This document shows, piece after piece, positions 1 to 64,000 of a stretch of DNA of 64,000 nt. The position numbers and the translations under genes are program-made. The notes under the pieces are model-generated. The model made no database searches. It was not told the DNA's origin and was given only the letters and a program-made list of their open reading frames with translations. The DNA is from an uncultured virus (IMG/VR IMGVR_UViG_3300034407_002805). Lineage: Duplodnaviria; Heunggongvirae; Uroviricota; Caudoviricetes. Location: IMG/VR virus record IMGVR_UViG_3300034407_002805; one strand, given 5' to 3'. Every line of letters begins with the position of its first letter. The first letter of the stretch is position 1.

Positions 1-2
1 TC

Positions 3-101
3 GTTGTTAAAACGTTTCCAAGCGAACCAAAAACAGTTAGTTTTATTATGAACGATCCCGATTTTGTCGGTGATGTGTTAGATGTATTAGGAGCTATATA
101 A
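3..101 (+). CDS. 3' end of a hypothetical protein (truncated by window edge)
   Basis: Open frame VVKTFPSEP...LGAI ending at TAA 99-101, overlapping the next ATG (TAATG). Confidence 0.55.
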   Translation, partial: VVKTFPSEPKTVSFIMNDPDFVGDVLDVLGAI

Positions 102-277
102 TGCAAAAGTTTGAATACAGAAACATTCCACTTCCAATCTGGAAAGAAATCGTGAACTTTGTCCAAGAACTTCGTTATGACATTCATACACCTAAAACAG
201 TTCAGTATGTCGTAGCTAAAGAACTTGGTTATGAAATTGATACTAAAGACGCAGCATTAGCCGCAGTGAGGTTTTAA
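101..277 (+). CDS. small hypothetical protein (58 aa, not in ORF track)
   Basis: ATG 101 after AGGAG; MQKFEYRNIPLP...AAVRF*; tightly packed with neighbours. Confidence 0.7.
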   Translation: MQKFEYRNIPLPIWKEIVNFVQELRYDIHTPKTVQYVVAKELGYEIDTKDAALAAVRF

Positions 278-278
278 T

Positions 279-488
279 ATGGGAATGTCAAGTTTTGTTA
301 TGGATTGCGAAGAGCAGTTTATTAATTCAGTTAATCTTAGAATTGGTGGATGTGAGAGCGTACAAGAACTTGTAAACTCACTTACCAGAGACAAGTGTTG
401 GAGCGACATCCAACACTTGTCCGCTAACGAACAATTAGAATTTGTTGATGAACTTTGGAATGAATTTTGGAGCGAATATAATGTCTGA
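279..488 (+). CDS. hypothetical protein
   Basis: 69-aa ORF after GAGG, packed in operon. Confidence 0.7.
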   Translation: MGMSSFVMDCEEQFINSVNLRIGGCESVQELVNSLTRDKCWSDIQHLSANEQLEFVDELWNEFWSEYNV

Positions 489-777
489 TATTGTAATTAA
501 AAAAGACTCTACCTATGAAGAACGTATGGCTGCCATTCGTGCAGCTTCTGAAAGATTCAATAAACGTAAAGCGATTCGTGCAAAGCTAGCTGCTGGTGCA
601 CTACGTGTACGTAGGTATGTTGATGAGGAAGAAAAGCCTCGTCGTAAAAAGTTCGATGCGATGATTGATAAGATGGATGAGAACTACAACCACTATCAAG
701 ATGCACCACAATATGCGGAGAAGTACTATGGCGAAAAGATGCGCGATACTATTGCTATGGATAACGACTGGAATTAG
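481..777 (+). CDS. hypothetical protein
   Basis: Likely start ATG 481 (MSDIVIKK) after GGAG; track ORF 442..777. Confidence 0.7.
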   Translation: MSDIVIKKDSTYEERMAAIRAASERFNKRKAIRAKLAAGALRVRRYVDEEEKPRRKKFDAMIDKMDENYNHYQDAPQYAEKYYGEKMRDTIAMDNDWN

Positions 778-1024
778 TTCCTGTCACCCTGCAGTTGCAC
801 AAGAATGTTTCTATCGTAAACACATACTTTATAGTGATGGTACGCATATAGAAGCGATTGAAACATATGATTGCAATAATTCTGCGCCACCGCAGGTTAT
901 CATTGTGGAAAAAGAAGTACCTGCTAAAAACAGGACGTTTGGTGACTTTCTCTTTGGAGTTGAAGAAAACGATCAAGGTGTAAGTCATTTATTGAGTACA
1001 TTAGTAAGTGTAGGAGTGTTCTAA
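728..1024 (+). CDS. secreted or lipoprotein-like hypothetical protein
   Basis: MAKRCAILLLWITTGISSC signal-like N-terminus; overlaps the previous gene by about 50 nt; start uncertain. Confidence 0.55.
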   Translation: MAKRCAILLLWITTGISSCHPAVAQECFYRKHILYSDGTHIEAIETYDCNNSAPPQVIIVEKEVPAKNRTFGDFLFGVEENDQGVSHLLSTLVSVGVF

Positions 1025-1149
1025 TGTTAAAATATATAATGGGTGTCATTAGTGGCGTTGCACTAGTGATTTGGCAACCAGAAGTATTAAATTGGTTTGT
1101 ATCTTCTGGTTTACGCGACAATATCGTCGCAGTTCTAAATGGAGTATAG
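1024..1149 (+). CDS. small membrane protein (41 aa, not in ORF track)
   Basis: TAATG coupling, AGGAG upstream; MLKYIMGVISGVALVIWQPE... is hydrophobic. Confidence 0.65.
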   Translation: MLKYIMGVISGVALVIWQPEVLNWFVSSGLRDNIVAVLNGV

Positions 1150-1150
1150 A

Positions 1151-1804
1151 ATGAAAAGACTAGCCTTAATTCCACTCGCTGTTCTTGTGTCAGCTTGTGA
1201 TAAAACACCACCTGAAGTGGTAATGCAAAAAGAAATGTTTGAGTATAAGAAAGCTCAAGTTGAAACTCAGATCGACGATATGCCAAGTTGGTATACTAAC
1301 ATCCCAAAAGAAGATGACGCTGTGTACGCCGTAGGTACTGCAGTTACGCCAGATCTTCAGTTAGCAGTTGATATTGCAGTGCTTTCTGCCAAGACAACTC
1401 TTGCTGATCGTGTTGATAGCCGTATCAGGTCTCAACTCAAAACGTTTAAAACTAAATTAGGTACTAGCGATTTTGATGCACAAGTACAAAATAACTTTGA
1501 GCAAGTAACTCGTAATCTGATTGCTGATGCAGATGTTGCAGGTTATTCAGTCAAAGAACAAAAGATTGTACAGAATGGTACGCAGTATCGTGCATATGTT
1601 TTGCTTGAGTATAAGAATGCTACAGCCAACGCAGTGATCAAAACTCGTATCAGTCAGAATCAATACTTACTTGATAAGCTTCGTGAAACACGTGCATTTA
1701 AAGAACTTGACGATAATGTAGCAGCTCAAAAAGCTGATGAGCTTGCTGAAGCACAAGTACTAGTTGATGCAATCAACAACGTTCCTGATCCTGAGTATCA
1801 GTAA
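1151..1804 (+). CDS. lipoprotein, LPP20-like
   Basis: MKRLALIPLAVLVSAC lipobox; PSWY...YAVGTA..DLQLA LPP20-like pattern. Confidence 0.7.
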   Translation: MKRLALIPLAVLVSACDKTPPEVVMQKEMFEYKKAQVETQIDDMPSWYTNIPKEDDAVYAVGTAVTPDLQLAVDIAVLSAKTTLADRVDSRIRSQLKTFKTKLGTSDFDAQVQNNFEQVTRNLIADADVAGYSVKEQKIVQNGTQYRAYVLLEYKNATANAVIKTRISQNQYLLDKLRETRAFKELDDNVAAQKADELAEAQVLVDAINNVPDPEYQ

Positions 1805-2016
1805 TGCCTAGGTTTACCAACCTATCATCCGACCGTATGATGGCTTGTCGCGTATTCGATGGTGAGATACGAAAGATCAAAGCATTATACGGTCCGGAGC
1901 ATGCTGAATGGGATAAGCTTCAAATCGTAATAAATTATTTAGAAGAACGTATTGAATCGATGGAAGATAAAGGACACTATGCGGAATCTAATCATACAGT
2001 ATTACATAAGGGGTGA
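1804..2016 (+). CDS. hypothetical protein
   Basis: 70-aa ORF, TAATG coupled. Confidence 0.6.
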   Translation: MPRFTNLSSDRMMACRVFDGEIRKIKALYGPEHAEWDKLQIVINYLEERIESMEDKGHYAESNHTVLHKG

Positions 2017-2776
2017 CGGTAAAAAATACAAGTATACCAAAGTGCCTGAATGGGCTTTAGTATCAAGACGTAGCTTCGAAGAATATTCCTCTAAGTACAA
2101 CGTTGAATACATGTGGTATGAAGAGCAAACTATCGATTCACCTAGTCCTTTTTTTGAATCACTGCGACCTGTTTATGATAGCACACTCGATGTTTATGAT
2201 TACATACTATATGTAGACTGCGACGTGTATGCTGCAGATGATACTGATAATATATTTGATTATGCAAAGGATATAGGTGATGTAGGTGGTGTGATGGATC
2301 GTCATATCACAGAACTTGATGAAGAGCTCGTAAAGTACATAGCACAAAAAAATCAAACGTTTTCAGACGGTTGGTTTAACTACGAGGTAGAAGCACACGA
2401 TGCAATACGTCAGCACTATCAGAATTGGTTCAAATGGAAGAAGTCTACTACACACCCAGCCTTAGATCAGTTTATAAACAGCGGGGTTGTTATGTGGTCT
2501 AAGCAAGGTAGATTAAAAGCAAGAGAGCAATTTAAGTCTACGCGAGATTACTATACGAACATAGAGTTTGGTCCAACAAACGGACATAGATTCCAGATGT
2601 ATGATCAAGGTTATCTTAACACTATGCTGGCTATGTTAGATTTTGATGTAACAGAGTTGCCAGTTAGATTCAATGATCAAGAGTGGGAGAGGTATCGAGC
2701 TCCGCTCAACGCTTCTAATACATTTATACACTACACAGGGGACAAGGGGAAAGATTGTTTAGTGCATATTCGTTAA
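1979..2776 (+). CDS. GT-A fold glycosyltransferase-like protein (GT8/GT34-like)
   Basis: YDYILYVDCDV (DxD), INSGVV, DQGYLN and FIHYTG motifs. Confidence 0.75.
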   Translation: MRNLIIQYYIRGDGKKYKYTKVPEWALVSRRSFEEYSSKYNVEYMWYEEQTIDSPSPFFESLRPVYDSTLDVYDYILYVDCDVYAADDTDNIFDYAKDIGDVGGVMDRHITELDEELVKYIAQKNQTFSDGWFNYEVEAHDAIRQHYQNWFKWKKSTTHPALDQFINSGVVMWSKQGRLKAREQFKSTRDYYTNIEFGPTNGHRFQMYDQGYLNTMLAMLDFDVTELPVRFNDQEWERYRAPLNASNTFIHYTGDKGKDCLVHIR

Positions 2777-2782
2777 TTAATG

Positions 2783-2812
2783 GTGTACTTTTCTATAAAA
2801 CTGTGGTAGAAT
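2783..2812 (+). promoter_or_regulatory. early-type sigma70 promoter
   Basis: GTGTAC-N18-TAGAAT with CTGTGG extended -10; near-identical copy at 3270. Confidence 0.7.
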
Positions 2813-2840
2813 AGATCTACACAATTGAGGAGGATACCAA

Positions 2841-3191
2841 ATGACTATGCATCTCGTTCGTGGTATGACCACTATTAATACTCGTAAGCGTAAAGCTCGT
2901 AAAAAGACTGCCGCTGTTCGCCAAGCCGAACAGGAAACGGCTAAGCTCCTCAAGTCTTTAGGGTATACTAAGGGTGGTCCGAAGTGGAAAGCTAGTCTCC
3001 CATCATATACCACAGCTGAAGATGTATTGCCAACCAGCGATCGCATCATGGGTGTTGCAGGTAAGCGTAAAGCTAATCAGTACACTGGTGATGAGATCGC
3101 TGGTATTGGTACTCTACATAAATCTAACATGGTGCCTATCCGCAAAGATAGTAATGATGCATATGAAATCGCCAGGATGAGGAGAGGGTAG
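2841..3191 (+). CDS. basic hypothetical protein
   Basis: GAGGAGG RBS; 116 aa; GIGTLHKSNMVPI motif recalled from marine T4-like phages. Confidence 0.75.
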   Translation: MTMHLVRGMTTINTRKRKARKKTAAVRQAEQETAKLLKSLGYTKGGPKWKASLPSYTTAEDVLPTSDRIMGVAGKRKANQYTGDEIAGIGTLHKSNMVPIRKDSNDAYEIARMRRG

Positions 3192-3269
3192 AACCATACA
3201 TCAACTATTGACGAATGCACACAGCAGTGTATACTACTTTAAAAAAAATGCAATTAAGTGCATTTTATG

Positions 3270-3299
3270 GTGTACTTTTGCTGAGAACTGTGGTAGAAT
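3270..3299 (+). promoter_or_regulatory. early-type sigma70 promoter
   Basis: GTGTAC-N18-TAGAAT with CTGTGG. Confidence 0.7.
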
Positions 3300-3329
3300 A
3301 GATATAGAATAAAAAATGAGGAGCTAAAA

Positions 3330-3509
3330 ATGTCAATAGAAAATACACATGCATATAAGTATGGTGAGCTTACAGTAGCTGCAGCGTCCTTGGCCAGGAC
3401 AATCAAAGAAGATTGGGGGTCAAAGGATTTGCAAAAAGCATTTATACTTAACCAGGCTGACAGAGTACTCGAACTTTTAGAAGCTCAACGTAATAGAGGT
3501 AACGAATAA
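3330..3509 (+). CDS. small hypothetical protein (59 aa, not in ORF track)
   Basis: GAGGAG RBS; MSIENTHAYKYGEL...RGNE*; TAATG coupled to next gene. Confidence 0.7.
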   Translation: MSIENTHAYKYGELTVAAASLARTIKEDWGSKDLQKAFILNQADRVLELLEAQRNRGNE

Positions 3510-4627
3510 TGGCTGTACGTAAACGCAAAGTTAAAGCAAGAGCACGCACTGGTCTTACTGCTGCACCAATTGACAAAGGTTTTGACGCTGTAAAGTATTA
3601 CTTTCATATTGACGTAGAACGTAAAGATCTCGTCAGTACGTTTAAAACTTATATCAAGGCGAATGTTGATTACAAAAATCAAAAGTTTGCATTAGCAAAT
3701 CCTGATTACAAGTTCTATATGTTTACACACTATTGTGCTACTGCTTTTTGGATTAGCACCGGACTTAAGCTAGACGAAAAATCTAGTAAGTATGCTGAAG
3801 GTCTATACAAATATGTCATGGATCTTGTTGAGTCAGGTAAAACAATTTACTTTGAAAAGCAAGCAAAAGCAAAAGACTCGGCTAACATTGTTACACTGTC
3901 TCCTCAGCAAAGACTGCAAAAGAAGATTAGTAATACTATCATGCAGGACCTGCTGTCCCTAGAAGATGCGTGGATGGACGGCGATAAAGCTGAGTTGGAT
4001 ATATACCAAGAGTTTAAAAGACACGGTCTATCTGGCAGTGCAGTAAAGCCAGTTAGAGAAGTAATTGAGGGCTGGTTGCTTGATTATGAAGATGCATACC
4101 ACAAACGCTGCAATGACGCAGTGGAGGGATATGCCCATTTGAAAAGACCAGAACTTAATCGGAGGATCAAAGCATGTCAGTCTATGCTGAATGATTGCGA
4201 TCGTATCCGTTCCGCAGCAAAAGCAACTCGTGCAACGCGAGTCAAACAACCAAAGTCTGCGGATAAACAAGTAGCTCGAGTTCAGTATAAGAAAGAAGAT
4301 ACTGAATATAAGCTAGTGTCGATACCGCCGATCAAAGTGGTCGGTGGTACTCGACTATTCACCTTTAACACAAAGACTCGTGTAATAAGTGAATATATAA
4401 CTCAAGACACTAAGGGTTTCGAGATCTCAGGAACATCAATCAAGAATTTTGACAAGGTTAACAGCAGGTGTCGCAACCTACGAAAACCTGGCGAGTTCTT
4501 TCCAGAGATATTCGATCGAAGTCCAAAACAAATCGATAAAGCATGGAACGACCTTAAGACTAAAGAAAGAGTACCTAACGGTCGAATCAATAGCGATACA
4601 ATATTACTAAGGGTTATGGATAGATGA
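3509..4627 (+). CDS. conserved hypothetical protein upstream of g33
   Basis: 372-aa ORF; C-terminal NGRINSDTILLRV; position before g33. Confidence 0.8.
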   Translation: MAVRKRKVKARARTGLTAAPIDKGFDAVKYYFHIDVERKDLVSTFKTYIKANVDYKNQKFALANPDYKFYMFTHYCATAFWISTGLKLDEKSSKYAEGLYKYVMDLVESGKTIYFEKQAKAKDSANIVTLSPQQRLQKKISNTIMQDLLSLEDAWMDGDKAELDIYQEFKRHGLSGSAVKPVREVIEGWLLDYEDAYHKRCNDAVEGYAHLKRPELNRRIKACQSMLNDCDRIRSAAKATRATRVKQPKSADKQVARVQYKKEDTEYKLVSIPPIKVVGGTRLFTFNTKTRVISEYITQDTKGFEISGTSIKNFDKVNSRCRNLRKPGEFFPEIFDRSPKQIDKAWNDLKTKERVPNGRINSDTILLRVMDR

Positions 4628-4866
4628 CAATAGAACTTCAGTTCTTAAATAAAAACAGATTCACAAAGCTCGTAGAAAACACAGTGTATGACTTGAAGAT
4701 AAGTTATATGGATGCTATTATACATCTTTGTGATAAGAATGATATTGAACTGGAAGACATCAATAAGTTCATATCTCCTATTATCAAAGGTAAGATTGAG
4801 GCCGAAGCTATGGGCCTTAACTTCTTACCAAAAACTAATTCATTGGATTCAGCATTTTTCGAATAA
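4624..4866 (+). CDS. g33: late-transcription coactivator gp33
   Basis: SYMDAIIHLC..NDIELE....ISPIIKGKIEAEA..LNFLPK pattern. Confidence 0.85.
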   Translation: MTIELQFLNKNRFTKLVENTVYDLKISYMDAIIHLCDKNDIELEDINKFISPIIKGKIEAEAMGLNFLPKTNSLDSAFFE

Positions 4867-4872
4867 GATGAA

Positions 4873-4911
4873 TATAAATAGTTGTACATTACAGTCATAC
4901 TGTGTTATAAT
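4873..4911 (+). promoter_or_regulatory. tandem late (TATAAATA) and early-type promoters for g32
   Basis: TATAAATA 4873-4880; TTGTAC-N18-TATAAT 4882-4911. Confidence 0.65.
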
Positions 4912-4946
4912 AAAAAACATATTTCAGCAATACAAGGAACATACAA

Positions 4947-5858
4947 ATGTCATTTGAAGCACTTAAACGCAATCGCGGTACAGATATTTCCCAACTCGTC
5001 AAAGCAGCAGAAGCAGCCGGAGCCGGCGGCGGAGAAAAGAAAAACTATGACGATGAACGTATTTGGAAACCTACAGTTGACAAAGCGGGGAACGGATATG
5101 CAGTACTACGGTTCTTACCAGCAGCTGAAGGTTCAGAACTACCGTGGGTCAGATATTGGGACCACGGATTTAAAGGACCAACCGGTTTATGGTATATCGA
5201 AAACAGCCTTACATCTATTGGTCAACCTGATCCTGTTGGCGAACTCAACTCACGGCTCTGGAATTCCGGCCATGAAGAAGATAAAGAAACAGCACGCAAA
5301 CAAAAGCGTAGACTGCACTACGTAGTTAACGCCTTGGTTGTAGAAGATCCCTCTGCACCAGATAACGTAGGTCGTGTTGTACTTTATAAGTTCGGTAAGA
5401 AGATCTTTGACAAGATTATGGATGTTATGCAACCAACCTTTGCAGACGAAAAGCCTGTCAACCCGTTTGACTTCTGGGAAGGTGCGGACTTTAAACTAAA
5501 GATTCGCCAGGTTGAAGGTTATCGTAACTACGATAAATCAGAGTTTGCTTCTCAATCACCTTTACATGGTGGCGATGAAGCTAAGTTAGAATCAGTATAT
5601 AATCAAATGCACTCACTTACAGAGTTTACTGATCCTAAGAATTACAAGACTTACGATGAACTAAAGACTAAGTTGGCTCGAGTTCTAGGTGAGGAAATGT
5701 CTATGGGTGCACCAACTATGGCACAGGAATCTCAAATGAATATTCCTGAACCAGCACCCGAGTATCGAGTAGCTGAACCGGTAACTGCCGAGGAAGTTAA
5801 GTTAGATGATACCGATGACACAATGTCTTACTTTGCTAAGTTAGCAAACGACGATTAA
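4947..5858 (+). CDS. g32: single-stranded DNA-binding protein gp32
   Basis: DKAGNGYAVLRFLPA, HGFKGPTG.WYIENSL, YRNYDKSEF and acidic YFAKLA tail. Confidence 0.95.
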   Translation: MSFEALKRNRGTDISQLVKAAEAAGAGGGEKKNYDDERIWKPTVDKAGNGYAVLRFLPAAEGSELPWVRYWDHGFKGPTGLWYIENSLTSIGQPDPVGELNSRLWNSGHEEDKETARKQKRRLHYVVNALVVEDPSAPDNVGRVVLYKFGKKIFDKIMDVMQPTFADEKPVNPFDFWEGADFKLKIRQVEGYRNYDKSEFASQSPLHGGDEAKLESVYNQMHSLTEFTDPKNYKTYDELKTKLARVLGEEMSMGAPTMAQESQMNIPEPAPEYRVAEPVTAEEVKLDDTDDTMSYFAKLANDD

Positions 5859-7474
5859 TAAGAAGTACCAACTGAAAGGTTAGGACGGCGTGGGTCAGTA
5901 GCACTCACGCCTCCACCTGCAAACGTAGTCTGTGATGAACCTATAGACATTGTTGTAGGTGCACTTACAATGGGTGGTAAGTTAGCACCCATTGCATTAT
6001 TATTTACGGCAGCAGTACTTTGCGCAACTGATGCACCTGTATTACGAGGTGGTGCGGTTGCAAACTCTCCACCACCAACATTTCCGCCAGCATATGTGTT
6101 AGCAGCAGTCAGTGCATCCGGTGAGCTCACACCCGGTTCATTGCTATTACTACTATTTAAGGCTTGATTTATTCCTAAGAAATCGGGAAAAGCGTCAACT
6201 TTTTTACCTAATAAGTATTGCGCAAGTCCTTTTGCTAGTGTATCTCCTGCTAGGAAACCACCCGCGGCACCTATAGCACTAGTAACAAATGCTAATGGAC
6301 CACCTGCTGCACCTATCAATCCACCTGCTAATCCGCCAAGTGATGCTCCACCGATACCACCTAATATTCCAGCAACTCCGTCCACTGTAATTGGATCCAT
6401 AGTTAGCAGCTCGTATATTCCCATAGCTGATGCTAATCCAGGAAAGCTTCTTATGAAAGAGAATGCTTTACCAAGTCTTGGGTATTTACTAACTTTATCC
6501 ATTTGCGCTTGTATTTGTTTTTGCGCAGCGTCAAAACCTTTATCACCTTTTTTAAGAACAGTGTCTTTACCGTCAACACCGATTAGTCTTCCCGTTTGTT
6601 TATTAATCGTACCTGCTTGTGGAGTTGCTGCTGCACGAGCCTGAGCACCCTTTGCTGTTTTTATACCTGCAGCTGCGGCCGCAGCTCCTCCGGCAACAGT
6701 AGCAGTTTTTATTCCTACTCTTAGTAAGCTTTTTGGACTTAATATTGCCATTATACCAGCTGCGGTTAATGCTAAATCACCTAAGTTTTCACTGAACCCT
6801 TTAAAGTCACCTCTTGCCAATGCCGTTAAAGAATCTAGTGCACCACCCGCAGCGTTTGTTGCTCCCTGTAACATTTCATTTACAGTTGGTATTTTAAAAC
6901 CTAGATTTCCAATAGCTTTTTTAAACTCTTCAAGTTTTGGCTTTAAATCTTTTTCGAATAAACTTTTAGCTTTTTCTTGATTATCCTTATTCATAGTTGC
7001 AGCTACAAGTCCACCTACAATACCTAGTCTCTTACTAAAGATAGAAAGTATACCACCAGCAACTAACCCTCTTTCAACAGCTTTACCTAATTCTTGGTTT
7101 CCTGTTTGACTAGTAATGAGCTCACCAATTTCATCTGCAAATACTGTCACTATTGCAGGACCTAAACCTTTTTTTAATAGTGAGCCTGAAGCGGCCGCAA
7201 TTAATCCAGGTAAAGTAGCTGCTGCACCTAGGATACCTAGTTGAGCTCTTGCGAATGGGAATCCTCCTCCACCACCACCGCTACCTGCGCCGCGGCCTTG
7301 AGTAGGTGCAGCATCCTCAACTTTATCTTCTAAATCGTCGAGAGACTGTCGCTGTAGATTTACTAAATCTTCAACTGCATCAATCAATCTACCTTGGCCT
7401 ACTGTTTGTTCGTCCAAAGTTTTATTGACAGCTTCTAGTTCTATGTTTAGATCTGATAAAGTACGTTCAGCCAT
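5855..7474 (-). CDS. tape-measure / baseplate hub gp29-like protein
   Basis: Gly/Ala-rich helical 539 aa with hydrophobic segments; downstream of g26/g51. Confidence 0.6.
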   Translation of the reverse strand: MAERTLSDLNIELEAVNKTLDEQTVGQGRLIDAVEDLVNLQRQSLDDLEDKVEDAAPTQGRGAGSGGGGGGFPFARAQLGILGAAATLPGLIAAASGSLLKKGLGPAIVTVFADEIGELITSQTGNQELGKAVERGLVAGGILSIFSKRLGIVGGLVAATMNKDNQEKAKSLFEKDLKPKLEEFKKAIGNLGFKIPTVNEMLQGATNAAGGALDSLTALARGDFKGFSENLGDLALTAAGIMAILSPKSLLRVGIKTATVAGGAAAAAAGIKTAKGAQARAAATPQAGTINKQTGRLIGVDGKDTVLKKGDKGFDAAQKQIQAQMDKVSKYPRLGKAFSFIRSFPGLASAMGIYELLTMDPITVDGVAGILGGIGGASLGGLAGGLIGAAGGPLAFVTSAIGAAGGFLAGDTLAKGLAQYLLGKKVDAFPDFLGINQALNSSNSNEPGVSSPDALTAANTYAGGNVGGGEFATAPPRNTGASVAQSTAAVNNNAMGANLPPIVSAPTTMSIGSSQTTFAGGGVSATDPRRPNLSVGTSY

Positions 7475-7475
7475 A

Positions 7476-7661
7476 TCATCCTCGAGCTTGTGCTTCTTCT
7501 TTTTCTCTTAATTCGTTAATTAGCATACTTAAATATATTTCCCTCTCCCAAGGTATCATATAATCTAGATCGCTAAGTGAATAATGAAAGTTTTGAAGCA
7601 ACTGATAATTAGTCATATAAAAGTTTTCTAGATTATCATGGGAGAGGTTAATTAAAAAAAA
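7476..7661 (-). CDS. g51: baseplate hub assembly protein gp51 (probably reached by -1 frameshift from g26; first ATG at 7616)
   Basis: Not in ORF track; LSHDNLENFYMTNYQLLQNFHYSLSDLDYMIPWEREIYLSML is gp51-like. Confidence 0.8.
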   Translation of the reverse strand, partial: FFLINLSHDNLENFYMTNYQLLQNFHYSLSDLDYMIPWEREIYLSMLINELREKEEAQARG

Positions 7662-8365
7662 TCGTTTAACCCTCTCAACATTCTTTCATTCTTAGTGCCA
7701 CAGTTCTTGCAAGTGAAATGCACTTGTTTTTCCATACTTGGCATATTCAATGCAAACTTACTAATTTTATCAAACTGTGCACTAGTTAATGATTCTAAAA
7801 ATGAGTTTATTTCTTCTTCACTTTCATCTGCTAAATCAATTCTTTCTTCTTCTGTTTCAATTGCTTCTAAACAACCTATAATAGAAGCGAGTAACATTTC
7901 AGATTGCGATTTATCTTCATCCATCATGACACTGTTATTTAAAAAGAAATCATAGTTTGGATAACGCATTTTAACTGTTATCTTGTCAGTAAGTTCTATA
8001 CGCATATCTTGTTCTTCAACTTCAACTCGTATCTCATCAAGTTTTATTACCGCTTCATTCTCAGTTTCACATTCTGTGCACTTAAATATTAAAGTTGTAG
8101 TTTCACCTGCTGATTTTGACCTAATCATTGTAAACATATAATCAACATCAAATGTGGATAGTTTCTTTACATCGATATTTTCATGTATACAGCTTTCTAG
8201 TGTATTCAACATAGCTGATAAGATCTGTTTGCGATCTTGTGATTCATATGCAATCAGTAATACTTTTTGTTCTTTGACTAAGAAAGGTCTAAAATTTACT
8301 TTTTCTTTTGTCGAAGGTATAACTAATTCATACTGTGGATTCTCATTCAATCTAGGCAGTGCCAT
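7652..8365 (-). CDS. g26: baseplate hub subunit gp26
   Basis: MALPRL..P.YEL.IPST....FRPFLVKEQKVLLIA; IRSKSAGE; two CxxC; ends GLNDFF. Confidence 0.9.
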   Translation of the reverse strand: MALPRLNENPQYELVIPSTKEKVNFRPFLVKEQKVLLIAYESQDRKQILSAMLNTLESCIHENIDVKKLSTFDVDYMFTMIRSKSAGETTTLIFKCTECETENEAVIKLDEIRVEVEEQDMRIELTDKITVKMRYPNYDFFLNNSVMMDEDKSQSEMLLASIIGCLEAIETEEERIDLADESEEEINSFLESLTSAQFDKISKFALNMPSMEKQVHFTCKNCGTKNERMLRGLNDFF

Positions 8366-8374
8366 AATTTCTCC

Positions 8375-9055
8375 TTATATAAACGTACCAATAGATCCAA
8401 TACCGCCTGTAGCTTGGATCCATCCCTGTCCACTTGATACTGATTCCCAGTTAGTATATGATAACTGTACAGAAACCTGCACTAACCCGTCCAGATCATT
8501 ATTTAATTCTACTGAATTGATCGTAGTAGGAAATGCATCTTTCAGCCTAACTGTATATACGCTACCTCCTCCAATACCAATGTTAACTCTTATAATTCCA
8601 GCATCCGTCCCAAGATTCAAAATAGGCTTTCTTAACTGGTGTATCTTGACGTCTTTTGCATACTGATTCTTATATCTTGCAGTTCCACCTACTTCATCTA
8701 AAGTTTGCTTACGCCACTCGTCAAAATACTTTCTTGTGCCATAATCATTTAAAGTGTAAAATGAAAGAGTTACATCATCTACTGCATAACCATACGCAGT
8801 CCTTTGTCTTTCCATACCTACTACACGATCATGTGTTAATATCTGCTTACCAGGAAGTGTTACACTAGAGCAAAGCAAATTAAGATCTCCACCACCTGAA
8901 CCAAGGCCAATACCACTTGTAAGTAACGTAGTAAGTTTACCCAAGAATCCACCAGTTGATGCAAACGTTGTTGGTAGTTCTACTAAGAACATGTTTGTAC
9001 GTGCAAATCCAAGTTTAGACGATGCGAGTGATTTAAGTTGATCTATACTACTCAT
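8375..9055 (-). CDS. g54: tail-tube initiator gp54-like (gp19 family)
   Basis: GFARTNMFLV, LCSSVTLPG, DAFPTTI and VQLSY tube-family motifs. Confidence 0.7.
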   Translation of the reverse strand: MSSIDQLKSLASSKLGFARTNMFLVELPTTFASTGGFLGKLTTLLTSGIGLGSGGGDLNLLCSSVTLPGKQILTHDRVVGMERQRTAYGYAVDDVTLSFYTLNDYGTRKYFDEWRKQTLDEVGGTARYKNQYAKDVKIHQLRKPILNLGTDAGIIRVNIGIGGGSVYTVRLKDAFPTTINSVELNNDLDGLVQVSVQLSYTNWESVSSGQGWIQATGGIGSIGTFI

Positions 9056-9642
9056 ATTGCTTTCCTTGAATCTGCATATATAGTGCCTTTGTTTGCTTTC
9101 TCAAACTGCGCCGTAGGTAAGAACGTAGCGATCTCCCATTCAGGTGCTTGTACTCTTGCAAGTCTAGATTTTACATGTTTAGTAAGATAATGTTTATAGC
9201 AAGGTTTAAAATATCTCATCTTACTCGAAGATTGCAGCAGTTTTAATGTAACACCGAATCTTGTTGACTCATCGTATTTGTTATTATTAGTAATTTCAAG
9301 TAGAGCGTCTAAAAATTTTGCTCTTAATACATTAGGCAGATAGTGTAAGTTCAACCCGTAGAAACCACCTGGTGCAGGTTTAACTATAATGGCTAAAGGA
9401 AACCTATCGTAATATGGCAACGTTTCTTTGTATTTAGGATCATAGAAAAACATATTCATAGAACCTATTAAAGGGTTTTGCCTGTTAACGAGTTTTACCT
9501 GTTCATCTTGTAAAAGATCTTGCCTATTAACTCTACGCATAGACTGCGCTTTTTTACGAAACCAATCCTGTGCTTCTTTAGTGCGTGGGTTAATACCAGC
9601 ACGAAAAGCTTCAATCTCTAATTTTTGAAATAGATTAGACAT
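9052..9642 (-). CDS. g2: DNA end protector gp2
   Basis: FFYDPKYKETLPYYDRFPL, GLNLHYLP and CYKHYL. Confidence 0.9.
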   Translation of the reverse strand: MSNLFQKLEIEAFRAGINPRTKEAQDWFRKKAQSMRRVNRQDLLQDEQVKLVNRQNPLIGSMNMFFYDPKYKETLPYYDRFPLAIIVKPAPGGFYGLNLHYLPNVLRAKFLDALLEITNNNKYDESTRFGVTLKLLQSSSKMRYFKPCYKHYLTKHVKSRLARVQAPEWEIATFLPTAQFEKANKGTIYADSRKAI

Positions 9643-9647
9643 ACAAG

Positions 9648-9655
9648 TATTTATA
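9648..9655 (-). promoter_or_regulatory. late promoter TATAAATA for g2
   Basis: Exact T4 late consensus 5 nt upstream of ATG 9642. Confidence 0.75.
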
Positions 9656-10150
9656 TCATTTTTTACGCTTTTTGCGGAAAGGCTTCAATGGTGCCAAAGG
9701 TTTTAACTTACCTTTTTGTTCTTTCATGATTCCCATACTTTTTAACGTATTCTCTGTCCATATCTGAAAGTCCCACCCTCTGTCTTTAGCATACTTAGTT
9801 GCAGCTTCCCATTTATTCATATTCTTAACGTATGTTAATGCTTCGCCTATGTATCGTTTAGATTTGTCTGGTTTCTTGGGTGGTGTTGTTTCTTTGTCAG
9901 GTTTTATTTCTACTAAGATTGTTTTGCCGTCGTTGAATGTAATTTTTAAATCAACGAAATATCTGTGCATCTTCTTATCTATTTCCCAAAGATAGGGCAC
10001 TACAGTTTCTTCTGAACTCCAGTGTTTTACATTTGGATTATTATCGCACCACATAAAACAAAGCTTTTCCCAGTGTGATCGATATATCACTTTACTAGGA
10101 TCACCTCTGTACTTACTTACGTTTGGTTTATACTTTCCAGAATACGGCAT
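9656..10150 (-). CDS. g4: head completion protein gp4 (TnsA-like endonuclease fold)
   Basis: KYRGDP..VIYRSHWE, WSSEE, HRYFVD, LVEIKP and NKWEAA. Confidence 0.9.
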   Translation of the reverse strand: MPYSGKYKPNVSKYRGDPSKVIYRSHWEKLCFMWCDNNPNVKHWSSEETVVPYLWEIDKKMHRYFVDLKITFNDGKTILVEIKPDKETTPPKKPDKSKRYIGEALTYVKNMNKWEAATKYAKDRGWDFQIWTENTLKSMGIMKEQKGKLKPLAPLKPFRKKRKK

Positions 10151-10157
10151 TTTTCGT

Positions 10158-10187
10158 TATAAATAGTTTCAGATATTTTTATTTATA
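10158..10187. promoter_or_regulatory. face-to-face late promoters for the divergent g48 and g4 operons
   Basis: TATAAATA on + at 10158-10165 and on - at 10180-10187. Confidence 0.75.
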
Positions 10188-10196
10188 GGAGTCAAC

Positions 10197-11465
10197 ATGC
10201 CTGAACGTAGTATGACAGCATTGGCCTCAAGAAATTTTTCTACAACACCCGAAGGTCAAGACGTAGCGCAACCTAATTTATCAGGCGATTTAAAGCTCGC
10301 AAGCAAATTTGCACAGGCTGCTCCAAAAAATAGAATTACTTCTGGTGCCGGGTTAATGGGCGGCAAAAGTGAAATATTAACATATCCTTTAAATGATGTA
10401 ACTAACATACCAGCTCGTATGAGATTCACTGTACATCAAATTAAATCATATGAAGTAGATCCAAAAGCTATAATGGATAAACTTGACATACCTTTGTTGG
10501 GTTTTGGCGGTGATGAAATAAAAGAAAGTACAGCTGAAGCAGCAGCAAGAGAATTTGCCGGTGGTGATGTGGCAGGCGGTGAGTTTGCAACAGGACCAAC
10601 AACTAATAAAAATGATAAAGACACTAAAGTAGTTGGCGGACAAGGCGGTGCAAGAGGAAATATGCAAGCTACTTTAGAAGCGCAAAAAAGAAGGAAAGAA
10701 TCACAGTTTATAGAGGATGATGCTGCTGGCTCAACGGCACAAAGAGCTACAAATCTAAGAACAAGAAGAGTCAAAGGTGCACCTATTATATTTTTACATT
10801 TTCCACCAGGTTTAGTATATCAGGATGGTGTTAACTATAATCCTGTTGATCTTGGTCCTGCGGGCCAAGCTGCTTTAGGTGCGGCAAATGCTGGTGGTTC
10901 ATTACTCAGTGCTGTTGGTAAGTCAGTAACTGAAGGCATAGAAAGCATTTTTGGTTTAGTTGCTGGTACGCTGACTGCTGAGGCTGCACAGGTTGCTGCA
11001 GCTCGTGCAACACAGTTCGTACCTCGTGAAGGTGTGCGGGCCGCGTTGCAAACAGCAACTCAAACTGGTATCAATCCCGGATCAAGAGTTATATTCGATA
11101 AGCCTAATTTACGTAACTTTACATTTCAGTTCAAATTGATTGCTACATCTGCTGCTGAAGCGGTGGCCATAGAGCAAATTCTAAAATCATTTAGAAGAGA
11201 ACTATATCCAGAAACAATCGATATTGGTGGTGGTCTTCCTATAGGTTACAAATTCCCTAATGTATTTAAGATTGAGTTTAATTTTAAAGGTGGTCAACTC
11301 AAAGTTCCTAAAATATTATTTTCACACTTACGTGATATGACAACTACTATAAATGGTCAGGCAGGTGTATTTCATTTTGATGGTCAACCCACTGAAGTTG
11401 ATTTAACTTTGATATTCCAAGAATACAGAGCACTAAGCAGGCAAGACGTTGAGGCAGGATTCTAA
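10197..11465 (+). CDS. g48: baseplate tail-tube cap gp48
   Basis: NP....IFDKPNLRNFTFQFKL, FRRELYP, PNVFKI and DLTLIFQE. Confidence 0.8.
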   Translation: MPERSMTALASRNFSTTPEGQDVAQPNLSGDLKLASKFAQAAPKNRITSGAGLMGGKSEILTYPLNDVTNIPARMRFTVHQIKSYEVDPKAIMDKLDIPLLGFGGDEIKESTAEAAAREFAGGDVAGGEFATGPTTNKNDKDTKVVGGQGGARGNMQATLEAQKRRKESQFIEDDAAGSTAQRATNLRTRRVKGAPIIFLHFPPGLVYQDGVNYNPVDLGPAGQAALGAANAGGSLLSAVGKSVTEGIESIFGLVAGTLTAEAAQVAAARATQFVPREGVRAALQTATQTGINPGSRVIFDKPNLRNFTFQFKLIATSAAEAVAIEQILKSFRRELYPETIDIGGGLPIGYKFPNVFKIEFNFKGGQLKVPKILFSHLRDMTTTINGQAGVFHFDGQPTEVDLTLIFQEYRALSRQDVEAGF

Positions 11466-12220
11466 TGCAGTACTTTAAAAATTTTCCAAGAGTGCCTTAT
11501 ATATTTGGCAATCTAAAAGAAGTAGGTGATGCTAGAGTTACAACTGAAATATATCAAAATATATCTACGACAGCTGATATATTTGAGAATATAAAAAACA
11601 ACTCATCGTTTTATTCACTTTATAACGTACAAGATGGTGACAGACCGGACCAAACTTCTACATACATATATGATACGCCAGTATATCACTGGACTTTTGC
11701 TTTAATGAATGACAAGATAAAAGAAAAGGGATGGCCACTTTCAAATGAAGAATTAGAAAAAAAAGTGAAAGTAGATTTTCCACATACTTTTATTAATACG
11801 AGAAATTCTTTAACAGGCATTATGCTACCTGGTGAAACGGTCGAGGGTTCACAATCTGGTGCACGTGGTATCGTATTGCGTAGACATTTAGATCTTGGTA
11901 ATATCATCATAGATAAAAAAACAGATACAAATTTTATAGCAGGAGAAGTTTTACGTAACGTAACACAAATCGCAGGTGTAACAGGTGAGATTATTATTAA
12001 CTCAACCGGTGATGAGCATTTGGCTTCACACCATTTTACAGACGGCGATGGAAATAGAGTTGACATTGACCCACTATCAGCACCCGGTGCTCAACTAACT
12101 GAGGTTACTAATTTAGATCGATATTCTAAAGACAATGAAGATTTAAGATTAATTCGAGTAATAAAGCGTGAAAACGTCGAAGAAATTTCTTCTATATTTA
12201 AGCAAGCAATTGAAGCGTAA
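11465..12220 (+). CDS. g53: baseplate wedge gp53
   Basis: YFKNFP, DGDRPD (LysM-like), YHWTFALMN, WPLS and NEDLRLIRVI. Confidence 0.85.
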   Translation: MQYFKNFPRVPYIFGNLKEVGDARVTTEIYQNISTTADIFENIKNNSSFYSLYNVQDGDRPDQTSTYIYDTPVYHWTFALMNDKIKEKGWPLSNEELEKKVKVDFPHTFINTRNSLTGIMLPGETVEGSQSGARGIVLRRHLDLGNIIIDKKTDTNFIAGEVLRNVTQIAGVTGEIIINSTGDEHLASHHFTDGDGNRVDIDPLSAPGAQLTEVTNLDRYSKDNEDLRLIRVIKRENVEEISSIFKQAIEA

Positions 12221-13560
12221 TGACACAGGAAAGAGTAACCCGCGGAACCGAAATACAATCGGTGATAATAAATTCTAGTAGATTTGTCAATCCCGCAGGT
12301 ATAAACATCTATGGTTTAGTCACGGATATAGAAATATTCGAACACTTAGACTTACCTTATATCACTGGACAAATTGCATTCGTAGATACAGAAAGACTGT
12401 ATGATAGAATCATGTTTGATGGTGGTGAAACAATAACTATAAGAATAAAACAATCAGGCTCTGATAAGCTAATAGAAAAAGTATTTTATATCGATTCTGT
12501 AATAGGCACATCAAAAATAAATGAAACGTCTGAACTTATAACATTACATTTTATGGAAGATATAGCTTTTATATCTAGATTTTTAAATGTAAACAGAAGT
12601 TATAGTGGATCTCCACAAGATATTATAAAAAAAATTAGTGAAGAATATTTAAACAAAGAAATATATTTTGCTAATGATGATGTTTATGAAAACAAAATGA
12701 AAATTATTGTGCCTAATATGGAGCCTCTATCTGCTATATCTTGGATTAAGAATAGAATGACAACTAGTGAAGGTATGCCATATTATCTTTTTTCTAGTTT
12801 TGTTGGAGAAAAATTAAATATTGCAGATTTAAAGAGCATGATAAATGCTCCTGCGATTAATTCTAAATCACCTTTTGTACACGGGGTTAATAATCTCTAT
12901 AATGAAAATGAAGAAGGACAATTTAGATACTATCCAATAATGAATTATAGACATGTTGACAATGACAATTTATATAAATTAGTAGGTGAAGGTTTAATTG
13001 GAGCATCTTACAATTACTATGATTCACACGCAGGTAAATTTTCAAAGCAAAGTTTCGATATAAGTAAGCCGCTGAGCGAATTGAACGAAGATAAAAACAA
13101 AAGAATAAATTTACCAATTGATTTGGTTCTGAATGATGAGATTGGTAATATATCTTCTAACATGTCAAGAAAAATTTATCAGTTATCACAATCAGGTGTA
13201 TATGATGATGGGACTAATAGATTTAAAAGTTATGATCAAGAAGTTGAACGTAATGGTCATTTGCAAAAAGTAAACAATAGATCTCTAAAACATCTACTGT
13301 TAAAAGAAAGCATTGAGATTCGAATCTCGGGCTCAGGCTTTTTACAAGGATCTTTTCATAGAACAACGGGTAACGTCATAAGAATAGGATTTAAATCGAA
13401 CAGACCTAGCGATCAAGATATAAGGTTCGATTTAAAAAAATCTGGTGACTATTTAATATACGGGTGTAAACACTCAATTCGTTCAGAAAAATACGATTTG
13501 CATTTACAATGTACAAAGCTAACTTCGTATAAAGATGATCAGTTTTTAAGGAGTCAATAA
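12220..13560 (+). CDS. baseplate hub protein (gp27-like)
   Basis: Lies between g53 and g5; IFEHLDLPYITG..; SGDYLI..CKH C-terminus. Confidence 0.6.
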   Translation: MTQERVTRGTEIQSVIINSSRFVNPAGINIYGLVTDIEIFEHLDLPYITGQIAFVDTERLYDRIMFDGGETITIRIKQSGSDKLIEKVFYIDSVIGTSKINETSELITLHFMEDIAFISRFLNVNRSYSGSPQDIIKKISEEYLNKEIYFANDDVYENKMKIIVPNMEPLSAISWIKNRMTTSEGMPYYLFSSFVGEKLNIADLKSMINAPAINSKSPFVHGVNNLYNENEEGQFRYYPIMNYRHVDNDNLYKLVGEGLIGASYNYYDSHAGKFSKQSFDISKPLSELNEDKNKRINLPIDLVLNDEIGNISSNMSRKIYQLSQSGVYDDGTNRFKSYDQEVERNGHLQKVNNRSLKHLLLKESIEIRISGSGFLQGSFHRTTGNVIRIGFKSNRPSDQDIRFDLKKSGDYLIYGCKHSIRSEKYDLHLQCTKLTSYKDDQFLRSQ

Positions 13561-14465
13561 TGATTCCAAATACACACAAAGATTACTATGGCGATGAAAC
13601 TAGATGGTTTGTTGGAACTGTAAAAAGTTTGAATGATCCATTAGAACTCGGTAGAGTCAAAGTTAGAATATTTGGTGTACACAATGAAAATACTAATGAT
13701 GTTCCCGATGGTGATTTGCCTTGGGCACAAGTTGTAATTCCAGTAACTGAAGGCGGGTCTTCAGGTATTGGTACAAACATAGGTATAAAACCACAAGCAC
13801 AAGTTTGGGGAATATTTTTAGACGGGAAAAATTCACAACTACCATTAGTACTAGGGTCAATTCCAAAGTATGAAAGACCGATTAATAGTAGTTACTTGGT
13901 AGACTACGCTAGCATACCCGATGAACTACAACATAATAATGGTTTAGATAATGTAGATCTTTCGATACCTAAATCAGCTAAAGAAACTGATGAAGAATTT
14001 TTAAGTGGATCGAGTAATTTAGAAAGAGCATTTAACTTCTTCTTAACTCAAGAAGGTGGAGGTTTTACTGTAGAACAAGCTTGTGGAATACTTGGTAACT
14101 TTTACATAGAATCAGGTGCACAGATAACAGGTGATTTAGACACCGTTGCTGCATCAGCACCACCCGAAAGATCGTTTGGTATTGCACAATGGAACTCAGC
14201 ACCTAGTGTTGCAAGGTATCAAAACTTGGTGCAATTCGCCAGCGAGAGAAATTTGAGGTGGCAAAGTTTATATGCACAATTACTTTTTACTATCAAAGAG
14301 TTGAACGATCATAAAGAGTATTATCGATACAATGAATTAAAGAGAGCTAAAACACCAGAGGAAGCTTGTCTTATATTCGAATCTAGATTCGAAAATCCAA
14401 AAATTAAAAAGCAACAAAAAAGAATTGATGCGGCAAATGAAATTTTCAGAAAGATGACAAGATAA
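13560..14465 (+). CDS. g5: gp5 N-terminal OB-fold fused to a phage tail lysozyme domain
   Basis: WFVGTV...DPLELGRVKVRIFGVH, LPWA, GIFLDG; then ACGILGNFYIESG...GIAQWN lysozyme motifs. Confidence 0.85.
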   Translation: MIPNTHKDYYGDETRWFVGTVKSLNDPLELGRVKVRIFGVHNENTNDVPDGDLPWAQVVIPVTEGGSSGIGTNIGIKPQAQVWGIFLDGKNSQLPLVLGSIPKYERPINSSYLVDYASIPDELQHNNGLDNVDLSIPKSAKETDEEFLSGSSNLERAFNFFLTQEGGGFTVEQACGILGNFYIESGAQITGDLDTVAASAPPERSFGIAQWNSAPSVARYQNLVQFASERNLRWQSLYAQLLFTIKELNDHKEYYRYNELKRAKTPEEACLIFESRFENPKIKKQQKRIDAANEIFRKMTR

Positions 14466-16171
14466 TGGCTGATGCAATTACAAGACCAGGTTTGCAAAAT
14501 ACCATACGTCAGGTTCAAGAAGCTTCAGGTTCTTTGGATGCTGAAGAAAAAGCACGTCAGAAAAAGGCAATAAAACTATTTAGTGATTTTACTTCTGGTT
14601 CATCAGACGTAGGAACTTTGATAGGCGGTTTTCAAACTCTAGCACAAGAAGCTAAAGCCGCAGAAGCGAAAAAGAAAGGTAAGCCAAACCCTATACCTGC
14701 AAAAGCTACTAGCACTCTAGGTTCAACCTCAAACGTTCAAACTATTACAGGTACTGATAAAACTAATATAGAAACACTTACAGGTAAAACAATAAAACAA
14801 GATACTGTAACTCACCCAGCAATTACAGGTTCAAATCCAAAAGCAATCCGTGCTACGTTGCAAGACGCTTATGCTTTGAACAGAGCCGATATAGACGCTA
14901 ACTTAAAACTTGCATCAGAAAAAGCTGCATCTGATCCTAACTTCCAAGAGATTACGAGAAAGTTCGGCTTTGAACCAGATGCTGTAGCTAGCTTAGTAGA
15001 AGATATACAAAAACAATCTGATAAATTCTTAGACCCATCTAATGATCCTGTAGATGAGATAGTTATCGATCAGAAGTTAACTTCTAGCATACAAATGGAT
15101 CAGTTAGATAATCCTATTGGTTCTTTTAAAATGAAAATACCAGTTGAAGATTTTCCAGTTGATACGCCAACTGCTCCAAGTGCTGGTATTATAACAAAGA
15201 AAATAAATGAAACTAAAGGATTAAACTTACAAGATATCGTTGAACGTAATCCCTTTGGTAATATGGGAGTTGACTTTGCAAATGTTTTAGGCAACATTGG
15301 TAGTAAATCACTGGGTGGTCAAACATCCAAAGAAGTTAACCAAGTGATTCCTGAACTGGGACAAGTACCAGACACAGAAATTCCTACAAATATTATAAAT
15401 GAAAAAGGATTTACAGATTTATTTAACTCATTACAAAGTGGTTCTTTGAATATAAGTGCTGAACCTACAACTCCAATTGAAAAAATAGGTGTTACATCAG
15501 GTCAGATAGGTGATTTCATCTATACTCGTGTAACTAGTGCTCAAGAACTTGAGCTTGAATTAAATACAATTCAAAGAAAAATTACTAATGTCAATATAGG
15601 TTGGACAGGAACTGCAGCAGATGCTAGGTACAGAAGTGCAAAAGACTATAATGACAATATAATAAGAGGTAAACAAATACAATTTCAATTTCTTAATATA
15701 GGAATTGACAATATACCAGAAAGAGACCGCGCTGCATGGATGCATTACTTTGTTAATAAAAATGGCACGATTGAAAGAGTTATACCTCTAGAAACATTTC
15801 CAAACACCAAAAGCTTTGCTTCAACTAAAGATGCTAATGAAAGATTATTGAGTGCATTTGGAGATTTAAACTTTACTCCAGCAGAAGTTGACTTAGAATT
15901 TGCTGAGCAACAGTTAAAAGATGGAATTAGTATTATAATAGATGCAGGTCATGCAGTTTCTACTGAGGAAAAAACTCAACAAACCTATAGCAAAAAGTCT
16001 ATAACAGATGAAGCATGGAAGAGTTTAGATAAACTATTAAGCACAATCGTTAAAGTATTTCCGTATGTTGAAGGTTTCTCACATGATGATTTGCTTACTG
16101 ATATAGCAATGGGACCAGGTTTTGATGTTACTGATTATTTAAAGAGATACAGCGAGGATGAAGACGGATGA
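14465..16171 (+). CDS. baseplate-associated protein with degenerate amidase_2/PGRP-like C-terminal domain
   Basis: HYFVNKNGTIE, SLDKLL, SHDD and GPGFDV pattern. Confidence 0.55.
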   Translation: MADAITRPGLQNTIRQVQEASGSLDAEEKARQKKAIKLFSDFTSGSSDVGTLIGGFQTLAQEAKAAEAKKKGKPNPIPAKATSTLGSTSNVQTITGTDKTNIETLTGKTIKQDTVTHPAITGSNPKAIRATLQDAYALNRADIDANLKLASEKAASDPNFQEITRKFGFEPDAVASLVEDIQKQSDKFLDPSNDPVDEIVIDQKLTSSIQMDQLDNPIGSFKMKIPVEDFPVDTPTAPSAGIITKKINETKGLNLQDIVERNPFGNMGVDFANVLGNIGSKSLGGQTSKEVNQVIPELGQVPDTEIPTNIINEKGFTDLFNSLQSGSLNISAEPTTPIEKIGVTSGQIGDFIYTRVTSAQELELELNTIQRKITNVNIGWTGTAADARYRSAKDYNDNIIRGKQIQFQFLNIGIDNIPERDRAAWMHYFVNKNGTIERVIPLETFPNTKSFASTKDANERLLSAFGDLNFTPAEVDLEFAEQQLKDGISIIIDAGHAVSTEEKTQQTYSKKSITDEAWKSLDKLLSTIVKVFPYVEGFSHDDLLTDIAMGPGFDVTDYLKRYSEDEDG

Positions 16172-18153
16172 GTATTAGCGATAAACAACTCAAGGCAATG
16201 CAAATCCCTGAGAAGGTTGAGAGAAATCCAGATGGATTTGTCGACAATACGGATACATATCCTTTTAGACAATACGCCGGTAGACAAACTACAAATCTTG
16301 AAGCGCGCGGTATAGAAGAAAACACACTGCCGTACGGTGGTGGTACTATAGGCACTAACCTCGAATTCAAAGATTTTGCATCTTCAGAATATCCATACAA
16401 CCAAGTGCGTAAAACAGTGTCCGGACACGTGCAAGAGTTCGATGATACACCGGGCCGTGAACGTATACTTATTAAACACCGTAAAGGTTCAGGTGTAGAG
16501 ATACAACCTGACGGTACGATACTTGTTTATAGTACAAAGAACACAGTACGTATTGGCGCAGGTGATGAAAAGATTATTATTGAAGGTGATGGCGATATAA
16601 CATATCACGGTAATGTAAAGATGAGAGTTGATGGTGATTATGACTTAAGTGTAGGTGGTAGCTTTAACGTTGATGTGTTTGGTGATCATGAAGAAGATAT
16701 AAAAGGTGGTTACAGACAGGACATCGGTAAGAACGTGCAATCCTTAGTAGGTGGAAACTTATATCAGCAGATTATAAAAAACGAAACGAGACTTACACAC
16801 GGTGATAATAATCAGTTTATAAAGGGTGTAACATCTCATATGTATGGTGACTCTGCAGAGTTTTTATCTAAAGGAACTATGAGACAAACATCACAAGTAG
16901 AGACTGTTATCACTGCACCTAATATGAATATTGCAGCGAGTGACATGACTGTGATTGGTGAGATTGGAACTATGGGTGGTGACGGCATGGTAATATATGC
17001 AAATACTACACACAGTGACAGAGTTAACTCTACGTCGATGCATGCTACGACATTCCATGGTGACTTAAATGGCGTAGCTGATAAAGCAGATGAAGCAAAC
17101 AGAGCTGGAACAGCTGTTCCTGGAGCGGGCGGAACAGGTGGTACACCTACAGTAGAGACAGCAACTAATAAAGTAACCGTAGAACCTACATCACAAGTGA
17201 TGACTACATATTTGAATAAAACTGAATTCGCTGTCAGGACTGTAACAATCGATCAAGGTGATATACTATACAATCAAGTAAACAGGAATGCAGACTACGA
17301 GGGTGTGTCAGATAGAACACTTAGTACTACAGAAGCGAGATCTAAACTAAGAGATCCTTTGAATCAAAAGAAAACAAAGTTTATTGGTACACTTATAGCT
17401 GAGGACACAATATCGGCAACATTTGCAAATAGTGTTCCACCATCAGTAGATAGAGTTATTTCTAATGAGGCAACACCTAGGCGTGTTAGATCTAGGAGTG
17501 TATTAGGTAAAAGTGTAGGCGCAGAAGCAAAGAGGTTTCAAGGAAGTGTTATCAATGCTGAGATAGAACACGTACCTCACCCAAAGTACAAGCCTGAAAA
17601 TCAGGATAATATCACATCAAGAACAGAATTGGAACATGGCATTACGATTGCCAAGTTCTTAGGTGGATATGGTGATTCAATAACATTCGATCACGTTACA
17701 AAACTAGAGGATCGTGTTAAAATAGCTCGTAACCTGTACATGCACGGGCAGGTTTTAAAATCAATTATGATTGATGATGATGAGTATGATGAGTATAGGT
17801 TAGTTGTTGCAGAAGGTATATACAGAGCCGGGCCAAATGAAACAATGACTGAGGGTGGAATAAATGATTTGAAATCTAAAGGAAGGTGCGTTGTTTATGA
17901 ATTAAGAAATAGAAAAGGTGAAATAGACAATAAGAAAACTTTTGATCTTGCAGCGTGGTGGAAAGATTCGCTTCAATTTGAAAAAATGATATTAAGTTAT
18001 GATACGTTTAATGTAGGAGGAAGTCTTACTGCTCAAATAATATTGATAATGCCAGAGATGCCTTCAACATATATTACAAGATCAACTAACGAAATAGAAA
18101 CTCGCTTCAACAACTATACACAAAGTACAAATGAACTAGTAGAAGTGGTATAA
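16168..18153 (+). CDS. gp5 C-terminal part (beta-helix spike) with extra C-terminal domain
   Basis: SEYPYNQV..T.SGHVQEFDDTPGRERI...H..G; V.G repeats. Confidence 0.85.
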   Translation: MSISDKQLKAMQIPEKVERNPDGFVDNTDTYPFRQYAGRQTTNLEARGIEENTLPYGGGTIGTNLEFKDFASSEYPYNQVRKTVSGHVQEFDDTPGRERILIKHRKGSGVEIQPDGTILVYSTKNTVRIGAGDEKIIIEGDGDITYHGNVKMRVDGDYDLSVGGSFNVDVFGDHEEDIKGGYRQDIGKNVQSLVGGNLYQQIIKNETRLTHGDNNQFIKGVTSHMYGDSAEFLSKGTMRQTSQVETVITAPNMNIAASDMTVIGEIGTMGGDGMVIYANTTHSDRVNSTSMHATTFHGDLNGVADKADEANRAGTAVPGAGGTGGTPTVETATNKVTVEPTSQVMTTYLNKTEFAVRTVTIDQGDILYNQVNRNADYEGVSDRTLSTTEARSKLRDPLNQKKTKFIGTLIAEDTISATFANSVPPSVDRVISNEATPRRVRSRSVLGKSVGAEAKRFQGSVINAEIEHVPHPKYKPENQDNITSRTELEHGITIAKFLGGYGDSITFDHVTKLEDRVKIARNLYMHGQVLKSIMIDDDEYDEYRLVVAEGIYRAGPNETMTEGGINDLKSKGRCVVYELRNRKGEIDNKKTFDLAAWWKDSLQFEKMILSYDTFNVGGSLTAQIILIMPEMPSTYITRSTNEIETRFNNYTQSTNELVEVV

Positions 18154-18156
18154 ATA
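18149..18156 (+). promoter_or_regulatory. late promoter TATAAATA for g25
   Basis: Exact consensus 5 nt before ATG 18162. Confidence 0.75.
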
Positions 18157-18161
18157 GAAAC

Positions 18162-18602
18162 ATGGCAAAAGCATTTTCTTTAGAAGACGGTAATCAGTTC
18201 GGTACTTCAGTCGTCGGGGCTCGAAGTGTTGATTACTCTGACATTGATTTAGTTTTTGCAGCTAAGCCTGCAGGAGATGTTTTTAAGAAAACAGCTATAT
18301 CTGCAGTAAAACAATCTGTAAAAAATCTTTTAATGACTAACAGATTTGAAAAACCTTTTGATACCACTTTTGGTGGTAATTTAAATGATTTCTTATTTGA
18401 ATTAGAAACAGGCGATGAAGCAGAACTTATAGCAGATAATGTAATTGAAGCTGTTGAGTTACATGAACCAAGGGCACAAGTTATCAATGTAGACGTAAAC
18501 TTACGACCTGATACAAACAATGTAAGAATAACAGTAGTGTTCGAAGTACTAAGTGTCGGTGAAACTGTTACACTAGACTTAAATTTAACGAGGCTCAGAT
18601 AA
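18162..18602 (+). CDS. g25: baseplate wedge gp25
   Basis: YSDIDL, AVKQSVKNLLMT..FEKPF...FG, HEPRA and ending RLR. Confidence 0.92.
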   Translation: MAKAFSLEDGNQFGTSVVGARSVDYSDIDLVFAAKPAGDVFKKTAISAVKQSVKNLLMTNRFEKPFDTTFGGNLNDFLFELETGDEAELIADNVIEAVELHEPRAQVINVDVNLRPDTNNVRITVVFEVLSVGETVTLDLNLTRLR

Positions 18603-20441
18603 ATGGCAACACAAATTAAATCATCCGACCTTGACTTTACAAACATTAAAAACAACTTAAAGAACTTCTTTAAGAACAAGAGTGAGTTTTCAGATTACGA
18701 TTTCGAAGCTTCAGGTTTATCTAATATTCTAGACGTACTAGCTTATAACAGTCATATAAATGGATTAACTGCAAACTTTTCTCTCAATGAAGCTTTTCTA
18801 ACAACTGCTCAACTTAGAAGTTCTGTTGTATCACATGCACAAACTCTAGGCTACGAAGTATATTCTAGAAAAGCAGCGTCAGCTACAGTTAATTTAAATG
18901 TCAATTTAGCAGGTGTCACTGGTCGACCTGCAAGATTGCAACTAGCAAAAGGTACTCAGTTCACAAGTTCAATTGACGGTGTGACTTACACGTTTAGAAC
19001 ACGTGAAAGCTTTTTTGCAAAAGATGATGGCACGGGTTTATACGTATTTAAAACAACTGATGATTCAGAAAACTTACCGATAGTAGAAGGCACTGAAAAA
19101 ACTAAAACATTTTTTGTGCCAGAAAAAACTGAAAGACAAGTGTACGTAATACCTGATGAAACGATCGATACATCTACTGCAGAAGTAAATGTATTTGAAT
19201 CTGCAAGCTCATCATCATTTACATCATACACACCTATCAGTCAAGCAATTTCAGTTGATGAAAACTCAACACACTTCGCTTTGAATGAAGCACCAAATGG
19301 TTTTTATGAATTAAACTTCGGCGATGGAATTTCATTTGGCAAATCACCGGAACCAGGTGAAAAAGTTGTAGTAACATACTTGTCAAGTAAAGGAGCTGAC
19401 GCTAATAACGGTACTGTGTTCACACCATCTTCAGATGTCACCGTGAATGGTGTAGACTATACTTTAAGCGTTGTGACAGTAACAGAATCTACAGGCGGGG
19501 CAGCAAAACAATCTATAGAATCTATTAAACAGTTAGCACCTATTGCTTTTGCTGGCCAAAAAAGATTGGTTACATCATTTGATTATAAAGCGATGGTTGA
19601 GTCTAACTTTCCACAAGTAGAAAGTGCATCAGTCTGGAGTGGTGATCAGAACGAGCCTTTAGATTATGGGGCTGTTTATATATCGTTACAGTTTCAAGAT
19701 AATACCAGTGATGCAGTAAAGCAATCTGTAAAAGATTTAATAAAATCGAACTACACAAATAATTTGTCTGTAATGTCAATGACTACTAAGTTTACAGATC
19801 CAGAAGACGTGTTCTTACAGTTAGATACAAGATTTGCTTATGATCCTGGCCGCACTGGTATTACATTGCTTTCTGCTGAAGAAAGAGTGTTTAACTTAAT
19901 GAAGTCTTTCTTTAAAGCTAACGTTTCTACGTTTGGTGGTATCTTTAGAAAATCTAACTTATTAACTGAAATAGATGCACTAGATGATTCGATTCTTTCG
20001 AGTACTATCAACGTTAGCGTGCAAATGCGACCTACAATCACTATTAATACATTGAATACGTTAGACGTTAATTTCCCTACAAGTATTGCAGTACCAGATG
20101 ACGTATTCTTTAGAGTACAAAGTGATGCATTTGAATTTAATAGTTTAATATGTACTATTAAAAATCGTTTAGGATCTACGATATTAGAAATTGTAGACTT
20201 AGATGGAAACGTATTATTAGATAACGTAGGTGAGTACAACTCATTATCTGGTAAAGTGAGTTTAGTAGGTTTTAGACCTACACAGCTTATATCTGGTCAG
20301 ACATTTTTACCTATCAGAGTAACGCCTAGAAGTGAAGGTACTATTAAACCTTTAAGGAATTATATACTGCAACTAGATACTGCAAGATCTTCTGCGACAG
20401 CAGAGATTGATAGACAAACACAATCATTATCAGTGACGTAA
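18603..20441 (+). CDS. g6: baseplate wedge gp6
   Basis: LDFTNIK..L, FSDYDFEASGLS.ILDVLAYN, FGDG and Q.RLVT..DY. Confidence 0.93.
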   Translation: MATQIKSSDLDFTNIKNNLKNFFKNKSEFSDYDFEASGLSNILDVLAYNSHINGLTANFSLNEAFLTTAQLRSSVVSHAQTLGYEVYSRKAASATVNLNVNLAGVTGRPARLQLAKGTQFTSSIDGVTYTFRTRESFFAKDDGTGLYVFKTTDDSENLPIVEGTEKTKTFFVPEKTERQVYVIPDETIDTSTAEVNVFESASSSSFTSYTPISQAISVDENSTHFALNEAPNGFYELNFGDGISFGKSPEPGEKVVVTYLSSKGADANNGTVFTPSSDVTVNGVDYTLSVVTVTESTGGAAKQSIESIKQLAPIAFAGQKRLVTSFDYKAMVESNFPQVESASVWSGDQNEPLDYGAVYISLQFQDNTSDAVKQSVKDLIKSNYTNNLSVMSMTTKFTDPEDVFLQLDTRFAYDPGRTGITLLSAEERVFNLMKSFFKANVSTFGGIFRKSNLLTEIDALDDSILSSTINVSVQMRPTITINTLNTLDVNFPTSIAVPDDVFFRVQSDAFEFNSLICTIKNRLGSTILEIVDLDGNVLLDNVGEYNSLSGKVSLVGFRPTQLISGQTFLPIRVTPRSEGTIKPLRNYILQLDTARSSATAEIDRQTQSLSVT

Positions 20442-21416
20442 ATGGCTACCTTTGAAACATTAAAAGATTACGACCGACTAGCGTCGAGTTATAAAGTCAG
20501 TTTAGTACGACAGGTACTACCTGAATACTTTACAACATCATACCCCAATCTCGTAACATTTCTTGAAGCATACTATGAACACTTGGATTCTGATGAAAAC
20601 TTTGGTGGCATAGTAAACGAGATACTCACAATACGTGATGTTGAAGATGTTACACTTAAAAGACTTGATTTTGTACTCGATGAAATTGCACTAGGTGTAT
20701 CACACACACAGTTTACCTTTCCCAGAGAAGCACTAAGAAACTTTGGTAACTTCTTTCGTGTAAAGGGTTCTTTATATTCAGCAGAAGGTTTTTTTAGAGC
20801 TTTCTTTGGCGTAACTAACGTTGAAATAACATATCCAAAAAATAGTCTGTTAAGAGTTGGTGACTTAACGCAAGGTAAGATTGGCCCAGAAGACGCGTTT
20901 GTTTTACAAGACGGCAGAATATTTCAAATCTTTTCGGTGTTAATTAAATCACCACTATCACTAAATGATTGGGAAATACTTTATAGAAATTTTGTACACC
21001 CATCGGGTTTTTTCTTAGGTGCAGAAGTTGAGGTTATAACCGAAGGCCAAGTTACAATCATAACAGCTGAATCAATTACTGATCCTGATCCAAGAATTAA
21101 AGTTATTGAAGCTGCATCATTTAATATGAGTGGTGATAGAGAAGTATCGATATTGGTAGCTGATGACCAAGATGCAGATTCAGCTCAACAAAGGTACAAC
21201 CCATATCGTACTACAAATTTCTTTGGTGGAAGAGGTGTCAGCTTGTTGTTCTTGGCTAAGATATATAGTAACTTAGATGAGTTAGCCGGCTATGGTATAT
21301 CGTTTGATGATGCAGGTACAGCACTTGGAAGTGGTATTACATTTGACAATACGTTCGATACATTCGATCAGAGAGAATTCAAAAGATATTCAAATTCAAT
21401 GGTAAGTTCGGTATAA
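20442..21416 (+). CDS. g7: baseplate wedge gp7 (short form)
   Basis: LPEYF...YP..VTFLEAYYE, FFRVKGS and VHPSGF; follows g6. Confidence 0.7.
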   Translation: MATFETLKDYDRLASSYKVSLVRQVLPEYFTTSYPNLVTFLEAYYEHLDSDENFGGIVNEILTIRDVEDVTLKRLDFVLDEIALGVSHTQFTFPREALRNFGNFFRVKGSLYSAEGFFRAFFGVTNVEITYPKNSLLRVGDLTQGKIGPEDAFVLQDGRIFQIFSVLIKSPLSLNDWEILYRNFVHPSGFFLGAEVEVITEGQVTIITAESITDPDPRIKVIEAASFNMSGDREVSILVADDQDADSAQQRYNPYRTTNFFGGRGVSLLFLAKIYSNLDELAGYGISFDDAGTALGSGITFDNTFDTFDQREFKRYSNSMVSSV

Positions 21417-21419
21417 ATA
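21412..21419 (+). promoter_or_regulatory. late promoter TATAAATA
   Basis: Exact consensus upstream of 21446. Confidence 0.7.
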
Positions 21420-21445
21420 ATAACAATTAATGTGTAGGATTTAAG

Positions 21446-22324
21446 ATGGCTAAACAAGTAATTGGTGTCGGCAGTAGTGGTAATGACGGAACCGGTGATG
21501 ATCTGCGTACTGCTGGTGGCAAAATAAATGATAACTTTACTGAATTATACACTGATGTTGCAGCTTTACAAGTAGCGACAGGTGGTGCATCGTCAAATCT
21601 TGGTGTAGGTTTTGACAGCAATTCTATTGTATTTGAAGGTGCAACTGCCGATTCTTTTGAGACTACATTTACAATTACAGATCCTACTAAAGATAACACG
21701 ATAACACTACCTGATTCTACAGGCACCGTTCTGCTTGACACTACCATTGGTGGAAGCATTGCAAATTCAATCAACGGTATCGTAGACTCAAACTATATAG
21801 CATTAAGAAGTGGTATTGCACAAGATTCATCACAGACTCTTTTAATTGTACGGGCAAATTCGATTGACTCTGGTCTTGCAACTGCATTGATTGATTCGGC
21901 TTATGTAACAGCAAGAGTTAACACTTCTACTTTAGACTCGGCAGAAGTACAAAGGATGATCGATTCGAACGGTGGTTTAGATTCGTCTGAAGTACAGAAG
22001 ATGATCGATTCAAATCGTGGCTTAGACTCAGCCGAAGTAACTACGATAGTAGATTCAGATTATGTAAGACTGAAACAGTTAAGCAACTTTAATTACGTTG
22101 ACTCTGGAGCAGTTACAACGCTTGTAGATTCAGATTATATTTTAACAAGAGCTACACAGGTAAATTTGAATGCTTTTACTGTAGCTAATAAACCAAACAA
22201 CCCAGATCATGGTACACTGATATTTGTTAGAAATGGAGCATCAGGTAACCCGTGTTTAGCTGTGTTTGATAGTGCTTCAGGTAATTTCCTCAGGATCGCG
22301 CTTGGTGCAGCAGTAAGTACTTAA
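21446..22324 (+). CDS. gp9/gp10-like baseplate-fibre connector with DS repeats
   Basis: IGVG...NDGTGDDLRTAGGKINDNFTELY N-terminal signature; 16 DS. Confidence 0.8.
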   Translation: MAKQVIGVGSSGNDGTGDDLRTAGGKINDNFTELYTDVAALQVATGGASSNLGVGFDSNSIVFEGATADSFETTFTITDPTKDNTITLPDSTGTVLLDTTIGGSIANSINGIVDSNYIALRSGIAQDSSQTLLIVRANSIDSGLATALIDSAYVTARVNTSTLDSAEVQRMIDSNGGLDSSEVQKMIDSNRGLDSAEVTTIVDSDYVRLKQLSNFNYVDSGAVTTLVDSDYILTRATQVNLNAFTVANKPNNPDHGTLIFVRNGASGNPCLAVFDSASGNFLRIALGAAVST

Positions 22325-22336
22325 TAGGATAAGATA

Positions 22337-23689
22337 ATGCCAGCAATAGTAACAGACGCCTTACGAAGACAAATAGCACAGGACTTCTTTGATCAGTTTA
22401 CCGCTGATACGAGAAAGTACTATATTGGTATTGGTCGATCAGAGCAATGGGATTCATCCGAAACAGTACCAACACCTACTAACTCACCGCAGGGTATTCA
22501 AGCATTTCGAAATGCATTACAAGGTATCAAGAAAGTTGAAGCAACATCACTTGTTGTGCCAAGAAACAACTGGGCGTCAGGTGTTATTTACTCACAGTTT
22601 GATGACCAACAAGCAGGTTATCCTGCAAGTCCTTACTATGTTAAAAACGAAGCCAATCAAGTATATGTATGTTTAGAAGTTGGAAGAAACGCTGCTGGTA
22701 CAGCTGTTCCTTCTACAAGTGAACCAACTCATTCAAATAACGATGCAAGGCGATTAGCAGACGGTTATGTTTGGAAATTTTTATATACAATAAGTGCGGC
22801 TAGCGCTAACAGCTTTATGTCTTCGAATTTTATGCCAGTTCAGGTGCAAGGTGCAACAGATTCTAATTCAACTGGAATACAATTAAAACAAGAAGAAGTA
22901 CAGAACAACGCAAAACTTGGAGAAATTCTTAACTTAGTGATCACTGACGGAGGGGCTGGTTATACGTCACTTCCTACAGTTACCATCACTGGTACGGGAT
23001 CAAACGCTAGTTTTTTACCTACAATCGATTCAGCAACTGGAAGACTTGTTAGATTAAGAGCTGAGGATTCAAGTAATGGTGACGTAAAAGGGTTTGGAAC
23101 AGGATACACAAGGGCTGTTGTATCAATTACGGGTGGAGGTGCATCACAGAATGCTACTGCACGGCCAGTGCTTGGGCCAGACTCAGGCATCGGTAAAGAT
23201 CCAAGAGAAGACTTGCGGTCTACGTCAGTAATGTTCCATGCAGATTTACTTGGCACTGATTCAGACTTGATTGTAAACCAAGACTTTAGACAAGTAGGAC
23301 TAGTAAGGGATCCTCGCACTTCTACAGGCGCAGCTTTCTTAGCGACTACTGGTAATTCACTAAAGAGCATGACGTTATCAAGTATTGTAACGGGATTCAC
23401 AGCCGATAAAACTATTCAAGGTTCAACCACAGCGGCGAAAGCAATTGTAGATGAAATTGATTCGAATCAAATATTCTATCATCAAAACGATGATACTGGA
23501 TTCTTATCTTTCCAAGACGGTGAGCTTGTAACTGAAACAAATGGTTCAGGTGATGGTGTGATCGATTCTGCCCTTAGGTCGCCTGAAGTTGATCCTGAAA
23601 CTGGTGCGATACTCTATATAGATAACAGAAAACCTGTAAGTCGAGCGCTGGCACAAAATGAAGACATTAAAGTTGTCGTACAATTCTAA
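22337..23689 (+). CDS. g8: baseplate wedge gp8
   Basis: YIGIGR...W, VYVCL, DGYVWKFLY, DFRQVGL and YIDNRKPVSR...Q.EDIKVVVQF. Confidence 0.9.
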   Translation: MPAIVTDALRRQIAQDFFDQFTADTRKYYIGIGRSEQWDSSETVPTPTNSPQGIQAFRNALQGIKKVEATSLVVPRNNWASGVIYSQFDDQQAGYPASPYYVKNEANQVYVCLEVGRNAAGTAVPSTSEPTHSNNDARRLADGYVWKFLYTISAASANSFMSSNFMPVQVQGATDSNSTGIQLKQEEVQNNAKLGEILNLVITDGGAGYTSLPTVTITGTGSNASFLPTIDSATGRLVRLRAEDSSNGDVKGFGTGYTRAVVSITGGGASQNATARPVLGPDSGIGKDPREDLRSTSVMFHADLLGTDSDLIVNQDFRQVGLVRDPRTSTGAAFLATTGNSLKSMTLSSIVTGFTADKTIQGSTTAAKAIVDEIDSNQIFYHQNDDTGFLSFQDGELVTETNGSGDGVIDSALRSPEVDPETGAILYIDNRKPVSRALAQNEDIKVVVQF

Positions 23690-23700
23690 GGAAATAAAGA

Positions 23701-26700
23701 ATGGCTACTACTCTTAGTTCAACCCTCATACCCTCGAAGTACAAAGACGACTTTAGAGATAGTGACGGTTATTATCGAATCTTATTCAATAGTGGTAGAG
23801 TGCTGCAAGCACGCGAGCTTACTCAAATACAAACTATACTACAAGAACAAATTAAAAGATTTGGCGGTAATATATTTCAAGAAGGTGGTGTTGTAAAACC
23901 AGGCACCACACAAATTAACACAGCATATGAATTTGTAAAACTCAATACAACATCTCTTGCTTTACCTACCACTACTTCTACATTGTTAGGTACTACGTTT
24001 ACTGGTTCAACGAGTGGTGTTACTGCTCGCGTAATTGAAGTTGTAGAAGCAACAGGTTCAGACCCAGCCACACTGTATGTAGCGTATACGAATTCTCCTG
24101 CAAGTGTGTCAGGATTAAACGCAGTTAGGTTTACAGCAGGCGAAAATATCACCAATGGTTCAACTACACTCGCTGTGCAAACTACAAATACTGATGCAAA
24201 TCCTGCAACTGGAAGAGGAACTCGATTTACAGTTGACAGTGGACTATATTTTATCAAAGGATTTTTTGTATTTACTTTACCGCAAGCCGTCATAGTATCA
24301 AAATACAGCGATGCACCTACCGAAACTGTAGGATTTAAAATTATAGAAGATGTTGTTGGTGTAGATGATGACGCTGACTTATACGATAATCAGGGCGCAG
24401 TGCCAAATACATCAGCTCCAGGTGCTGATAGATTTCGTATTACACTAACTCTTACGAATGAAACAGACTTAGAAGCATCTGACAACTTCGTACCTCTCGT
24501 AAATATTAATGAAGGTATAGTTGTATCAACTAGAAATCAAACGAATTCATACAATGTTGTAAGAGATTTTGTTGCAACAAGAATTAAAGAAAATTCTGGT
24601 GATTACCTAGTAAAACCTTTTAGATTACGATTTGAATTAGATTCTGATAAAGATAACCTTCTAATGAAAATTAGTGACGGTATCGCAGTGGTTGATGGAT
24701 ATAGGTCTAGAGTTTTAGCTCCTTTAACTACAAGGATTACAAAGCCTTCTACAACCGTAGAAATTGAGAATGAAGTAACACCAGCAGCTTATGGAAACTT
24801 CGTAACAGTTAACGTTGATTCCATTGGTGCGGCCGCAGGTTTATCAGGCAACACTAAAGGTTTGCCAGATATTGATCGATTCCAGAAACTTGCGCTTATG
24901 AATGGTGCAGATTTTGGTGGAGACTCGATCGGCACATGTCGCGTTAAAGCAGTACATAGAGAAGCAAGCAGTAGTCTAAGATATTATCTCATGGATATAC
25001 AAATGAATACTGGTCAGAACTTTAGAAATACTGTCAGTATTGGTAACTCTGCTACATCTTATTTTAATTTATTTAGACCTAATAACAAAGCGGTATTGTT
25101 TGAACCTGAAAAAAATATATCGATATATGAAATTCCTAGAATCAGACCACAAGCGCTTGATGATATATCACTTCAAACGCAAAGGAGATTTTCATTTAAC
25201 ACTGATGGTGCTGGCGCAGGTTCACTTTCACTTACCGCGGCCGGCGAAACATTTGCTAATGTTAATGACTGGATTTTTGCAAAAAGTGATAGTGCAGTGT
25301 GGCAGCATCCAATTAGCGTTACCGGTACAGGTACAAATGCGGCCGCAATTACTGGAGCCCCAGCTAGTGTAACTGGCATGGAAGTTCTCGCTTTTGTAAA
25401 TAAAGCGACAGGTATTATTAGAAGTAAAACACTAGTTGAAGAAACACAACTCTTACAAGATATCAATGGGGTGATTAGTTTAGCTAAAGCTGACATATTC
25501 AGATTAGTGAGAGTAAGAGAAGCTGATTCAGATGGCATTGATCTTTTAAGTAGGTATGAATTAGATAACGGTCAAAGAGATAACTTCTATGGTTTAGGCA
25601 GGCTAATACGTAAAGAGGGATACTCAGCTCCTAATGATCCAGTACACGTAAGATACAAGTACTTCCAGCATGGTGCGGGTGATGGTGACTTCTTTGCAGT
25701 TAATTCATACACAGGTCAAGTTGACTATGATGAAATTCCATCATATCGTGATGGGATGGGTAACATCTTAGAGTTAAGAGACTGCTTAGATTTTAGATCA
25801 GTAATGGATTCTGCAGGCGAATTTACACAGTCTGTAAAAGGTGCACGTGTTCATGAACACCCACAAATAAATGACACAGTACAAGCAGATATTAATTATT
25901 ATCTTCCTCAAGCAGCTGTTGTATCAATTACCAGGGACGGAAGAACCTCATTTAATAGAGGCACCCCAAGTTTCATTCCTCAATTCCCTGAAGTAGAAAT
26001 AGGTTCTTTGCCCTTATACAGAATTGTATTCAACGGCAACACTCTAAATGATTCTGATTTATCAATGGAGAAGCTAGATCATAAACGCTACACTATGCGT
26101 GATATAGCGCAAGTCGAGAAAAGAATTGATAAGCTCGAAGAAGTGACAGCATTGAGTTTACTTGAAATTGACACTAAAAACTTTGAGGTCTTAGATTCAG
26201 CTGGGCTGAATAGAACTAAATCAGGTTTCTTTGTCGACAACTTCTCTACACAAGAATTTTCTGATACGAAACAACCTGATTATCGCGCATCAGTCGATCC
26301 TCAAGTCAATTTGTTGACAACAGCATTTAACGAGGACAATATACGATTAATTTTTGATTCTGCCAACTCAAGTAACGTTGTTAGAAGAGGTGACAACTTA
26401 TATTTAGATTACGAAGAAGTATCTTATAAGAAACAAACTCAAGCATCTAGATCTCAAAAGATCAATCCGTTTGAAGTTGTGATATATCATGGTGATGTTG
26501 ATATATCGCCTGCTTCTGACGAGTGGAGAGAAACAAAAGTTAGAACAAAGAAAGTTATCGACGGCGGAATTAAACTTGATACTACACAAGCTTATTTGTG
26601 GAATAACTGGCAGTGGAACTGGGGTGGAACTAAGATTGAAGACTTGTCAGTAGGTAGCACTACAAATAAAAAAGTTGAAAATCAAACACTTCACATTATA

Positions 26701-27342
26701 ACTAATGTTAATAAAGTTGTGTCTGACGAAATAGTAGAAGATATGATTAGTCAAACAGTAGTTCATGTTGCTTTACTACCATTCTGCAGATCACGTAAAG
26801 TTTACTTTAGAGCTAATGGTTTAAGACCTAACTCTACTGTATATTGTTTCTTCGATGGCGTCAACGTTGCTAACTTTGTGAGAGAAGAAACATTTAAACG
26901 AATTTCAGAAGATCCAGTTGATTTTGGTAACATACATAACAATATCGTTTCACACCCTGAATCATCGTCTGCAATCACAAGTGATGCTGACGGACATGTT
27001 GAAGGATCGTTCTTTATACCTAATACTAATCAAATTAGGTTTAGAACTGGTACTGTAGAATTTAAGATTTTAGATATTTCAGCTGACCAAGAAAGTAAAT
27101 CTACAACTGTAGCACGTGCACTTTACGCTGCAACTGGATTTTTAGACACAGTAGATCAAGAATGGAAGTCTACAAGAGTTATAGGAATTCAACATTCTAG
27201 AAGTGTACAGCATAAGCCTCAACCTCAGAATCGGGGTGGCGATGGCCGAGATCATGGTACCGGTAGAAGCACATCATTCGGTGGAGGCGGTGGCACTCCT
27301 GGACTAGGTGGATCACAGAATTCTGCGAGTGGTTTCAAATGA
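23701..27342 (+). CDS. large virion structural protein (DUF4815/VrlC-like), N-terminal part
   Basis: Y.DDF...YYRILF..GRVLQARELTQIQTILQ, APGADR and KSGFFVDNF. Confidence 0.8.
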   Translation: MATTLSSTLIPSKYKDDFRDSDGYYRILFNSGRVLQARELTQIQTILQEQIKRFGGNIFQEGGVVKPGTTQINTAYEFVKLNTTSLALPTTTSTLLGTTFTGSTSGVTARVIEVVEATGSDPATLYVAYTNSPASVSGLNAVRFTAGENITNGSTTLAVQTTNTDANPATGRGTRFTVDSGLYFIKGFFVFTLPQAVIVSKYSDAPTETVGFKIIEDVVGVDDDADLYDNQGAVPNTSAPGADRFRITLTLTNETDLEASDNFVPLVNINEGIVVSTRNQTNSYNVVRDFVATRIKENSGDYLVKPFRLRFELDSDKDNLLMKISDGIAVVDGYRSRVLAPLTTRITKPSTTVEIENEVTPAAYGNFVTVNVDSIGAAAGLSGNTKGLPDIDRFQKLALMNGADFGGDSIGTCRVKAVHREASSSLRYYLMDIQMNTGQNFRNTVSIGNSATSYFNLFRPNNKAVLFEPEKNISIYEIPRIRPQALDDISLQTQRRFSFNTDGAGAGSLSLTAAGETFANVNDWIFAKSDSAVWQHPISVTGTGTNAAAITGAPASVTGMEVLAFVNKATGIIRSKTLVEETQLLQDINGVISLAKADIFRLVRVREADSDGIDLLSRYELDNGQRDNFYGLGRLIRKEGYSAPNDPVHVRYKYFQHGAGDGDFFAVNSYTGQVDYDEIPSYRDGMGNILELRDCLDFRSVMDSAGEFTQSVKGARVHEHPQINDTVQADINYYLPQAAVVSITRDGRTSFNRGTPSFIPQFPEVEIGSLPLYRIVFNGNTLNDSDLSMEKLDHKRYTMRDIAQVEKRIDKLEEVTALSLLEIDTKNFEVLDSAGLNRTKSGFFVDNFSTQEFSDTKQPDYRASVDPQVNLLTTAFNEDNIRLIFDSANSSNVVRRGDNLYLDYEEVSYKKQTQASRSQKINPFEVVIYHGDVDISPASDEWRETKVRTKKVIDGGIKLDTTQAYLWNNWQWNWGGTKIEDLSVGSTTNKKVENQTLHIITNVNKVVSDEIVEDMISQTVVHVALLPFCRSRKVYFRANGLRPNSTVYCFFDGVNVANFVREETFKRISEDPVDFGNIHNNIVSHPESSSAITSDADGHVEGSFFIPNTNQIRFRTGTVEFKILDISADQESKSTTVARALYAATGFLDTVDQEWKSTRVIGIQHSRSVQHKPQPQNRGGDGRDHGTGRSTSFGGGGGTPGLGGSQNSASGFK

Positions 27343-27376
27343 TAACATGCATAGACATAAAATATAGGAAATAAGA

Positions 27377-28951
27377 ATGGGAACTTCACTAGGTTATCAA
27401 ATAGATAGACATCCAATAGCGCAGTCTTTCTATATTGAAGAAGACACAGGTTGCTTTATTACTAAAGTAGATTTATACTTTAAGAGTAAAGCTACTAGCG
27501 ATCCTGTATGTATGCAGATAAGACCTATGGTAGATGGCTTTCCTTCAACTAGCGTTGTGCTGCCCAGTTCAACTGTATACGTTAACGGCAGTTCAGTAAA
27601 TGTATCAGATTTAGCAACTACACCTACCAGTTTTGTTTTTGAAGAACCATTGTATTTGAAAGGTAACCGTGATTACGCAATCGTAGTTATTACTAACTCA
27701 CCTGATTATGAAATATTTATTGCACAAATTGACGAATTTGAAGTAGGAACAACAGCAGGCAGAGTTGCTAAAAATCCTGCCTTAGGTACACTATTCTATT
27801 CTCAAAACGGTGGAACTTTTACTCCATCTCAAGAACAAGACTTGACTTTTGAAATATATAGAGCAAAATTTGATATATCTAATACAGGTGCAGCTATTTT
27901 ACAAAATGCTGAATTACCTTTGAAACTTTTAGATTTAGACCCGATTACAGTTACTAAGGGAAGTAATTCAGTACAAGTATTCGATCCAGGCCATGGCTTT
28001 GTTGTGAATGATCCAGTGCGCGTTGAAGGTGTGGATTCTGCGACTAATATCGGTGGCATAACAGGTCCAAACATTTTAGGTCCAAGGACAGTTACAGCAG
28101 TTGATTGGAGTGGATTTACATTCAACGCTGGTGCTTCTGCAGACAGTGATGGCATCGGCGGCGGCCTTAATGTAAAAGTGACTAAAAATATACCTTTCTC
28201 CGTTTACTTTAAAAATTCTCAGTTATTAAATCCACCTGAAACTGGAGTGGCCTCTGCTGTAAAAATGACTACTGGCAAATCATTTGCTGGTACAGAAACA
28301 CCATATCAAAAATCAAATAACTTTCATCACTCAAGACCGAATGTAACTCTATATACTGGAAAAGCACACGTTGTAGCAAACACTAACATTGAAACTTCTG
28401 AACTTGGTTCAAATATAAAATCTTTCGAAGCACAGTATGAATTTAGTTCATTTAGTGACTTTGTATCACCAATGTTAGATATGCAAAGATCCTCTGTAAC
28501 TCTTGTTGATGCGTTGATAGATAAACAAGATTCAATTGCTTCAACAGGATTTAATGCTCCTATCACATATGTTGATGAAACAGCCGCGCGTGGTGGTTCA
28601 GCAGCCACTAAACATATTACAAAAGCTGTTACTTTAATTAGTCCTGCAGTTGGATTGAAAATAGAGTTTGCCGCGCACAGACCTCCGGGTTGCGATTTCC
28701 AAGTTTATTTTAGAACTGCAACTGCAGACCAAAATATCGAAGACCAAGGATATACGTTAACACCAGAAATAACTAATAATCCAACTGATGAAAACATTCT
28801 AATATTTAGAGACTACAAGTTCTTACCAGGCGGTGATGGTGGACAGCTAGCTGAATTTACTAAGTTCCAAGTTAAAATAGTTATGAGATCAACTAATAAG
28901 GCAAAGCAGCCATTTATTAAAGATTTGAGAGTTATAGCATTGAGTGTATAA
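27377..28951 (+). CDS. virion structural protein (C-terminal part of the DUF4815/VrlC-like family)
   Basis: PIAQSF, FITKVDLYF, LFYSQNG.T.T..Q.QDLTF and IKDLRVIAL. Confidence 0.75.
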   Translation: MGTSLGYQIDRHPIAQSFYIEEDTGCFITKVDLYFKSKATSDPVCMQIRPMVDGFPSTSVVLPSSTVYVNGSSVNVSDLATTPTSFVFEEPLYLKGNRDYAIVVITNSPDYEIFIAQIDEFEVGTTAGRVAKNPALGTLFYSQNGGTFTPSQEQDLTFEIYRAKFDISNTGAAILQNAELPLKLLDLDPITVTKGSNSVQVFDPGHGFVVNDPVRVEGVDSATNIGGITGPNILGPRTVTAVDWSGFTFNAGASADSDGIGGGLNVKVTKNIPFSVYFKNSQLLNPPETGVASAVKMTTGKSFAGTETPYQKSNNFHHSRPNVTLYTGKAHVVANTNIETSELGSNIKSFEAQYEFSSFSDFVSPMLDMQRSSVTLVDALIDKQDSIASTGFNAPITYVDETAARGGSAATKHITKAVTLISPAVGLKIEFAAHRPPGCDFQVYFRTATADQNIEDQGYTLTPEITNNPTDENILIFRDYKFLPGGDGGQLAEFTKFQVKIVMRSTNKAKQPFIKDLRVIALSV

Positions 28952-29169
28952 TGAAACATATTAAAGTTGATGGTGAGTCTCACTTAGTTAGAAATGAAAA
29001 CGGTGTTATATTAAGTAATGATATCAGTGCTGTCGAGCAAGCTAGGTTAAGAAAAAAATTAAGAAAAGAAAAAGACGCAGAACTTGAAACACTTAAGCAG
29101 GATGTCAATGATATAAAGTTACTGCTAAATCAAATTGTAGGTAAACTCGATGGCACGAATAGCAGATAG
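28951..29169 (+). CDS. small coiled-coil hypothetical protein
   Basis: 72 aa; C-terminal heptads LKQDVNDIKLLL. Confidence 0.75.
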   Translation: MKHIKVDGESHLVRNENGVILSNDISAVEQARLRKKLRKEKDAELETLKQDVNDIKLLLNQIVGKLDGTNSR

Positions 29170-30193
29170 TAGTTTTATTGATGACTCCATCGGCGTCTTT
29201 ATCGATAATATTAATCAGATTAGTGTTTATCTAGGTAACCTAGATAGCGTTAATCGCGCACCTTTACGTGGTTCTATTAACTTCAATAATAGAGTCAATG
29301 ATCCTGCAAACACTTATTACGATCCTAGAGACGTGCCACCTGAAACGCATGATACTGTGCGAGAAGTTAACTTCTTACACAACAAGGTGCAGTACTTTTC
29401 ATACCTATTATTTTCATCTCTGCCACCTAACTTACCTTCACCTAAACTCGTTACTGACAGTGCTTATTTTGAAACCTTTTCAGCTGATCATTTAAGAATT
29501 CCTATTGAGAGAAATGCGGGTAGAGAAATTCCGGGGTTTGTTCTCGAAGGGCGTGATTCATCTCCTGGCGATTCTGATTATCCGCATACAGGTCTGTTAG
29601 CAATTGACAGTGCTAATATATCTTATCTTAGTGGCCAGTATTTTAAAGTTGGCGCTAATTATTTTGATAGCCCACACGCTGGTTTTTATTCGTTATTAAA
29701 TAACCCATCGCATGGAGGAACAGATTCACGAGCTGGTGGCTACGCTTTCTTTGATAGCAATGAAGTAGTAGACTTTGGTTTAGTAGTTAACGTTGGTAGA
29801 ATACAACGTTTAACTGGCCCGCCTGCAGATAGCGATACATCTACATTTCCTTTCCCTATGCCTCGAAGATCTGATGGAGATTCAGGCTTTGAGCAGGACT
29901 CTGGTTTTCTAAGCTATGATAGTGGAAGATTTAATAAGTTAATGGTTGGCAATTTCTTTATTGCTGATTCAACACCTACTGAAGACTCTTCTGACTGGCA
30001 ACAGTTTAGGTTCCCTCACGACTCTGCAAACTTTGATAAATTCGAGTTTAACACTATGCATTTTGATAGTAATGACACTTTTAATCAACCAATGAGATAT
30101 GTGCAGAGGTTAACTATTGAAACTGATTCGGCCGTGTTTAACGGAGGCGGATTTTTATTATCACCTTTTGATAGTGCAGGTAGAATAACATAG
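29150..30193 (+). CDS. DS-rich virion/fibre protein
   Basis: 347 aa, 20 DS; N-terminus paralogous to the next ORF. Confidence 0.7.
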   Translation: MARIADSSFIDDSIGVFIDNINQISVYLGNLDSVNRAPLRGSINFNNRVNDPANTYYDPRDVPPETHDTVREVNFLHNKVQYFSYLLFSSLPPNLPSPKLVTDSAYFETFSADHLRIPIERNAGREIPGFVLEGRDSSPGDSDYPHTGLLAIDSANISYLSGQYFKVGANYFDSPHAGFYSLLNNPSHGGTDSRAGGYAFFDSNEVVDFGLVVNVGRIQRLTGPPADSDTSTFPFPMPRRSDGDSGFEQDSGFLSYDSGRFNKLMVGNFFIADSTPTEDSSDWQQFRFPHDSANFDKFEFNTMHFDSNDTFNQPMRYVQRLTIETDSAVFNGGGFLLSPFDSAGRIT

Positions 30194-30199
30194 ATGGAG

Positions 30200-30207
30200 T
30201 ATAAATA
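30200..30207 (+). promoter_or_regulatory. late promoter TATAAATA
   Basis: Exact consensus 5 nt before ATG 30213. Confidence 0.75.
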
Positions 30208-30212
30208 GAATC

Positions 30213-30836
30213 ATGACACGTAGAATATACATAAATGCATCTGATGCTATCGGTACTTGGATTGGTAAGAATAACCAGTTAGCCCAGGCTATTGGTGACT
30301 TGGATAGCTTAGACTCGGGTTTTTCTGGAATACACACTGGCTATCTAAGGTCTGACTCCGATATTGTATCAGCGTTGAATATGCTACACCTACAGATGGA
30401 CAGTATAAATGATTACATTTTTGATTCACTTGGAGTATTAAGACTTCAAGCTGTATATGCTGATTCAGCTGATATAGGTATACTACACGCTGAGCATGCT
30501 GCAATTGACAGTGCTCAAATAGATAGCGCGCACATCAATAAGCTCACTGGATCTTATATGAGATTTGATAGTGCTGACATTGACAGCGCAATGATAAGAC
30601 ACTTATCCGGCGAATCACTTTTCTATGACAGCGGTAGGTTTAAAAATCTTTCTGTTATTGACAGCGCGTTTATCGATAACGTTGCCATCAATGAAGCTAA
30701 TGTAGAAAGAATTACAGTACGTGCTGATGCAGTAACACTATCACACGCACAGTTATTTACTGTTCAAGATTCAGTTGGCAGTACACTATTGGCAGGTTAT
30801 CTCTTATCTACGGATAGCGCGGCAAATACAGCATAG
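30213..30836 (+). CDS. DS-rich fibre-like virion protein
   Basis: 207 aa, 14 DS; DSAxI short-period repeats. Confidence 0.7.
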   Translation: MTRRIYINASDAIGTWIGKNNQLAQAIGDLDSLDSGFSGIHTGYLRSDSDIVSALNMLHLQMDSINDYIFDSLGVLRLQAVYADSADIGILHAEHAAIDSAQIDSAHINKLTGSYMRFDSADIDSAMIRHLSGESLFYDSGRFKNLSVIDSAFIDNVAINEANVERITVRADAVTLSHAQLFTVQDSVGSTLLAGYLLSTDSAANTA

Positions 30837-30843
30837 GTGAAAC

Positions 30844-32013
30844 ATGGCTTTCCGTAGACCACTAAAGTATAGTCAAAATAAAAATTCTATTACAGTTGGC
30901 GGTGACGCAAAATTTCAATTAATGTCTAATGAAGACATTGATCGCATAAGACAGCAAGCAATTTTTGAGCTATCAAAGAATCCAGTGTATGACCTAAGAG
31001 TTACAACTGCGCTGGATAGTGATGGTAATCCCATTGGCAACCTAGATACAATTTCTGATACAAGAATCACATCGGCAGCTGCGGTTTTAGGAACTGCCAG
31101 TTCTTTTCCGTCTGACCCAGGCACTGCGTTATTTGGTACTGTAAACACCAACTACAAAAGGCTTAGAGATTCAACTGATTCATGCGGATTTGATTCGAAT
31201 GCATACTTATATTTAGCTGACACCGCACCAAGACCTCTATGTTTAGATTCAGACAGAGGCCAAATACTTATGGAGATGCCTTTACAAGATGTCTTTGATA
31301 CGTTTATCAGGCCAGCACTCGATTCTTTCTATGCTGATGTTACTAACATTGGTGATTCTAATAATTATATGAGACCCGGCCTGTACTTAATTGGAGGTGG
31401 AGCTAACGCAATACATACCGATGCAAGTGTAGCTTCACGCAATCCTGCTTTTGGAGTTGACAGCGTAGTCTTTCAAGAATTAGATTCTGCTGATGTAGTT
31501 TTTGCCGATACAGTCGCTAATCCGGGTGCATTTGCTGCAGGTGCAATTGGTACAGTTGGAACTTTCCAAGATGCTGCAACGACGAGTACTAGTTATTTTC
31601 TACAGAGAACGATCAATCCAGATTCAGGAACTGAATATTTTACTCAAGATTCAATAAGTGGAAATGTAGTTTTACCTTTAAAGTATGAAGAAAATGCACA
31701 AAAGGGCTACGGGCATCCTGGTTTAAAACAATTCAGTAGAAATGAATTCAAAGATTATTTGCAAAGAGCAATGAGATTTGTATCAGGCGGAGAAACTAAC
31801 TATCGCCATTACTATATAATTGATAGTGGCGCTACCGGCTCAATCATGGGTTCAGCTATAGTTAATACTGAGATTGTAAGTCCTGGTTCTAATTTCCAAA
31901 CACGGTTGGCAGATCCAGGTGCATCAGATCCTAATGATTATCGAGGACAAGAATTTCCTACCGGTACACCTTCTGCTGTTAACACTCAATATCTTAAATT
32001 TGTGAGGCACTAA
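30844..32013 (+). CDS. DS-rich virion protein
   Basis: 389 aa, 12 DS; DYRGQEFPTG C-terminus. Confidence 0.7.
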   Translation: MAFRRPLKYSQNKNSITVGGDAKFQLMSNEDIDRIRQQAIFELSKNPVYDLRVTTALDSDGNPIGNLDTISDTRITSAAAVLGTASSFPSDPGTALFGTVNTNYKRLRDSTDSCGFDSNAYLYLADTAPRPLCLDSDRGQILMEMPLQDVFDTFIRPALDSFYADVTNIGDSNNYMRPGLYLIGGGANAIHTDASVASRNPAFGVDSVVFQELDSADVVFADTVANPGAFAAGAIGTVGTFQDAATTSTSYFLQRTINPDSGTEYFTQDSISGNVVLPLKYEENAQKGYGHPGLKQFSRNEFKDYLQRAMRFVSGGETNYRHYYIIDSGATGSIMGSAIVNTEIVSPGSNFQTRLADPGASDPNDYRGQEFPTGTPSAVNTQYLKFVRH

Positions 32014-32522
32014 TGAAACTACATGACGCATATTTTTTTGATAACGATAGAACTGTTATTAAAGCGATTTATCGTGATAAAGATAATAATGAAATAGTAA
32101 GACACATACCAGCTCAAGAAAGCAATAAAAAGTATCAAGCTTTTATGAATGATATGGAAACTATAAGTGGAGATACAAGCGCTATTGATAAATTACATGA
32201 ACGAACTATGAATTACTTAAGAGAAAGTCAAAGTGATTTTGAAGAGAAAGTAATAACTATTGCAAAAGAAAGAGGTCTTGTTCATGATATTGATAACGTT
32301 AGTACTGATGTTTACAAAATAGTAGCGGCGTCACTTTTTAAAGATTTTGATGAAGAGAAAGAAAAGCAATCGTTGTTTCTATATAAGCTCACATTGTTTG
32401 AAATGGATTTTGTAAAAGATTGTGATGATAGAGACTTAAAAAAAGAACTACGGAAATCGAAAACTTTGATAGATGCTACAAAGATTGCATGTGAAATATA
32501 TCAAAAATCACAAATCTTGTAA
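32013..32522 (+). CDS. hypothetical protein
   Basis: 169-aa ORF, TAATG coupled. Confidence 0.75.
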   Translation: MKLHDAYFFDNDRTVIKAIYRDKDNNEIVRHIPAQESNKKYQAFMNDMETISGDTSAIDKLHERTMNYLRESQSDFEEKVITIAKERGLVHDIDNVSTDVYKIVAASLFKDFDEEKEKQSLFLYKLTLFEMDFVKDCDDRDLKKELRKSKTLIDATKIACEIYQKSQIL

Positions 32523-33686
32523 CAAGTTTTTTAGTTCAGGTGTATAATCTAAAACATTAAACCCTCTAATTTTATTCATTTTGTCTGTATATAACCAGAG
32601 ATTATGAAGCCAATCTTTATACTCATTAGCTTTATAATGGCTCATTGGGTCAAAAAAATCTCTGAATGTAGTTCTTCTACCATATTCAGATCCTAGTCGT
32701 AAATATTTTTCTAGCTGTTTTTCTACTATATCATCGGGTAGATATTGTATAGAACACCACCATGGAAAAGTTACAAGGTTGTGACATTGTATCCAGTTTA
32801 TATATTCTTTGTGGTAGAAATATTCGAATATACTCTCTAATGAAAAATAATTATAAACAGTTATTGTAATTGTAATTCCTATTTTTAATCCAGTTGCATC
32901 ATAAAACATTTGCATATTCTTAGTTACTCTATCAAAATCTCCTCCTCTAATCCAATTATAAAGTTCATGTGTTCCGTCTACTGATACCATAACATCTAAA
33001 TGTTTCAGTTTAGACAACATATTAAGATGACTTTTCCTTAAGCCCTGAAGATTAGTCGTTATCCTAATATTACAATCTGGATTTAGTTCTGAACACTTTT
33101 CCATAAGATCAATATGTTTTTGATCTGCAAAGCAGTCACCTCCTTTTACAACCATTACATCTAAGTCTGGTATAAGCTTTACGATTTTATTATAATCATC
33201 ATCTGTAAATCTGAAAAGTGTACTTTTATCATGCATAAAATCGGCATCATATTTAAACCATTGATTTGAGTGTCTACCACTGCACATTACACACATTTGA
33301 TTACATATGTTTGAAGCTGCTAATTCTATAAAACGTACTTTGTTTTCTGCACCTTTTTTATATCTCCATTTGTTCTTACCTGATTTTAAATTATATTCGT
33401 AAGATTGAAATACATTATTTTTTTTCATCCTATTTTTGCCAAAACACTTATAACAAGGATAAAATTCGGTTTGCCTTTGTTCTTCGTATGCTTTCCAAAC
33501 TTGTTGGTAGTGCTGAGACCACCACTCTTGTAAATCATCAACTTCCCGTAGATTAAATTGTTCTAAGCGTGGTTTGCTGTTAAAAGATGTAGTTGTGTTA
33601 TCCATACAGCAAAAAGAAAGATTACCAGTGTCTGGTTCTACTGTAAAACCATGGTGTGGTATGTAACAATTTTTAGACCAGTCCAA
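32508..33686 (-). CDS. radical SAM protein with N-terminal Cys-rich (twitch/SPASM-like) segment
   Basis: CNQMCVMC (CxxxCxxC), GGD, ITTN and SVDG...YNWIRGG; N-terminal C..FCC..CYKC. Confidence 0.88.
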   Translation of the reverse strand: MDWSKNCYIPHHGFTVEPDTGNLSFCCMDNTTTSFNSKPRLEQFNLREVDDLQEWWSQHYQQVWKAYEEQRQTEFYPCYKCFGKNRMKKNNVFQSYEYNLKSGKNKWRYKKGAENKVRFIELAASNICNQMCVMCSGRHSNQWFKYDADFMHDKSTLFRFTDDDYNKIVKLIPDLDVMVVKGGDCFADQKHIDLMEKCSELNPDCNIRITTNLQGLRKSHLNMLSKLKHLDVMVSVDGTHELYNWIRGGDFDRVTKNMQMFYDATGLKIGITITITVYNYFSLESIFEYFYHKEYINWIQCHNLVTFPWWCSIQYLPDDIVEKQLEKYLRLGSEYGRRTTFRDFFDPMSHYKANEYKDWLHNLWLYTDKMNKIRGFNVLDYTPELKNLLQDL

Positions 33687-34443
33687 CTTTAAAATCCTTA
33701 TTTACTTGATGAATAAAATGTACAGCGTCAGTGTACGTAGTAATGTCTTGATTGAGAATATAATTCCATGATATACCTATATTTATCATAGGTATATTAT
33801 ATCGCTCTATTAAGTATGAAAAGAATGCTTCATTGTTTGGTTTCCATACTCGTGATACTTCATCTGGATATACGTTATCTTCGCAAGCTTCTTTATATAC
33901 TTCTAAACACTCATCTAATCTACCAACCCAATCAAGTCTTTTTATAGACTCTTTAGATCCCAAAACCACACCTGTGTTTATTAAAGCATCTGTGCCTGTT
34001 ATGTCATCTAGTAAAAGCATAGCTTTTTTAATAGTGCACTTTACCCAAACGTTCAATGGGTGAAAGTTATCATCATCAAGTTCCCACTTGAATTTTTTAG
34101 CGTCTAGTTCTCTTGGAATATTGTAAACACATATTTTGCTAGTATCAAAGTTTTCGAAAATATTAGTAGTAGTTTTAGGGATTACATCGAAATCTAAATA
34201 TAAAACCTCATCATAATCATATGAAAGTTCTTGTAATTTTATGAGCTTATCAAATTGTATTTTGTCATAATTTGTTTCAGATGTTTCAATTAAAGAATAG
34301 TCAGCCTTACAAAAAGAAGCATAATCTTTTTGTGCTTGTTCTAACTTTGTTTTATATTTCTCGAACTGCGATTTTTTGTAATCTGTAGAAGAGTCATGCT
34401 TATCCACAGTCGGTGTATAAATGCTATAAATGATTCTTTTCAT
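33673..34443 (-). CDS. GT-A glycosyltransferase-like protein
   Basis: YDEVLYLDFDV (DxD), INTGVV, NNE and FIHQVNK. Confidence 0.75.
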   Translation of the reverse strand: MKRIIYSIYTPTVDKHDSSTDYKKSQFEKYKTKLEQAQKDYASFCKADYSLIETSETNYDKIQFDKLIKLQELSYDYDEVLYLDFDVIPKTTTNIFENFDTSKICVYNIPRELDAKKFKWELDDDNFHPLNVWVKCTIKKAMLLLDDITGTDALINTGVVLGSKESIKRLDWVGRLDECLEVYKEACEDNVYPDEVSRVWKPNNEAFFSYLIERYNIPMINIGISWNYILNQDITTYTDAVHFIHQVNKDFKVGLV

Positions 34444-35326
34444 ACCACTCTTTCACGTATTTGAAATCTTTGTTAATAACATGAATTATATTTGTTTTAT
34501 CTGGTACGTAACTCCACTTATCCATGAAGTGATGCCACTTTTCATCTAGCCATTGTACACTAACGTCGTTGTAGTTCATTCTAAAACTCCAGATAGTTTC
34601 ATTATCCCAACCAAACATGTCTCTTAAATATACTGGCCACATGCCATCAGCATCGTTTTTTAGTTCAGTCATCAAATCAATTATTGATGAGAAATTATCG
34701 AAATAGTTTAGTTTATATAAATCAGTTGCAGATATACCAACAATACCAGTATTATAAACATCGTTAGAACCACTCATATTGTGGTCTACTAGTAGAGCTC
34801 TAGCATTCCAGTATTTAGCTGCAGGAGATCTGATTGAGAATGCTTTACCTTTTCTTTCATATCTCTCTTCGCTTAGTGATAGTTGATTGCATATCTTATC
34901 TACATGTCTCGCATTGCGAAAAACAGCTACGCCATTTTTAGATACATTCCAATAATCAAAAAAATTTTTATTACTTACCGGTACTGCATCGAAATCTAAA
35001 TACAGAATCTCGTCATAATCCTTGGCCATTTCATACATTAAATGTATTTTATAAAAGTTAACTATATTATATGAAGTTATTACTGGATATTTCTCGTTGA
35101 ACATATTTTTATATTCAATGTAATTTTTATCATACTCGAATAACTTGTAGTCAATTCCTAACGATTCTGCGTACCGCAAGTGCATAGACTTTAGCCATGA
35201 ATAGTACTCCTTCAACTTCTCTTTGGTGCGTATTGTTTTAGGAAGAGTATCGTTGTGATAAGGCGGCTGATAATCTAATTCATCCTCAGGTATATCGATA
35301 TATAAACTGAATATTACTCTTTTCAC
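34424..35326 (-). CDS. GT-A glycosyltransferase-like protein (paralogue of neighbour)
   Basis: YDEILYLDFDA, YNTGIV, DNETI and IIHVINK. Confidence 0.75.
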   Translation of the reverse strand: MKRVIFSLYIDIPEDELDYQPPYHNDTLPKTIRTKEKLKEYYSWLKSMHLRYAESLGIDYKLFEYDKNYIEYKNMFNEKYPVITSYNIVNFYKIHLMYEMAKDYDEILYLDFDAVPVSNKNFFDYWNVSKNGVAVFRNARHVDKICNQLSLSEERYERKGKAFSIRSPAAKYWNARALLVDHNMSGSNDVYNTGIVGISATDLYKLNYFDNFSSIIDLMTELKNDADGMWPVYLRDMFGWDNETIWSFRMNYNDVSVQWLDEKWHHFMDKWSYVPDKTNIIHVINKDFKYVKEWYEKNHL

Positions 35327-35904
35327 TGTACTTCTTCTCTTTCACTTATTGTAATTACAGGTTTATTATATAACATAGATATATCACTCCAGGAACAATG
35401 TGATCCTACATAACACATGGAATCTTCAATTAATTTTATCTTTTCTATAATCTCTTGCGCATTTTGAAAGTTACGACTATCCCCTAAGTCTATAAGATTA
35501 GTGTTTTTTATTTCTGCCTCTAAAGCTCGGTGCTTAGCAAAGTGTTTTAACTTATTTTTTTTAGAAAATGGTATGAAGGAAGATACTACATGTAGATTTT
35601 TAAGGTTCTTTTTTCTCATGGACTTTTGAAGTAGACCCGTAATATTATCTTGTAATAAGGAATGACCTACATGTTCACCATGCTTAGATCTGTAATCAGA
35701 TAAAATCATTTTAGAATCTGAATCTAATTTAGATATTATAATATCATTTTTGCGTTTAAAAATGTAGTCATAAACGGGCAAATATTTTAATGTATTATTA
35801 GCATGGTAATTACCTAAAAAAGAAATGTCTCCTTTGAAAAAACTATCACCTAGATATATCCATCTCAAGGAATCAAACAAACCAACTTTTTTTACGAATG
35901 TCAT
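35323..35904 (-). CDS. hypothetical protein, possibly a GT-B-like fragment
   Basis: C-terminal YVGSHCSWSDISMLYNKPVITI resembles GT9/GT11-type C-termini (weak). Confidence 0.45.
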   Translation of the reverse strand: MTFVKKVGLFDSLRWIYLGDSFFKGDISFLGNYHANNTLKYLPVYDYIFKRKNDIIISKLDSDSKMILSDYRSKHGEHVGHSLLQDNITGLLQKSMRKKNLKNLHVVSSFIPFSKKNKLKHFAKHRALEAEIKNTNLIDLGDSRNFQNAQEIIEKIKLIEDSMCYVGSHCSWSDISMLYNKPVITISEREEVQ

Positions 35905-36548
35905 TTTCCTATTACCATATATCTTTCATACTCATCATTTATATTTCTTTTGCCTGCATATAATATTTTATTTAAAGGTAAAGAATCTACAAAATCTTCT
36001 AGCGATTTTTTACAGTTAATATGACTGTCAACATCAAAATAATTATTTGATTGTAAGCACATTAACATGTTTGGATTTTTTAATTTAAATGAGAAATCGA
36101 TTTCACTTTGATCTATATGTTCACAAGCAGTACATATAACTATTTTTACATTGCTATTCGTTTTTATGTCATGGAATATTTCTAATCCATCTTCGTCCAT
36201 AAACTGTACGTTATCATGAATACGTAATCGGCTGGCCATCTTATTACAAAATTTATCTAGTTCATAATTTATAATTTGCTTTTTAAATCCTGACTCACTG
36301 AGAAGATGTGACATCAAACCATACCATCCACCTATGATAAGACAAGCGTTATACTCGTCAGTAATGAAAGGTTTAAGCTTTTCTACAGCCCATGTCTTAC
36401 ATTCTATTTGTCCATCACTTATAGAATCTAAGAGATCTTTAATGCGAAATAGATCTATGTTTTCATTGTACATAGATTCTCTATAAATTTTATCAATAAT
36501 TTTTAAAGCTTTTTTATACAATAACGGATTCATGTATTCCACTGTCAA
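35901..36548 (-). CDS. class I SAM-dependent methyltransferase-like protein
   Basis: LIIGGWYG motif I, NYELD motif II, CTACEHI and LQSNNY. Confidence 0.7.
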   Translation of the reverse strand: MTVEYMNPLLYKKALKIIDKIYRESMYNENIDLFRIKDLLDSISDGQIECKTWAVEKLKPFITDEYNACLIIGGWYGLMSHLLSESGFKKQIINYELDKFCNKMASRLRIHDNVQFMDEDGLEIFHDIKTNSNVKIVICTACEHIDQSEIDFSFKLKNPNMLMCLQSNNYFDVDSHINCKKSLEDFVDSLPLNKILYAGKRNINDEYERYMVIGK

Positions 36549-37062
36549 ACGTATTCCAATCTTTTATTTCATTCCAGAAAAACCTGTCTATACCTTTATA
36601 TTTTCTAGTATTATAGTCAATGTTCTTCGAAAACAAATCCCATATGTAAGTATTTTTATGTGCTGTCCATGCTAATACTGAACTATTTAATTCAGTTTCA
36701 TATGAATGCTTTTTGTAATGTAAATCTTTTTTCCAATCATCTCTCATAAATGTAGGTGTAGAAAAATCTATATCTTTAATATATTCGAATGGATCGTTTT
36801 TTATCTCTACATCTAAATCGAACAATACACATTTGCCTGTCAAAGGAAAATTATCTCTAAACAAATGCATTTTGTTCCACCAACGCCGTAGCTTTGGTTT
36901 TTCAGGTATCTCTATACATTCTATGTTAACGCCTGTTCGATCCTCTGTGAAGCAGTATATCTGTCCTATTACACCCTTAGAAACTTTAGTTATGCATTGA
37001 GCTTGTTTATTTACATCATCTGAGGTATATTTATCGCCGTGTTTTAATAATACTACGTTCAT
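36514..37062 (-). CDS. short GT-A glycosyltransferase-like protein
   Basis: LKHGDKY, WWNKMHLF, LFDLDV (DxD), NSSVLAW and GID. Confidence 0.7.
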   Translation of the reverse strand: MNVVLLKHGDKYTSDDVNKQAQCITKVSKGVIGQIYCFTEDRTGVNIECIEIPEKPKLRRWWNKMHLFRDNFPLTGKCVLFDLDVEIKNDPFEYIKDIDFSTPTFMRDDWKKDLHYKKHSYETELNSSVLAWTAHKNTYIWDLFSKNIDYNTRKYKGIDRFFWNEIKDWNTFDSGIHESVIV

Positions 37063-37067
37063 GTAAC

Positions 37068-37085
37068 TATCTATATGTATAAATA
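37068..37085. promoter_or_regulatory. back-to-back late promoters: TATAGATA (-) for the enzyme cassette and TATAAATA (+) for the fibre operon
   Basis: Minus-strand TATAGATA 37068-37075, 5 nt before ATG 37062; plus-strand TATAAATA 37078-37085. Confidence 0.65.
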
Positions 37086-37129
37086 AAGCTAACAGAGAAT
37101 GTTCGAGTTACTTAGTATCGAGTGGTAAA

Positions 37130-37483
37130 ATGGCACAGTACGAATTATTCAAGATCGACAAAGGATCTGACGTAGCGATACAGCTACATTTAGAAGATGC
37201 AGACGGCAATCAGAAAAACCTTGACGGTTATTCGATTGCTGCCAAAATGAAAAAGAACTTCAACAGCGATTCCTCAGATACACACTCCTTTACAGCAGCC
37301 ATCAATGCACCTGTCAGTGATGGTATCGTAACTCTTTCACTCACTAACACTCAAACAGATGCACTCAAAGTCGGTAACTACGTTTATGATGTAGAAATTT
37401 CTTACATTGATGACAGTGGCGGGGACACTATTATTGAAAGAATACTTGAAGGTAAGATACGAGTCAGCCCATCGGTGACGTAA
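37130..37483 (+). CDS. virion structural protein (BppU N-terminal-like)
   Basis: IDKGSD, LSLTNTQT..L..G.YVYDVEI and RILEG.I.VSP.VT. Confidence 0.7.
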   Translation: MAQYELFKIDKGSDVAIQLHLEDADGNQKNLDGYSIAAKMKKNFNSDSSDTHSFTAAINAPVSDGIVTLSLTNTQTDALKVGNYVYDVEISYIDDSGGDTIIERILEGKIRVSPSVT

Positions 37484-37681
37484 ATGGCAACACAAATTAC
37501 ACACGTAGCAAAAATCACCATCGGAACTCCAATAAGAAGAGTTACCGGTGCCAGTGTACAAGAGCTTAACGATCTATCAAATGTCACGATCACTGGCGTT
37601 GAAGATGGTGACATTATAGTTTTTAACGCATCAACGAATAAGTTTGAAAACAAAGCTGGCATTAGTGGAGGCACATACTAA
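37484..37681 (+). CDS. small fibre-associated protein
   Basis: LNDLSNV......DGDIIVFN....KFEN fibre-type repeat. Confidence 0.7.
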   Translation: MATQITHVAKITIGTPIRRVTGASVQELNDLSNVTITGVEDGDIIVFNASTNKFENKAGISGGTY

Positions 37682-40600
37682 TGTCAAGATTCTTTTTTCC
37701 ACGTGTGCAAATATTAATTAAAAATAGTTTAACCAATAAGAGACCTAATAATCTTAGAAAAGGTGAACTAGCATACTCATTTGCAAGTGGTGATTCAGGC
37801 CAGACACTCTACATAGGTTCAGCTGATTCTGGTGTTTCATTCGCCATAGGCGGTGCATTCTTTACCGACATGTTAGATCATACTAAAGGTGTACTAACAC
37901 CAAGTAGTGCGATCATAACAGATGCAAACAATAAGATAGATAAGCTCATTGTCGATAATACTACTATCGATAGTGCTGACATTAGAACAGACGGCAACTT
38001 ATCACTACTTCCATCGGGCGGCAGTGTATTAGTCAGTGGTGACGTCAGGGTTACAGGTCAATTTGTAGGCGTATACGCTGGTTTTGATTCAGACTTTGGA
38101 CTAAAGACTACAGACGATTTAACTGAAGGATCCACTAACCTATATTACACATCTGCACGATCTGATTCAGATACTACAGACTTAGTAGACTCGGCTTACA
38201 TTCGTGCACGTCAACTTACTGACTTACCATATGTAGATTCTGCTATGGTATCACGCATGATTGATTCTGCAACTGGTGGAATCGATTCAGCAGTACTTAC
38301 AAGAATTATAAACTTACAGACAATCGATTCAGCGCAAGTTGATCAAATGTTAGATAGCGCAATAGGTGCGTTTGGCATTGATTCAGCCTCTGTCGATCAA
38401 ATGATTGATAGTGCGCTACAGTTTGCATCCACTAATTCAAGGCCTGGCCAGCACGGTCTGATTGATTCACAAGACGTAGATCAAATGATCGACAGTGCTG
38501 TTTCTAAAACACATATAGACACACTAGAAATTGATGCAGGTACGTTAGACGGAATTAATTCTACGCAATTTTTACGTAGTGATCAAGACGATACCATATC
38601 AGCCAATCTTACAGTTGATTCGAATTTAGTAATAGGCGGACAACTACAAGGTCCTGCTAATTTTATTATTGATCCTGCAACTGTAGGTGATAACACTGGT
38701 ACTGTACAAATACTCGGCAATTTGACAGTTCAGGGTACACAAACAACTATCAACTCAACAACTGTATCTCTCAACGACAAAAATCTCGTACTAGCAGACA
38801 GCGCTGCTGATAGTGCCGCGGCCGACGGGGCTGGACTTACTATCAACGGTGCTGGTGCTACTTTAACATACAGCGCATCACTAGATGATTTTGTATTCAA
38901 TAAGCCTATTACTGCACCTAACATTAACGTTGATACGATTACAGTTACAGAAACAATTGTTGGTGGTTACGCTGGATTCGACTCTGACTTTAATCAAAAG
39001 ACAACTGATAACCTTACAGAGGGTTCAACTAACCTATATCATACAAAAGCAAGAGTTCAAACTCTTCTAGATTCGAGTGGCCATTTAGATTCTAACGCTA
39101 CTGATCAAATGATTGATAGCGCCATAGGTTTCTTGTCTGCAAACTCAAGACCGGGAATACACGGTTTATTAGATTCGACTGACATTGATCAGATGTTGGA
39201 TAGTGCCTTTAGTGCATTTACTCCAGACACTAGTGCATTCACTGCTAACGCTTTGGATTCTAGTGGTGTAGATCAAATGTTAGACAGCGCATTAGGTTTC
39301 ATACAAGGTGCTAGAGTTAGCTTTAATGTTGGTCATGGCGGCTCAGGTAACTATCAATTTACCGGCGATGGATTTCCAGCTTCAGTAGCAAATCCTGCAC
39401 TTTATCTAACAAGAGGTGTTGAGTATTATTTCTACTTAAATGTTAGTGGTCATCCGTTCTACATTAAAACTGTCAATAGCACTGGGACAGGAAATCAATA
39501 TACAGATGGCGTAACAGGTAACGGAAGTGTAGAAGGTGCTTTAATATTCAACGTACCTATGGATGCTCCAAACGTATTGCATTATAACTGTCAAAACCAT
39601 TCTGCTATGAATGGCCCAATCTATATCATGGACCAAAACTCATTCGTGGATTCTGATGAAGTCGACAGAATGATTGACAGTGCAATTACTGGGCCTATCA
39701 GAACTCATATACAATCATTTAATTTTATTGATTCAAATGCAGCTGATCAAATGATTGATAGCGCAATGACTCAAGTCGGTGCAAATACAAGATTACTTAT
39801 AGATTCGAATAAAGCACCTGACTCTGCATCTATCAATAACATGATTGATGTTAGGCTCATACAGACTACCTTAGTGCTTGATTCTAACGCTACTGATCAA
39901 ATGATTGATAGCGCAATAGGATTCTTATCTACGAATTCAAGGCCTGGTATTCATGGTCTCATAGATTCGGTTGACGTAGACCAGATGATTGATAGCGCTA
40001 TCACTGGCCCGATCAGATCACATATACAAGCTTTTGGTTTCTTAGATTCAAATCTAATTGACCAAATGTTCGACAGCCACCAGTCTAACGTTACTCACGG
40101 TGGAGGAGGCGGCGGAGGCGGTCTCGACTCAACAGCTGTCGATCAAATGTTTGACAGTCATCTATCGAATGTTCTGCATAGCGGTGGTGCAGGTGGAGGT
40201 TTAGACTCAAATCCAGTACAAAGAATGATTGACTCAAACGGTGGAGTAGATTCTACCGGTGTTGATCAAATGATAGACAGTGCTATAGGATTCTTATCCA
40301 CGAACTCAAGACCAGGTGTCCATGGCTTATTAGATTCTAATGCCATCGACCAGATGCTGGATAGTGCCTTTAACGCATTTACGCCGGCAACCAGCACCTT
40401 TACAGCACATGCCCTCGACTCTAACGCAGTGGATCAGATGTTTGATAGTCATCTATCGAATGTATTACATGGTGGTACGGGTGGTGGATTAGACTCTAAC
40501 GCTATCGAACAGATGTTAGATAGCCATGAAGCTAACACTACACACGGTGGTAGTGGCACCGGTGGATTAGATTCTGCAGAAGTAATACGTATTACAACAG

Positions 40601-42825
40601 GTACCCCTACTGCTTTAACATATACAAACTTCACAGTTACTGCAGACAGCAACCAAGGTGAATTTACTAGGGACAGTGATGATAATCCTATATCGATAGA
40701 CACTAGTCAATTCCAAGTATTCTTAAACGGTCTGCTTTTACCAGAAGATGAATACACATCTACTAGTAGTTCAATAACACTACGTACAGTTACTGACTCG
40801 GGTGATCAGTTACAAGTAGTAAAAACAAACGGAAATTTATCACCACTCAATCAAACGATATTTGAGTTTGCTGTAGAAAGTGACAACACTACTACGTTTA
40901 CTGGTAGCGATAGAAATAGTAGATCACTAACATTCAATAATTCAAATCAGCAATCTGTTTTCATAAACGGTATTTTACAAACTTCTGAAGACTTTAGCAT
41001 TAACACTTCTACAAATACGCTAACATTAAACGTTGGTGCTGATTCTGGAGATCTAGTACAGATAGTTAGGCTGTCTGGTACTTCATTAAGCAATGGATTA
41101 GATTCTACTGCAGTAGACCAAATGTTTGACAGTCACTTGTCTAATGTTCTTCATGGTGGAGGAGTTGGTAGCCTTGATTCTAACGCTGTTGATCAAATGT
41201 TTGATAGTGCTGTTGGATTCCTATCGACAAATTCAAGACCTGGCGTACATGGATTGATTGACTCACTAGATGTTGATCAAATGTTGGATAGTGCCGTAGG
41301 ATTCTTGTCTACTAACTCACGTCCTGGTGTGCATGGTTTACTAGATTCCAATGATATTGACCAGATGTTGGATAGTGCTTTTGGCGCATTTACTCCTGCC
41401 ACTGCAACATTTACAGCGCACGCCTTAGACTCAAACGCCGTTGATCAAATGTTTGACAGTCACCTGTCTAACGTTACTCATGGTGGTGGTGGAGGTGGAG
41501 GCCTCGATTCTGCTGCAGTAAGACTTATTGCTGACAGTGGTAATCCGCGCGTCGAACCTGTGGAATTTAAACAGACACAATTCTTCTTTAGAGCTGATAG
41601 TGTAGAAAGAGACTTCTTTGCAGACAGTGATGGCAATGCATTATCACTAGACTCAGGTGCATTCCAAGTTTACCTAAATGGTATACTACTGCCACAGATG
41701 GAATATCATAATACTAAGACGTCTTTCCACTTGGCCACAAGTGCAGATTCCGGTGACAATATAAACTTGATTAAGTTTACAGGTAATAACGTTGAGTTAA
41801 CTAAGCGTGGACTAACTGAAACTAAGTTCTTCTATACAACCGCGTCTCCAACGACTTCAATCACCGGTGCAGATGACAATGGCCTGACACTTGATTATTC
41901 TACAGGTTTGATAGACGTATTCTTAAATGGTTTACTACTAAAAGATTCAGATGACTTTACTACAAATGGCGCCGGCAATACAGTAACTTTAGTATCTCAA
42001 ACAGATTCGAATGATTTAGTTACAATCGTAAATCGTAAGGGTGTTGTAGTTACACCTTCACTAAAAACTTTTGAATACACAGCAACAGCGGGTCAAACAC
42101 AGTTTAGTGGACTCGCACTTGATAGTTCTACACTATCATATGCACCCGGTGCAATACAAGTTTACTTGAACGGTGTGTTGTTAAGAGAAGAAGACTTTAG
42201 TGCAACAAATGGCACTACCGTAACGTTAACTAGCGCCGCAGCTTTGAACGACGAATTAGTAATATCTACATTCTCAACACCAGGTGCTAATTTAACACTC
42301 TTTAAATTTACTGCTTCTGCAAGTCAGACAGTATTCAGTGGCACAGATACCGCTGGTAACAGACTATCATATATGCCTGGAAATGAACAGGTATTCTTAA
42401 ACGGATTGTTACTCAATGATTCTGATGATTACGTTGCCACGAATGGTGTATCAGTAATATTAAACGTTGCGGCTAACGTCAACGATGAACTTAAAGTTGC
42501 ATCATTCGTACACAATACTAATAACTTAGTGGTTAACCCTTGGTCTGCACCTGCTGCTTCTAATAATGCTTCGGCCGGTGACAAACTCTTTGTTAATACT
42601 CTCACTGGCGCTAAGACAGTAACGTTGCCCGGTACAGCAAGTATGGGTGATGAGATTCGAATCATAGACGCAGAAGGTAACGCTAATAATAATAACATAA
42701 CAATCGCAAGAAACAGTCATAAAATTATGGCAGCTGATTCAGACCTTGTAATAAATACAAGTAGAGCTGCAGTAGGCTTAGTCTACTATAATGATTCTAA
42801 CGGCTGGCTACTTATAGAGAACTAA
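37681..42825 (+). CDS. long tail fibre / whisker protein with DS repeats and a cupredoxin-like domain
   Basis: GELAYS N-terminus, TTDxLTEGSTNLY repeats, DSxxxDQMxDS repeats, six V(F/Y)(L/I)NG domains, C-terminal GWLL domain. Confidence 0.85.
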   Translation: MSRFFFPRVQILIKNSLTNKRPNNLRKGELAYSFASGDSGQTLYIGSADSGVSFAIGGAFFTDMLDHTKGVLTPSSAIITDANNKIDKLIVDNTTIDSADIRTDGNLSLLPSGGSVLVSGDVRVTGQFVGVYAGFDSDFGLKTTDDLTEGSTNLYYTSARSDSDTTDLVDSAYIRARQLTDLPYVDSAMVSRMIDSATGGIDSAVLTRIINLQTIDSAQVDQMLDSAIGAFGIDSASVDQMIDSALQFASTNSRPGQHGLIDSQDVDQMIDSAVSKTHIDTLEIDAGTLDGINSTQFLRSDQDDTISANLTVDSNLVIGGQLQGPANFIIDPATVGDNTGTVQILGNLTVQGTQTTINSTTVSLNDKNLVLADSAADSAAADGAGLTINGAGATLTYSASLDDFVFNKPITAPNINVDTITVTETIVGGYAGFDSDFNQKTTDNLTEGSTNLYHTKARVQTLLDSSGHLDSNATDQMIDSAIGFLSANSRPGIHGLLDSTDIDQMLDSAFSAFTPDTSAFTANALDSSGVDQMLDSALGFIQGARVSFNVGHGGSGNYQFTGDGFPASVANPALYLTRGVEYYFYLNVSGHPFYIKTVNSTGTGNQYTDGVTGNGSVEGALIFNVPMDAPNVLHYNCQNHSAMNGPIYIMDQNSFVDSDEVDRMIDSAITGPIRTHIQSFNFIDSNAADQMIDSAMTQVGANTRLLIDSNKAPDSASINNMIDVRLIQTTLVLDSNATDQMIDSAIGFLSTNSRPGIHGLIDSVDVDQMIDSAITGPIRSHIQAFGFLDSNLIDQMFDSHQSNVTHGGGGGGGGLDSTAVDQMFDSHLSNVLHSGGAGGGLDSNPVQRMIDSNGGVDSTGVDQMIDSAIGFLSTNSRPGVHGLLDSNAIDQMLDSAFNAFTPATSTFTAHALDSNAVDQMFDSHLSNVLHGGTGGGLDSNAIEQMLDSHEANTTHGGSGTGGLDSAEVIRITTGTPTALTYTNFTVTADSNQGEFTRDSDDNPISIDTSQFQVFLNGLLLPEDEYTSTSSSITLRTVTDSGDQLQVVKTNGNLSPLNQTIFEFAVESDNTTTFTGSDRNSRSLTFNNSNQQSVFINGILQTSEDFSINTSTNTLTLNVGADSGDLVQIVRLSGTSLSNGLDSTAVDQMFDSHLSNVLHGGGVGSLDSNAVDQMFDSAVGFLSTNSRPGVHGLIDSLDVDQMLDSAVGFLSTNSRPGVHGLLDSNDIDQMLDSAFGAFTPATATFTAHALDSNAVDQMFDSHLSNVTHGGGGGGGLDSAAVRLIADSGNPRVEPVEFKQTQFFFRADSVERDFFADSDGNALSLDSGAFQVYLNGILLPQMEYHNTKTSFHLATSADSGDNINLIKFTGNNVELTKRGLTETKFFYTTASPTTSITGADDNGLTLDYSTGLIDVFLNGLLLKDSDDFTTNGAGNTVTLVSQTDSNDLVTIVNRKGVVVTPSLKTFEYTATAGQTQFSGLALDSSTLSYAPGAIQVYLNGVLLREEDFSATNGTTVTLTSAAALNDELVISTFSTPGANLTLFKFTASASQTVFSGTDTAGNRLSYMPGNEQVFLNGLLLNDSDDYVATNGVSVILNVAANVNDELKVASFVHNTNNLVVNPWSAPAASNNASAGDKLFVNTLTGAKTVTLPGTASMGDEIRIIDAEGNANNNNITIARNSHKIMAADSDLVINTSRAAVGLVYYNDSNGWLLIEN

Positions 42826-42826
42826 A

Positions 42827-43177
42827 ATGGCATTACGCGGAGATCTAGAAACTACAAGAAACAGGGCTGATCCTAGTGCAGCAAAAGCATGGGTAAATGC
42901 AAATAATGATGCGTCTACTAATAGCACCTTTAATATTTCAGGTTCTACAGATCATGATGTTGGCCAGTTTTCTTATAATCTGACAAATGCATTTACCGCA
43001 ACAAATGATTTTTCACAGGTTGCAGTAATGGGTGGAGTTGGTGGTGGATGGAGTGTTTCAAGATTTAACACTTATCACGCTGCAAATAAGTTAGCTGTGC
43101 GAGTAGTCAACGGCACTAGCAGCCATGCAGACGGAGATGCTGGACATAACATAATTGCAACAGGAAGTTTAGCATGA
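42827..43177 (+). CDS. fibre-tip-like virion protein
   Basis: AKAWVN...FNISG.TD..VG motif; paralogue of 58922..59254. Confidence 0.65.
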   Translation: MALRGDLETTRNRADPSAAKAWVNANNDASTNSTFNISGSTDHDVGQFSYNLTNAFTATNDFSQVAVMGGVGGGWSVSRFNTYHAANKLAVRVVNGTSSHADGDAGHNIIATGSLA

Positions 43178-44331
43178 GTAATACTAGAAGCATTGCACAT
43201 TTGCTTGGGCAGAATAATGACGCAACGAGGTTTGTTGACTCTGCAGATGTTGACGATATTGTTTTGAACTCAGCATATCTAAATAATAGAAATTTAATCA
43301 TTAATGGTGCCATGCAAGTGTCGCAGCGTACTATGGGACAAGATGTAACTGGTCTAACTTCAGGCGGTATACATCAATGTGACAGATGGTACAATCAAAT
43401 ATCTGGTGCCGGCACATTTACTATACAAAAAGATAGTGGTGATCATCCTAATGAGTTTGGTGAATCAATAAAATATGATTGTACAACAGCAAATGGTAGT
43501 TTAGGTTCGTCTGCTGAATTAATACTTTATCAAAAAATTGAAGGTAGACATTTACAACACTTAGGATTTGGAACTTCAAGTGCAAAGGATCTTACACTTT
43601 CTTTTCACGTAAAATCTAATCTAACAGGAACTTTAACTGCCGAACTTTATAATATAGATCCTGCTACTAACAGACATTGTTCAAAAACATACACTATTGG
43701 CGCAGCCAACACTTGGGAATATAAGACTATAACTTATCCTGGTGACACATCTCAAGCATTTGATAATGATAACACAGTTGGTTTATACATGTTACTGTGG
43801 CTTGGAGCAGGTTCCAGTTTATCTAGTGGTACATTGCAAAGTTCTGCCTTTGGAGATGTTACTACTGCTAATAGGGTATCATCAAGTAATCTTAATTTAG
43901 CATCAAGTACAGATAATTATATAGCATTTACTGGAGTACAACTAGAAGCAGGTAGTAAAGCTACACCTTTTGAACATAAAACTTTTGAAGGCTATGAACA
44001 TGATTGTGCGAGATATTATCATAGCGTAAGAGAGGGTTCAGGCGCATATATGATTTTTACTACTGGTCGTGCTTGGGGAACTGGTGGTGCAAACGGACCT
44101 TATAAATTTCCGAGGCCTATGGCAAAATCACCTACAATGACTGCTGGTGGCGCAGCTGGCGATTATGATTTTAGTTTAAGTGGTGTTCCTACTGCAGGTT
44201 CAGTTACACACAATAATGACATGATGGTGATTAATGTTACTGGTTCTTTTACTAGTGGACAAATAATAGTAATAGGTTCAAATGCTGATGGATATGGGCC
44301 TGCTGAACTTAAATTTGATGCGGAGATATAA
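43174..44331 (+). CDS. fibre / carbohydrate-binding-like virion protein
   Basis: NRNLIINGAMQVSQR, DRW, TGVQLEAGSKATPFEH and C.RYY. Confidence 0.75.
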   Translation: MSNTRSIAHLLGQNNDATRFVDSADVDDIVLNSAYLNNRNLIINGAMQVSQRTMGQDVTGLTSGGIHQCDRWYNQISGAGTFTIQKDSGDHPNEFGESIKYDCTTANGSLGSSAELILYQKIEGRHLQHLGFGTSSAKDLTLSFHVKSNLTGTLTAELYNIDPATNRHCSKTYTIGAANTWEYKTITYPGDTSQAFDNDNTVGLYMLLWLGAGSSLSSGTLQSSAFGDVTTANRVSSSNLNLASSTDNYIAFTGVQLEAGSKATPFEHKTFEGYEHDCARYYHSVREGSGAYMIFTTGRAWGTGGANGPYKFPRPMAKSPTMTAGGAAGDYDFSLSGVPTAGSVTHNNDMMVINVTGSFTSGQIIVIGSNADGYGPAELKFDAEI

Positions 44332-44526
44332 ATGCAACCTGAAACATTTACTTTTACAAATGTAAAATATATTAGAGGACAGTCTGGTCCACAAGAAGCA
44401 ATAAGATTTACTTGTGATGGCGTTGATAATATGTCTGTAGCTAATCCTGCAGTTGGAAATAGACATTACGATGATTTAATGAAACAAGTAGCGGCAGGAA
44501 CTATTACAATTGCAGACGCTGATTAA
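44332..44526 (+). CDS. small fibre-associated protein
   Basis: GNRHY......V.AG.ITIADAD ending. Confidence 0.7.
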   Translation: MQPETFTFTNVKYIRGQSGPQEAIRFTCDGVDNMSVANPAVGNRHYDDLMKQVAAGTITIADAD

Positions 44527-44538
44527 GAGAAAAAAACA

Positions 44539-44546
44539 TATAAATA
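44539..44546 (+). promoter_or_regulatory. late promoter TATAAATA for g13
   Basis: Exact consensus. Confidence 0.75.
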
Positions 44547-44577
44547 GTCAAAAGATTCTTTACTTTGGAGACTATTT

Positions 44578-45333
44578 ATGGCAAATCCAACTTCTAGGGA
44601 TACGCTGATTGATTATTGTAAAAGGCAACTAGGTGACCCAGTACTAGAAATCAATGTAGATGAAGATCAAATCGAAGATCGCATTGATGAAGCCCTACAG
44701 TATTATCAAGAATATCATTCAGATGCCACGATTAGGACATATCTGAAACACCTCGTTACATCTGACGACGTGACCAATGAGTATATTCCTATTTCGAGTA
44801 ATGTACTATACGTTTCAAGATTGTTTCCAGTATCCAGCTCATTCAACAATTCTTTTAATTTCTTTGACATCAAATATCAAATGATGCTCAACGACATAGC
44901 TGACTTACAAAATTTTGCTGGTGACTTAGCATACTACGAACAGATGCAGCAGTATCTTTCAATCCTTGATATGAAGTTAAACGGTCACCCACAAACTACG
45001 TTTGCTCGACATCAAGATCGTCTTTACATACACGGTGAATTTCACAATGGCGATATTAAAGCAGATGAATACATCGTAGCAGAAATATATTCAGTGTTAG
45101 ATCCAGATACACACACATCAATTTACAACGACTTGTGGCTAAAAGAGTATGCAACTGCTCTCATAAAGCGTCAATGGGGTATGAACCTATTGAAATTCGA
45201 TGGCGTCCAACTTCCTGGTGGAGTGTTGCTCAATGGACGTCAGCTTTATGATGATGCCACAGCAGACATAGATAGGTTAAGAGAGAGAATTAGAAGCGAG
45301 TTTGAACTACCGGCAGACTTTTTTATGGGTTAG
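44578..45333 (+). CDS. g13: neck protein gp13
   Basis: LIDYCKRQLG.PVLEINVD, WLKEYATALIKRQWG.NL.KF.GVQLPGGV.LNG. Confidence 0.93.
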   Translation: MANPTSRDTLIDYCKRQLGDPVLEINVDEDQIEDRIDEALQYYQEYHSDATIRTYLKHLVTSDDVTNEYIPISSNVLYVSRLFPVSSSFNNSFNFFDIKYQMMLNDIADLQNFAGDLAYYEQMQQYLSILDMKLNGHPQTTFARHQDRLYIHGEFHNGDIKADEYIVAEIYSVLDPDTHTSIYNDLWLKEYATALIKRQWGMNLLKFDGVQLPGGVLLNGRQLYDDATADIDRLRERIRSEFELPADFFMG

Positions 45334-45337
45334 TTAA

Positions 45338-45934
45338 ATGGCTAGAAACTTTTACTTCTCGGAAAAAGTCAGGTCGGAGATGGACCTGTATGAAGATATT
45401 ATTATCGAGTCCATGAAAATATATGGGCAAGATGTATATTACTTACCGAGAACAATCGTAAATGAAGATAAGATACTAGGTGATGACGTTGCTTCATCAT
45501 TCGATGACGCATATAAAATTGAAATGTACATTGAAAATGCTGAGGGTTTTGACGGTGAGGGTGATCTCTTTACTAAGTTTGGTGTTGAAATTAGAGATGA
45601 AGCAACTTTTATCGTTGCTAGACGTAGGTGGAAGAACACTGTTCGTCGTGCTGCTAACGCCATACAAGGTGATAGACCTAGCGAAGGTGATTTAATTTAC
45701 TTGCCTCTTTCTAAATCATTGTTTCAAATAAATCACGTAGAGCACGAACAACCTTTCTATGCTATCGAGAATCTACCTACATTCAAGTTAAGATGTCAGC
45801 TGTTCGAATATGTCGGTGAAGATCTCGATACTGGAATTGATACAATAGACGATATAGAAAAAGAATATGCTTACAGATATAACTTAAGACTAAAGTTGCC
45901 TAAGAATGCAACAGGAACTGCGAGTATTTTATAA
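45338..45934 (+). CDS. g14: neck protein gp14 (conserved N-terminal domain)
   Basis: IYGQDVYYLPR, KFGVEIRD, RPSEGDLIY and VEHEQPFY. Confidence 0.9.
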   Translation: MARNFYFSEKVRSEMDLYEDIIIESMKIYGQDVYYLPRTIVNEDKILGDDVASSFDDAYKIEMYIENAEGFDGEGDLFTKFGVEIRDEATFIVARRRWKNTVRRAANAIQGDRPSEGDLIYLPLSKSLFQINHVEHEQPFYAIENLPTFKLRCQLFEYVGEDLDTGIDTIDDIEKEYAYRYNLRLKLPKNATGTASIL

Positions 45935-46752
45935 TGGCGGCTAAGGGTGTTAATACTTTAACTATCACTGATAGTGGCGAAAGATTTAGTTTTTCGCCGT
46001 ATGTAAAGTTTACTTTACCTGATGAAGATTCGAGAAATGCTGGTGGTTTAATAACACTCGATGATTCTGGTAAAATAGCTTCAATTACAATTACAGATAG
46101 TGGCAACTATTACACATCAGCTCCAACTGTGACTGTTGCAACAGACAGCGCTAATGATAGTGCAGCTGTAACTGCATTGATTACGCGAGGACAGGTTTCT
46201 GGTTTTACCATTACCGATTCAGGTTTTGGCATGGATTCGTGTAGATTAATAATCACCGCACCTACCGGTACACCAGGTGATTTTGTTGCACAAGCTAGGA
46301 CACTCATAGATTCAAGTGCAGAAAAAGTATCACAACTTATTTTAGTTGATAGTGGAAACTTCTATCTAAATGCACCTACTATGACAATCCATGGTGGTAG
46401 CAATATAGAAAGTAGTTATGAAAGAGGTGATGCAATTGAACAAACTCTTTCAACTGGTGTTAAGATTAGAGGTGAAGTTCTAGGTTACTTGCTCGATTCA
46501 GACGGCGATTCTGCAAGAGTACTGAGTGTTGGCCATGTTGGTGCAGACGACGGAAAGTTTAGAGAATTTGTAGTAAATAGAGACATCATAAATACTAGTC
46601 AGGCATTCACTACTGGGCTCGAGGTAGTAGGAGTTGATGAGGAAAATAACATGTCAGAGAATGAACAAAACGAGTTCTTTACAACATCTGATATTGATGA
46701 CTTCTTAAACTTCAGTGAAGATAACCCATTTGGTGATCCGGAGAATCAATAA
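45934..46752 (+). CDS. DS-rich protein resembling a detached gp14 C-terminal extension
   Basis: ITDSGxxYTSAPTV repeats; ends FSEDNPFGDP; 12 DS. Confidence 0.7.
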   Translation: MAAKGVNTLTITDSGERFSFSPYVKFTLPDEDSRNAGGLITLDDSGKIASITITDSGNYYTSAPTVTVATDSANDSAAVTALITRGQVSGFTITDSGFGMDSCRLIITAPTGTPGDFVAQARTLIDSSAEKVSQLILVDSGNFYLNAPTMTIHGGSNIESSYERGDAIEQTLSTGVKIRGEVLGYLLDSDGDSARVLSVGHVGADDGKFREFVVNRDIINTSQAFTTGLEVVGVDEENNMSENEQNEFFTTSDIDDFLNFSEDNPFGDPENQ

Positions 46753-47546
46753 TGTTTGGTGGACATTTTTATCACGAAAGAATTAGAAAATCAGTTGCTG
46801 TATTCGGCAGACTGTTTAATAACCTATACGTGGTAAGAAAAGACGCGTCTGGTGGTGTGCTAAATCAAATGAAAGTTCCACTTTCTTACGCTCCAAAGAA
46901 TAAATTTTTAGACAGGATTAGAGAACAACAAAGTTTAATTGATGACACTAAAGTGGCGATTAAACTTCCACGTATGGCTTTTGAAATTACAGACATATCA
47001 TATGACTTAACAAGACAGCTCACTAAGGTAAGTAACTTTAATACAGTAGGTAACACCAGAGAAACACGAAATAAGTTCTTTTCACCTGTACCATATAACA
47101 TTGGCTTTGCTTTAAATATATTTGCTAAAAGCCAAGATGACGCTTTACAATTAGTTGAGCAGATTGTACCTACATTCAATCCTCAATACACAATATCGAT
47201 ATTTCCATTCAAAGATATTTACCCGACCTTTGTTGAGGACGTACCGATTGTCATAACAAGTGTTTCATTTAGCGACGACTTTGAAGGTCAGTTAGAAACA
47301 CGAAGAACTATAATATACACATTAACATTTGAAATGAAAGTTCAATTTTATGGAAACATAGAGAATAAAAATATTATTCGTAAGTCACAGGCAAATGTGT
47401 TCCAATCGAAATCAGGTTTAGGTGGTGATTCAGATGTATACTTAGAAAGAGTAACAATCACACCGAATCCTTTGACAGCGATAGGTATGCCGGACAGTGA
47501 CTTTGGTTTCACCGAAGAAATTAAACTAGGAGTGGATAGCGCATAA
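46752..47546 (+). CDS. g15: tail sheath stabiliser gp15
   Basis: FYHERIRKSV.VFG.LFNN, KVPLSYAPK, LPRMAFE and RRTIIYTLTF. Confidence 0.93.
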   Translation: MFGGHFYHERIRKSVAVFGRLFNNLYVVRKDASGGVLNQMKVPLSYAPKNKFLDRIREQQSLIDDTKVAIKLPRMAFEITDISYDLTRQLTKVSNFNTVGNTRETRNKFFSPVPYNIGFALNIFAKSQDDALQLVEQIVPTFNPQYTISIFPFKDIYPTFVEDVPIVITSVSFSDDFEGQLETRRTIIYTLTFEMKVQFYGNIENKNIIRKSQANVFQSKSGLGGDSDVYLERVTITPNPLTAIGMPDSDFGFTEEIKLGVDSA

Positions 47547-48628
47547 TGGCACCAAGAAATCATAAAGCATGGTTAAAACAACCAAAGATAGAACATATTA
47601 GTAGTGACATTTACTCGTCTTTTGAAATATACGAACAAGAACAAGAAATGATCTTTTCAAAAGTGTGGATACCTATGTGTCACAAGTCTGAAATGCCTGA
47701 ACCAGGTAATTTTAGAACAGCAAAAATTGCAGGACAAAACGTTATTGCAATCAATAACGGAGACACAATTAAGTCTTATCTAAATCCTGGCAAGTTTACT
47801 GCGCCTGCAGGCACAATGACTCGAGTACAATTCTATATGGATGACTATGAGCCACTACACACAGAAGTAAAACACGGCGGTATGGTCTGGACAACTCTTA
47901 ATAAAAATCCAGATATGGATGTAGAGCAGTGGACAGCCGGTGCGTTTGACTGTATTGCCGATGCTATTGATACAGAAGAGATGGAAGTCTTTCACTATCA
48001 CAAAGCAGTGATAGACACGAACTATAAGTTGTGGCATGATACAAATAGTGAATTCTATCATGACTTCATGCATTACTTCAATAGAGTGTCAGGATTCAAC
48101 GATGAGTATTTCGCTAGAAAAAATATTCCTTTTGATAATGGTCATGTTAACGTCAGCAGCTTTACTGTTAACTATGAAGAGTATGACGGATTTGAAGATC
48201 GCGGGGAACTATCTTTTCCCAATCTGCCGCCCAACCAGTGGTACATGGTCGACCTCTTCCCAGGCTTTAACTTCAACCTTCGTGGTAGCGCCTATCGTTC
48301 AGATGCAGTGACACCACTAGGTCCGAACAAAGTATTAATTGAGTTCCGAGGATATGGACTTAAAAAAGATACACCACAAGAAAGACAAACAAGAATCAAG
48401 CACCATAACTCTATATGGGGTCCATTTGGTCGTAACTTACACGAGGATCTGATTGGTGTTGCTGGTCAAGGTACTACCATGAGAGAAGGTACAGAAAGTC
48501 GTAACATTCTACATGGTCGACATGAAAATAGCACTATTCATGATGAAGTAGGTATGAGACATTACTATGCAGAATGGGGTAAGTTCTTAGAAAGAGATCC
48601 GGCTTCTACATATAAGAAAGCCGCCTAA
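47546..48628 (+). CDS. Rieske oxygenase alpha subunit (methanesulfonate monooxygenase MsmA-like) lacking Rieske ligands
   Basis: IY...EIYEQEQE.IFSKVW N-terminus; NYKLWHDTNSEFYHDFMH and HED mononuclear Fe motifs; no CxH/CxxH; MsmA likeness is from recall only. Confidence 0.75.
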   Translation: MAPRNHKAWLKQPKIEHISSDIYSSFEIYEQEQEMIFSKVWIPMCHKSEMPEPGNFRTAKIAGQNVIAINNGDTIKSYLNPGKFTAPAGTMTRVQFYMDDYEPLHTEVKHGGMVWTTLNKNPDMDVEQWTAGAFDCIADAIDTEEMEVFHYHKAVIDTNYKLWHDTNSEFYHDFMHYFNRVSGFNDEYFARKNIPFDNGHVNVSSFTVNYEEYDGFEDRGELSFPNLPPNQWYMVDLFPGFNFNLRGSAYRSDAVTPLGPNKVLIEFRGYGLKKDTPQERQTRIKHHNSIWGPFGRNLHEDLIGVAGQGTTMREGTESRNILHGRHENSTIHDEVGMRHYYAEWGKFLERDPASTYKKAA

Positions 48629-48635
48629 CAAAAAA

Positions 48636-48992
48636 ATGAGTGAAGAAAAAAATATAAAAACAGATTATGATTATTCTAGACAAACTTACTACGATCTTAT
48701 TGAAAAAGGTCGCGAAGGTTTAGAAGATATGATGGAAGTTGCTCGTTCTTCCGAACACCCACGTGCATATGAAGTCTTGTCGGGTATGATTAAGAATATA
48801 TCTGATGTGAATGATAAATTGATGGATCTCAATAAGAAGCAAAAAGATATAAACAAAGAAGAAGTAAAACAAGTAGGCAACACTACTAACAACGTGTTTC
48901 TTGGATCAACTGCAGACTTGCAAAAGTTGCTACAACAGAATGAAAATATAATCGATGTTACACCAGACAGAGAGCTATCTCGGAAATCCTAA
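48636..48992 (+). CDS. g16: terminase small subunit gp16
   Basis: DYDYSR..YY.LIEKG, EHPRAYEV and NNVFLGSTADLQKLL. Confidence 0.9.
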   Translation: MSEEKNIKTDYDYSRQTYYDLIEKGREGLEDMMEVARSSEHPRAYEVLSGMIKNISDVNDKLMDLNKKQKDINKEEVKQVGNTTNNVFLGSTADLQKLLQQNENIIDVTPDRELSRKS

Positions 48993-50589
48993 TGTAAAGC
49001 GCGACGGTGTAATACAACCTTGGACTGATGAATTAGTTCGTGAGTATGCAAAGTGTATGAAGTCACCATCATACTTTGCACATAAATATTGTAAGATCAT
49101 TTCCTTGGATCAAGGCTTAGTGCCTTTTAAATTATATCCCTATCAAGAAAAAATGTTCGAGGCGTTTAATGAGCATCGGTTTAATATTGTACTGGCATGC
49201 AGACAGTCAGGAAAATCGATATCAGCGTGCGCATACCTACTATGGTTCGCTCTCTTCAACTCGGAAAAAACAGTTGCGGTTCTTGCGAATAAAGGGGCGA
49301 CTGCTCGGGAGATGTTATCTCGCATTACGCTTATGCTCGAAAACATTCCGTTCTTCTTACAACCGGGTACTAAAGCCCTCAATAAAGGGTCTCTGGAATT
49401 TTCTAACAACAGTAGGATCCTCGCGGCAGCGACTTCTGGTAGCTCTATTCGCGGTCTATCTGTTAGCTTGCTTTACTTGGATGAGTTTGCATTCGTCGAA
49501 AGAGCTGCAGAATTTTATACGTCAACATATCCGGTTATTTCGTCTGGAACAGATACAAAAATCATAGTCACATCAACCGCTAACGGTATAGGAAACACCT
49601 TTCATAAGATATGGGAAGGTGCGGTACAAGGTGTGAATCAGTTTAAGTCTTTTCGTGTAGACTGGTGGGACGTACCTGGCCGTGATGAAGAATGGAAAAA
49701 CGAGACAATAGCAAACACGAGTCAATTACAATTTGATCAGGAGTTTGGTAATACATTTTTTGGTACTGGTGATACACTAATTAATGCAGAAACTCTGCTA
49801 TCTTTTAGAGCTAAGAATCCAATAAGAACTTTGGAAGGTGGTGACTTTAAAGTATATCAAGAACCTATAAAAGGTCATGAGTATATCATGACAGTCGATG
49901 TGAGCAAGGGAAGAGGACAGGACTACTCTACATTTAATTTAATCGATATTAGCACTAGGCCTTTTGAGCAGGTGGCTGTATATCGCAACAACACTATCTC
50001 TCCAATACTCTTCCCTAATATTATATATAAGTACGCGAAAATCTACAACAACTGTTATACAGTAATTGAATCAAATGATCAGGGTTCTGTGGTATGCAAC
50101 GGTCTGTATCATGATTTAGAATATGAAAATGTCCACGTTGAATCTGCAATCAAGTCTGATAAAATTGGAATTGAAATAACACGTAAAACTAAGAGGCTTG
50201 GTTGTTCAGCCATCAAAGATATACTTGAATCTAAAAAATTAAATATAGTCGACGAACAAACAGTACTCGAATGTTCTACATTTGAAGCCAAAGGCCAGTC
50301 ATATGAGGCTTCAGTTGGTAACCACGATGACTTAATGATGAATTTAGTACTATTTGGGTACTTTGTTTCTACTCAATACTTTGCTGACCTTACTGACATT
50401 AACTTAAAACAATTACTATTCGACCAGCGCATGAAAGAAATAGAAGACAATGTAGTGCCATTTGGATTTATCGACGATGGCACATCGCACATGGAAGTAC
50501 TAGAAGGTAGAGAAAAAGATCATTGGCAAGTTAAAGAGTTTGATCCAGAACTCGGTAGTCCAGAAGGCGTATTTGACAGGGATCTGTAA
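48955..50589 (+). CDS. g17: terminase large subunit gp17
   Basis: RQSGKS Walker A, YLDEFAF Walker B, STANG and HDDL. Confidence 0.96.
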   Translation: MLHQTESYLGNPNVKRDGVIQPWTDELVREYAKCMKSPSYFAHKYCKIISLDQGLVPFKLYPYQEKMFEAFNEHRFNIVLACRQSGKSISACAYLLWFALFNSEKTVAVLANKGATAREMLSRITLMLENIPFFLQPGTKALNKGSLEFSNNSRILAAATSGSSIRGLSVSLLYLDEFAFVERAAEFYTSTYPVISSGTDTKIIVTSTANGIGNTFHKIWEGAVQGVNQFKSFRVDWWDVPGRDEEWKNETIANTSQLQFDQEFGNTFFGTGDTLINAETLLSFRAKNPIRTLEGGDFKVYQEPIKGHEYIMTVDVSKGRGQDYSTFNLIDISTRPFEQVAVYRNNTISPILFPNIIYKYAKIYNNCYTVIESNDQGSVVCNGLYHDLEYENVHVESAIKSDKIGIEITRKTKRLGCSAIKDILESKKLNIVDEQTVLECSTFEAKGQSYEASVGNHDDLMMNLVLFGYFVSTQYFADLTDINLKQLLFDQRMKEIEDNVVPFGFIDDGTSHMEVLEGREKDHWQVKEFDPELGSPEGVFDRDL

Positions 50590-50592
50590 TAT

Positions 50593-50600
50593 TATAAATA
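50593..50600 (+). promoter_or_regulatory. late promoter TATAAATA for g18
   Basis: Exact consensus. Confidence 0.75.
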
Positions 50601-50656
50601 ATAGCATAATTGAAAACAACCGTATTATGTTCACATATAATTAAAAGGAAGAAGCA

Positions 50657-52417
50657 ATGGCACTCTTTACACCGTCTGAAAGTCCTGCGGTTGTTGTAAA
50701 AGAGATCGATCTGACCGGTGGTGTACCCAACGTTCAATCGACGACTGGAGCAATAGTAGGAAACTTTCGCTGGGGGCCAGCAGAACAGAGAGTTCTCGTT
50801 GACAACGAGGCCACTCTGGTAGATACTTTTGCTACGCCAGACTCAGCAAACACGGTTGACTTCCACTCAGCACAGTACTTCTTGCGGTATTCGAGTTCAC
50901 TGCAAGTTGTGAGGGAAGTAACCTCAGCTGCTTTCAATTCAAGGGCTACACAAGGACAAAAGCGTGCAGATAGTGATGAAACACTAAATGCAGAGCTTGT
51001 CAAAAATTTGCCTGACTTTGAAGCACAAAAATCAGCACTCGATTCGGATTCACACACCTTTATCGGTAAGTATCCAGGCTCACTAGGTAACTCACTACAG
51101 GTACAAATTTGCCCATCAGACTCGGCAAGTTCAATCTTTTCAAGTTGGACATACGTTAATAACTTTGATAAAGCACCGTCTACATCTACTTTTGCATCTA
51201 ATGAAGGTGCAACAGGCGATGAGGTACACATCGTGGTTATTGATAAAGAAGGTAAGTTTACTGGTACACGTGGTGAAGTTCTTGAAACATTCCCATTCTT
51301 ATCAGTAGGTAGGAATGCTAAGAATCCTGATGGCACAAACAACTATGCACCAGACGTTATTAACGAACGTTCTGAATACGTTTGGATGGTAGACTTTGAT
51401 TCTGATCACCTACAAGCCGGTGCAAGTACAGACATCGATAATGGTGATAATTTCACCATGACCAATCGTGCAATCAAAACATTTAACTTTAACGGTGGCG
51501 TAAATTCAGGCGCTCTAGGAACTGCAGAGTTCTTAACAGGCTTTGATCTTTTCGAAGATAAAGACCAAGTTGAAGTTGACTTCTTGATCGCACCTGGCAT
51601 GACCAGTACAACCGATCAAACAACCATCGTTAACGATCTCGTCGCTACTGCACAGCAAACAAGAAAAGACTGTGTCGTAGTTGCATCACCAGCACGTGAT
51701 GATATTGTTAACTTGACAAATGCAGCAACTATCAATACAAATGTGATTGCTACTGCCAATACATTTACGAATTCATCGTATCTCGTAATGGATGGCAATT
51801 ATCTAAAGACGTATGATAAATACAATGACCAGTTCATTAGTATTCCTGCTGCATCATCTACTGCAGGTATCATGGCTGCAACTGACTTGAATAGAGCCGC
51901 TTGGTTCTCACCGGCTGGTTCACGTAGAGGACAATACTTAGGTATCACCTCTCTAGCATACAGCCCGAACAAGTCACAGCGAGATGCACTGTATAGAGCA
52001 GACGTAAACCCGATCGCAAATATTCCTGGCCAAGGCACAATTCTCTTCGGCGATAAGACAATGCTTGGAAGACCTTCAGCATTCGATCGAATCAACGTAC
52101 GTAGATTGTTCCTTATTCTCGAAAGAGCGATTGGTAGAGCAGCACAGCAAGTAATGTTCGAGTTTAACGATGAGTTTACTCGTGCAGAATTTGTCAATAT
52201 CATCGAACCGGTACTTCGCGAAGTCAAAGGTCGTCGTGGTATTACAGACTTTAGAGTAGTCTGTGATGAGACAAATAATACCGCTGCTGTTGTAGATCGA
52301 AATGAATTCATCGCAAACATCTTCATCAAACCGGCACGTTCAATCAACTACGTAACGCTTAACTTCGTAGCTGTCAGAACAGGTGTTGACTTTGAAGAAG
52401 TTGTTGGCACGGTATAA
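50657..52417 (+). CDS. g18: tail sheath gp18
   Basis: SPAVVVKEIDLT, WFSPAG..RG, FDRINVRRL and IKPARSINYV.LNF. Confidence 0.96.
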   Translation: MALFTPSESPAVVVKEIDLTGGVPNVQSTTGAIVGNFRWGPAEQRVLVDNEATLVDTFATPDSANTVDFHSAQYFLRYSSSLQVVREVTSAAFNSRATQGQKRADSDETLNAELVKNLPDFEAQKSALDSDSHTFIGKYPGSLGNSLQVQICPSDSASSIFSSWTYVNNFDKAPSTSTFASNEGATGDEVHIVVIDKEGKFTGTRGEVLETFPFLSVGRNAKNPDGTNNYAPDVINERSEYVWMVDFDSDHLQAGASTDIDNGDNFTMTNRAIKTFNFNGGVNSGALGTAEFLTGFDLFEDKDQVEVDFLIAPGMTSTTDQTTIVNDLVATAQQTRKDCVVVASPARDDIVNLTNAATINTNVIATANTFTNSSYLVMDGNYLKTYDKYNDQFISIPAASSTAGIMAATDLNRAAWFSPAGSRRGQYLGITSLAYSPNKSQRDALYRADVNPIANIPGQGTILFGDKTMLGRPSAFDRINVRRLFLILERAIGRAAQQVMFEFNDEFTRAEFVNIIEPVLREVKGRRGITDFRVVCDETNNTAAVVDRNEFIANIFIKPARSINYVTLNFVAVRTGVDFEEVVGTV

Positions 52418-52429
52418 GGAGGTAGGTAA

Positions 52430-52957
52430 ATGGCTGTTCTCGGTGTAGATGACTTTAAGTCAAAGCTGAGAGGTGGCGGCGCACGTCCTAACCTCTTTCA
52501 AGTAACAATCAACTATCCAGGATTTGCTGACGGTGATCCGGAACTCACATCGTTCTTGTGTGAGGCAGCAACTCTACCTGGATCAACGTTTGGTATCATT
52601 CCAGTCTTCTTCCGTGGAAGAGTACTAAAGATGGCTGGTGACCGTACATTCGCTGAATGGGGCACCACGATCATCAATGATACTGACTTTTCAATTCGTA
52701 ACGCGATTGAAAGGTGGATGAACGGTATTAACGCACACTCTGCAAATACTGGTCTTACCGCACCAATTGCTTACGAAGCTGATCTGACAGTTGATCAGTT
52801 AGATCGTAACGGTGATAAACTCAAGACATATACATTCCGAGGTGCATATCCTCAGGATCTTTCAGAGATCGCAGTGTCATACGCTGATAACGATAACATT
52901 GAAAGATTCACATGTACTTGGGCATATCAATACTTCGAGTCTAACACTACAAGCTAA
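52430..52957 (+). CDS. g19: tail tube gp19
   Basis: GGARPNLF, FRGR.LKMAGDRTF and VDQLDR. Confidence 0.95.
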   Translation: MAVLGVDDFKSKLRGGGARPNLFQVTINYPGFADGDPELTSFLCEAATLPGSTFGIIPVFFRGRVLKMAGDRTFAEWGTTIINDTDFSIRNAIERWMNGINAHSANTGLTAPIAYEADLTVDQLDRNGDKLKTYTFRGAYPQDLSEIAVSYADNDNIERFTCTWAYQYFESNTTS

Positions 52958-52966
52958 ATAAATAAA

Positions 52967-52997
52967 GGGAGCCGGCAACGGTCGGCTCCCTATCTCT
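52967..52997 (+). terminator. hairpin after g19
   Basis: GGGAGCCGGC-AACG-GTCGGCTCCC stem with weak T tract. Confidence 0.6.
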
Positions 52998-53012
52998 AAC
53001 TAAGGAATTGAA

Positions 53013-54539
53013 ATGGCTGAATATTCTGGTGCAGGTACCGAAGGCATTAAATTATTTGGTTTTGAAATAAAGAAAGCCAAAAAGAAGGAAGAACAAAAAG
53101 CTCCTTCCATTGTTCCGCCTCGAGATGATGAAGGCGGTAGTTACGCTACTGCGTCTGGTTCACATTATGGCCAGTATCTTAATCTTGGTGATGACGACTC
53201 AAAAGATAATTATCAACTGATTATGAAGTATCGTGGTAATGCGATGCACCCTGAAGTTGATATGGCGATTGAAGACATTGTTAATGAATCAATCACAGGT
53301 TCACAACTCGAACAAACATTAGACATTAACTTAGAAGATGTTGATGCACCTGATAGAATTAAGAAAGTAATTAAAGAGGAGTTTGATACGATATATGGTA
53401 TGCTTAACTTCAAAGAGTTAGGCCACGATATATTTCGCAGGTGGTACATCGACGGTAGAATGTTTCATCACTTGATTATCAACGAAGCTCAACCAAAAGA
53501 AGGTATCGTTGAGATTCGACCTATTGACGCTGCTAAGATGCGCAAGGTTAAAAAAGTTAAGAAGAAAAAAGATCCTGTCACTGGCGCTAGCGTTGTTGAA
53601 AGCACAGAAGAGTTTTTCATTTATCAAGAAAAACCTGGCTCATCAACTAGTGGAGTAAAGATGACCAATGATTCTGTAAGCTACGTTACATCAGGATTAT
53701 TGTCAGAAGATCGAAGAAAGATTATATCATTTCTGCATAAAGCATTGAAGCCAATTAATCAACTGCGTATGATGGAAGACGCGCTAGTGATTTATAGATT
53801 AGCTCGTGCACCGGAACGAAGAATATTTTATATTGACGTAGGTAACTTACCTCGAGGCAAAGCTGAACAATACCTTAAAGACATTATGGCAAAGTATAGA
53901 AATAAACTTGTGTACGATGCTAAGACCGGCGACATTAGAGATGATCGTAAACACATGTCTTTGCTCGAAGATTTTTGGTTGCCAAGACGCGAAGGTGGAA
54001 CGGGTACTTCGATTGAAACACTACCTGGTGGAGAAAACTTAGGTCAGATTGACGACGTAATCTTTTTTCAAAAGAAAGTTTATAGAGCACTGAATGTACC
54101 TATTAATAGGCTAGAACAAGAAGCACAGTTTAGCTTAGGTAGATCTACAGAAGTTAATAGAGACGAATTAAAGTTTCAAAAATTTATCGATAGACTAAGA
54201 ATGAGGTTTGCACACCTATTCTATGGTATATTGAAAAAACAACTTATATTAAAAGGTATTATCACTGAAGAAGATTGGGAAAACTGGAAGAACGACATTA
54301 CAGTTGACTACATTCGTGATAACCACTTTACAGAATTGCGTGATATGGAAGTATTACGTGAAAGACTACAAACGATGGATATGGTACAACAGTATGTAGG
54401 TGAGTATTATTCTAAAGAATGGATTCAGAAGAACGTTCTAATGTTGTCTGATGAAGATGTAGAAAAAATGAATAAACAAATACAGGGTGAGAATCCTGAT
54501 GAACCAGAACAACCGGAAGGTGGAGATGATAATGAGTGA
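53013..54539 (+). CDS. g20: portal protein gp20
   Basis: YRLARAPERRIFYIDVGNLP, EDFWLPRREGG and LPGGENLG. Confidence 0.97.
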   Translation: MAEYSGAGTEGIKLFGFEIKKAKKKEEQKAPSIVPPRDDEGGSYATASGSHYGQYLNLGDDDSKDNYQLIMKYRGNAMHPEVDMAIEDIVNESITGSQLEQTLDINLEDVDAPDRIKKVIKEEFDTIYGMLNFKELGHDIFRRWYIDGRMFHHLIINEAQPKEGIVEIRPIDAAKMRKVKKVKKKKDPVTGASVVESTEEFFIYQEKPGSSTSGVKMTNDSVSYVTSGLLSEDRRKIISFLHKALKPINQLRMMEDALVIYRLARAPERRIFYIDVGNLPRGKAEQYLKDIMAKYRNKLVYDAKTGDIRDDRKHMSLLEDFWLPRREGGTGTSIETLPGGENLGQIDDVIFFQKKVYRALNVPINRLEQEAQFSLGRSTEVNRDELKFQKFIDRLRMRFAHLFYGILKKQLILKGIITEEDWENWKNDITVDYIRDNHFTELRDMEVLRERLQTMDMVQQYVGEYYSKEWIQKNVLMLSDEDVEKMNKQIQGENPDEPEQPEGGDDNE

Positions 54540-54921
54540 AGAAGCAGTAGCAGAACCTGAAGTAATTGAACCAAGCTTTGAAGTAAAAGACTTGATTCAG
54601 CACGCTTTAGATCAAGACTATAACAAAGCTAATAAAGTATTTGGCGATATGATGGGTGTCAAAGTAAATGATTTACTAGATCAAGAAAAAATTAAATTGG
54701 CAGATCAAATCTTTAATGATGTAGAATCAGAGGAAGACGATGAAGATGACGAAGATTATACCCAAGGCGAACTTGACCTTGAAGGAGAAGGCGAGTCTGA
54801 ATCGGAAGAATCGGGAGATGAGGAAGAGGTTGAAGACGAAGATGAGGAAGAGGACGTAGCCGACGAAGAAGAAGGTGATGTCTACGCCGATGACATTGAA
54901 GATGAAGTTCACGAAGAGTAA
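54532..54921 (+). CDS. acidic prohead core protein (gp67-like)
   Basis: Follows g20; long D/E-rich C-terminus; likely start ATG 54532. Confidence 0.6.
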   Translation: MSEEAVAEPEVIEPSFEVKDLIQHALDQDYNKANKVFGDMMGVKVNDLLDQEKIKLADQIFNDVESEEDDEDDEDYTQGELDLEGEGESESEESGDEEEVEDEDEEEDVADEEEGDVYADDIEDEVHEE

Positions 54922-54949
54922 AAAAATTTCAATTTAAGAAATAAATTTT

Positions 54950-54957
54950 TATAAATA
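54950..54957 (+). promoter_or_regulatory. late promoter TATAAATA
   Basis: Exact consensus. Confidence 0.7.
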
Positions 54958-54967
54958 ATATGGTAAA

Positions 54968-55180
54968 ATGAAAACTTTTACAAATATAAGAGAATTAACT
55001 GGAAGAAAGCCTGAAGGACAATTAGTTGTCAATAAAAAATTAGGCAGAATCCAGATAATGATATACAAAGAACGTAACGGTTTTGTCACTTACGTTGATG
55101 GTGACAGATTGGATCGTTATAAAAGCAAAAACGAAGCCGAAAAGGCTGGAACTGCATTTATTAAGGCGCTAAAGAAATGA
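54968..55180 (+). CDS. small prohead core protein (gp68 position)
   Basis: 70-aa basic ORF immediately before g21. Confidence 0.55.
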   Translation: MKTFTNIRELTGRKPEGQLVVNKKLGRIQIMIYKERNGFVTYVDGDRLDRYKSKNEAEKAGTAFIKALKK

Positions 55181-55833
55181 AACTTATTTCTGAATATACT
55201 GAAAATAATATCGAAGTTATTATCGAAGCCAATGAAAATGGCAAGAAAAAATATATTATTGAAGGTGTATTTGCGCAAGCAGAAACAAAGAATCGAAACG
55301 GTCGTATATATCCTATGGCAGTTATGGAGAAAGCCGTCGGCAAGTATGTCGGCGATCAAGTATCCAAAGGGCGTGCAGTAGGTGAATTAAATCACCCTGA
55401 AGGACCGACCGTTAACTTAGACAAAGTTTCTCACAAGATCGAAAGCCTTGATCTCAAAGGCAACGATGTTGTGGGTAGGGCGACTATATTGGAAACTCCC
55501 ATGGGGCAAATCGTGAAAGGTTTACTCGATGGACAAGTACAACTAGGCGTCTCGACTCGTGGTATGGGAAGTCTGCAGAACAATGGTGCCGCAATGGTTG
55601 TAAAACCAGACTTTATTCTTAACGCGGTAGACATCGTGCAAGACCCATCAGCCCCTAGCGCATTTGTTAATGGAGTTATGGAGGGTGTTGAATGGGTTTG
55701 GAATAACGGAATCATTGAACCACAGGCTATTGAAATGATGGAGACTGAAATCAAGAAAGCTCCAAGGGCTGATCTCTATGAGACTCAGGTTCGTGAGTTT
55801 AAGAATTTCCTCTCGTTACTCAAATCTAAATGA
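55177..55833 (+). CDS. g21: prohead protease gp21
   Basis: NRNGRIYP, GELNHP, GVSTRGMGSL and DIVQDPSAP.AFV. Confidence 0.95.
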   Translation: MKLISEYTENNIEVIIEANENGKKKYIIEGVFAQAETKNRNGRIYPMAVMEKAVGKYVGDQVSKGRAVGELNHPEGPTVNLDKVSHKIESLDLKGNDVVGRATILETPMGQIVKGLLDGQVQLGVSTRGMGSLQNNGAAMVVKPDFILNAVDIVQDPSAPSAFVNGVMEGVEWVWNNGIIEPQAIEMMETEIKKAPRADLYETQVREFKNFLSLLKSK

Positions 55834-55849
55834 CAAAGGAGTCAATTAA

Positions 55850-56956
55850 ATGACTGAAGATCAAAACATTGAAGATCAGGACATTGAACTCCTCGATGAT
55901 GAGGACGAAAACATCGAGGAAGCTATGCATGGCCATGATCCTAAAAATGCTGAGGCTCAATCAGTCGCTTCTGTAGACAAAGCAGGTGATGCAACAGGCA
56001 ATGCACCAAAGCGTAAGATGGCAGGCGGAACTGCTGCTGACGCAAGTAATGCAGAACCTATGCCCAAGCTTACTAAGATGGGTATGATCAATGCTATGTA
56101 CAAAGACATGAAAAAGATGGACAAGAAAAAGCTAACTGCAGCTTATCATAGTATGAATAAAACTATGAATTCTAGTTATCACATGAATAGTACTTCCGAA
56201 GAAGATTTCGAAGGACAGCCTATTCTTGATGATTACGAAGTAGATTTTTCTGCAGACATCAATGCTCTTTGCGAATCAGAAGCAACACTATCTGAAGAGT
56301 TCAAGCAAAAAGTAGAGACAATCTTTGAAGCAGCAATTAAGTCTAAGCTTGCAGAAGAGATTGATCGACTTGAAGAAAAATACAACGAAGAGTTATCAGA
56401 AGCAGTCGAAGAAACTAAAGCTGATCTCGTTGAAAAAGTCGATTCATATCTTAACTACGTAGTTGAGAGCTGGATGGAAGAAAACAAAGTAGCTGTACAA
56501 GCAGGTCTGCGTACTGAGATCTCCGAGAACTTTATGAATAAGTTGAAAGGCTTGTTCGAAGAGTCTTATATCGAAGTGCCAGAAGAAAAAGTCGATCTTG
56601 TGGACGACTTAGCTGAACAAGTTGAGGAACTCGAAGAGGCCCTTAACGAGTCCACTGCTGAGAATATTGAGATGACAGAAATGCTAGAAGAGTTTGCACG
56701 TGACGAAGTCATCCGCGAAGCTTCAACAGGTCTGGCTGAAACTCAATATGAAAAGCTAAAGAGTTTGGTAGCTGAAGTAGACTTCGAAGACTACGATACT
56801 TTTGCACAAAAAGTAGAGACTGTCAAAGAATCATACTTCACCAAGAAAACAACTGATGCCGCTGATATTGAAGAAGATACTGATGGTGATGCACCTGAAG
56901 CAGCTTCTGACACAATGGCTCAGTACCTTTCCGCAATCAAAAAAACTAACAAATAA
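55850..56956 (+). CDS. g22: prohead scaffold gp22
   Basis: LSEEFK.K..TIFEAA, VDSYLNYVVE.WM.EN and LFEESYI.VP. Confidence 0.92.
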   Translation: MTEDQNIEDQDIELLDDEDENIEEAMHGHDPKNAEAQSVASVDKAGDATGNAPKRKMAGGTAADASNAEPMPKLTKMGMINAMYKDMKKMDKKKLTAAYHSMNKTMNSSYHMNSTSEEDFEGQPILDDYEVDFSADINALCESEATLSEEFKQKVETIFEAAIKSKLAEEIDRLEEKYNEELSEAVEETKADLVEKVDSYLNYVVESWMEENKVAVQAGLRTEISENFMNKLKGLFEESYIEVPEEKVDLVDDLAEQVEELEEALNESTAENIEMTEMLEEFARDEVIREASTGLAETQYEKLKSLVAEVDFEDYDTFAQKVETVKESYFTKKTTDAADIEEDTDGDAPEAASDTMAQYLSAIKKTNK

Positions 56957-56970
56957 TTGGGAGTCCAATA

Positions 56971-58347
56971 ATGCAAGACGTAATTTCTTACGACAAGTTG
57001 ATGGAAAAATGGGCACCGGTACTGAACGAAGAGTCAGCGGGAGCCATTACCGACAACCACAGGAAAGCAGTTACAGCTGCTATTCTTGAAAACCAAGAGC
57101 GTGCATTACGTGAAGAGCAAGGAATGCTCAACGAAATGCCTGCAAATAACACATCGAGCGTAGCAAACTGGAACCCAGTTCTGATTGCTCTCGTTCGTCG
57201 CGCTATGCCTAACCTTATGGCATACGACATCTGCGGTGTTCAGCCAATGTCAGGTCCAACAGGCCTCATCTTTGCGATGAAGTCTAACTATAAGACAACA
57301 CGGGCTGGTGCAACTTCAGGCGATGAAGCACTGTTCAACGAAGCCGTACCAGGATTCTCTGGTGACTCAGGTTCAGGACCTGTGCCAGGCACAACTCAGC
57401 AACGTTTAGACGGTGTTGATGCTGGACCTTCTGGTTTGTCAGGAATTGTTGACTCAGACGCTGACTCAACTATCGACGATACTCGTATCGATCCGGCAAA
57501 CGGAACAACAGGTTTCGCAATGCCATTGTCCGACGGTGAAAACCTCGGTACAACAGGTGATTCAGCCTTTGCAGAAATGGGCTTCACCATCGAGAAAGCA
57601 ACTGTTAGTGCACGGACACGCGCACTGAAGGCAGAATACAGCCTCGAACTTGCTCAGGATCTGAAAGCCATTCATGGCCTGGATGCTGAGACTGAGTTGG
57701 CAAACATCTTGTCAACTGAGATCATGGCTGAAATCAACCGTGAAGTTGTTCGTACAATTAACTCACAAGCTAAGACTGGTGCACTTCAAACAAACACTGC
57801 TCTTAACGGTGTCTTCAACGTCCAAACAGACGCAGACGGCCGTTGGTCAGTTGAGAAGTTTAAAGGTCTGATCGTACAGATCGAGCGTGAGTGTAACGTA
57901 ATCGCAAAAGAAACACGTCGGGGTAAAGGTAACTTCATCATCTGTTCATCAGATGTTGCATCATCCTTGTCAGCCTCTGGCATGCTCGATTACTCACCTG
58001 CAATGTCAACAAACTTGAACGTTGACGATACAGGAAACACCTTTGCTGGTGTCCTTAACGGACGCACACGGGTCTACATCGATCCGTATGCAGTAGCTGA
58101 CTACATCACAGTCGGTTATAAGGGTACTAACCCATATGACGCAGGTCTCTTCTATTGCCCATACGTACCACTAACAATGGTTCGTGCAGTGGGTGAGGAT
58201 ACATTCCAGCCGAAGATTGGATTTAAGACTCGCTACGGCTTGGCTTCAAACCCATTCGTTGGATCATCTCCAGCAGACGGCTTGGCAGCGATCAAGACCA
58301 ACCAATACTATCGTATCTTCCGCGTAGACGATATTCTTGGATCATAA
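56971..58347 (+). CDS. g23: major capsid protein gp23
   Basis: GVQPMSGPTGLIFAM, RALKAEYSLELAQDLKAIHGLDAE and FQPKIGFKTRYG. Confidence 0.98.
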   Translation: MQDVISYDKLMEKWAPVLNEESAGAITDNHRKAVTAAILENQERALREEQGMLNEMPANNTSSVANWNPVLIALVRRAMPNLMAYDICGVQPMSGPTGLIFAMKSNYKTTRAGATSGDEALFNEAVPGFSGDSGSGPVPGTTQQRLDGVDAGPSGLSGIVDSDADSTIDDTRIDPANGTTGFAMPLSDGENLGTTGDSAFAEMGFTIEKATVSARTRALKAEYSLELAQDLKAIHGLDAETELANILSTEIMAEINREVVRTINSQAKTGALQTNTALNGVFNVQTDADGRWSVEKFKGLIVQIERECNVIAKETRRGKGNFIICSSDVASSLSASGMLDYSPAMSTNLNVDDTGNTFAGVLNGRTRVYIDPYAVADYITVGYKGTNPYDAGLFYCPYVPLTMVRAVGEDTFQPKIGFKTRYGLASNPFVGSSPADGLAAIKTNQYYRIFRVDDILGS

Positions 58348-58370
58348 TAAAAAATAACGTGGTTAGACTA

Positions 58371-58396
58371 GAGGGGCCTTCGGGTCCCTCTTTTTT
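58371..58396 (+). terminator. Rho-independent terminator after g23
   Basis: GAGGGGCC-TTCG-GGTCCCTC followed by T6. Confidence 0.88.
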
Positions 58397-58408
58397 AATC
58401 TAAACTTG

Positions 58409-58416
58409 TATAAATA
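58409..58416 (+). promoter_or_regulatory. late promoter TATAAATA for g3
   Basis: Exact consensus 5 nt before ATG 58422. Confidence 0.75.
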
Positions 58417-58421
58417 GATGT

Positions 58422-58922
58422 ATGGCGGAACTTACAGAAAATTTTAACTATATGCAACCAACGAGCTTTAAGCTCGTTATAGACAGACGTAACTATCCTA
58501 ACCTTGAGTTTTTCTGTCAGAATGTTACACACCCCGGTATGATTATGAATCCTGTGGAACTACCAGTGCGTAGACTCGCGGGCTTGCCGTTTCCGGGTGA
58601 TACTCTAACATTCAACGAACTGTCAACAAACATATTACTAGATGAAAATCTAGAATCATACACAGAAATGTTTAACTGGATACGTAGGTTATTGGAAACA
58701 AACATGCTTGATAATCAAGCAGTAGGTAATACAACACAACCTAACTATGCTGATATTACGTTATCCATACTTTCAAGTCACAACAATCAAACGAAGCAAG
58801 TCAGATATATAGATTGTGTACCTACTTCACTAGGTGATATAAACTTTGAATCTACGTCGAGTGGCCAAGAGTTTATTACATTTACTGCATCGTTTCGATT
58901 CAACTATTTTGAGTTAGTGTAA
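58422..58922 (+). CDS. g3: tail completion protein gp3
   Basis: N.NY.QPT.F, FFCQ.V..PG, LLDENLE.Y.E.FNW and PTSLG. Confidence 0.88.
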   Translation: MAELTENFNYMQPTSFKLVIDRRNYPNLEFFCQNVTHPGMIMNPVELPVRRLAGLPFPGDTLTFNELSTNILLDENLESYTEMFNWIRRLLETNMLDNQAVGNTTQPNYADITLSILSSHNNQTKQVRYIDCVPTSLGDINFESTSSGQEFITFTASFRFNYFELV

Positions 58923-59254
58923 TGGCAGAATCAAAAGCAAGAGATATGGCAAGGTTTGGACAACAAGCCAAGGCTTTTATAGCAACTGAAGGTGAAGCAA
59001 CGCCTGCAATTAGAATTAGTTTAAATCACAGTAGTGTAACTGACAATGCTGTTGGTGACCAAACGATGGCATATACAAATAATTTTTTTGAAATAGGTTG
59101 TTTGGTTGCTGGTACATATCATAACACTGTTGTTGTTATGCATCAAATATTGTCAAGAAGCACATCAACACATGGTGTAAAAACGCATGATCATGCTGCA
59201 AATTCAGAAGATGATCTTGGTAAAAAACATGCAGTATTTGGAGACCTAGCATAA
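58922..59254 (+). CDS. fibre-tip-like hypothetical protein
   Basis: AKAF...SLN.SSVTDN.VGD...GDLA; paralogue of 42827..43177. Confidence 0.65.
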   Translation: MAESKARDMARFGQQAKAFIATEGEATPAIRISLNHSSVTDNAVGDQTMAYTNNFFEIGCLVAGTYHNTVVVMHQILSRSTSTHGVKTHDHAANSEDDLGKKHAVFGDLA

Positions 59255-59258
59255 TTTA

Positions 59259-59288
59259 GTTTACTTTTGTAAATAACTGTGGTATAAT
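59259..59288 (+). promoter_or_regulatory. early/middle-type promoter for uvsY
   Basis: GTTTAC-N18-TATAAT with CTGTGG; ATG only 6 nt downstream. Confidence 0.75.
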
Positions 59289-59294
59289 TATAGT

Positions 59295-59741
59295 ATGATT
59301 GATTTGAAAACTATACACGAAATGTGGTCAAAAGACTGTGAAATAAACTCAAACGAACTTGACAAGTCTTCGCGGGACCAGCCAATCTTACATGCTAAAT
59401 ACCTAGAACTCTTATCAACTTATAAGTTACAGTTGAAGCGTGCAGAGTTTGCACAGAAACAATTGTTAAAAGATAAGTGGCTTTGGTACAATGGTAAGAT
59501 GTCGCACGATGAGATTGTTGAAAAAGGTTGGGACCCGGATCCTTTCAATGGGCTAAAAGTATTGAAAGGCGAAATGGAATATTATTATGATGCTGACCCT
59601 GAAATTCAAAAGTCTGAAGAAAAGATTCAGTACTTTAAGACAGTTATAGATACATTAACAGAGATTGTAAACAATATTAACTGGCGACATCAGACAATAT
59701 CAAATATTATAAAATGGAAACAATTCGAGTCCGGAAACTAA
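59295..59741 (+). CDS. uvsY: recombination mediator UvsY
   Basis: W.KD..I....LD..S...P.LHAKYL, WYNGK and INWR...I.N.I.W..F.SG. Confidence 0.9.
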   Translation: MIDLKTIHEMWSKDCEINSNELDKSSRDQPILHAKYLELLSTYKLQLKRAEFAQKQLLKDKWLWYNGKMSHDEIVEKGWDPDPFNGLKVLKGEMEYYYDADPEIQKSEEKIQYFKTVIDTLTEIVNNINWRHQTISNIIKWKQFESGN

Positions 59742-61213
59742 ATCATGCAAACCTGCACATAACGTGCGAAAGTGGTACAGCTCAAGAGCTCAATGAGTTT
59801 TTTAGTTTTTATGTGCCCGGATATAAATTCATGCCTGCGTATAGAAATCGTATGTGGGATGGAAAGATTCGTTTATTCACTGTAATGTCTGGTGAACTAC
59901 CGGCCGGTCTATACGAGCATCTTCTACAGTTTGCTGAACAGCGTGCTTATGAGATAGAAGTAGATGATTCTAAGTACGGTAAACCTGATGACTATAATAA
60001 GGTCGATGTAAAAGATCTCTATGAATATATTAAAGGATTAAAACTACCGTTTGATATACGTGATTACCAATTTGATGCAGTTTCTACGGGAATCCATAGA
60101 AAAAGAGGCATACTCTTATCACCAACAGGATCTGGTAAATCTCTTATCATATACGCTTTAGTGCGTTATTGGTTAGAAAGGCTTACCACAGGGTATCGCT
60201 ATCCACAGAGCGGCAGAGCTTTGATCATCGTACCTACTACCTCACTCGTAGAACAAATGTATACGGACTTTATAAAGTATGGCTGTGGAGAACGCGCCAT
60301 GCACAGAATATATTCCGGTAAAGATAAAAAGTTCGAAGCTGCGATATGCATTAGTACATGGCAGTCGATATATAAACTACCGCGTGACTGGTACTCACAG
60401 TTTGGTATGGTGATAGGTGATGAGTGTCACGGTTTTAAATCTAAATCACTTATGTCAATCATGAACAAAGCCAGTGAAGCTGAATACAGATTCGGTACGA
60501 CTGGCACACTCGACGGGGCCCAAACACATGAACTCGTACTCCAAGGTCTATTCGGTAAGATATACCGCGTTACCACAACAAAAACCTTACAAGATAACAA
60601 TACTCTCGCCAGCCTTACCATTAAACGAATCGTACTTAAGTACTCAGAAAAAATACGTAAGGAGTTTGGTAAACAACCATATCCGGATGAAATCGACTTC
60701 ATTGTATCCAATGACAAGAGAAATAGATTCATACGAAATCTGGCCGTAGATCTTAAAGGCAACACACTAATACTTTATAACTACGTTGAAAAGCACGGTA
60801 AGCCACTTTACGATTTAATAGATAGTAAAGTAGATGAGAACAGAAAGGTATTTTTTGTATCGGGTGGAACAGCAACTAGTGATAGAGAAGCGATACGTGC
60901 TATCGTAGAAAAACAAAAAGATGCTATCATCGTTGCGTCACTTGGAACCTTTTCAACAGGTATAAATATTAGGAACCTTCATAACATTATCTTTGCTTCA
61001 CCAAGTAAGTCACAGATAAGAGTGTTACAGAGTATCGGTAGAGGGTTACGTAAAACAGACGATGGAAAAGCTACTACACTATATGATATATCTGACGATA
61101 TAAGTTGGAAAACGCGTAAAAATTATTCTTTACTACATTCATTTGAACGATTAAAGATATATCAAAAAGAACAGTTTGAGTACAAAACCGTAGAACTGGA
61201 GTTAAAATCATGA
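59714..61213 (+). CDS. uvsW: SF2 helicase UvsW
   Basis: WDGKIRLF, SPTGSGKS, DECH, FSTGINI and QSIGRGLR. Confidence 0.95.
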   Translation: METIRVRKLNHANLHITCESGTAQELNEFFSFYVPGYKFMPAYRNRMWDGKIRLFTVMSGELPAGLYEHLLQFAEQRAYEIEVDDSKYGKPDDYNKVDVKDLYEYIKGLKLPFDIRDYQFDAVSTGIHRKRGILLSPTGSGKSLIIYALVRYWLERLTTGYRYPQSGRALIIVPTTSLVEQMYTDFIKYGCGERAMHRIYSGKDKKFEAAICISTWQSIYKLPRDWYSQFGMVIGDECHGFKSKSLMSIMNKASEAEYRFGTTGTLDGAQTHELVLQGLFGKIYRVTTTKTLQDNNTLASLTIKRIVLKYSEKIRKEFGKQPYPDEIDFIVSNDKRNRFIRNLAVDLKGNTLILYNYVEKHGKPLYDLIDSKVDENRKVFFVSGGTATSDREAIRAIVEKQKDAIIVASLGTFSTGINIRNLHNIIFASPSKSQIRVLQSIGRGLRKTDDGKATTLYDISDDISWKTRKNYSLLHSFERLKIYQKEQFEYKTVELELKS

Positions 61214-61701
61214 AAGCTATGTATAAACAATTTAAGCTTACTAGTGGAGAAGAACTTATATGTGAGTTAGTCGAAACTAATGATGCAGACGAAGGTATCA
61301 CAGACGTTATTATAAGACGCGCTATGAAAATTGTAACTACTGATGATCTCGAAGAAAACACACGCTATTATACGTTTAAACCATACGTTACTTTTCAAGA
61401 TGATACTACAGATTTGATAGCTCTCAACTCTGTTCATATAGTAAGTGAGTCTACACCCTCAGAAGTTGTCATGACACACTACGCTAGCGCGCTTGCAGAC
61501 GCTGATAAATTTAACAAGATACGTAAGTCCACAAGTGTATCACTATCTGAAGTTCAAGCTAAGTTAAAAGAACTTACAGAAGAAGAAATGGACGAGTTTC
61601 TAGCTTTAAAATTATCTGAAATTGAAGAAACTGAATTAGATAAATCAGATTCACAAATGTCTAACATTATTAAATTCAAACCGAGAGGGACATACCATTG
61701 A
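61210..61701 (+). CDS. conserved hypothetical protein
   Basis: FKLTSGEELIC N-terminus and NIIKFKP C-terminus; lies between uvsW and g55. Confidence 0.75.
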   Translation: MKAMYKQFKLTSGEELICELVETNDADEGITDVIIRRAMKIVTTDDLEENTRYYTFKPYVTFQDDTTDLIALNSVHIVSESTPSEVVMTHYASALADADKFNKIRKSTSVSLSEVQAKLKELTEEEMDEFLALKLSEIEETELDKSDSQMSNIIKFKPRGTYH

Positions 61702-62351
61702 GCTTCTTAGTACATCCACTGCCACCAGAAAATGTATTAGTGAGAAAAGAATATCTCTATGATCTAGAACGCGGTCACGGAGAATACACACCTGGCATTT
61801 GGATCTCGGTAAAATCAACACAATATAAAGCGTTATACTTTGAAACGCTTCTCACAGAATATGGAGCATTGTATGACAAACTACCTCTGTCGGCTTTCGT
61901 TTGGAAAACAGATCATGGTGATCTACCTCTTGATGTTCTTCAGCTGTGGGATTGCTTTGATTACGACCTTACTGTAGTTGAAAAACCTTTGCTAAGTCGG
62001 TGTGAGTTTTTCGGCAAAGACAAGAACATGCACGCGGGTGAGTATATGTTTACTATTGATAACGCACATCGGGATAGATCGACAATAGATATAAACTTTT
62101 CTGAACACGACCCAGAACATAAAAGCTTTAACGTAATACAATTGGATAATGGACAATTTGCAGCTCAACCTAATAACAGAGTCATATGGCGTGATTCAAG
62201 TTTAACGCCTGATAAATTAAAACGTCCGGATTTTAAAGTATGTACGCAGAACTATCGTGTAGAAACAGAACCTAAGTGGTCTGTAGGACATACTGATGAG
62301 TGGCAATATATGACTAAGGACGAGGTATCCACCCTCCGGAAAGAATCTTAA
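61698..62351 (+). CDS. hypothetical protein (TTG start)
   Basis: 217 aa; LQLWDCF and GQFAAQPNNR. Confidence 0.75.
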   Translation: MSFLVHPLPPENVLVRKEYLYDLERGHGEYTPGIWISVKSTQYKALYFETLLTEYGALYDKLPLSAFVWKTDHGDLPLDVLQLWDCFDYDLTVVEKPLLSRCEFFGKDKNMHAGEYMFTIDNAHRDRSTIDINFSEHDPEHKSFNVIQLDNGQFAAQPNNRVIWRDSSLTPDKLKRPDFKVCTQNYRVETEPKWSVGHTDEWQYMTKDEVSTLRKES

Positions 62352-62354
62352 TTT

Positions 62355-62383
62355 ATTATACCACAACGTACGAAAAAGTACAC
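62355..62383 (-). promoter_or_regulatory. antisense-oriented early-type promoter
   Basis: Minus strand GGTGTACTTTTT...TTGTGGTATAAT, same motif as at 2783 and 3270. Confidence 0.6.
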
Positions 62384-62416
62384 CATTATTTTTTACATTC
62401 AAAACTAAAATAATCT

Positions 62417-62446
62417 ATTTACAAATATAGCTCACTAGTATATAAT
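62417..62446 (+). promoter_or_regulatory. promoter for g55
   Basis: ATTTAC-N18-TATAAT; GGAGG RBS follows. Confidence 0.6.
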
Positions 62447-62469
62447 AACTATATAATGAAGGAGGCGAC

Positions 62470-63063
62470 ATGGCGCGCACACAACGAAAAAGTATTCACT
62501 ATGTCAATAACGCTGAATTCTCTCAAGCAGTAGTTGAGTATGTTACACTAGTTCAAGAAGCCAAGAAGCAAGAAGAAACTCTTCCAATTGTACCTGATTA
62601 TATTGCCAGCTGTTTTCTACGAATAGCTGAGGGTTTGTCTCACAAATCTAATTTTATTCGCTACACATATCGCGAAGAAATGGTAATGGACGCAGTAGAA
62701 AATTGTTTGAAGGCTATTGAGAACTATAACTTAGAAGCAGCTACCAGAACCGGCAAGCCAAACGCTTTTGCGTACTTTACACAGATTACATGGTACGCTT
62801 TCTTAAGGCGTATTGCCAAAGAGAAGAAACAGCAAGACATTAAATTAAAATATTTGACAAAGTCGGGCATTGAAAACTTTATGGTAAATGAACACGGCGA
62901 TGAAATGTCTCAACAAGTTGTTGGTGCCTTTGTCGATACACTTAGAGATCGCATTGAAAAAGTAAGATTCACAGATAATATTATTAAAGAGGAAGTGATA
63001 AAAGAAAAGAAGAGGCGCAAGTCAAAAAGTGCTGATTCTGATTTATCAGAGTTTTTAACATGA
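62470..63063 (+). CDS. g55: late sigma factor gp55
   Basis: HYVNN.EF, IAEGLSHKSNF..YTYREEM..D and NAFAYFTQI.WYAFLRRI.KEKKQ. Confidence 0.95.
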   Translation: MARTQRKSIHYVNNAEFSQAVVEYVTLVQEAKKQEETLPIVPDYIASCFLRIAEGLSHKSNFIRYTYREEMVMDAVENCLKAIENYNLEAATRTGKPNAFAYFTQITWYAFLRRIAKEKKQQDIKLKYLTKSGIENFMVNEHGDEMSQQVVGAFVDTLRDRIEKVRFTDNIIKEEVIKEKKRRKSKSADSDLSEFLT

Positions 63064-63179
63064 AAAAAATTATTGAGTTCCTTAAAAGTAAGGACGATAT
63101 TGAAATGTTTATGATTACTTGCGTATTAGGTACTATCTTTGCATTCTTTATCTATTGTGTTTGGAGTCTAATTAATTGA
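63060..63179 (+). CDS. small membrane protein (39 aa, not in ORF track)
   Basis: ATGA overlap; MKKIIEFLKSKDDIEMFMITCVLGTIFAFFIYCVWSLIN*. Confidence 0.6.
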   Translation: MKKIIEFLKSKDDIEMFMITCVLGTIFAFFIYCVWSLIN

Positions 63180-64000
63180 AGGTAGCAGTATTAAATGACA
63201 CACATTGCGGTATACGTAACTCTTCCGAGATCTTCCTCGAAAATGCCAGGGTATTTTACTCAGAGGTCTTCTTTCCTTACTGTAAAGAAAACGGGATCGA
63301 GCAAATCATACACTTGGGCGACTATTATGACCACAGGAAGTTTGTAAACTTTAAAGCATTAAATCATAACAGGCAACATTTTCTTAACCCATTACGCGAA
63401 AATGGTATGAAGATGGATATTATTCCTGGTAACCACGATACATATTATAAGAACACAAACGATCTTAACTCGTTAAAAGAATGTCTTGGTCACTTTATGA
63501 ATGAGATTCATATCATCATGGAGCCAAGAGTCATGGAGTATGGGTCACTAAAGATCGCTATGTTACCGTGGATTAATCAAGAAAATTACGATGACTCTAT
63601 GAAGTTTATAGCAGACTGTAAAGCTGACTGGCTTGGCTCACATTTAGAACTCAACGGGTTTGAAGTAATGCGTGGTATGACAAGCAAACACGGCATGGAT
63701 CCAAAACTTTTTTCTCGATTCGAGCTAGTTTTATCGGGTCATTATCACGTAGCCTCACGTAGAGATAACATCTGGTATCTAGGGTCACAGATGGAGTTCT
63801 TCTGGTCAGACGCCCACGATCCAAAGTATTTTCACGTTATTGACACTGAAACAAGACAGATAGAAAAAATTAGAAATAATAACACTTTGTTTGAAAAAAT
63901 AGTGTACAATGACGACAAAATGGATTATAATAACTATAACATATCAAACTTAGACGGTAAGCTCGTAAAAGTCGTGGTAGTAAATAAAGCTGATACGTTT
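63176..64000 (+). CDS. g47: recombination endonuclease subunit gp47 (Mre11/SbcD-like), truncated by window edge
   Basis: TTG start after GGAG; LNDTHCG, HLGDYYD, PGNHD, HLEL.GF and SGHYH. Confidence 0.92.
   Translation, partial: MKVAVLNDTHCGIRNSSEIFLENARVFYSEVFFPYCKENGIEQIIHLGDYYDHRKFVNFKALNHNRQHFLNPLRENGMKMDIIPGNHDTYYKNTNDLNSLKECLGHFMNEIHIIMEPRVMEYGSLKIAMLPWINQENYDDSMKFIADCKADWLGSHLELNGFEVMRGMTSKHGMDPKLFSRFELVLSGHYHVASRRDNIWYLGSQMEFFWSDAHDPKYFHVIDTETRQIEKIRNNNTLFEKIVYNDDKMDYNNYNISNLDGKLVKVVVVNKADTF

What the first reader, a model, noticed from the sequence alone, without database searches (positions are those of the whole stretch)
21446..57570. Virion-wide Asp-Ser motif enrichment: candidate sequon for a phage virion-decoration system
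Seen, by hand count: DS occurs about 77 times in the 1714-aa fibre, 16/292 in the gp9-like protein, 20/347, 14/207 and 12/389 in the three ORFs at 29150-32013, 12/272 at 45934, 8/450 in gp8 and 11 in the DUF4815-like protein. I found 0-2 in gp32, gp17, gp19, gp20, gp21, gp48 and UvsW. The motif sits in unrelated folds and uses mixed codons (GAT/GAC with TCN or AGY), so it is selected at protein level and is not a DNA repeat. Known: D-(S/T) is the core of the Bacteroidetes O-glycosylation sequon, and GxDS is the phosphopantetheinylation site of carrier proteins. Inference: outer virion proteins have acquired many acceptor serines for a modification, most simply O-glycosylation by the embedded cassette at 32508-37062. 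This could coat the particle for shielding, adhesion or host recognition.
Basis: partly seen in the sequence, partly recalled or inferred. Interest (0 to 1): 0.92.

Follow-up and report, generated by a model that had tools for sequence, protein, structure and literature searches.

The report
Asp-Ser-rich phage fibres beside sugar island
The fibres and other outer appendages of this uncultured marine T4-like phage carry four to five times more Asp-Ser pairs than chance predicts, most likely as a structural cap or turn of repeated fibre modules, though sugar attachment by the neighbouring enzyme genes is not excluded.

Summary
Every hand count was reproduced. DS is 4.6-fold enriched in six proteins (151 observed, 32.9 expected), and 0 of 5000 shuffles reach the observed count in any of them. 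SD, DT, ES and NS are not enriched.

It is not virion-wide. Twenty-three core head, tail and baseplate proteins pool to O/E 0.71, the same as non-structural proteins. Only appendages are enriched: the gp9-like connector, three ORFs at 29150-32013, the 1714-aa fibre, a neck appendage and, mildly, gp8.

The motif is phi-D-S-(A/N/G/D)-x-phi. In the fibre, 53 of 77 DS lie in about 25 copies of one short module. DS columns are nearly invariant in relatives, and Ser is almost never replaced by Thr.

The cassette does encode two GT8-like enzymes, a GT-A-like enzyme, a methyltransferase-like enzyme and a radical SAM enzyme. It is syntenic across the clade. However, close relatives swap its content without changing DS, and Pelagibacter phage Mosig has cassette homologues but no DS enrichment.

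Best reading: a structural cap/turn motif of amplified fibre modules (0.5). An O-glycosylation acceptor remains open (0.25). No tool here can detect a modification.

The parts
21446..22324 (+). gp9-like baseplate/tail-fibre connector, 292 aa, 16 DS (O/E 5.4). Residues 110-235 are a run of short DS-bounded modules.
   Evidence: Pfam T4_gp9_10_N and PDB gp9/gp10 N-terminal hits. Counts and contexts. The AF2 secondary structure is low confidence. Family members in relatives are DS-rich in 21 of 26 ORFs.
22337..23689 (+). gp8-like baseplate wedge protein, 450 aa, 8 DS (O/E 2.6, mild).
   Evidence: Pfam Phage-Gp8. Shuffle z = 3.1. 11 of 25 family ORFs in relatives pass O/E>=3 with DS>=5.
29150..30193 (+). 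347-aa DS-rich protein (20 DS), a paralogue of the 30213 family, with degenerate phi-phi-DS-(A/N)-x-phi units.
   Evidence: ORFs at this position in other loci match the 30213 protein by BLAST. 7 of 7 family ORFs are DS-rich.
30213..30836 (+). 207-aa DS-rich protein (14 DS): N-terminal helices, then a beta-rich repeat region with units I-DS-A-x-I.
   Evidence: In alignment A1, 10 DS pairs are invariant across 19 sequences down to 39% identity. AF2 gave pLDDT 58. Only weak, non-significant Foldseek matches, most of them to beta-solenoids. 34 of 38 family ORFs are DS-rich.
30844..32013 (+). 389-aa non-repetitive protein with 12 DS. The enrichment is specific to this sub-lineage.
   Evidence: In alignment A7, DS is kept in 7 of 120 cells at the window's DS positions. 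Homologous ORFs in the loci printed have 0-2 DS. 1 of 21 family ORFs is DS-rich.
32013..32522 (+). Conserved 169-aa protein that always borders the cassette; 0 DS.
   Evidence: Present in 23 loci and in Mosig.
32508..33686 (-). Twitch-domain radical SAM protein.
   Evidence: NCBIfam NF033640 at 172.6 bits against a cut-off of 170; Pfam Radical_SAM. Present in only some relatives.
33673..34443 (-). GT8-like glycosyltransferase with a DxD motif.
   Evidence: Consensus YLDxDVIP in alignment A3. Pfam GT8 hits 7 of 10 family members, best 2e-06, but not the window's own copy. LgtC matches only at E = 0.55.
34424..35326 (-). Second GT8-like glycosyltransferase, a paralogue of 33673-34443.
   Evidence: Consensus YLDFDVIP in alignment A2. 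Pfam GT8 hits 5 of 11 members, best 1.4e-06, but not the window's own copy. 43% identical to Mosig_00091.
35323..35904 (-). Orphan 193-aa ORF inserted in the cassette, itself DS-rich (6 against 1.3 expected).
   Evidence: 2 of 5000 shuffles reach the count. No homologue in any locus. Absent from the 86%-identical relative L033.
35901..36548 (-). Class-I methyltransferase / aminopropyltransferase-like protein, one of the two near-universal cassette genes.
   Evidence: The A4 profile hits spermidine synthases in the PDB at 1.3e-03. Pfam Spermine_synth hits 3 of 16 members, best 1e-05. 19 loci and Mosig carry it.
36514..37062 (-). GT-A-like nucleotide-sugar transferase with a DxD motif, the other near-universal cassette gene.
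   Evidence: PHROG 1962 glycosyltransferase at 1.2e-05. FDLDV consensus. Nearest named Atlas clusters are Nucleotid_trans and GT8, a lead only. 504 metagenomic relatives, one of them named 'Nucleotide-diphospho-suga...' by UniRef.
37130..37483 (+). Tail-fibre-assembly-like 117-aa protein preceded by a TATAAATA late-promoter motif at 37078.
   Evidence: PHROG 3304 and 1084. 95% identical in relatives whose cassette differs. Promoter motif.
37681..42825 (+). 1714-aa fibre with 77 DS. 53 of them lie in 28 pairs spaced 9 residues apart, about 25 copies of the module phi-DS-x-x-(V/I)-DQM-phi-DS.
   Evidence: PHROG tail-fibre hits. The exact module occurs in only 3 IMG/VR contigs, all close kin.
45338..45934 (+). 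gp14-type neck protein N-terminal part (0 DS). It is fused to the next ORF in some relatives.
   Evidence: Pfam T4_neck-protein. Fused forms occur in L050 and L051.
45934..46752 (+). 272-aa neck appendage with 12 DS and Ig-like repeats reading I-T-DSG-x-x-Y.
   Evidence: PHROG 460/708/701 repeats. The cyanophage equivalents read [ND][SGAT]GxGY. The family stays DS-rich (12-18 DS) in 10 of the 12 ORFs examined, including a non-repeat inserted domain.

Best explanation
The window comes from an uncultured marine T4-like myophage related to the pelagiphages. In it, phi-Asp-Ser-(small)-x-phi is a structural element, a helix N-cap or tight turn, that bounds the short units of several families of fibrous or appendage modules.

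These modules were multiplied by tandem duplication and shared among the appendage genes. Purifying selection on fold or trimer assembly keeps D and S fixed. That would produce the 4-5-fold DS excess in the gp9-like connector, the 29150/30213 paralogues, the fibre and the neck appendage, while the core virion proteins stay at background.

On this reading, the adjacent minus-strand cassette of GT8-like, GT-A-like, methyltransferase-like and radical SAM genes is a separate, hypervariable sugar island with a different target.

- **Shown:** the enrichment, its confinement to appendages, its repeat origin in the fibre, its positional conservation and the makeup of the cassette.
- **Inferred:** the cap/turn role and the independence of DS from the cassette.
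For: 1. Context. A hydrophobic residue sits at -1 in 118 of 159 DS sites and at +4 in 84 of 159, against a background of 0.38. This is the N'/Ncap/N4 pattern of Asx-motif helix caps with a hydrophobic patch (passages of PMC11101637).
2. Predicted secondary structure. In the AF2 model of the gp9-like protein, 6 of the 7 helices between residues 100 and 240 start exactly at the Ser of a DS, and 3 further DS lie inside or at the end of helices. The model has pLDDT 46, so only the secondary structure is usable.
3. Repeat origin. 53 of 77 fibre DS lie in about 25 copies of one 11-residue module.
4. Conservation. 10 DS pairs supply 20 of the 40 invariant columns of the 30213 family. DS is kept in 199 of 252 aligned cells, and DT does not appear among the 14 commonest dipeptides listed.
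5. Ser only. DT is 16 against 27.2 expected, and D-T-[AILVMT] is 10 against 10.9.
6. The beta-rich part of the 30213 protein gives only weak Foldseek matches, most of them beta-solenoids, where each rung has a fixed turn. All have E>0.1, so this is a hint only.
7. DS is decoupled from cassette content. L038 has a 70%-identical fibre with 85 DS and flanking genes at 95% identity, yet a different cassette without GT8 or radical SAM.
8. Mosig has homologues of the GT8-like (43%), GT-A-like and methyltransferase-like genes in a syntenic sugar island of about 17 kb, yet its appendage proteins have DS O/E of 0.0-1.8. Its 1245-aa fibre has 4 against 7.8 expected.
9. No TATAAATA late-promoter motif lies on the cassette's strand within or upstream of the cassette, whereas such motifs precede the plus-strand structural genes.
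Against: - A generic cap or turn does not explain why this clade uses D-S so uniformly while T4 fibres do not. T4 gp9, gp10, gp12, wac, gp34 and gp37 have DS O/E of 0.5-1.4.
- N1 of a helix cap is normally variable, yet here Ser is as fixed as Asp.
- DS is also enriched in contexts that are not tandem repeats:
  - the inserted domain of the neck-appendage family, with 14-18 DS at roughly 3-4 times expectation;
  - the protein at 30844, which gained 12 DS in one sub-lineage whereas homologous ORFs in the loci printed have 0-2;
  - an Ig-like repeat whose cyanophage equivalents read [ND][SGAT]G but which reads DSG here.
- Enrichment is confined to exposed appendages.
- A sugar cassette lies in all 11 relatives that span the region.
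- Both AF2 models are low confidence (pLDDT 58 and 46), and no solved structure matches the DS regions.
Confidence: 0.5

Rival explanations
1. The DS serines are acceptor sites for cytoplasmic, stepwise O-glycosylation of the appendage proteins. The near-universal GT-A-like enzyme (36514-37062) would start the glycan. The methyltransferase-like enzyme (35901-36548) and the variable GT8-like and radical SAM genes would extend or tailor it, giving strain-specific coats on a conserved acceptor motif.
For: - Enrichment is confined to exposed appendages and absent from 23 core virion proteins.
- DS occurs in several sequence contexts, including non-repeat domains, and shows a lineage-specific gain in the protein at 30844.
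- D-S-[AILVMT] is 65 against 13.0 expected.
- The cassette lies inside the appendage gene block in all 11 loci that span it. It always contains the methyltransferase-like gene, and in 10 of 11 the GT-A-like gene.
- The cassette proteins have no membrane segment (maximum 19-residue hydropathy 1.18), as expected for soluble cytoplasmic transferases.
- The only hits of the GT8-like family in 'genomes' were 6 phage contigs binned into MAGs. This suggests a long-standing phage function.
- Content swapping resembles glycan-diversity loci.
- There is precedent for phage virion glycosylation in mycobacteriophages (Freeman et al. 2023). Only the title was seen, in a reference list; the content is recalled.
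Against: - Ser is almost never exchanged for Thr, and DT is depleted.
- Sites are positionally invariant rather than turning over.
- The hydrophobic flanks and helix-start position fit a structural cap.
- 86 of 151 sites do not have a hydrophobic or Thr residue at +1; among them G accounts for 21, N for 25 and D for 17.
- Mosig has the enzyme homologues without DS enrichment.
- The cassette can be swapped with no change in DS.
- No late promoter lies on the cassette strand.
- The window's own GT8-like proteins do not reach Pfam significance themselves.
- No modification can be observed with these tools.
Confidence: 0.25
2. Asp and Ser side chains line the trimer axis or the rung turns and bind Ca2+ or Mg2+, which are abundant in seawater. 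This would stiffen the fibres, much as metal sites do in other phage fibres.
For: - D and S are both strictly fixed, and Thr is not tolerated.
- The units recur at regular 5-, 9-, 15- and 20-residue spacings.
- The fibre module is often followed by His-containing stretches such as DSHLSNVLHG and by Gly runs.
- The clade is marine: the related isolates were obtained on marine hosts, and many family members come from marine metagenome sources such as Tara.
Against: - No known metal-binding signature, such as DxDxDG or GGxGxD, is present in the contexts listed.
- Ser is a poor Ca2+ ligand (general knowledge).
- There is no structural model good enough to place the side chains.
- Marine relatives such as Mosig lack the motif.
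Confidence: 0.08
3. DS marks a recognition element for a fibre-assembly chaperone, either the conserved 117-aa protein at 37130 or the 169-aa protein at 32013, which would thread or trimerise DS-bounded modules.
For: - Both small proteins are syntenic with the DS-rich genes throughout the clade.
- The protein at 37130 matches a tail-fibre-assembly PHROG and stays 95% identical in close relatives.
Against: - Mosig has homologues of both proteins (43% and 32% identity) without DS enrichment.
- No known fibre chaperone reads a dipeptide (recalled).
- No test was run.
Confidence: 0.05

Closest known systems
Asx-motif helix N-cap with N'/N4 hydrophobic patch (capping box / hydrophobic staple)
   Same: Asp comes immediately before the first helical residue, with hydrophobic residues at -1 and +4. 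Short helices are bounded this way (PMC11101637 passages).
   Different: The residue after Asp is fixed as Ser. The motif also occurs in beta-rich and Ig-like contexts. It is amplified to 12-77 copies per protein.
Bacteroidota general O-glycosylation sequon D-(S/T)-(A/I/L/V/M/T)
   Same: Asp precedes the hydroxyl residue, and Ala is the commonest next residue. Both are recognised through motif frequency above chance in a protein class (PMC12871550 passages; PMC8550257 abstract).
   Different: Thr is not used. 86 of 151 sites fall outside the +1 rule. That system transfers the glycan in the periplasm to non-cytoplasmic proteins, whereas phage particles assemble in the cytoplasm and the cassette has no membrane proteins. 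The nearest cultured relatives infect SAR11 and OM43, not Bacteroidota.
Sugar ('LPS') gene clusters of T4-like cyanophage P-SSM2
   Same: [quoted passage not shown]
   Different: Those clusters were proposed to alter the host cell surface. Here the island sits at a fixed place between the baseplate-appendage genes and the fibre genes, and its core genes look phage-specific.
Mycobacteriophage virion O-glycosylation (Freeman et al. 2023, Cell Host Microbe)
   Same: Phage-encoded glycosyltransferases lie next to structural genes and modify virion proteins. This is recalled; only the title was seen, in the reference list of PMC12801897, and the paper is not held.
   Different: As recalled, the targets there are capsid and tail-tube subunits. 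Here the major capsid protein (4 DS against 2.2 expected), the sheath and the tube are not enriched.
Cytoplasmic hyper-glycosylation of repeat adhesins (AIDA-I/TibA heptosylation) and virus-encoded glycosylation of the chlorovirus capsid and mimivirus fibrils
   Same: This is how the rival reading would work: soluble transferases decorate many Ser residues in repeat or fibre proteins, with a glycosyltransferase plus methyltransferase combination (recalled, not from any call).
   Different: No homology to those enzymes was found. An Atlas neighbour cluster of GT8 proteins from giant viruses is only a lead.

Membership tests
Bacteroidota O-glycosylation sequon D-(S/T)-(A/I/L/V/M/T) | Ser and Thr both serve as acceptor after Asp | tested here: not met
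   DS is 151 against 32.9 expected, but DT is 16 against 27.2 and D-T-[AILVMT] is 10 against 10.9. DT is not among the 14 commonest dipeptides at DS columns of A1 (252 cells), and occurs in 2 of 208 cells in A6.
Bacteroidota O-glycosylation sequon D-(S/T)-(A/I/L/V/M/T) | Residue after Ser/Thr is A, I, L, V, M or T; Gly is not accepted | tested here: inconclusive
   65 of 151 sites fit (A 47, T 7, V 5, I 3, L 3). 86 do not, among them N 25, G 21 and D 17. The rule comes from PMC12871550.
Bacteroidota O-glycosylation sequon D-(S/T)-(A/I/L/V/M/T) | Targets are non-cytoplasmic proteins; the glycan is built on a lipid carrier, flipped and transferred in the periplasm | tested here: not met
   None of the eight proteins in and beside the cassette has a membrane-like segment (maximum 19-residue hydropathy 1.18). 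That phage particles assemble in the cytoplasm is general knowledge. Signal peptides on the DS-rich proteins were not tested.
Carrier-protein phosphopantetheine site GxDS(L/I) | Ser within G-x-D-S-(L/I) at the start of helix 2 of a small four-helix carrier domain | tested here: not met
   1 site (GGDSI, in the DUF4815 protein) in the eight DS-bearing proteins scanned. No carrier-protein or transferase family hit in Pfam.
Asx-motif helix N-cap with hydrophobic patch | Asp is the last non-helical residue, and hydrophobic residues sit at N' and N4 | tested here: inconclusive
   Hydrophobic at -1 in 118 of 159 sites and at +4 in 84 of 159, background 0.38. 6 of 7 predicted helices in residues 100-240 of the gp9-like protein start at the Ser of a DS, but the model has pLDDT 46. 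It does not fit the beta-rich 30213 region.
Glycosyltransferase family 8 (for 33673-34443 and 34424-35326) | GT-A fold with a DxD motif and a match to the Pfam GT8 profile | tested here: inconclusive
   The DxD consensus is present. Pfam GT8 matches 7 of 10 and 5 of 11 family members (best 2e-06 and 1.4e-06) but not the window's own two proteins. The PDB profile search gave LgtC at E = 0.55 only, or nothing. No fold was predicted.
Twitch-domain radical SAM (NF033640) | Score above NCBIfam's curated cut-off | tested here: met
   172.6 bits against a cut-off of 170, residues 6-388 of 392.
Phage virion O-glycosylation of the mycobacteriophage type | Glycans detected on virion proteins; phage glycosyltransferases required | not testable with these tools
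   No proteomic data can be reached here, and no isolate of this clade carries the DS-rich proteins (tblastn of the 30213 protein against 50,697 phage records gave no match).

The most novel reading that the evidence does not exclude
A clade of abundant, uncultured marine T4-like phages coats its fibres, baseplate appendages and neck appendage with O-linked, methylated glycans attached to the Ser of a phi-D-S motif. Soluble phage enzymes would do this: a phage-specific GT-A-like transferase paired with a methyltransferase-like enzyme. A swappable set of GT8-like and radical SAM genes would diversify the glycan between strains. This would be a defined Ser-specific sequon for virion glycosylation in phages of Gram-negative marine bacteria.
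Probability: 0.25. Interest if true: 0.85.

Novelty: new variant of a known kind. Interest (0 to 1): 0.55.

Why it matters
If DS is structural, it defines undescribed fibre-module families with a simple sequence signature. That signature could help annotate and model the many 'hypothetical' appendage proteins of marine T4-like phages.

If DS is an acceptor site, it would be the first sequence-defined glycosylation motif on phage appendages that I know of. None of the paper searches run here turned up such a motif or this cassette. It would also explain why a hypervariable sugar island sits at a fixed place inside the appendage gene block. Fibre glycans would bear on host recognition, on particle stickiness and decay in seawater, and on how host range is read from fibre sequences.

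Either way, the fixed island between the baseplate-appendage and fibre genes is a clear target for experiment. It is conserved from this clade to Pelagibacter phage Mosig.

Tried and rejected
- **Whole genome.** None is held for this window.
- **Isolates.** tblastn of the 30213 protein and of the fibre repeat region (aa 650-960) against 50,697 phage records gave no match. The low-complexity filter may hide the repeats. No cultured phage carries these modules.
- **Solved structures.** PDB sequence searches for the DS regions found only gp9/gp10 N-terminal matches for the gp9-like protein, and chance-level hits for the 30213 family.
- **AF2 models.** The model of the 30213 protein (19 sequences) has pLDDT 58. 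The model of the gp9-like protein (14 sequences) has pLDDT 46. Both are too poor for surface mapping, so only secondary structure was used.
- **Fold search.** Foldseek of the 30213 model gave nothing at E<=0.001.
- **ESM Atlas.** It has no structure and no named neighbour above 0.9 for the 30213 protein.
- **PDB profile searches for the cassette.** There was nothing for the A2 and A5 families, and LgtC at E = 0.55 for A3.
- **Host and bacterial context of the GT8-like family.** All 6 genome-contig hits were phage contigs binned into MAGs, so there is no host clue. No tRNA genes are present.
- **Promoters.** No sigma-70-like excess (24 found against 30.7 expected) and no late-promoter motif on the cassette strand. 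The timing of cassette expression stays unknown.
- **Carrier-protein GxDS reading.** Rejected: 1 site only.
- **DNA-repeat origin.** Rejected: 12 codon pairs.
- **'Generic property of T4-type fibres'.** Rejected: T4 fibre and appendage proteins have O/E of 0.5-1.4.
- **Literature.** The Melnitz/Mosig paper (PMC9004378, term search only) does not discuss the island. Freeman et al. 2023 is not held.
- **Not run.** Complex prediction, the search of protein representatives, the look-up of sequencing runs and read laying were not used, because none could show a modification.

Full report
**What the window is.** The window is a structural-gene block of a T4-like myophage. It holds gp32, baseplate hub and wedge genes, gp8, gp9-like, neck proteins gp13/14/15, terminase, sheath, tube, portal, prohead protease, scaffold, major head protein, UvsY and UvsW. 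The sheath protein is at most 46% identical to any record among 50,697 phage genomes. The best matches are Phage C48C1 (host not given), Pelagibacter phages Mosig and HTVC008M, and the OM43 phage Melnitz. No whole genome is held. No tRNA gene is present.

**The observation.** I translated 59 ORFs and counted dipeptides.

| Protein | DS observed | Expected or O/E |
|---|---|---|
| 1714-aa fibre | 77 | 18.0 expected |
| gp9-like | 16 | 2.9 expected |
| 29150 | 20 | O/E 5.4 |
| 30213 | 14 | O/E 5.3 |
| 30844 | 12 | O/E 4.2 |
| 45934 | 12 | O/E 4.5 |
| gp8 | 8 | O/E 2.6 |
| DUF4815 protein | 11 | O/E 1.55 |

gp32, gp17, gp19, gp20, gp21, gp48 and UvsW have 0-2 DS each.

- In 5000 shuffles per protein, none reached the observed count for the six rich proteins (z = 5.8 to 15.4). 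gp8 is mildly enriched (38 of 5000). The DUF4815 protein is not (480 of 5000).
- Among all dipeptides DS ranks first in the rich set, at 151 against 32.9 expected. In the other 52 proteins it is 75 against 80.4.
- DT (16 against 27.2), ES (3 against 8.4) and NS (18 against 24.4) are at or below expectation. SD is not enriched in any protein.
- Twelve codon pairs encode DS.

The excess is therefore real and acts at the protein level.

**Where it is not.** Pooled, 23 core virion proteins (hub, wedge, tube, sheath, portal, protease, scaffold, head, gp13, gp14 N-part, gp15, gp2, gp4) have 26 DS against 36.6 expected, or 0.71. Seventeen non-structural proteins give the same 0.71. 'Virion-wide' is therefore wrong. 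The excess belongs to appendages:
- the gp9-like connector;
- three ORFs between the VrlC/DUF4815-type giant protein and the cassette;
- the long fibre;
- the ORF at 45934. This is the detached C-terminal appendage of neck protein gp14; the two are one protein in L050 and L051.

**Anatomy of the motif.** The 173 sites in nine proteins read phi-D-S-(A/N/D/G)-x-phi. A hydrophobic residue stands at -1 in 118 of 159 sites and at +4 in 84 of 159, against a background of 0.38.
- In the fibre, 53 of 77 DS lie in 28 pairs nine residues apart. These are about 25 copies of phi-DS-x-x-(V/I)-D-Q-M-phi-DS, often followed by Gly runs or His-containing stretches.
- The same module fills residues 160-235 of the gp9-like protein.
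- The 30213 family uses a different unit, I-DS-A-x-I, at 5-, 15- and 20-residue spacing. The ORF at 29150 is its paralogue.
- The neck appendage uses an Ig-like repeat, I-T-DSG-x-x-Y.

There are thus several contexts, but far fewer independent events than sites.

**Relatives.** The 30213 family has 29 members in the large protein collection and 29 loci in IMG/VR.
- In a 19-sequence alignment down to 39% identity, ten DS pairs are invariant. They supply 20 of the 40 invariant columns.
- DS is kept in 199 of 252 aligned cells, and DT is not among the 14 commonest replacements listed.
- Across loci L003-L029, ORFs with O/E of at least 3 and at least 5 DS number as follows:

| Family | DS-rich ORFs |
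|---|---|
| gp9-like | 21 of 26 |
| 30213-like | 34 of 38 |
| 29150-like | 7 of 7 |
| gp8 | 11 of 25 |
| fibre fragments | 4 of 11 |
| DUF4815 | 0 of 26 |
| 27377 | 0 of 22 |
| 30844 | 1 of 21 |
| cassette proteins | 1 of 75 |

- The neck-appendage family stays DS-rich (12-18 DS) in 10 of the 12 ORFs examined, including a non-repetitive inserted domain. The two exceptions, L050 and L051 (34% identical), have 5 DS against about 3 expected.
- The cyanophage equivalents of its Ig-like repeat read [ND][SGAT]GxGY rather than DSG.
- The protein at 30844 has 12 DS only in the window's sub-lineage. Homologous ORFs in the loci printed have 0-2 DS, and the window's DS positions fall largely in lineage-specific insertions.
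- T4's own gp9, gp10, gp12, wac, gp34 and gp37 have O/E of 0.5-1.4. The excess is therefore a clade trait, not a general fibre trait.

**Structure.** Two AF2 runs were possible, and both were poor.
- For the 30213 protein (pLDDT 58) the model gives N-terminal helices, then continuous strand from residue 76 to 159. Foldseek found nothing at E<=0.001. Most of the weak rows are beta-solenoids, such as bactofilin, ice-binding proteins, left-handed beta-helix acetyltransferases and curli.
- For the gp9-like protein (pLDDT 46), 6 of the 7 helices between residues 100 and 240 begin exactly at the Ser of a DS: 115, 128, 142, 165, 180 and 229. Three more DS lie within or at the end of helices, and three lie in unstructured, very low-confidence stretches.
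- Asp as the last non-helical residue, with hydrophobic residues at N' and N4, is the Asx-motif cap with a hydrophobic patch (PMC11101637, passages read).
- No solved structure matches the DS regions by sequence.

**The cassette.** Six minus-strand ORFs at 32508-37062 have about 30% G+C, against 37-41% around them. They are:
- a twitch radical SAM (NF033640, 172.6 bits against a cut-off of 170);
- two paralogous proteins with a YLDxDVIP motif, whose family members hit Pfam GT8 in 7 of 10 and 5 of 11 cases, although the window's own copies do not;
- an orphan 193-aa ORF that is itself DS-rich (6 against 1.3 expected) and is absent from the near relative L033;
- a class-I methyltransferase or aminopropyltransferase-like protein;
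- a GT-A-like protein with FDLDV (PHROG glycosyltransferase 1.2e-05; Atlas neighbours Nucleotid_trans and GT8 as leads; 504 metagenomic relatives without Pfam domains).

None has a membrane segment. A genome-contig scan with the GT8-like profile returned six contigs. All six are phage contigs binned into MAGs.

**Link between cassette and DS.**
- A cassette lies between the 32013-like and 37130-like genes in all 11 loci that span the gap. It always has the methyltransferase-like gene, and in 10 of 11 the GT-A-like gene. GT8-like and radical SAM genes are optional.
- L038 is a close relative: its fibre is 70% identical with 85 DS, and its flanking genes are 95% identical. It carries a different, plus-strand cassette whose two shared genes are only 26-29% identical, and it has no GT8 or radical SAM gene.
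- Pelagibacter phage Mosig has a sugar island of about 17 kb at the same place. It carries homologues of the GT8-like (43%), methyltransferase-like and GT-A-like genes, plus aminotransferase, carbamoyltransferase, epimerase and Asp/Arg-hydroxylase genes.
- Mosig's appendage proteins have DS O/E of 0.0-1.8, and its 1245-aa fibre has 4 DS against 7.8 expected.

I found no DS-rich phage without a cassette. I did find a cassette without DS enrichment, and cassette replacement without any change in DS. The TATAAATA late-promoter motif precedes plus-strand structural genes, including one at 37078 for the ORF at 37130. None lies on the cassette strand within or upstream of the cassette.

**Weighing.** The structural reading explains:
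- the hydrophobic flanks;
- the helix starts;
- the regular spacing;
- the near-invariance of both residues;
- the exclusion of Thr;
- the repeat origin;
- the independence from cassette content.

It does not easily explain:
- why Ser after the capping Asp is fixed;
- why non-repeat domains and one recently changed protein are also enriched;
- why only this clade does it.

The acceptor-site reading explains the confinement to exposed appendages, the multiple contexts and the fixed neighbourhood of a transferase island. It is weakened by Ser-only usage, by positional invariance, by Mosig and by the cassette swap. I put the structural reading at 0.5, glycosylation at 0.25, ion binding at 0.08 and chaperone recognition at 0.05. 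The remainder is unassigned.

**Comparison with known systems.**
- The Bacteroidota sequon D-(S/T)-(A/I/L/V/M/T) (PMC8550257 abstract; PMC12871550 passages) shares the Asp and the frequent Ala. It fails on Thr usage, on 86 of 151 +1 residues and on compartment.
- The carrier-protein site GxDS(L/I) fits one site.
- Sugar clusters are known in the T4-like cyanophage P-SSM2 and were proposed to change the host surface (PMC1079782 and PMC2984593, passages). That remains a plausible role for this cassette too.
- Phage virion glycosylation is known from mycobacteriophages. Only the title was seen, in a reference list; the paper is not held, so its content is recalled.
- Six paper searches found nothing on a DS motif or on this island in pelagiphage-like phages. 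The Melnitz/Mosig paper, searched by terms only, does not discuss the island. Supplements were not examined.

Noticed in passing
window 47546-48628 (+): A Rieske-type oxygenase gene sits between gp15 and the small terminase subunit, inside the structural block. Pfam Ring_hydroxyl_A scores 1.2e-06. The N-terminal Rieske domain matches anthranilate and glycine-betaine oxygenase models far below their cut-offs. A 360-aa ORF occupies the same place in the relative L038.
   Followed up: partly
window 35323-35904 (-): An orphan 193-aa ORF is inserted between the GT8-like and methyltransferase-like genes. It has no homologue in any fetched locus and is absent from L033. It is itself DS-rich (6 against 1.3 expected; 2 of 5000 shuffles reach that).
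   Followed up: partly
window 32300-37100: The cassette has about 30% G+C against 37-41% in the flanking structural genes. Its content differs between phages whose flanking genes are 95% identical (L038). It behaves as a swappable island at a fixed site.
   Followed up: yes
L030 (Mosig, record 54.7-72.5 kb): Pelagibacter phage Mosig carries an island of about 17 kb at the syntenic site. It is annotated with two Asp/Arg hydroxylase-domain proteins, a DegT-type aminotransferase, a carbamoyltransferase, three MoaA-like radical SAM proteins, an epimerase, an N-acetyltransferase and nitroreductase-like proteins. Four 2OG-Fe(II) oxygenases sit next to its neck genes (L077).
   Followed up: partly
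L071-L076: Six contigs filed under MAGs are pieces of phages of this clade. The MAGs are labelled Flavobacteriaceae, Woesearchaeota, Rhodobiaceae, Rhodobacteraceae (two contigs) and Lewinella. Several carry homologues of the phage's appendage genes in synteny, and all carry cassette genes, so the labels are binning artefacts and give no host.
   Followed up: yes
window 45338-46752; L050, L051: The gp14-type neck protein is split here into a 198-aa N-part and a 272-aa appendage, with the ATG overlapping the stop. In L050 and L051 it is one 374-aa protein. In other relatives the appendage carries a large inserted domain (412-522 aa forms).
   Followed up: partly
window 21600-21740 (gp9-like residues 53-99): The widespread motif IVFEG..ADSFET....PT.DNT..LPDS.GT matches 11 places in Pelagibacter phage HTVC008M. 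It also matches proteins of T4-like cyanophages and of the cyanophage SS120-1 (47 kb genome). It is a shared fibre-attachment element.
   Followed up: no
window 40100-41600 (fibre residues 800-1290): Runs of 5-7 Gly, and His pairs such as DSHLSNVLHG and DSHEANTTHG, alternate with the DS modules. They may be hinges or metal sites.
   Followed up: no
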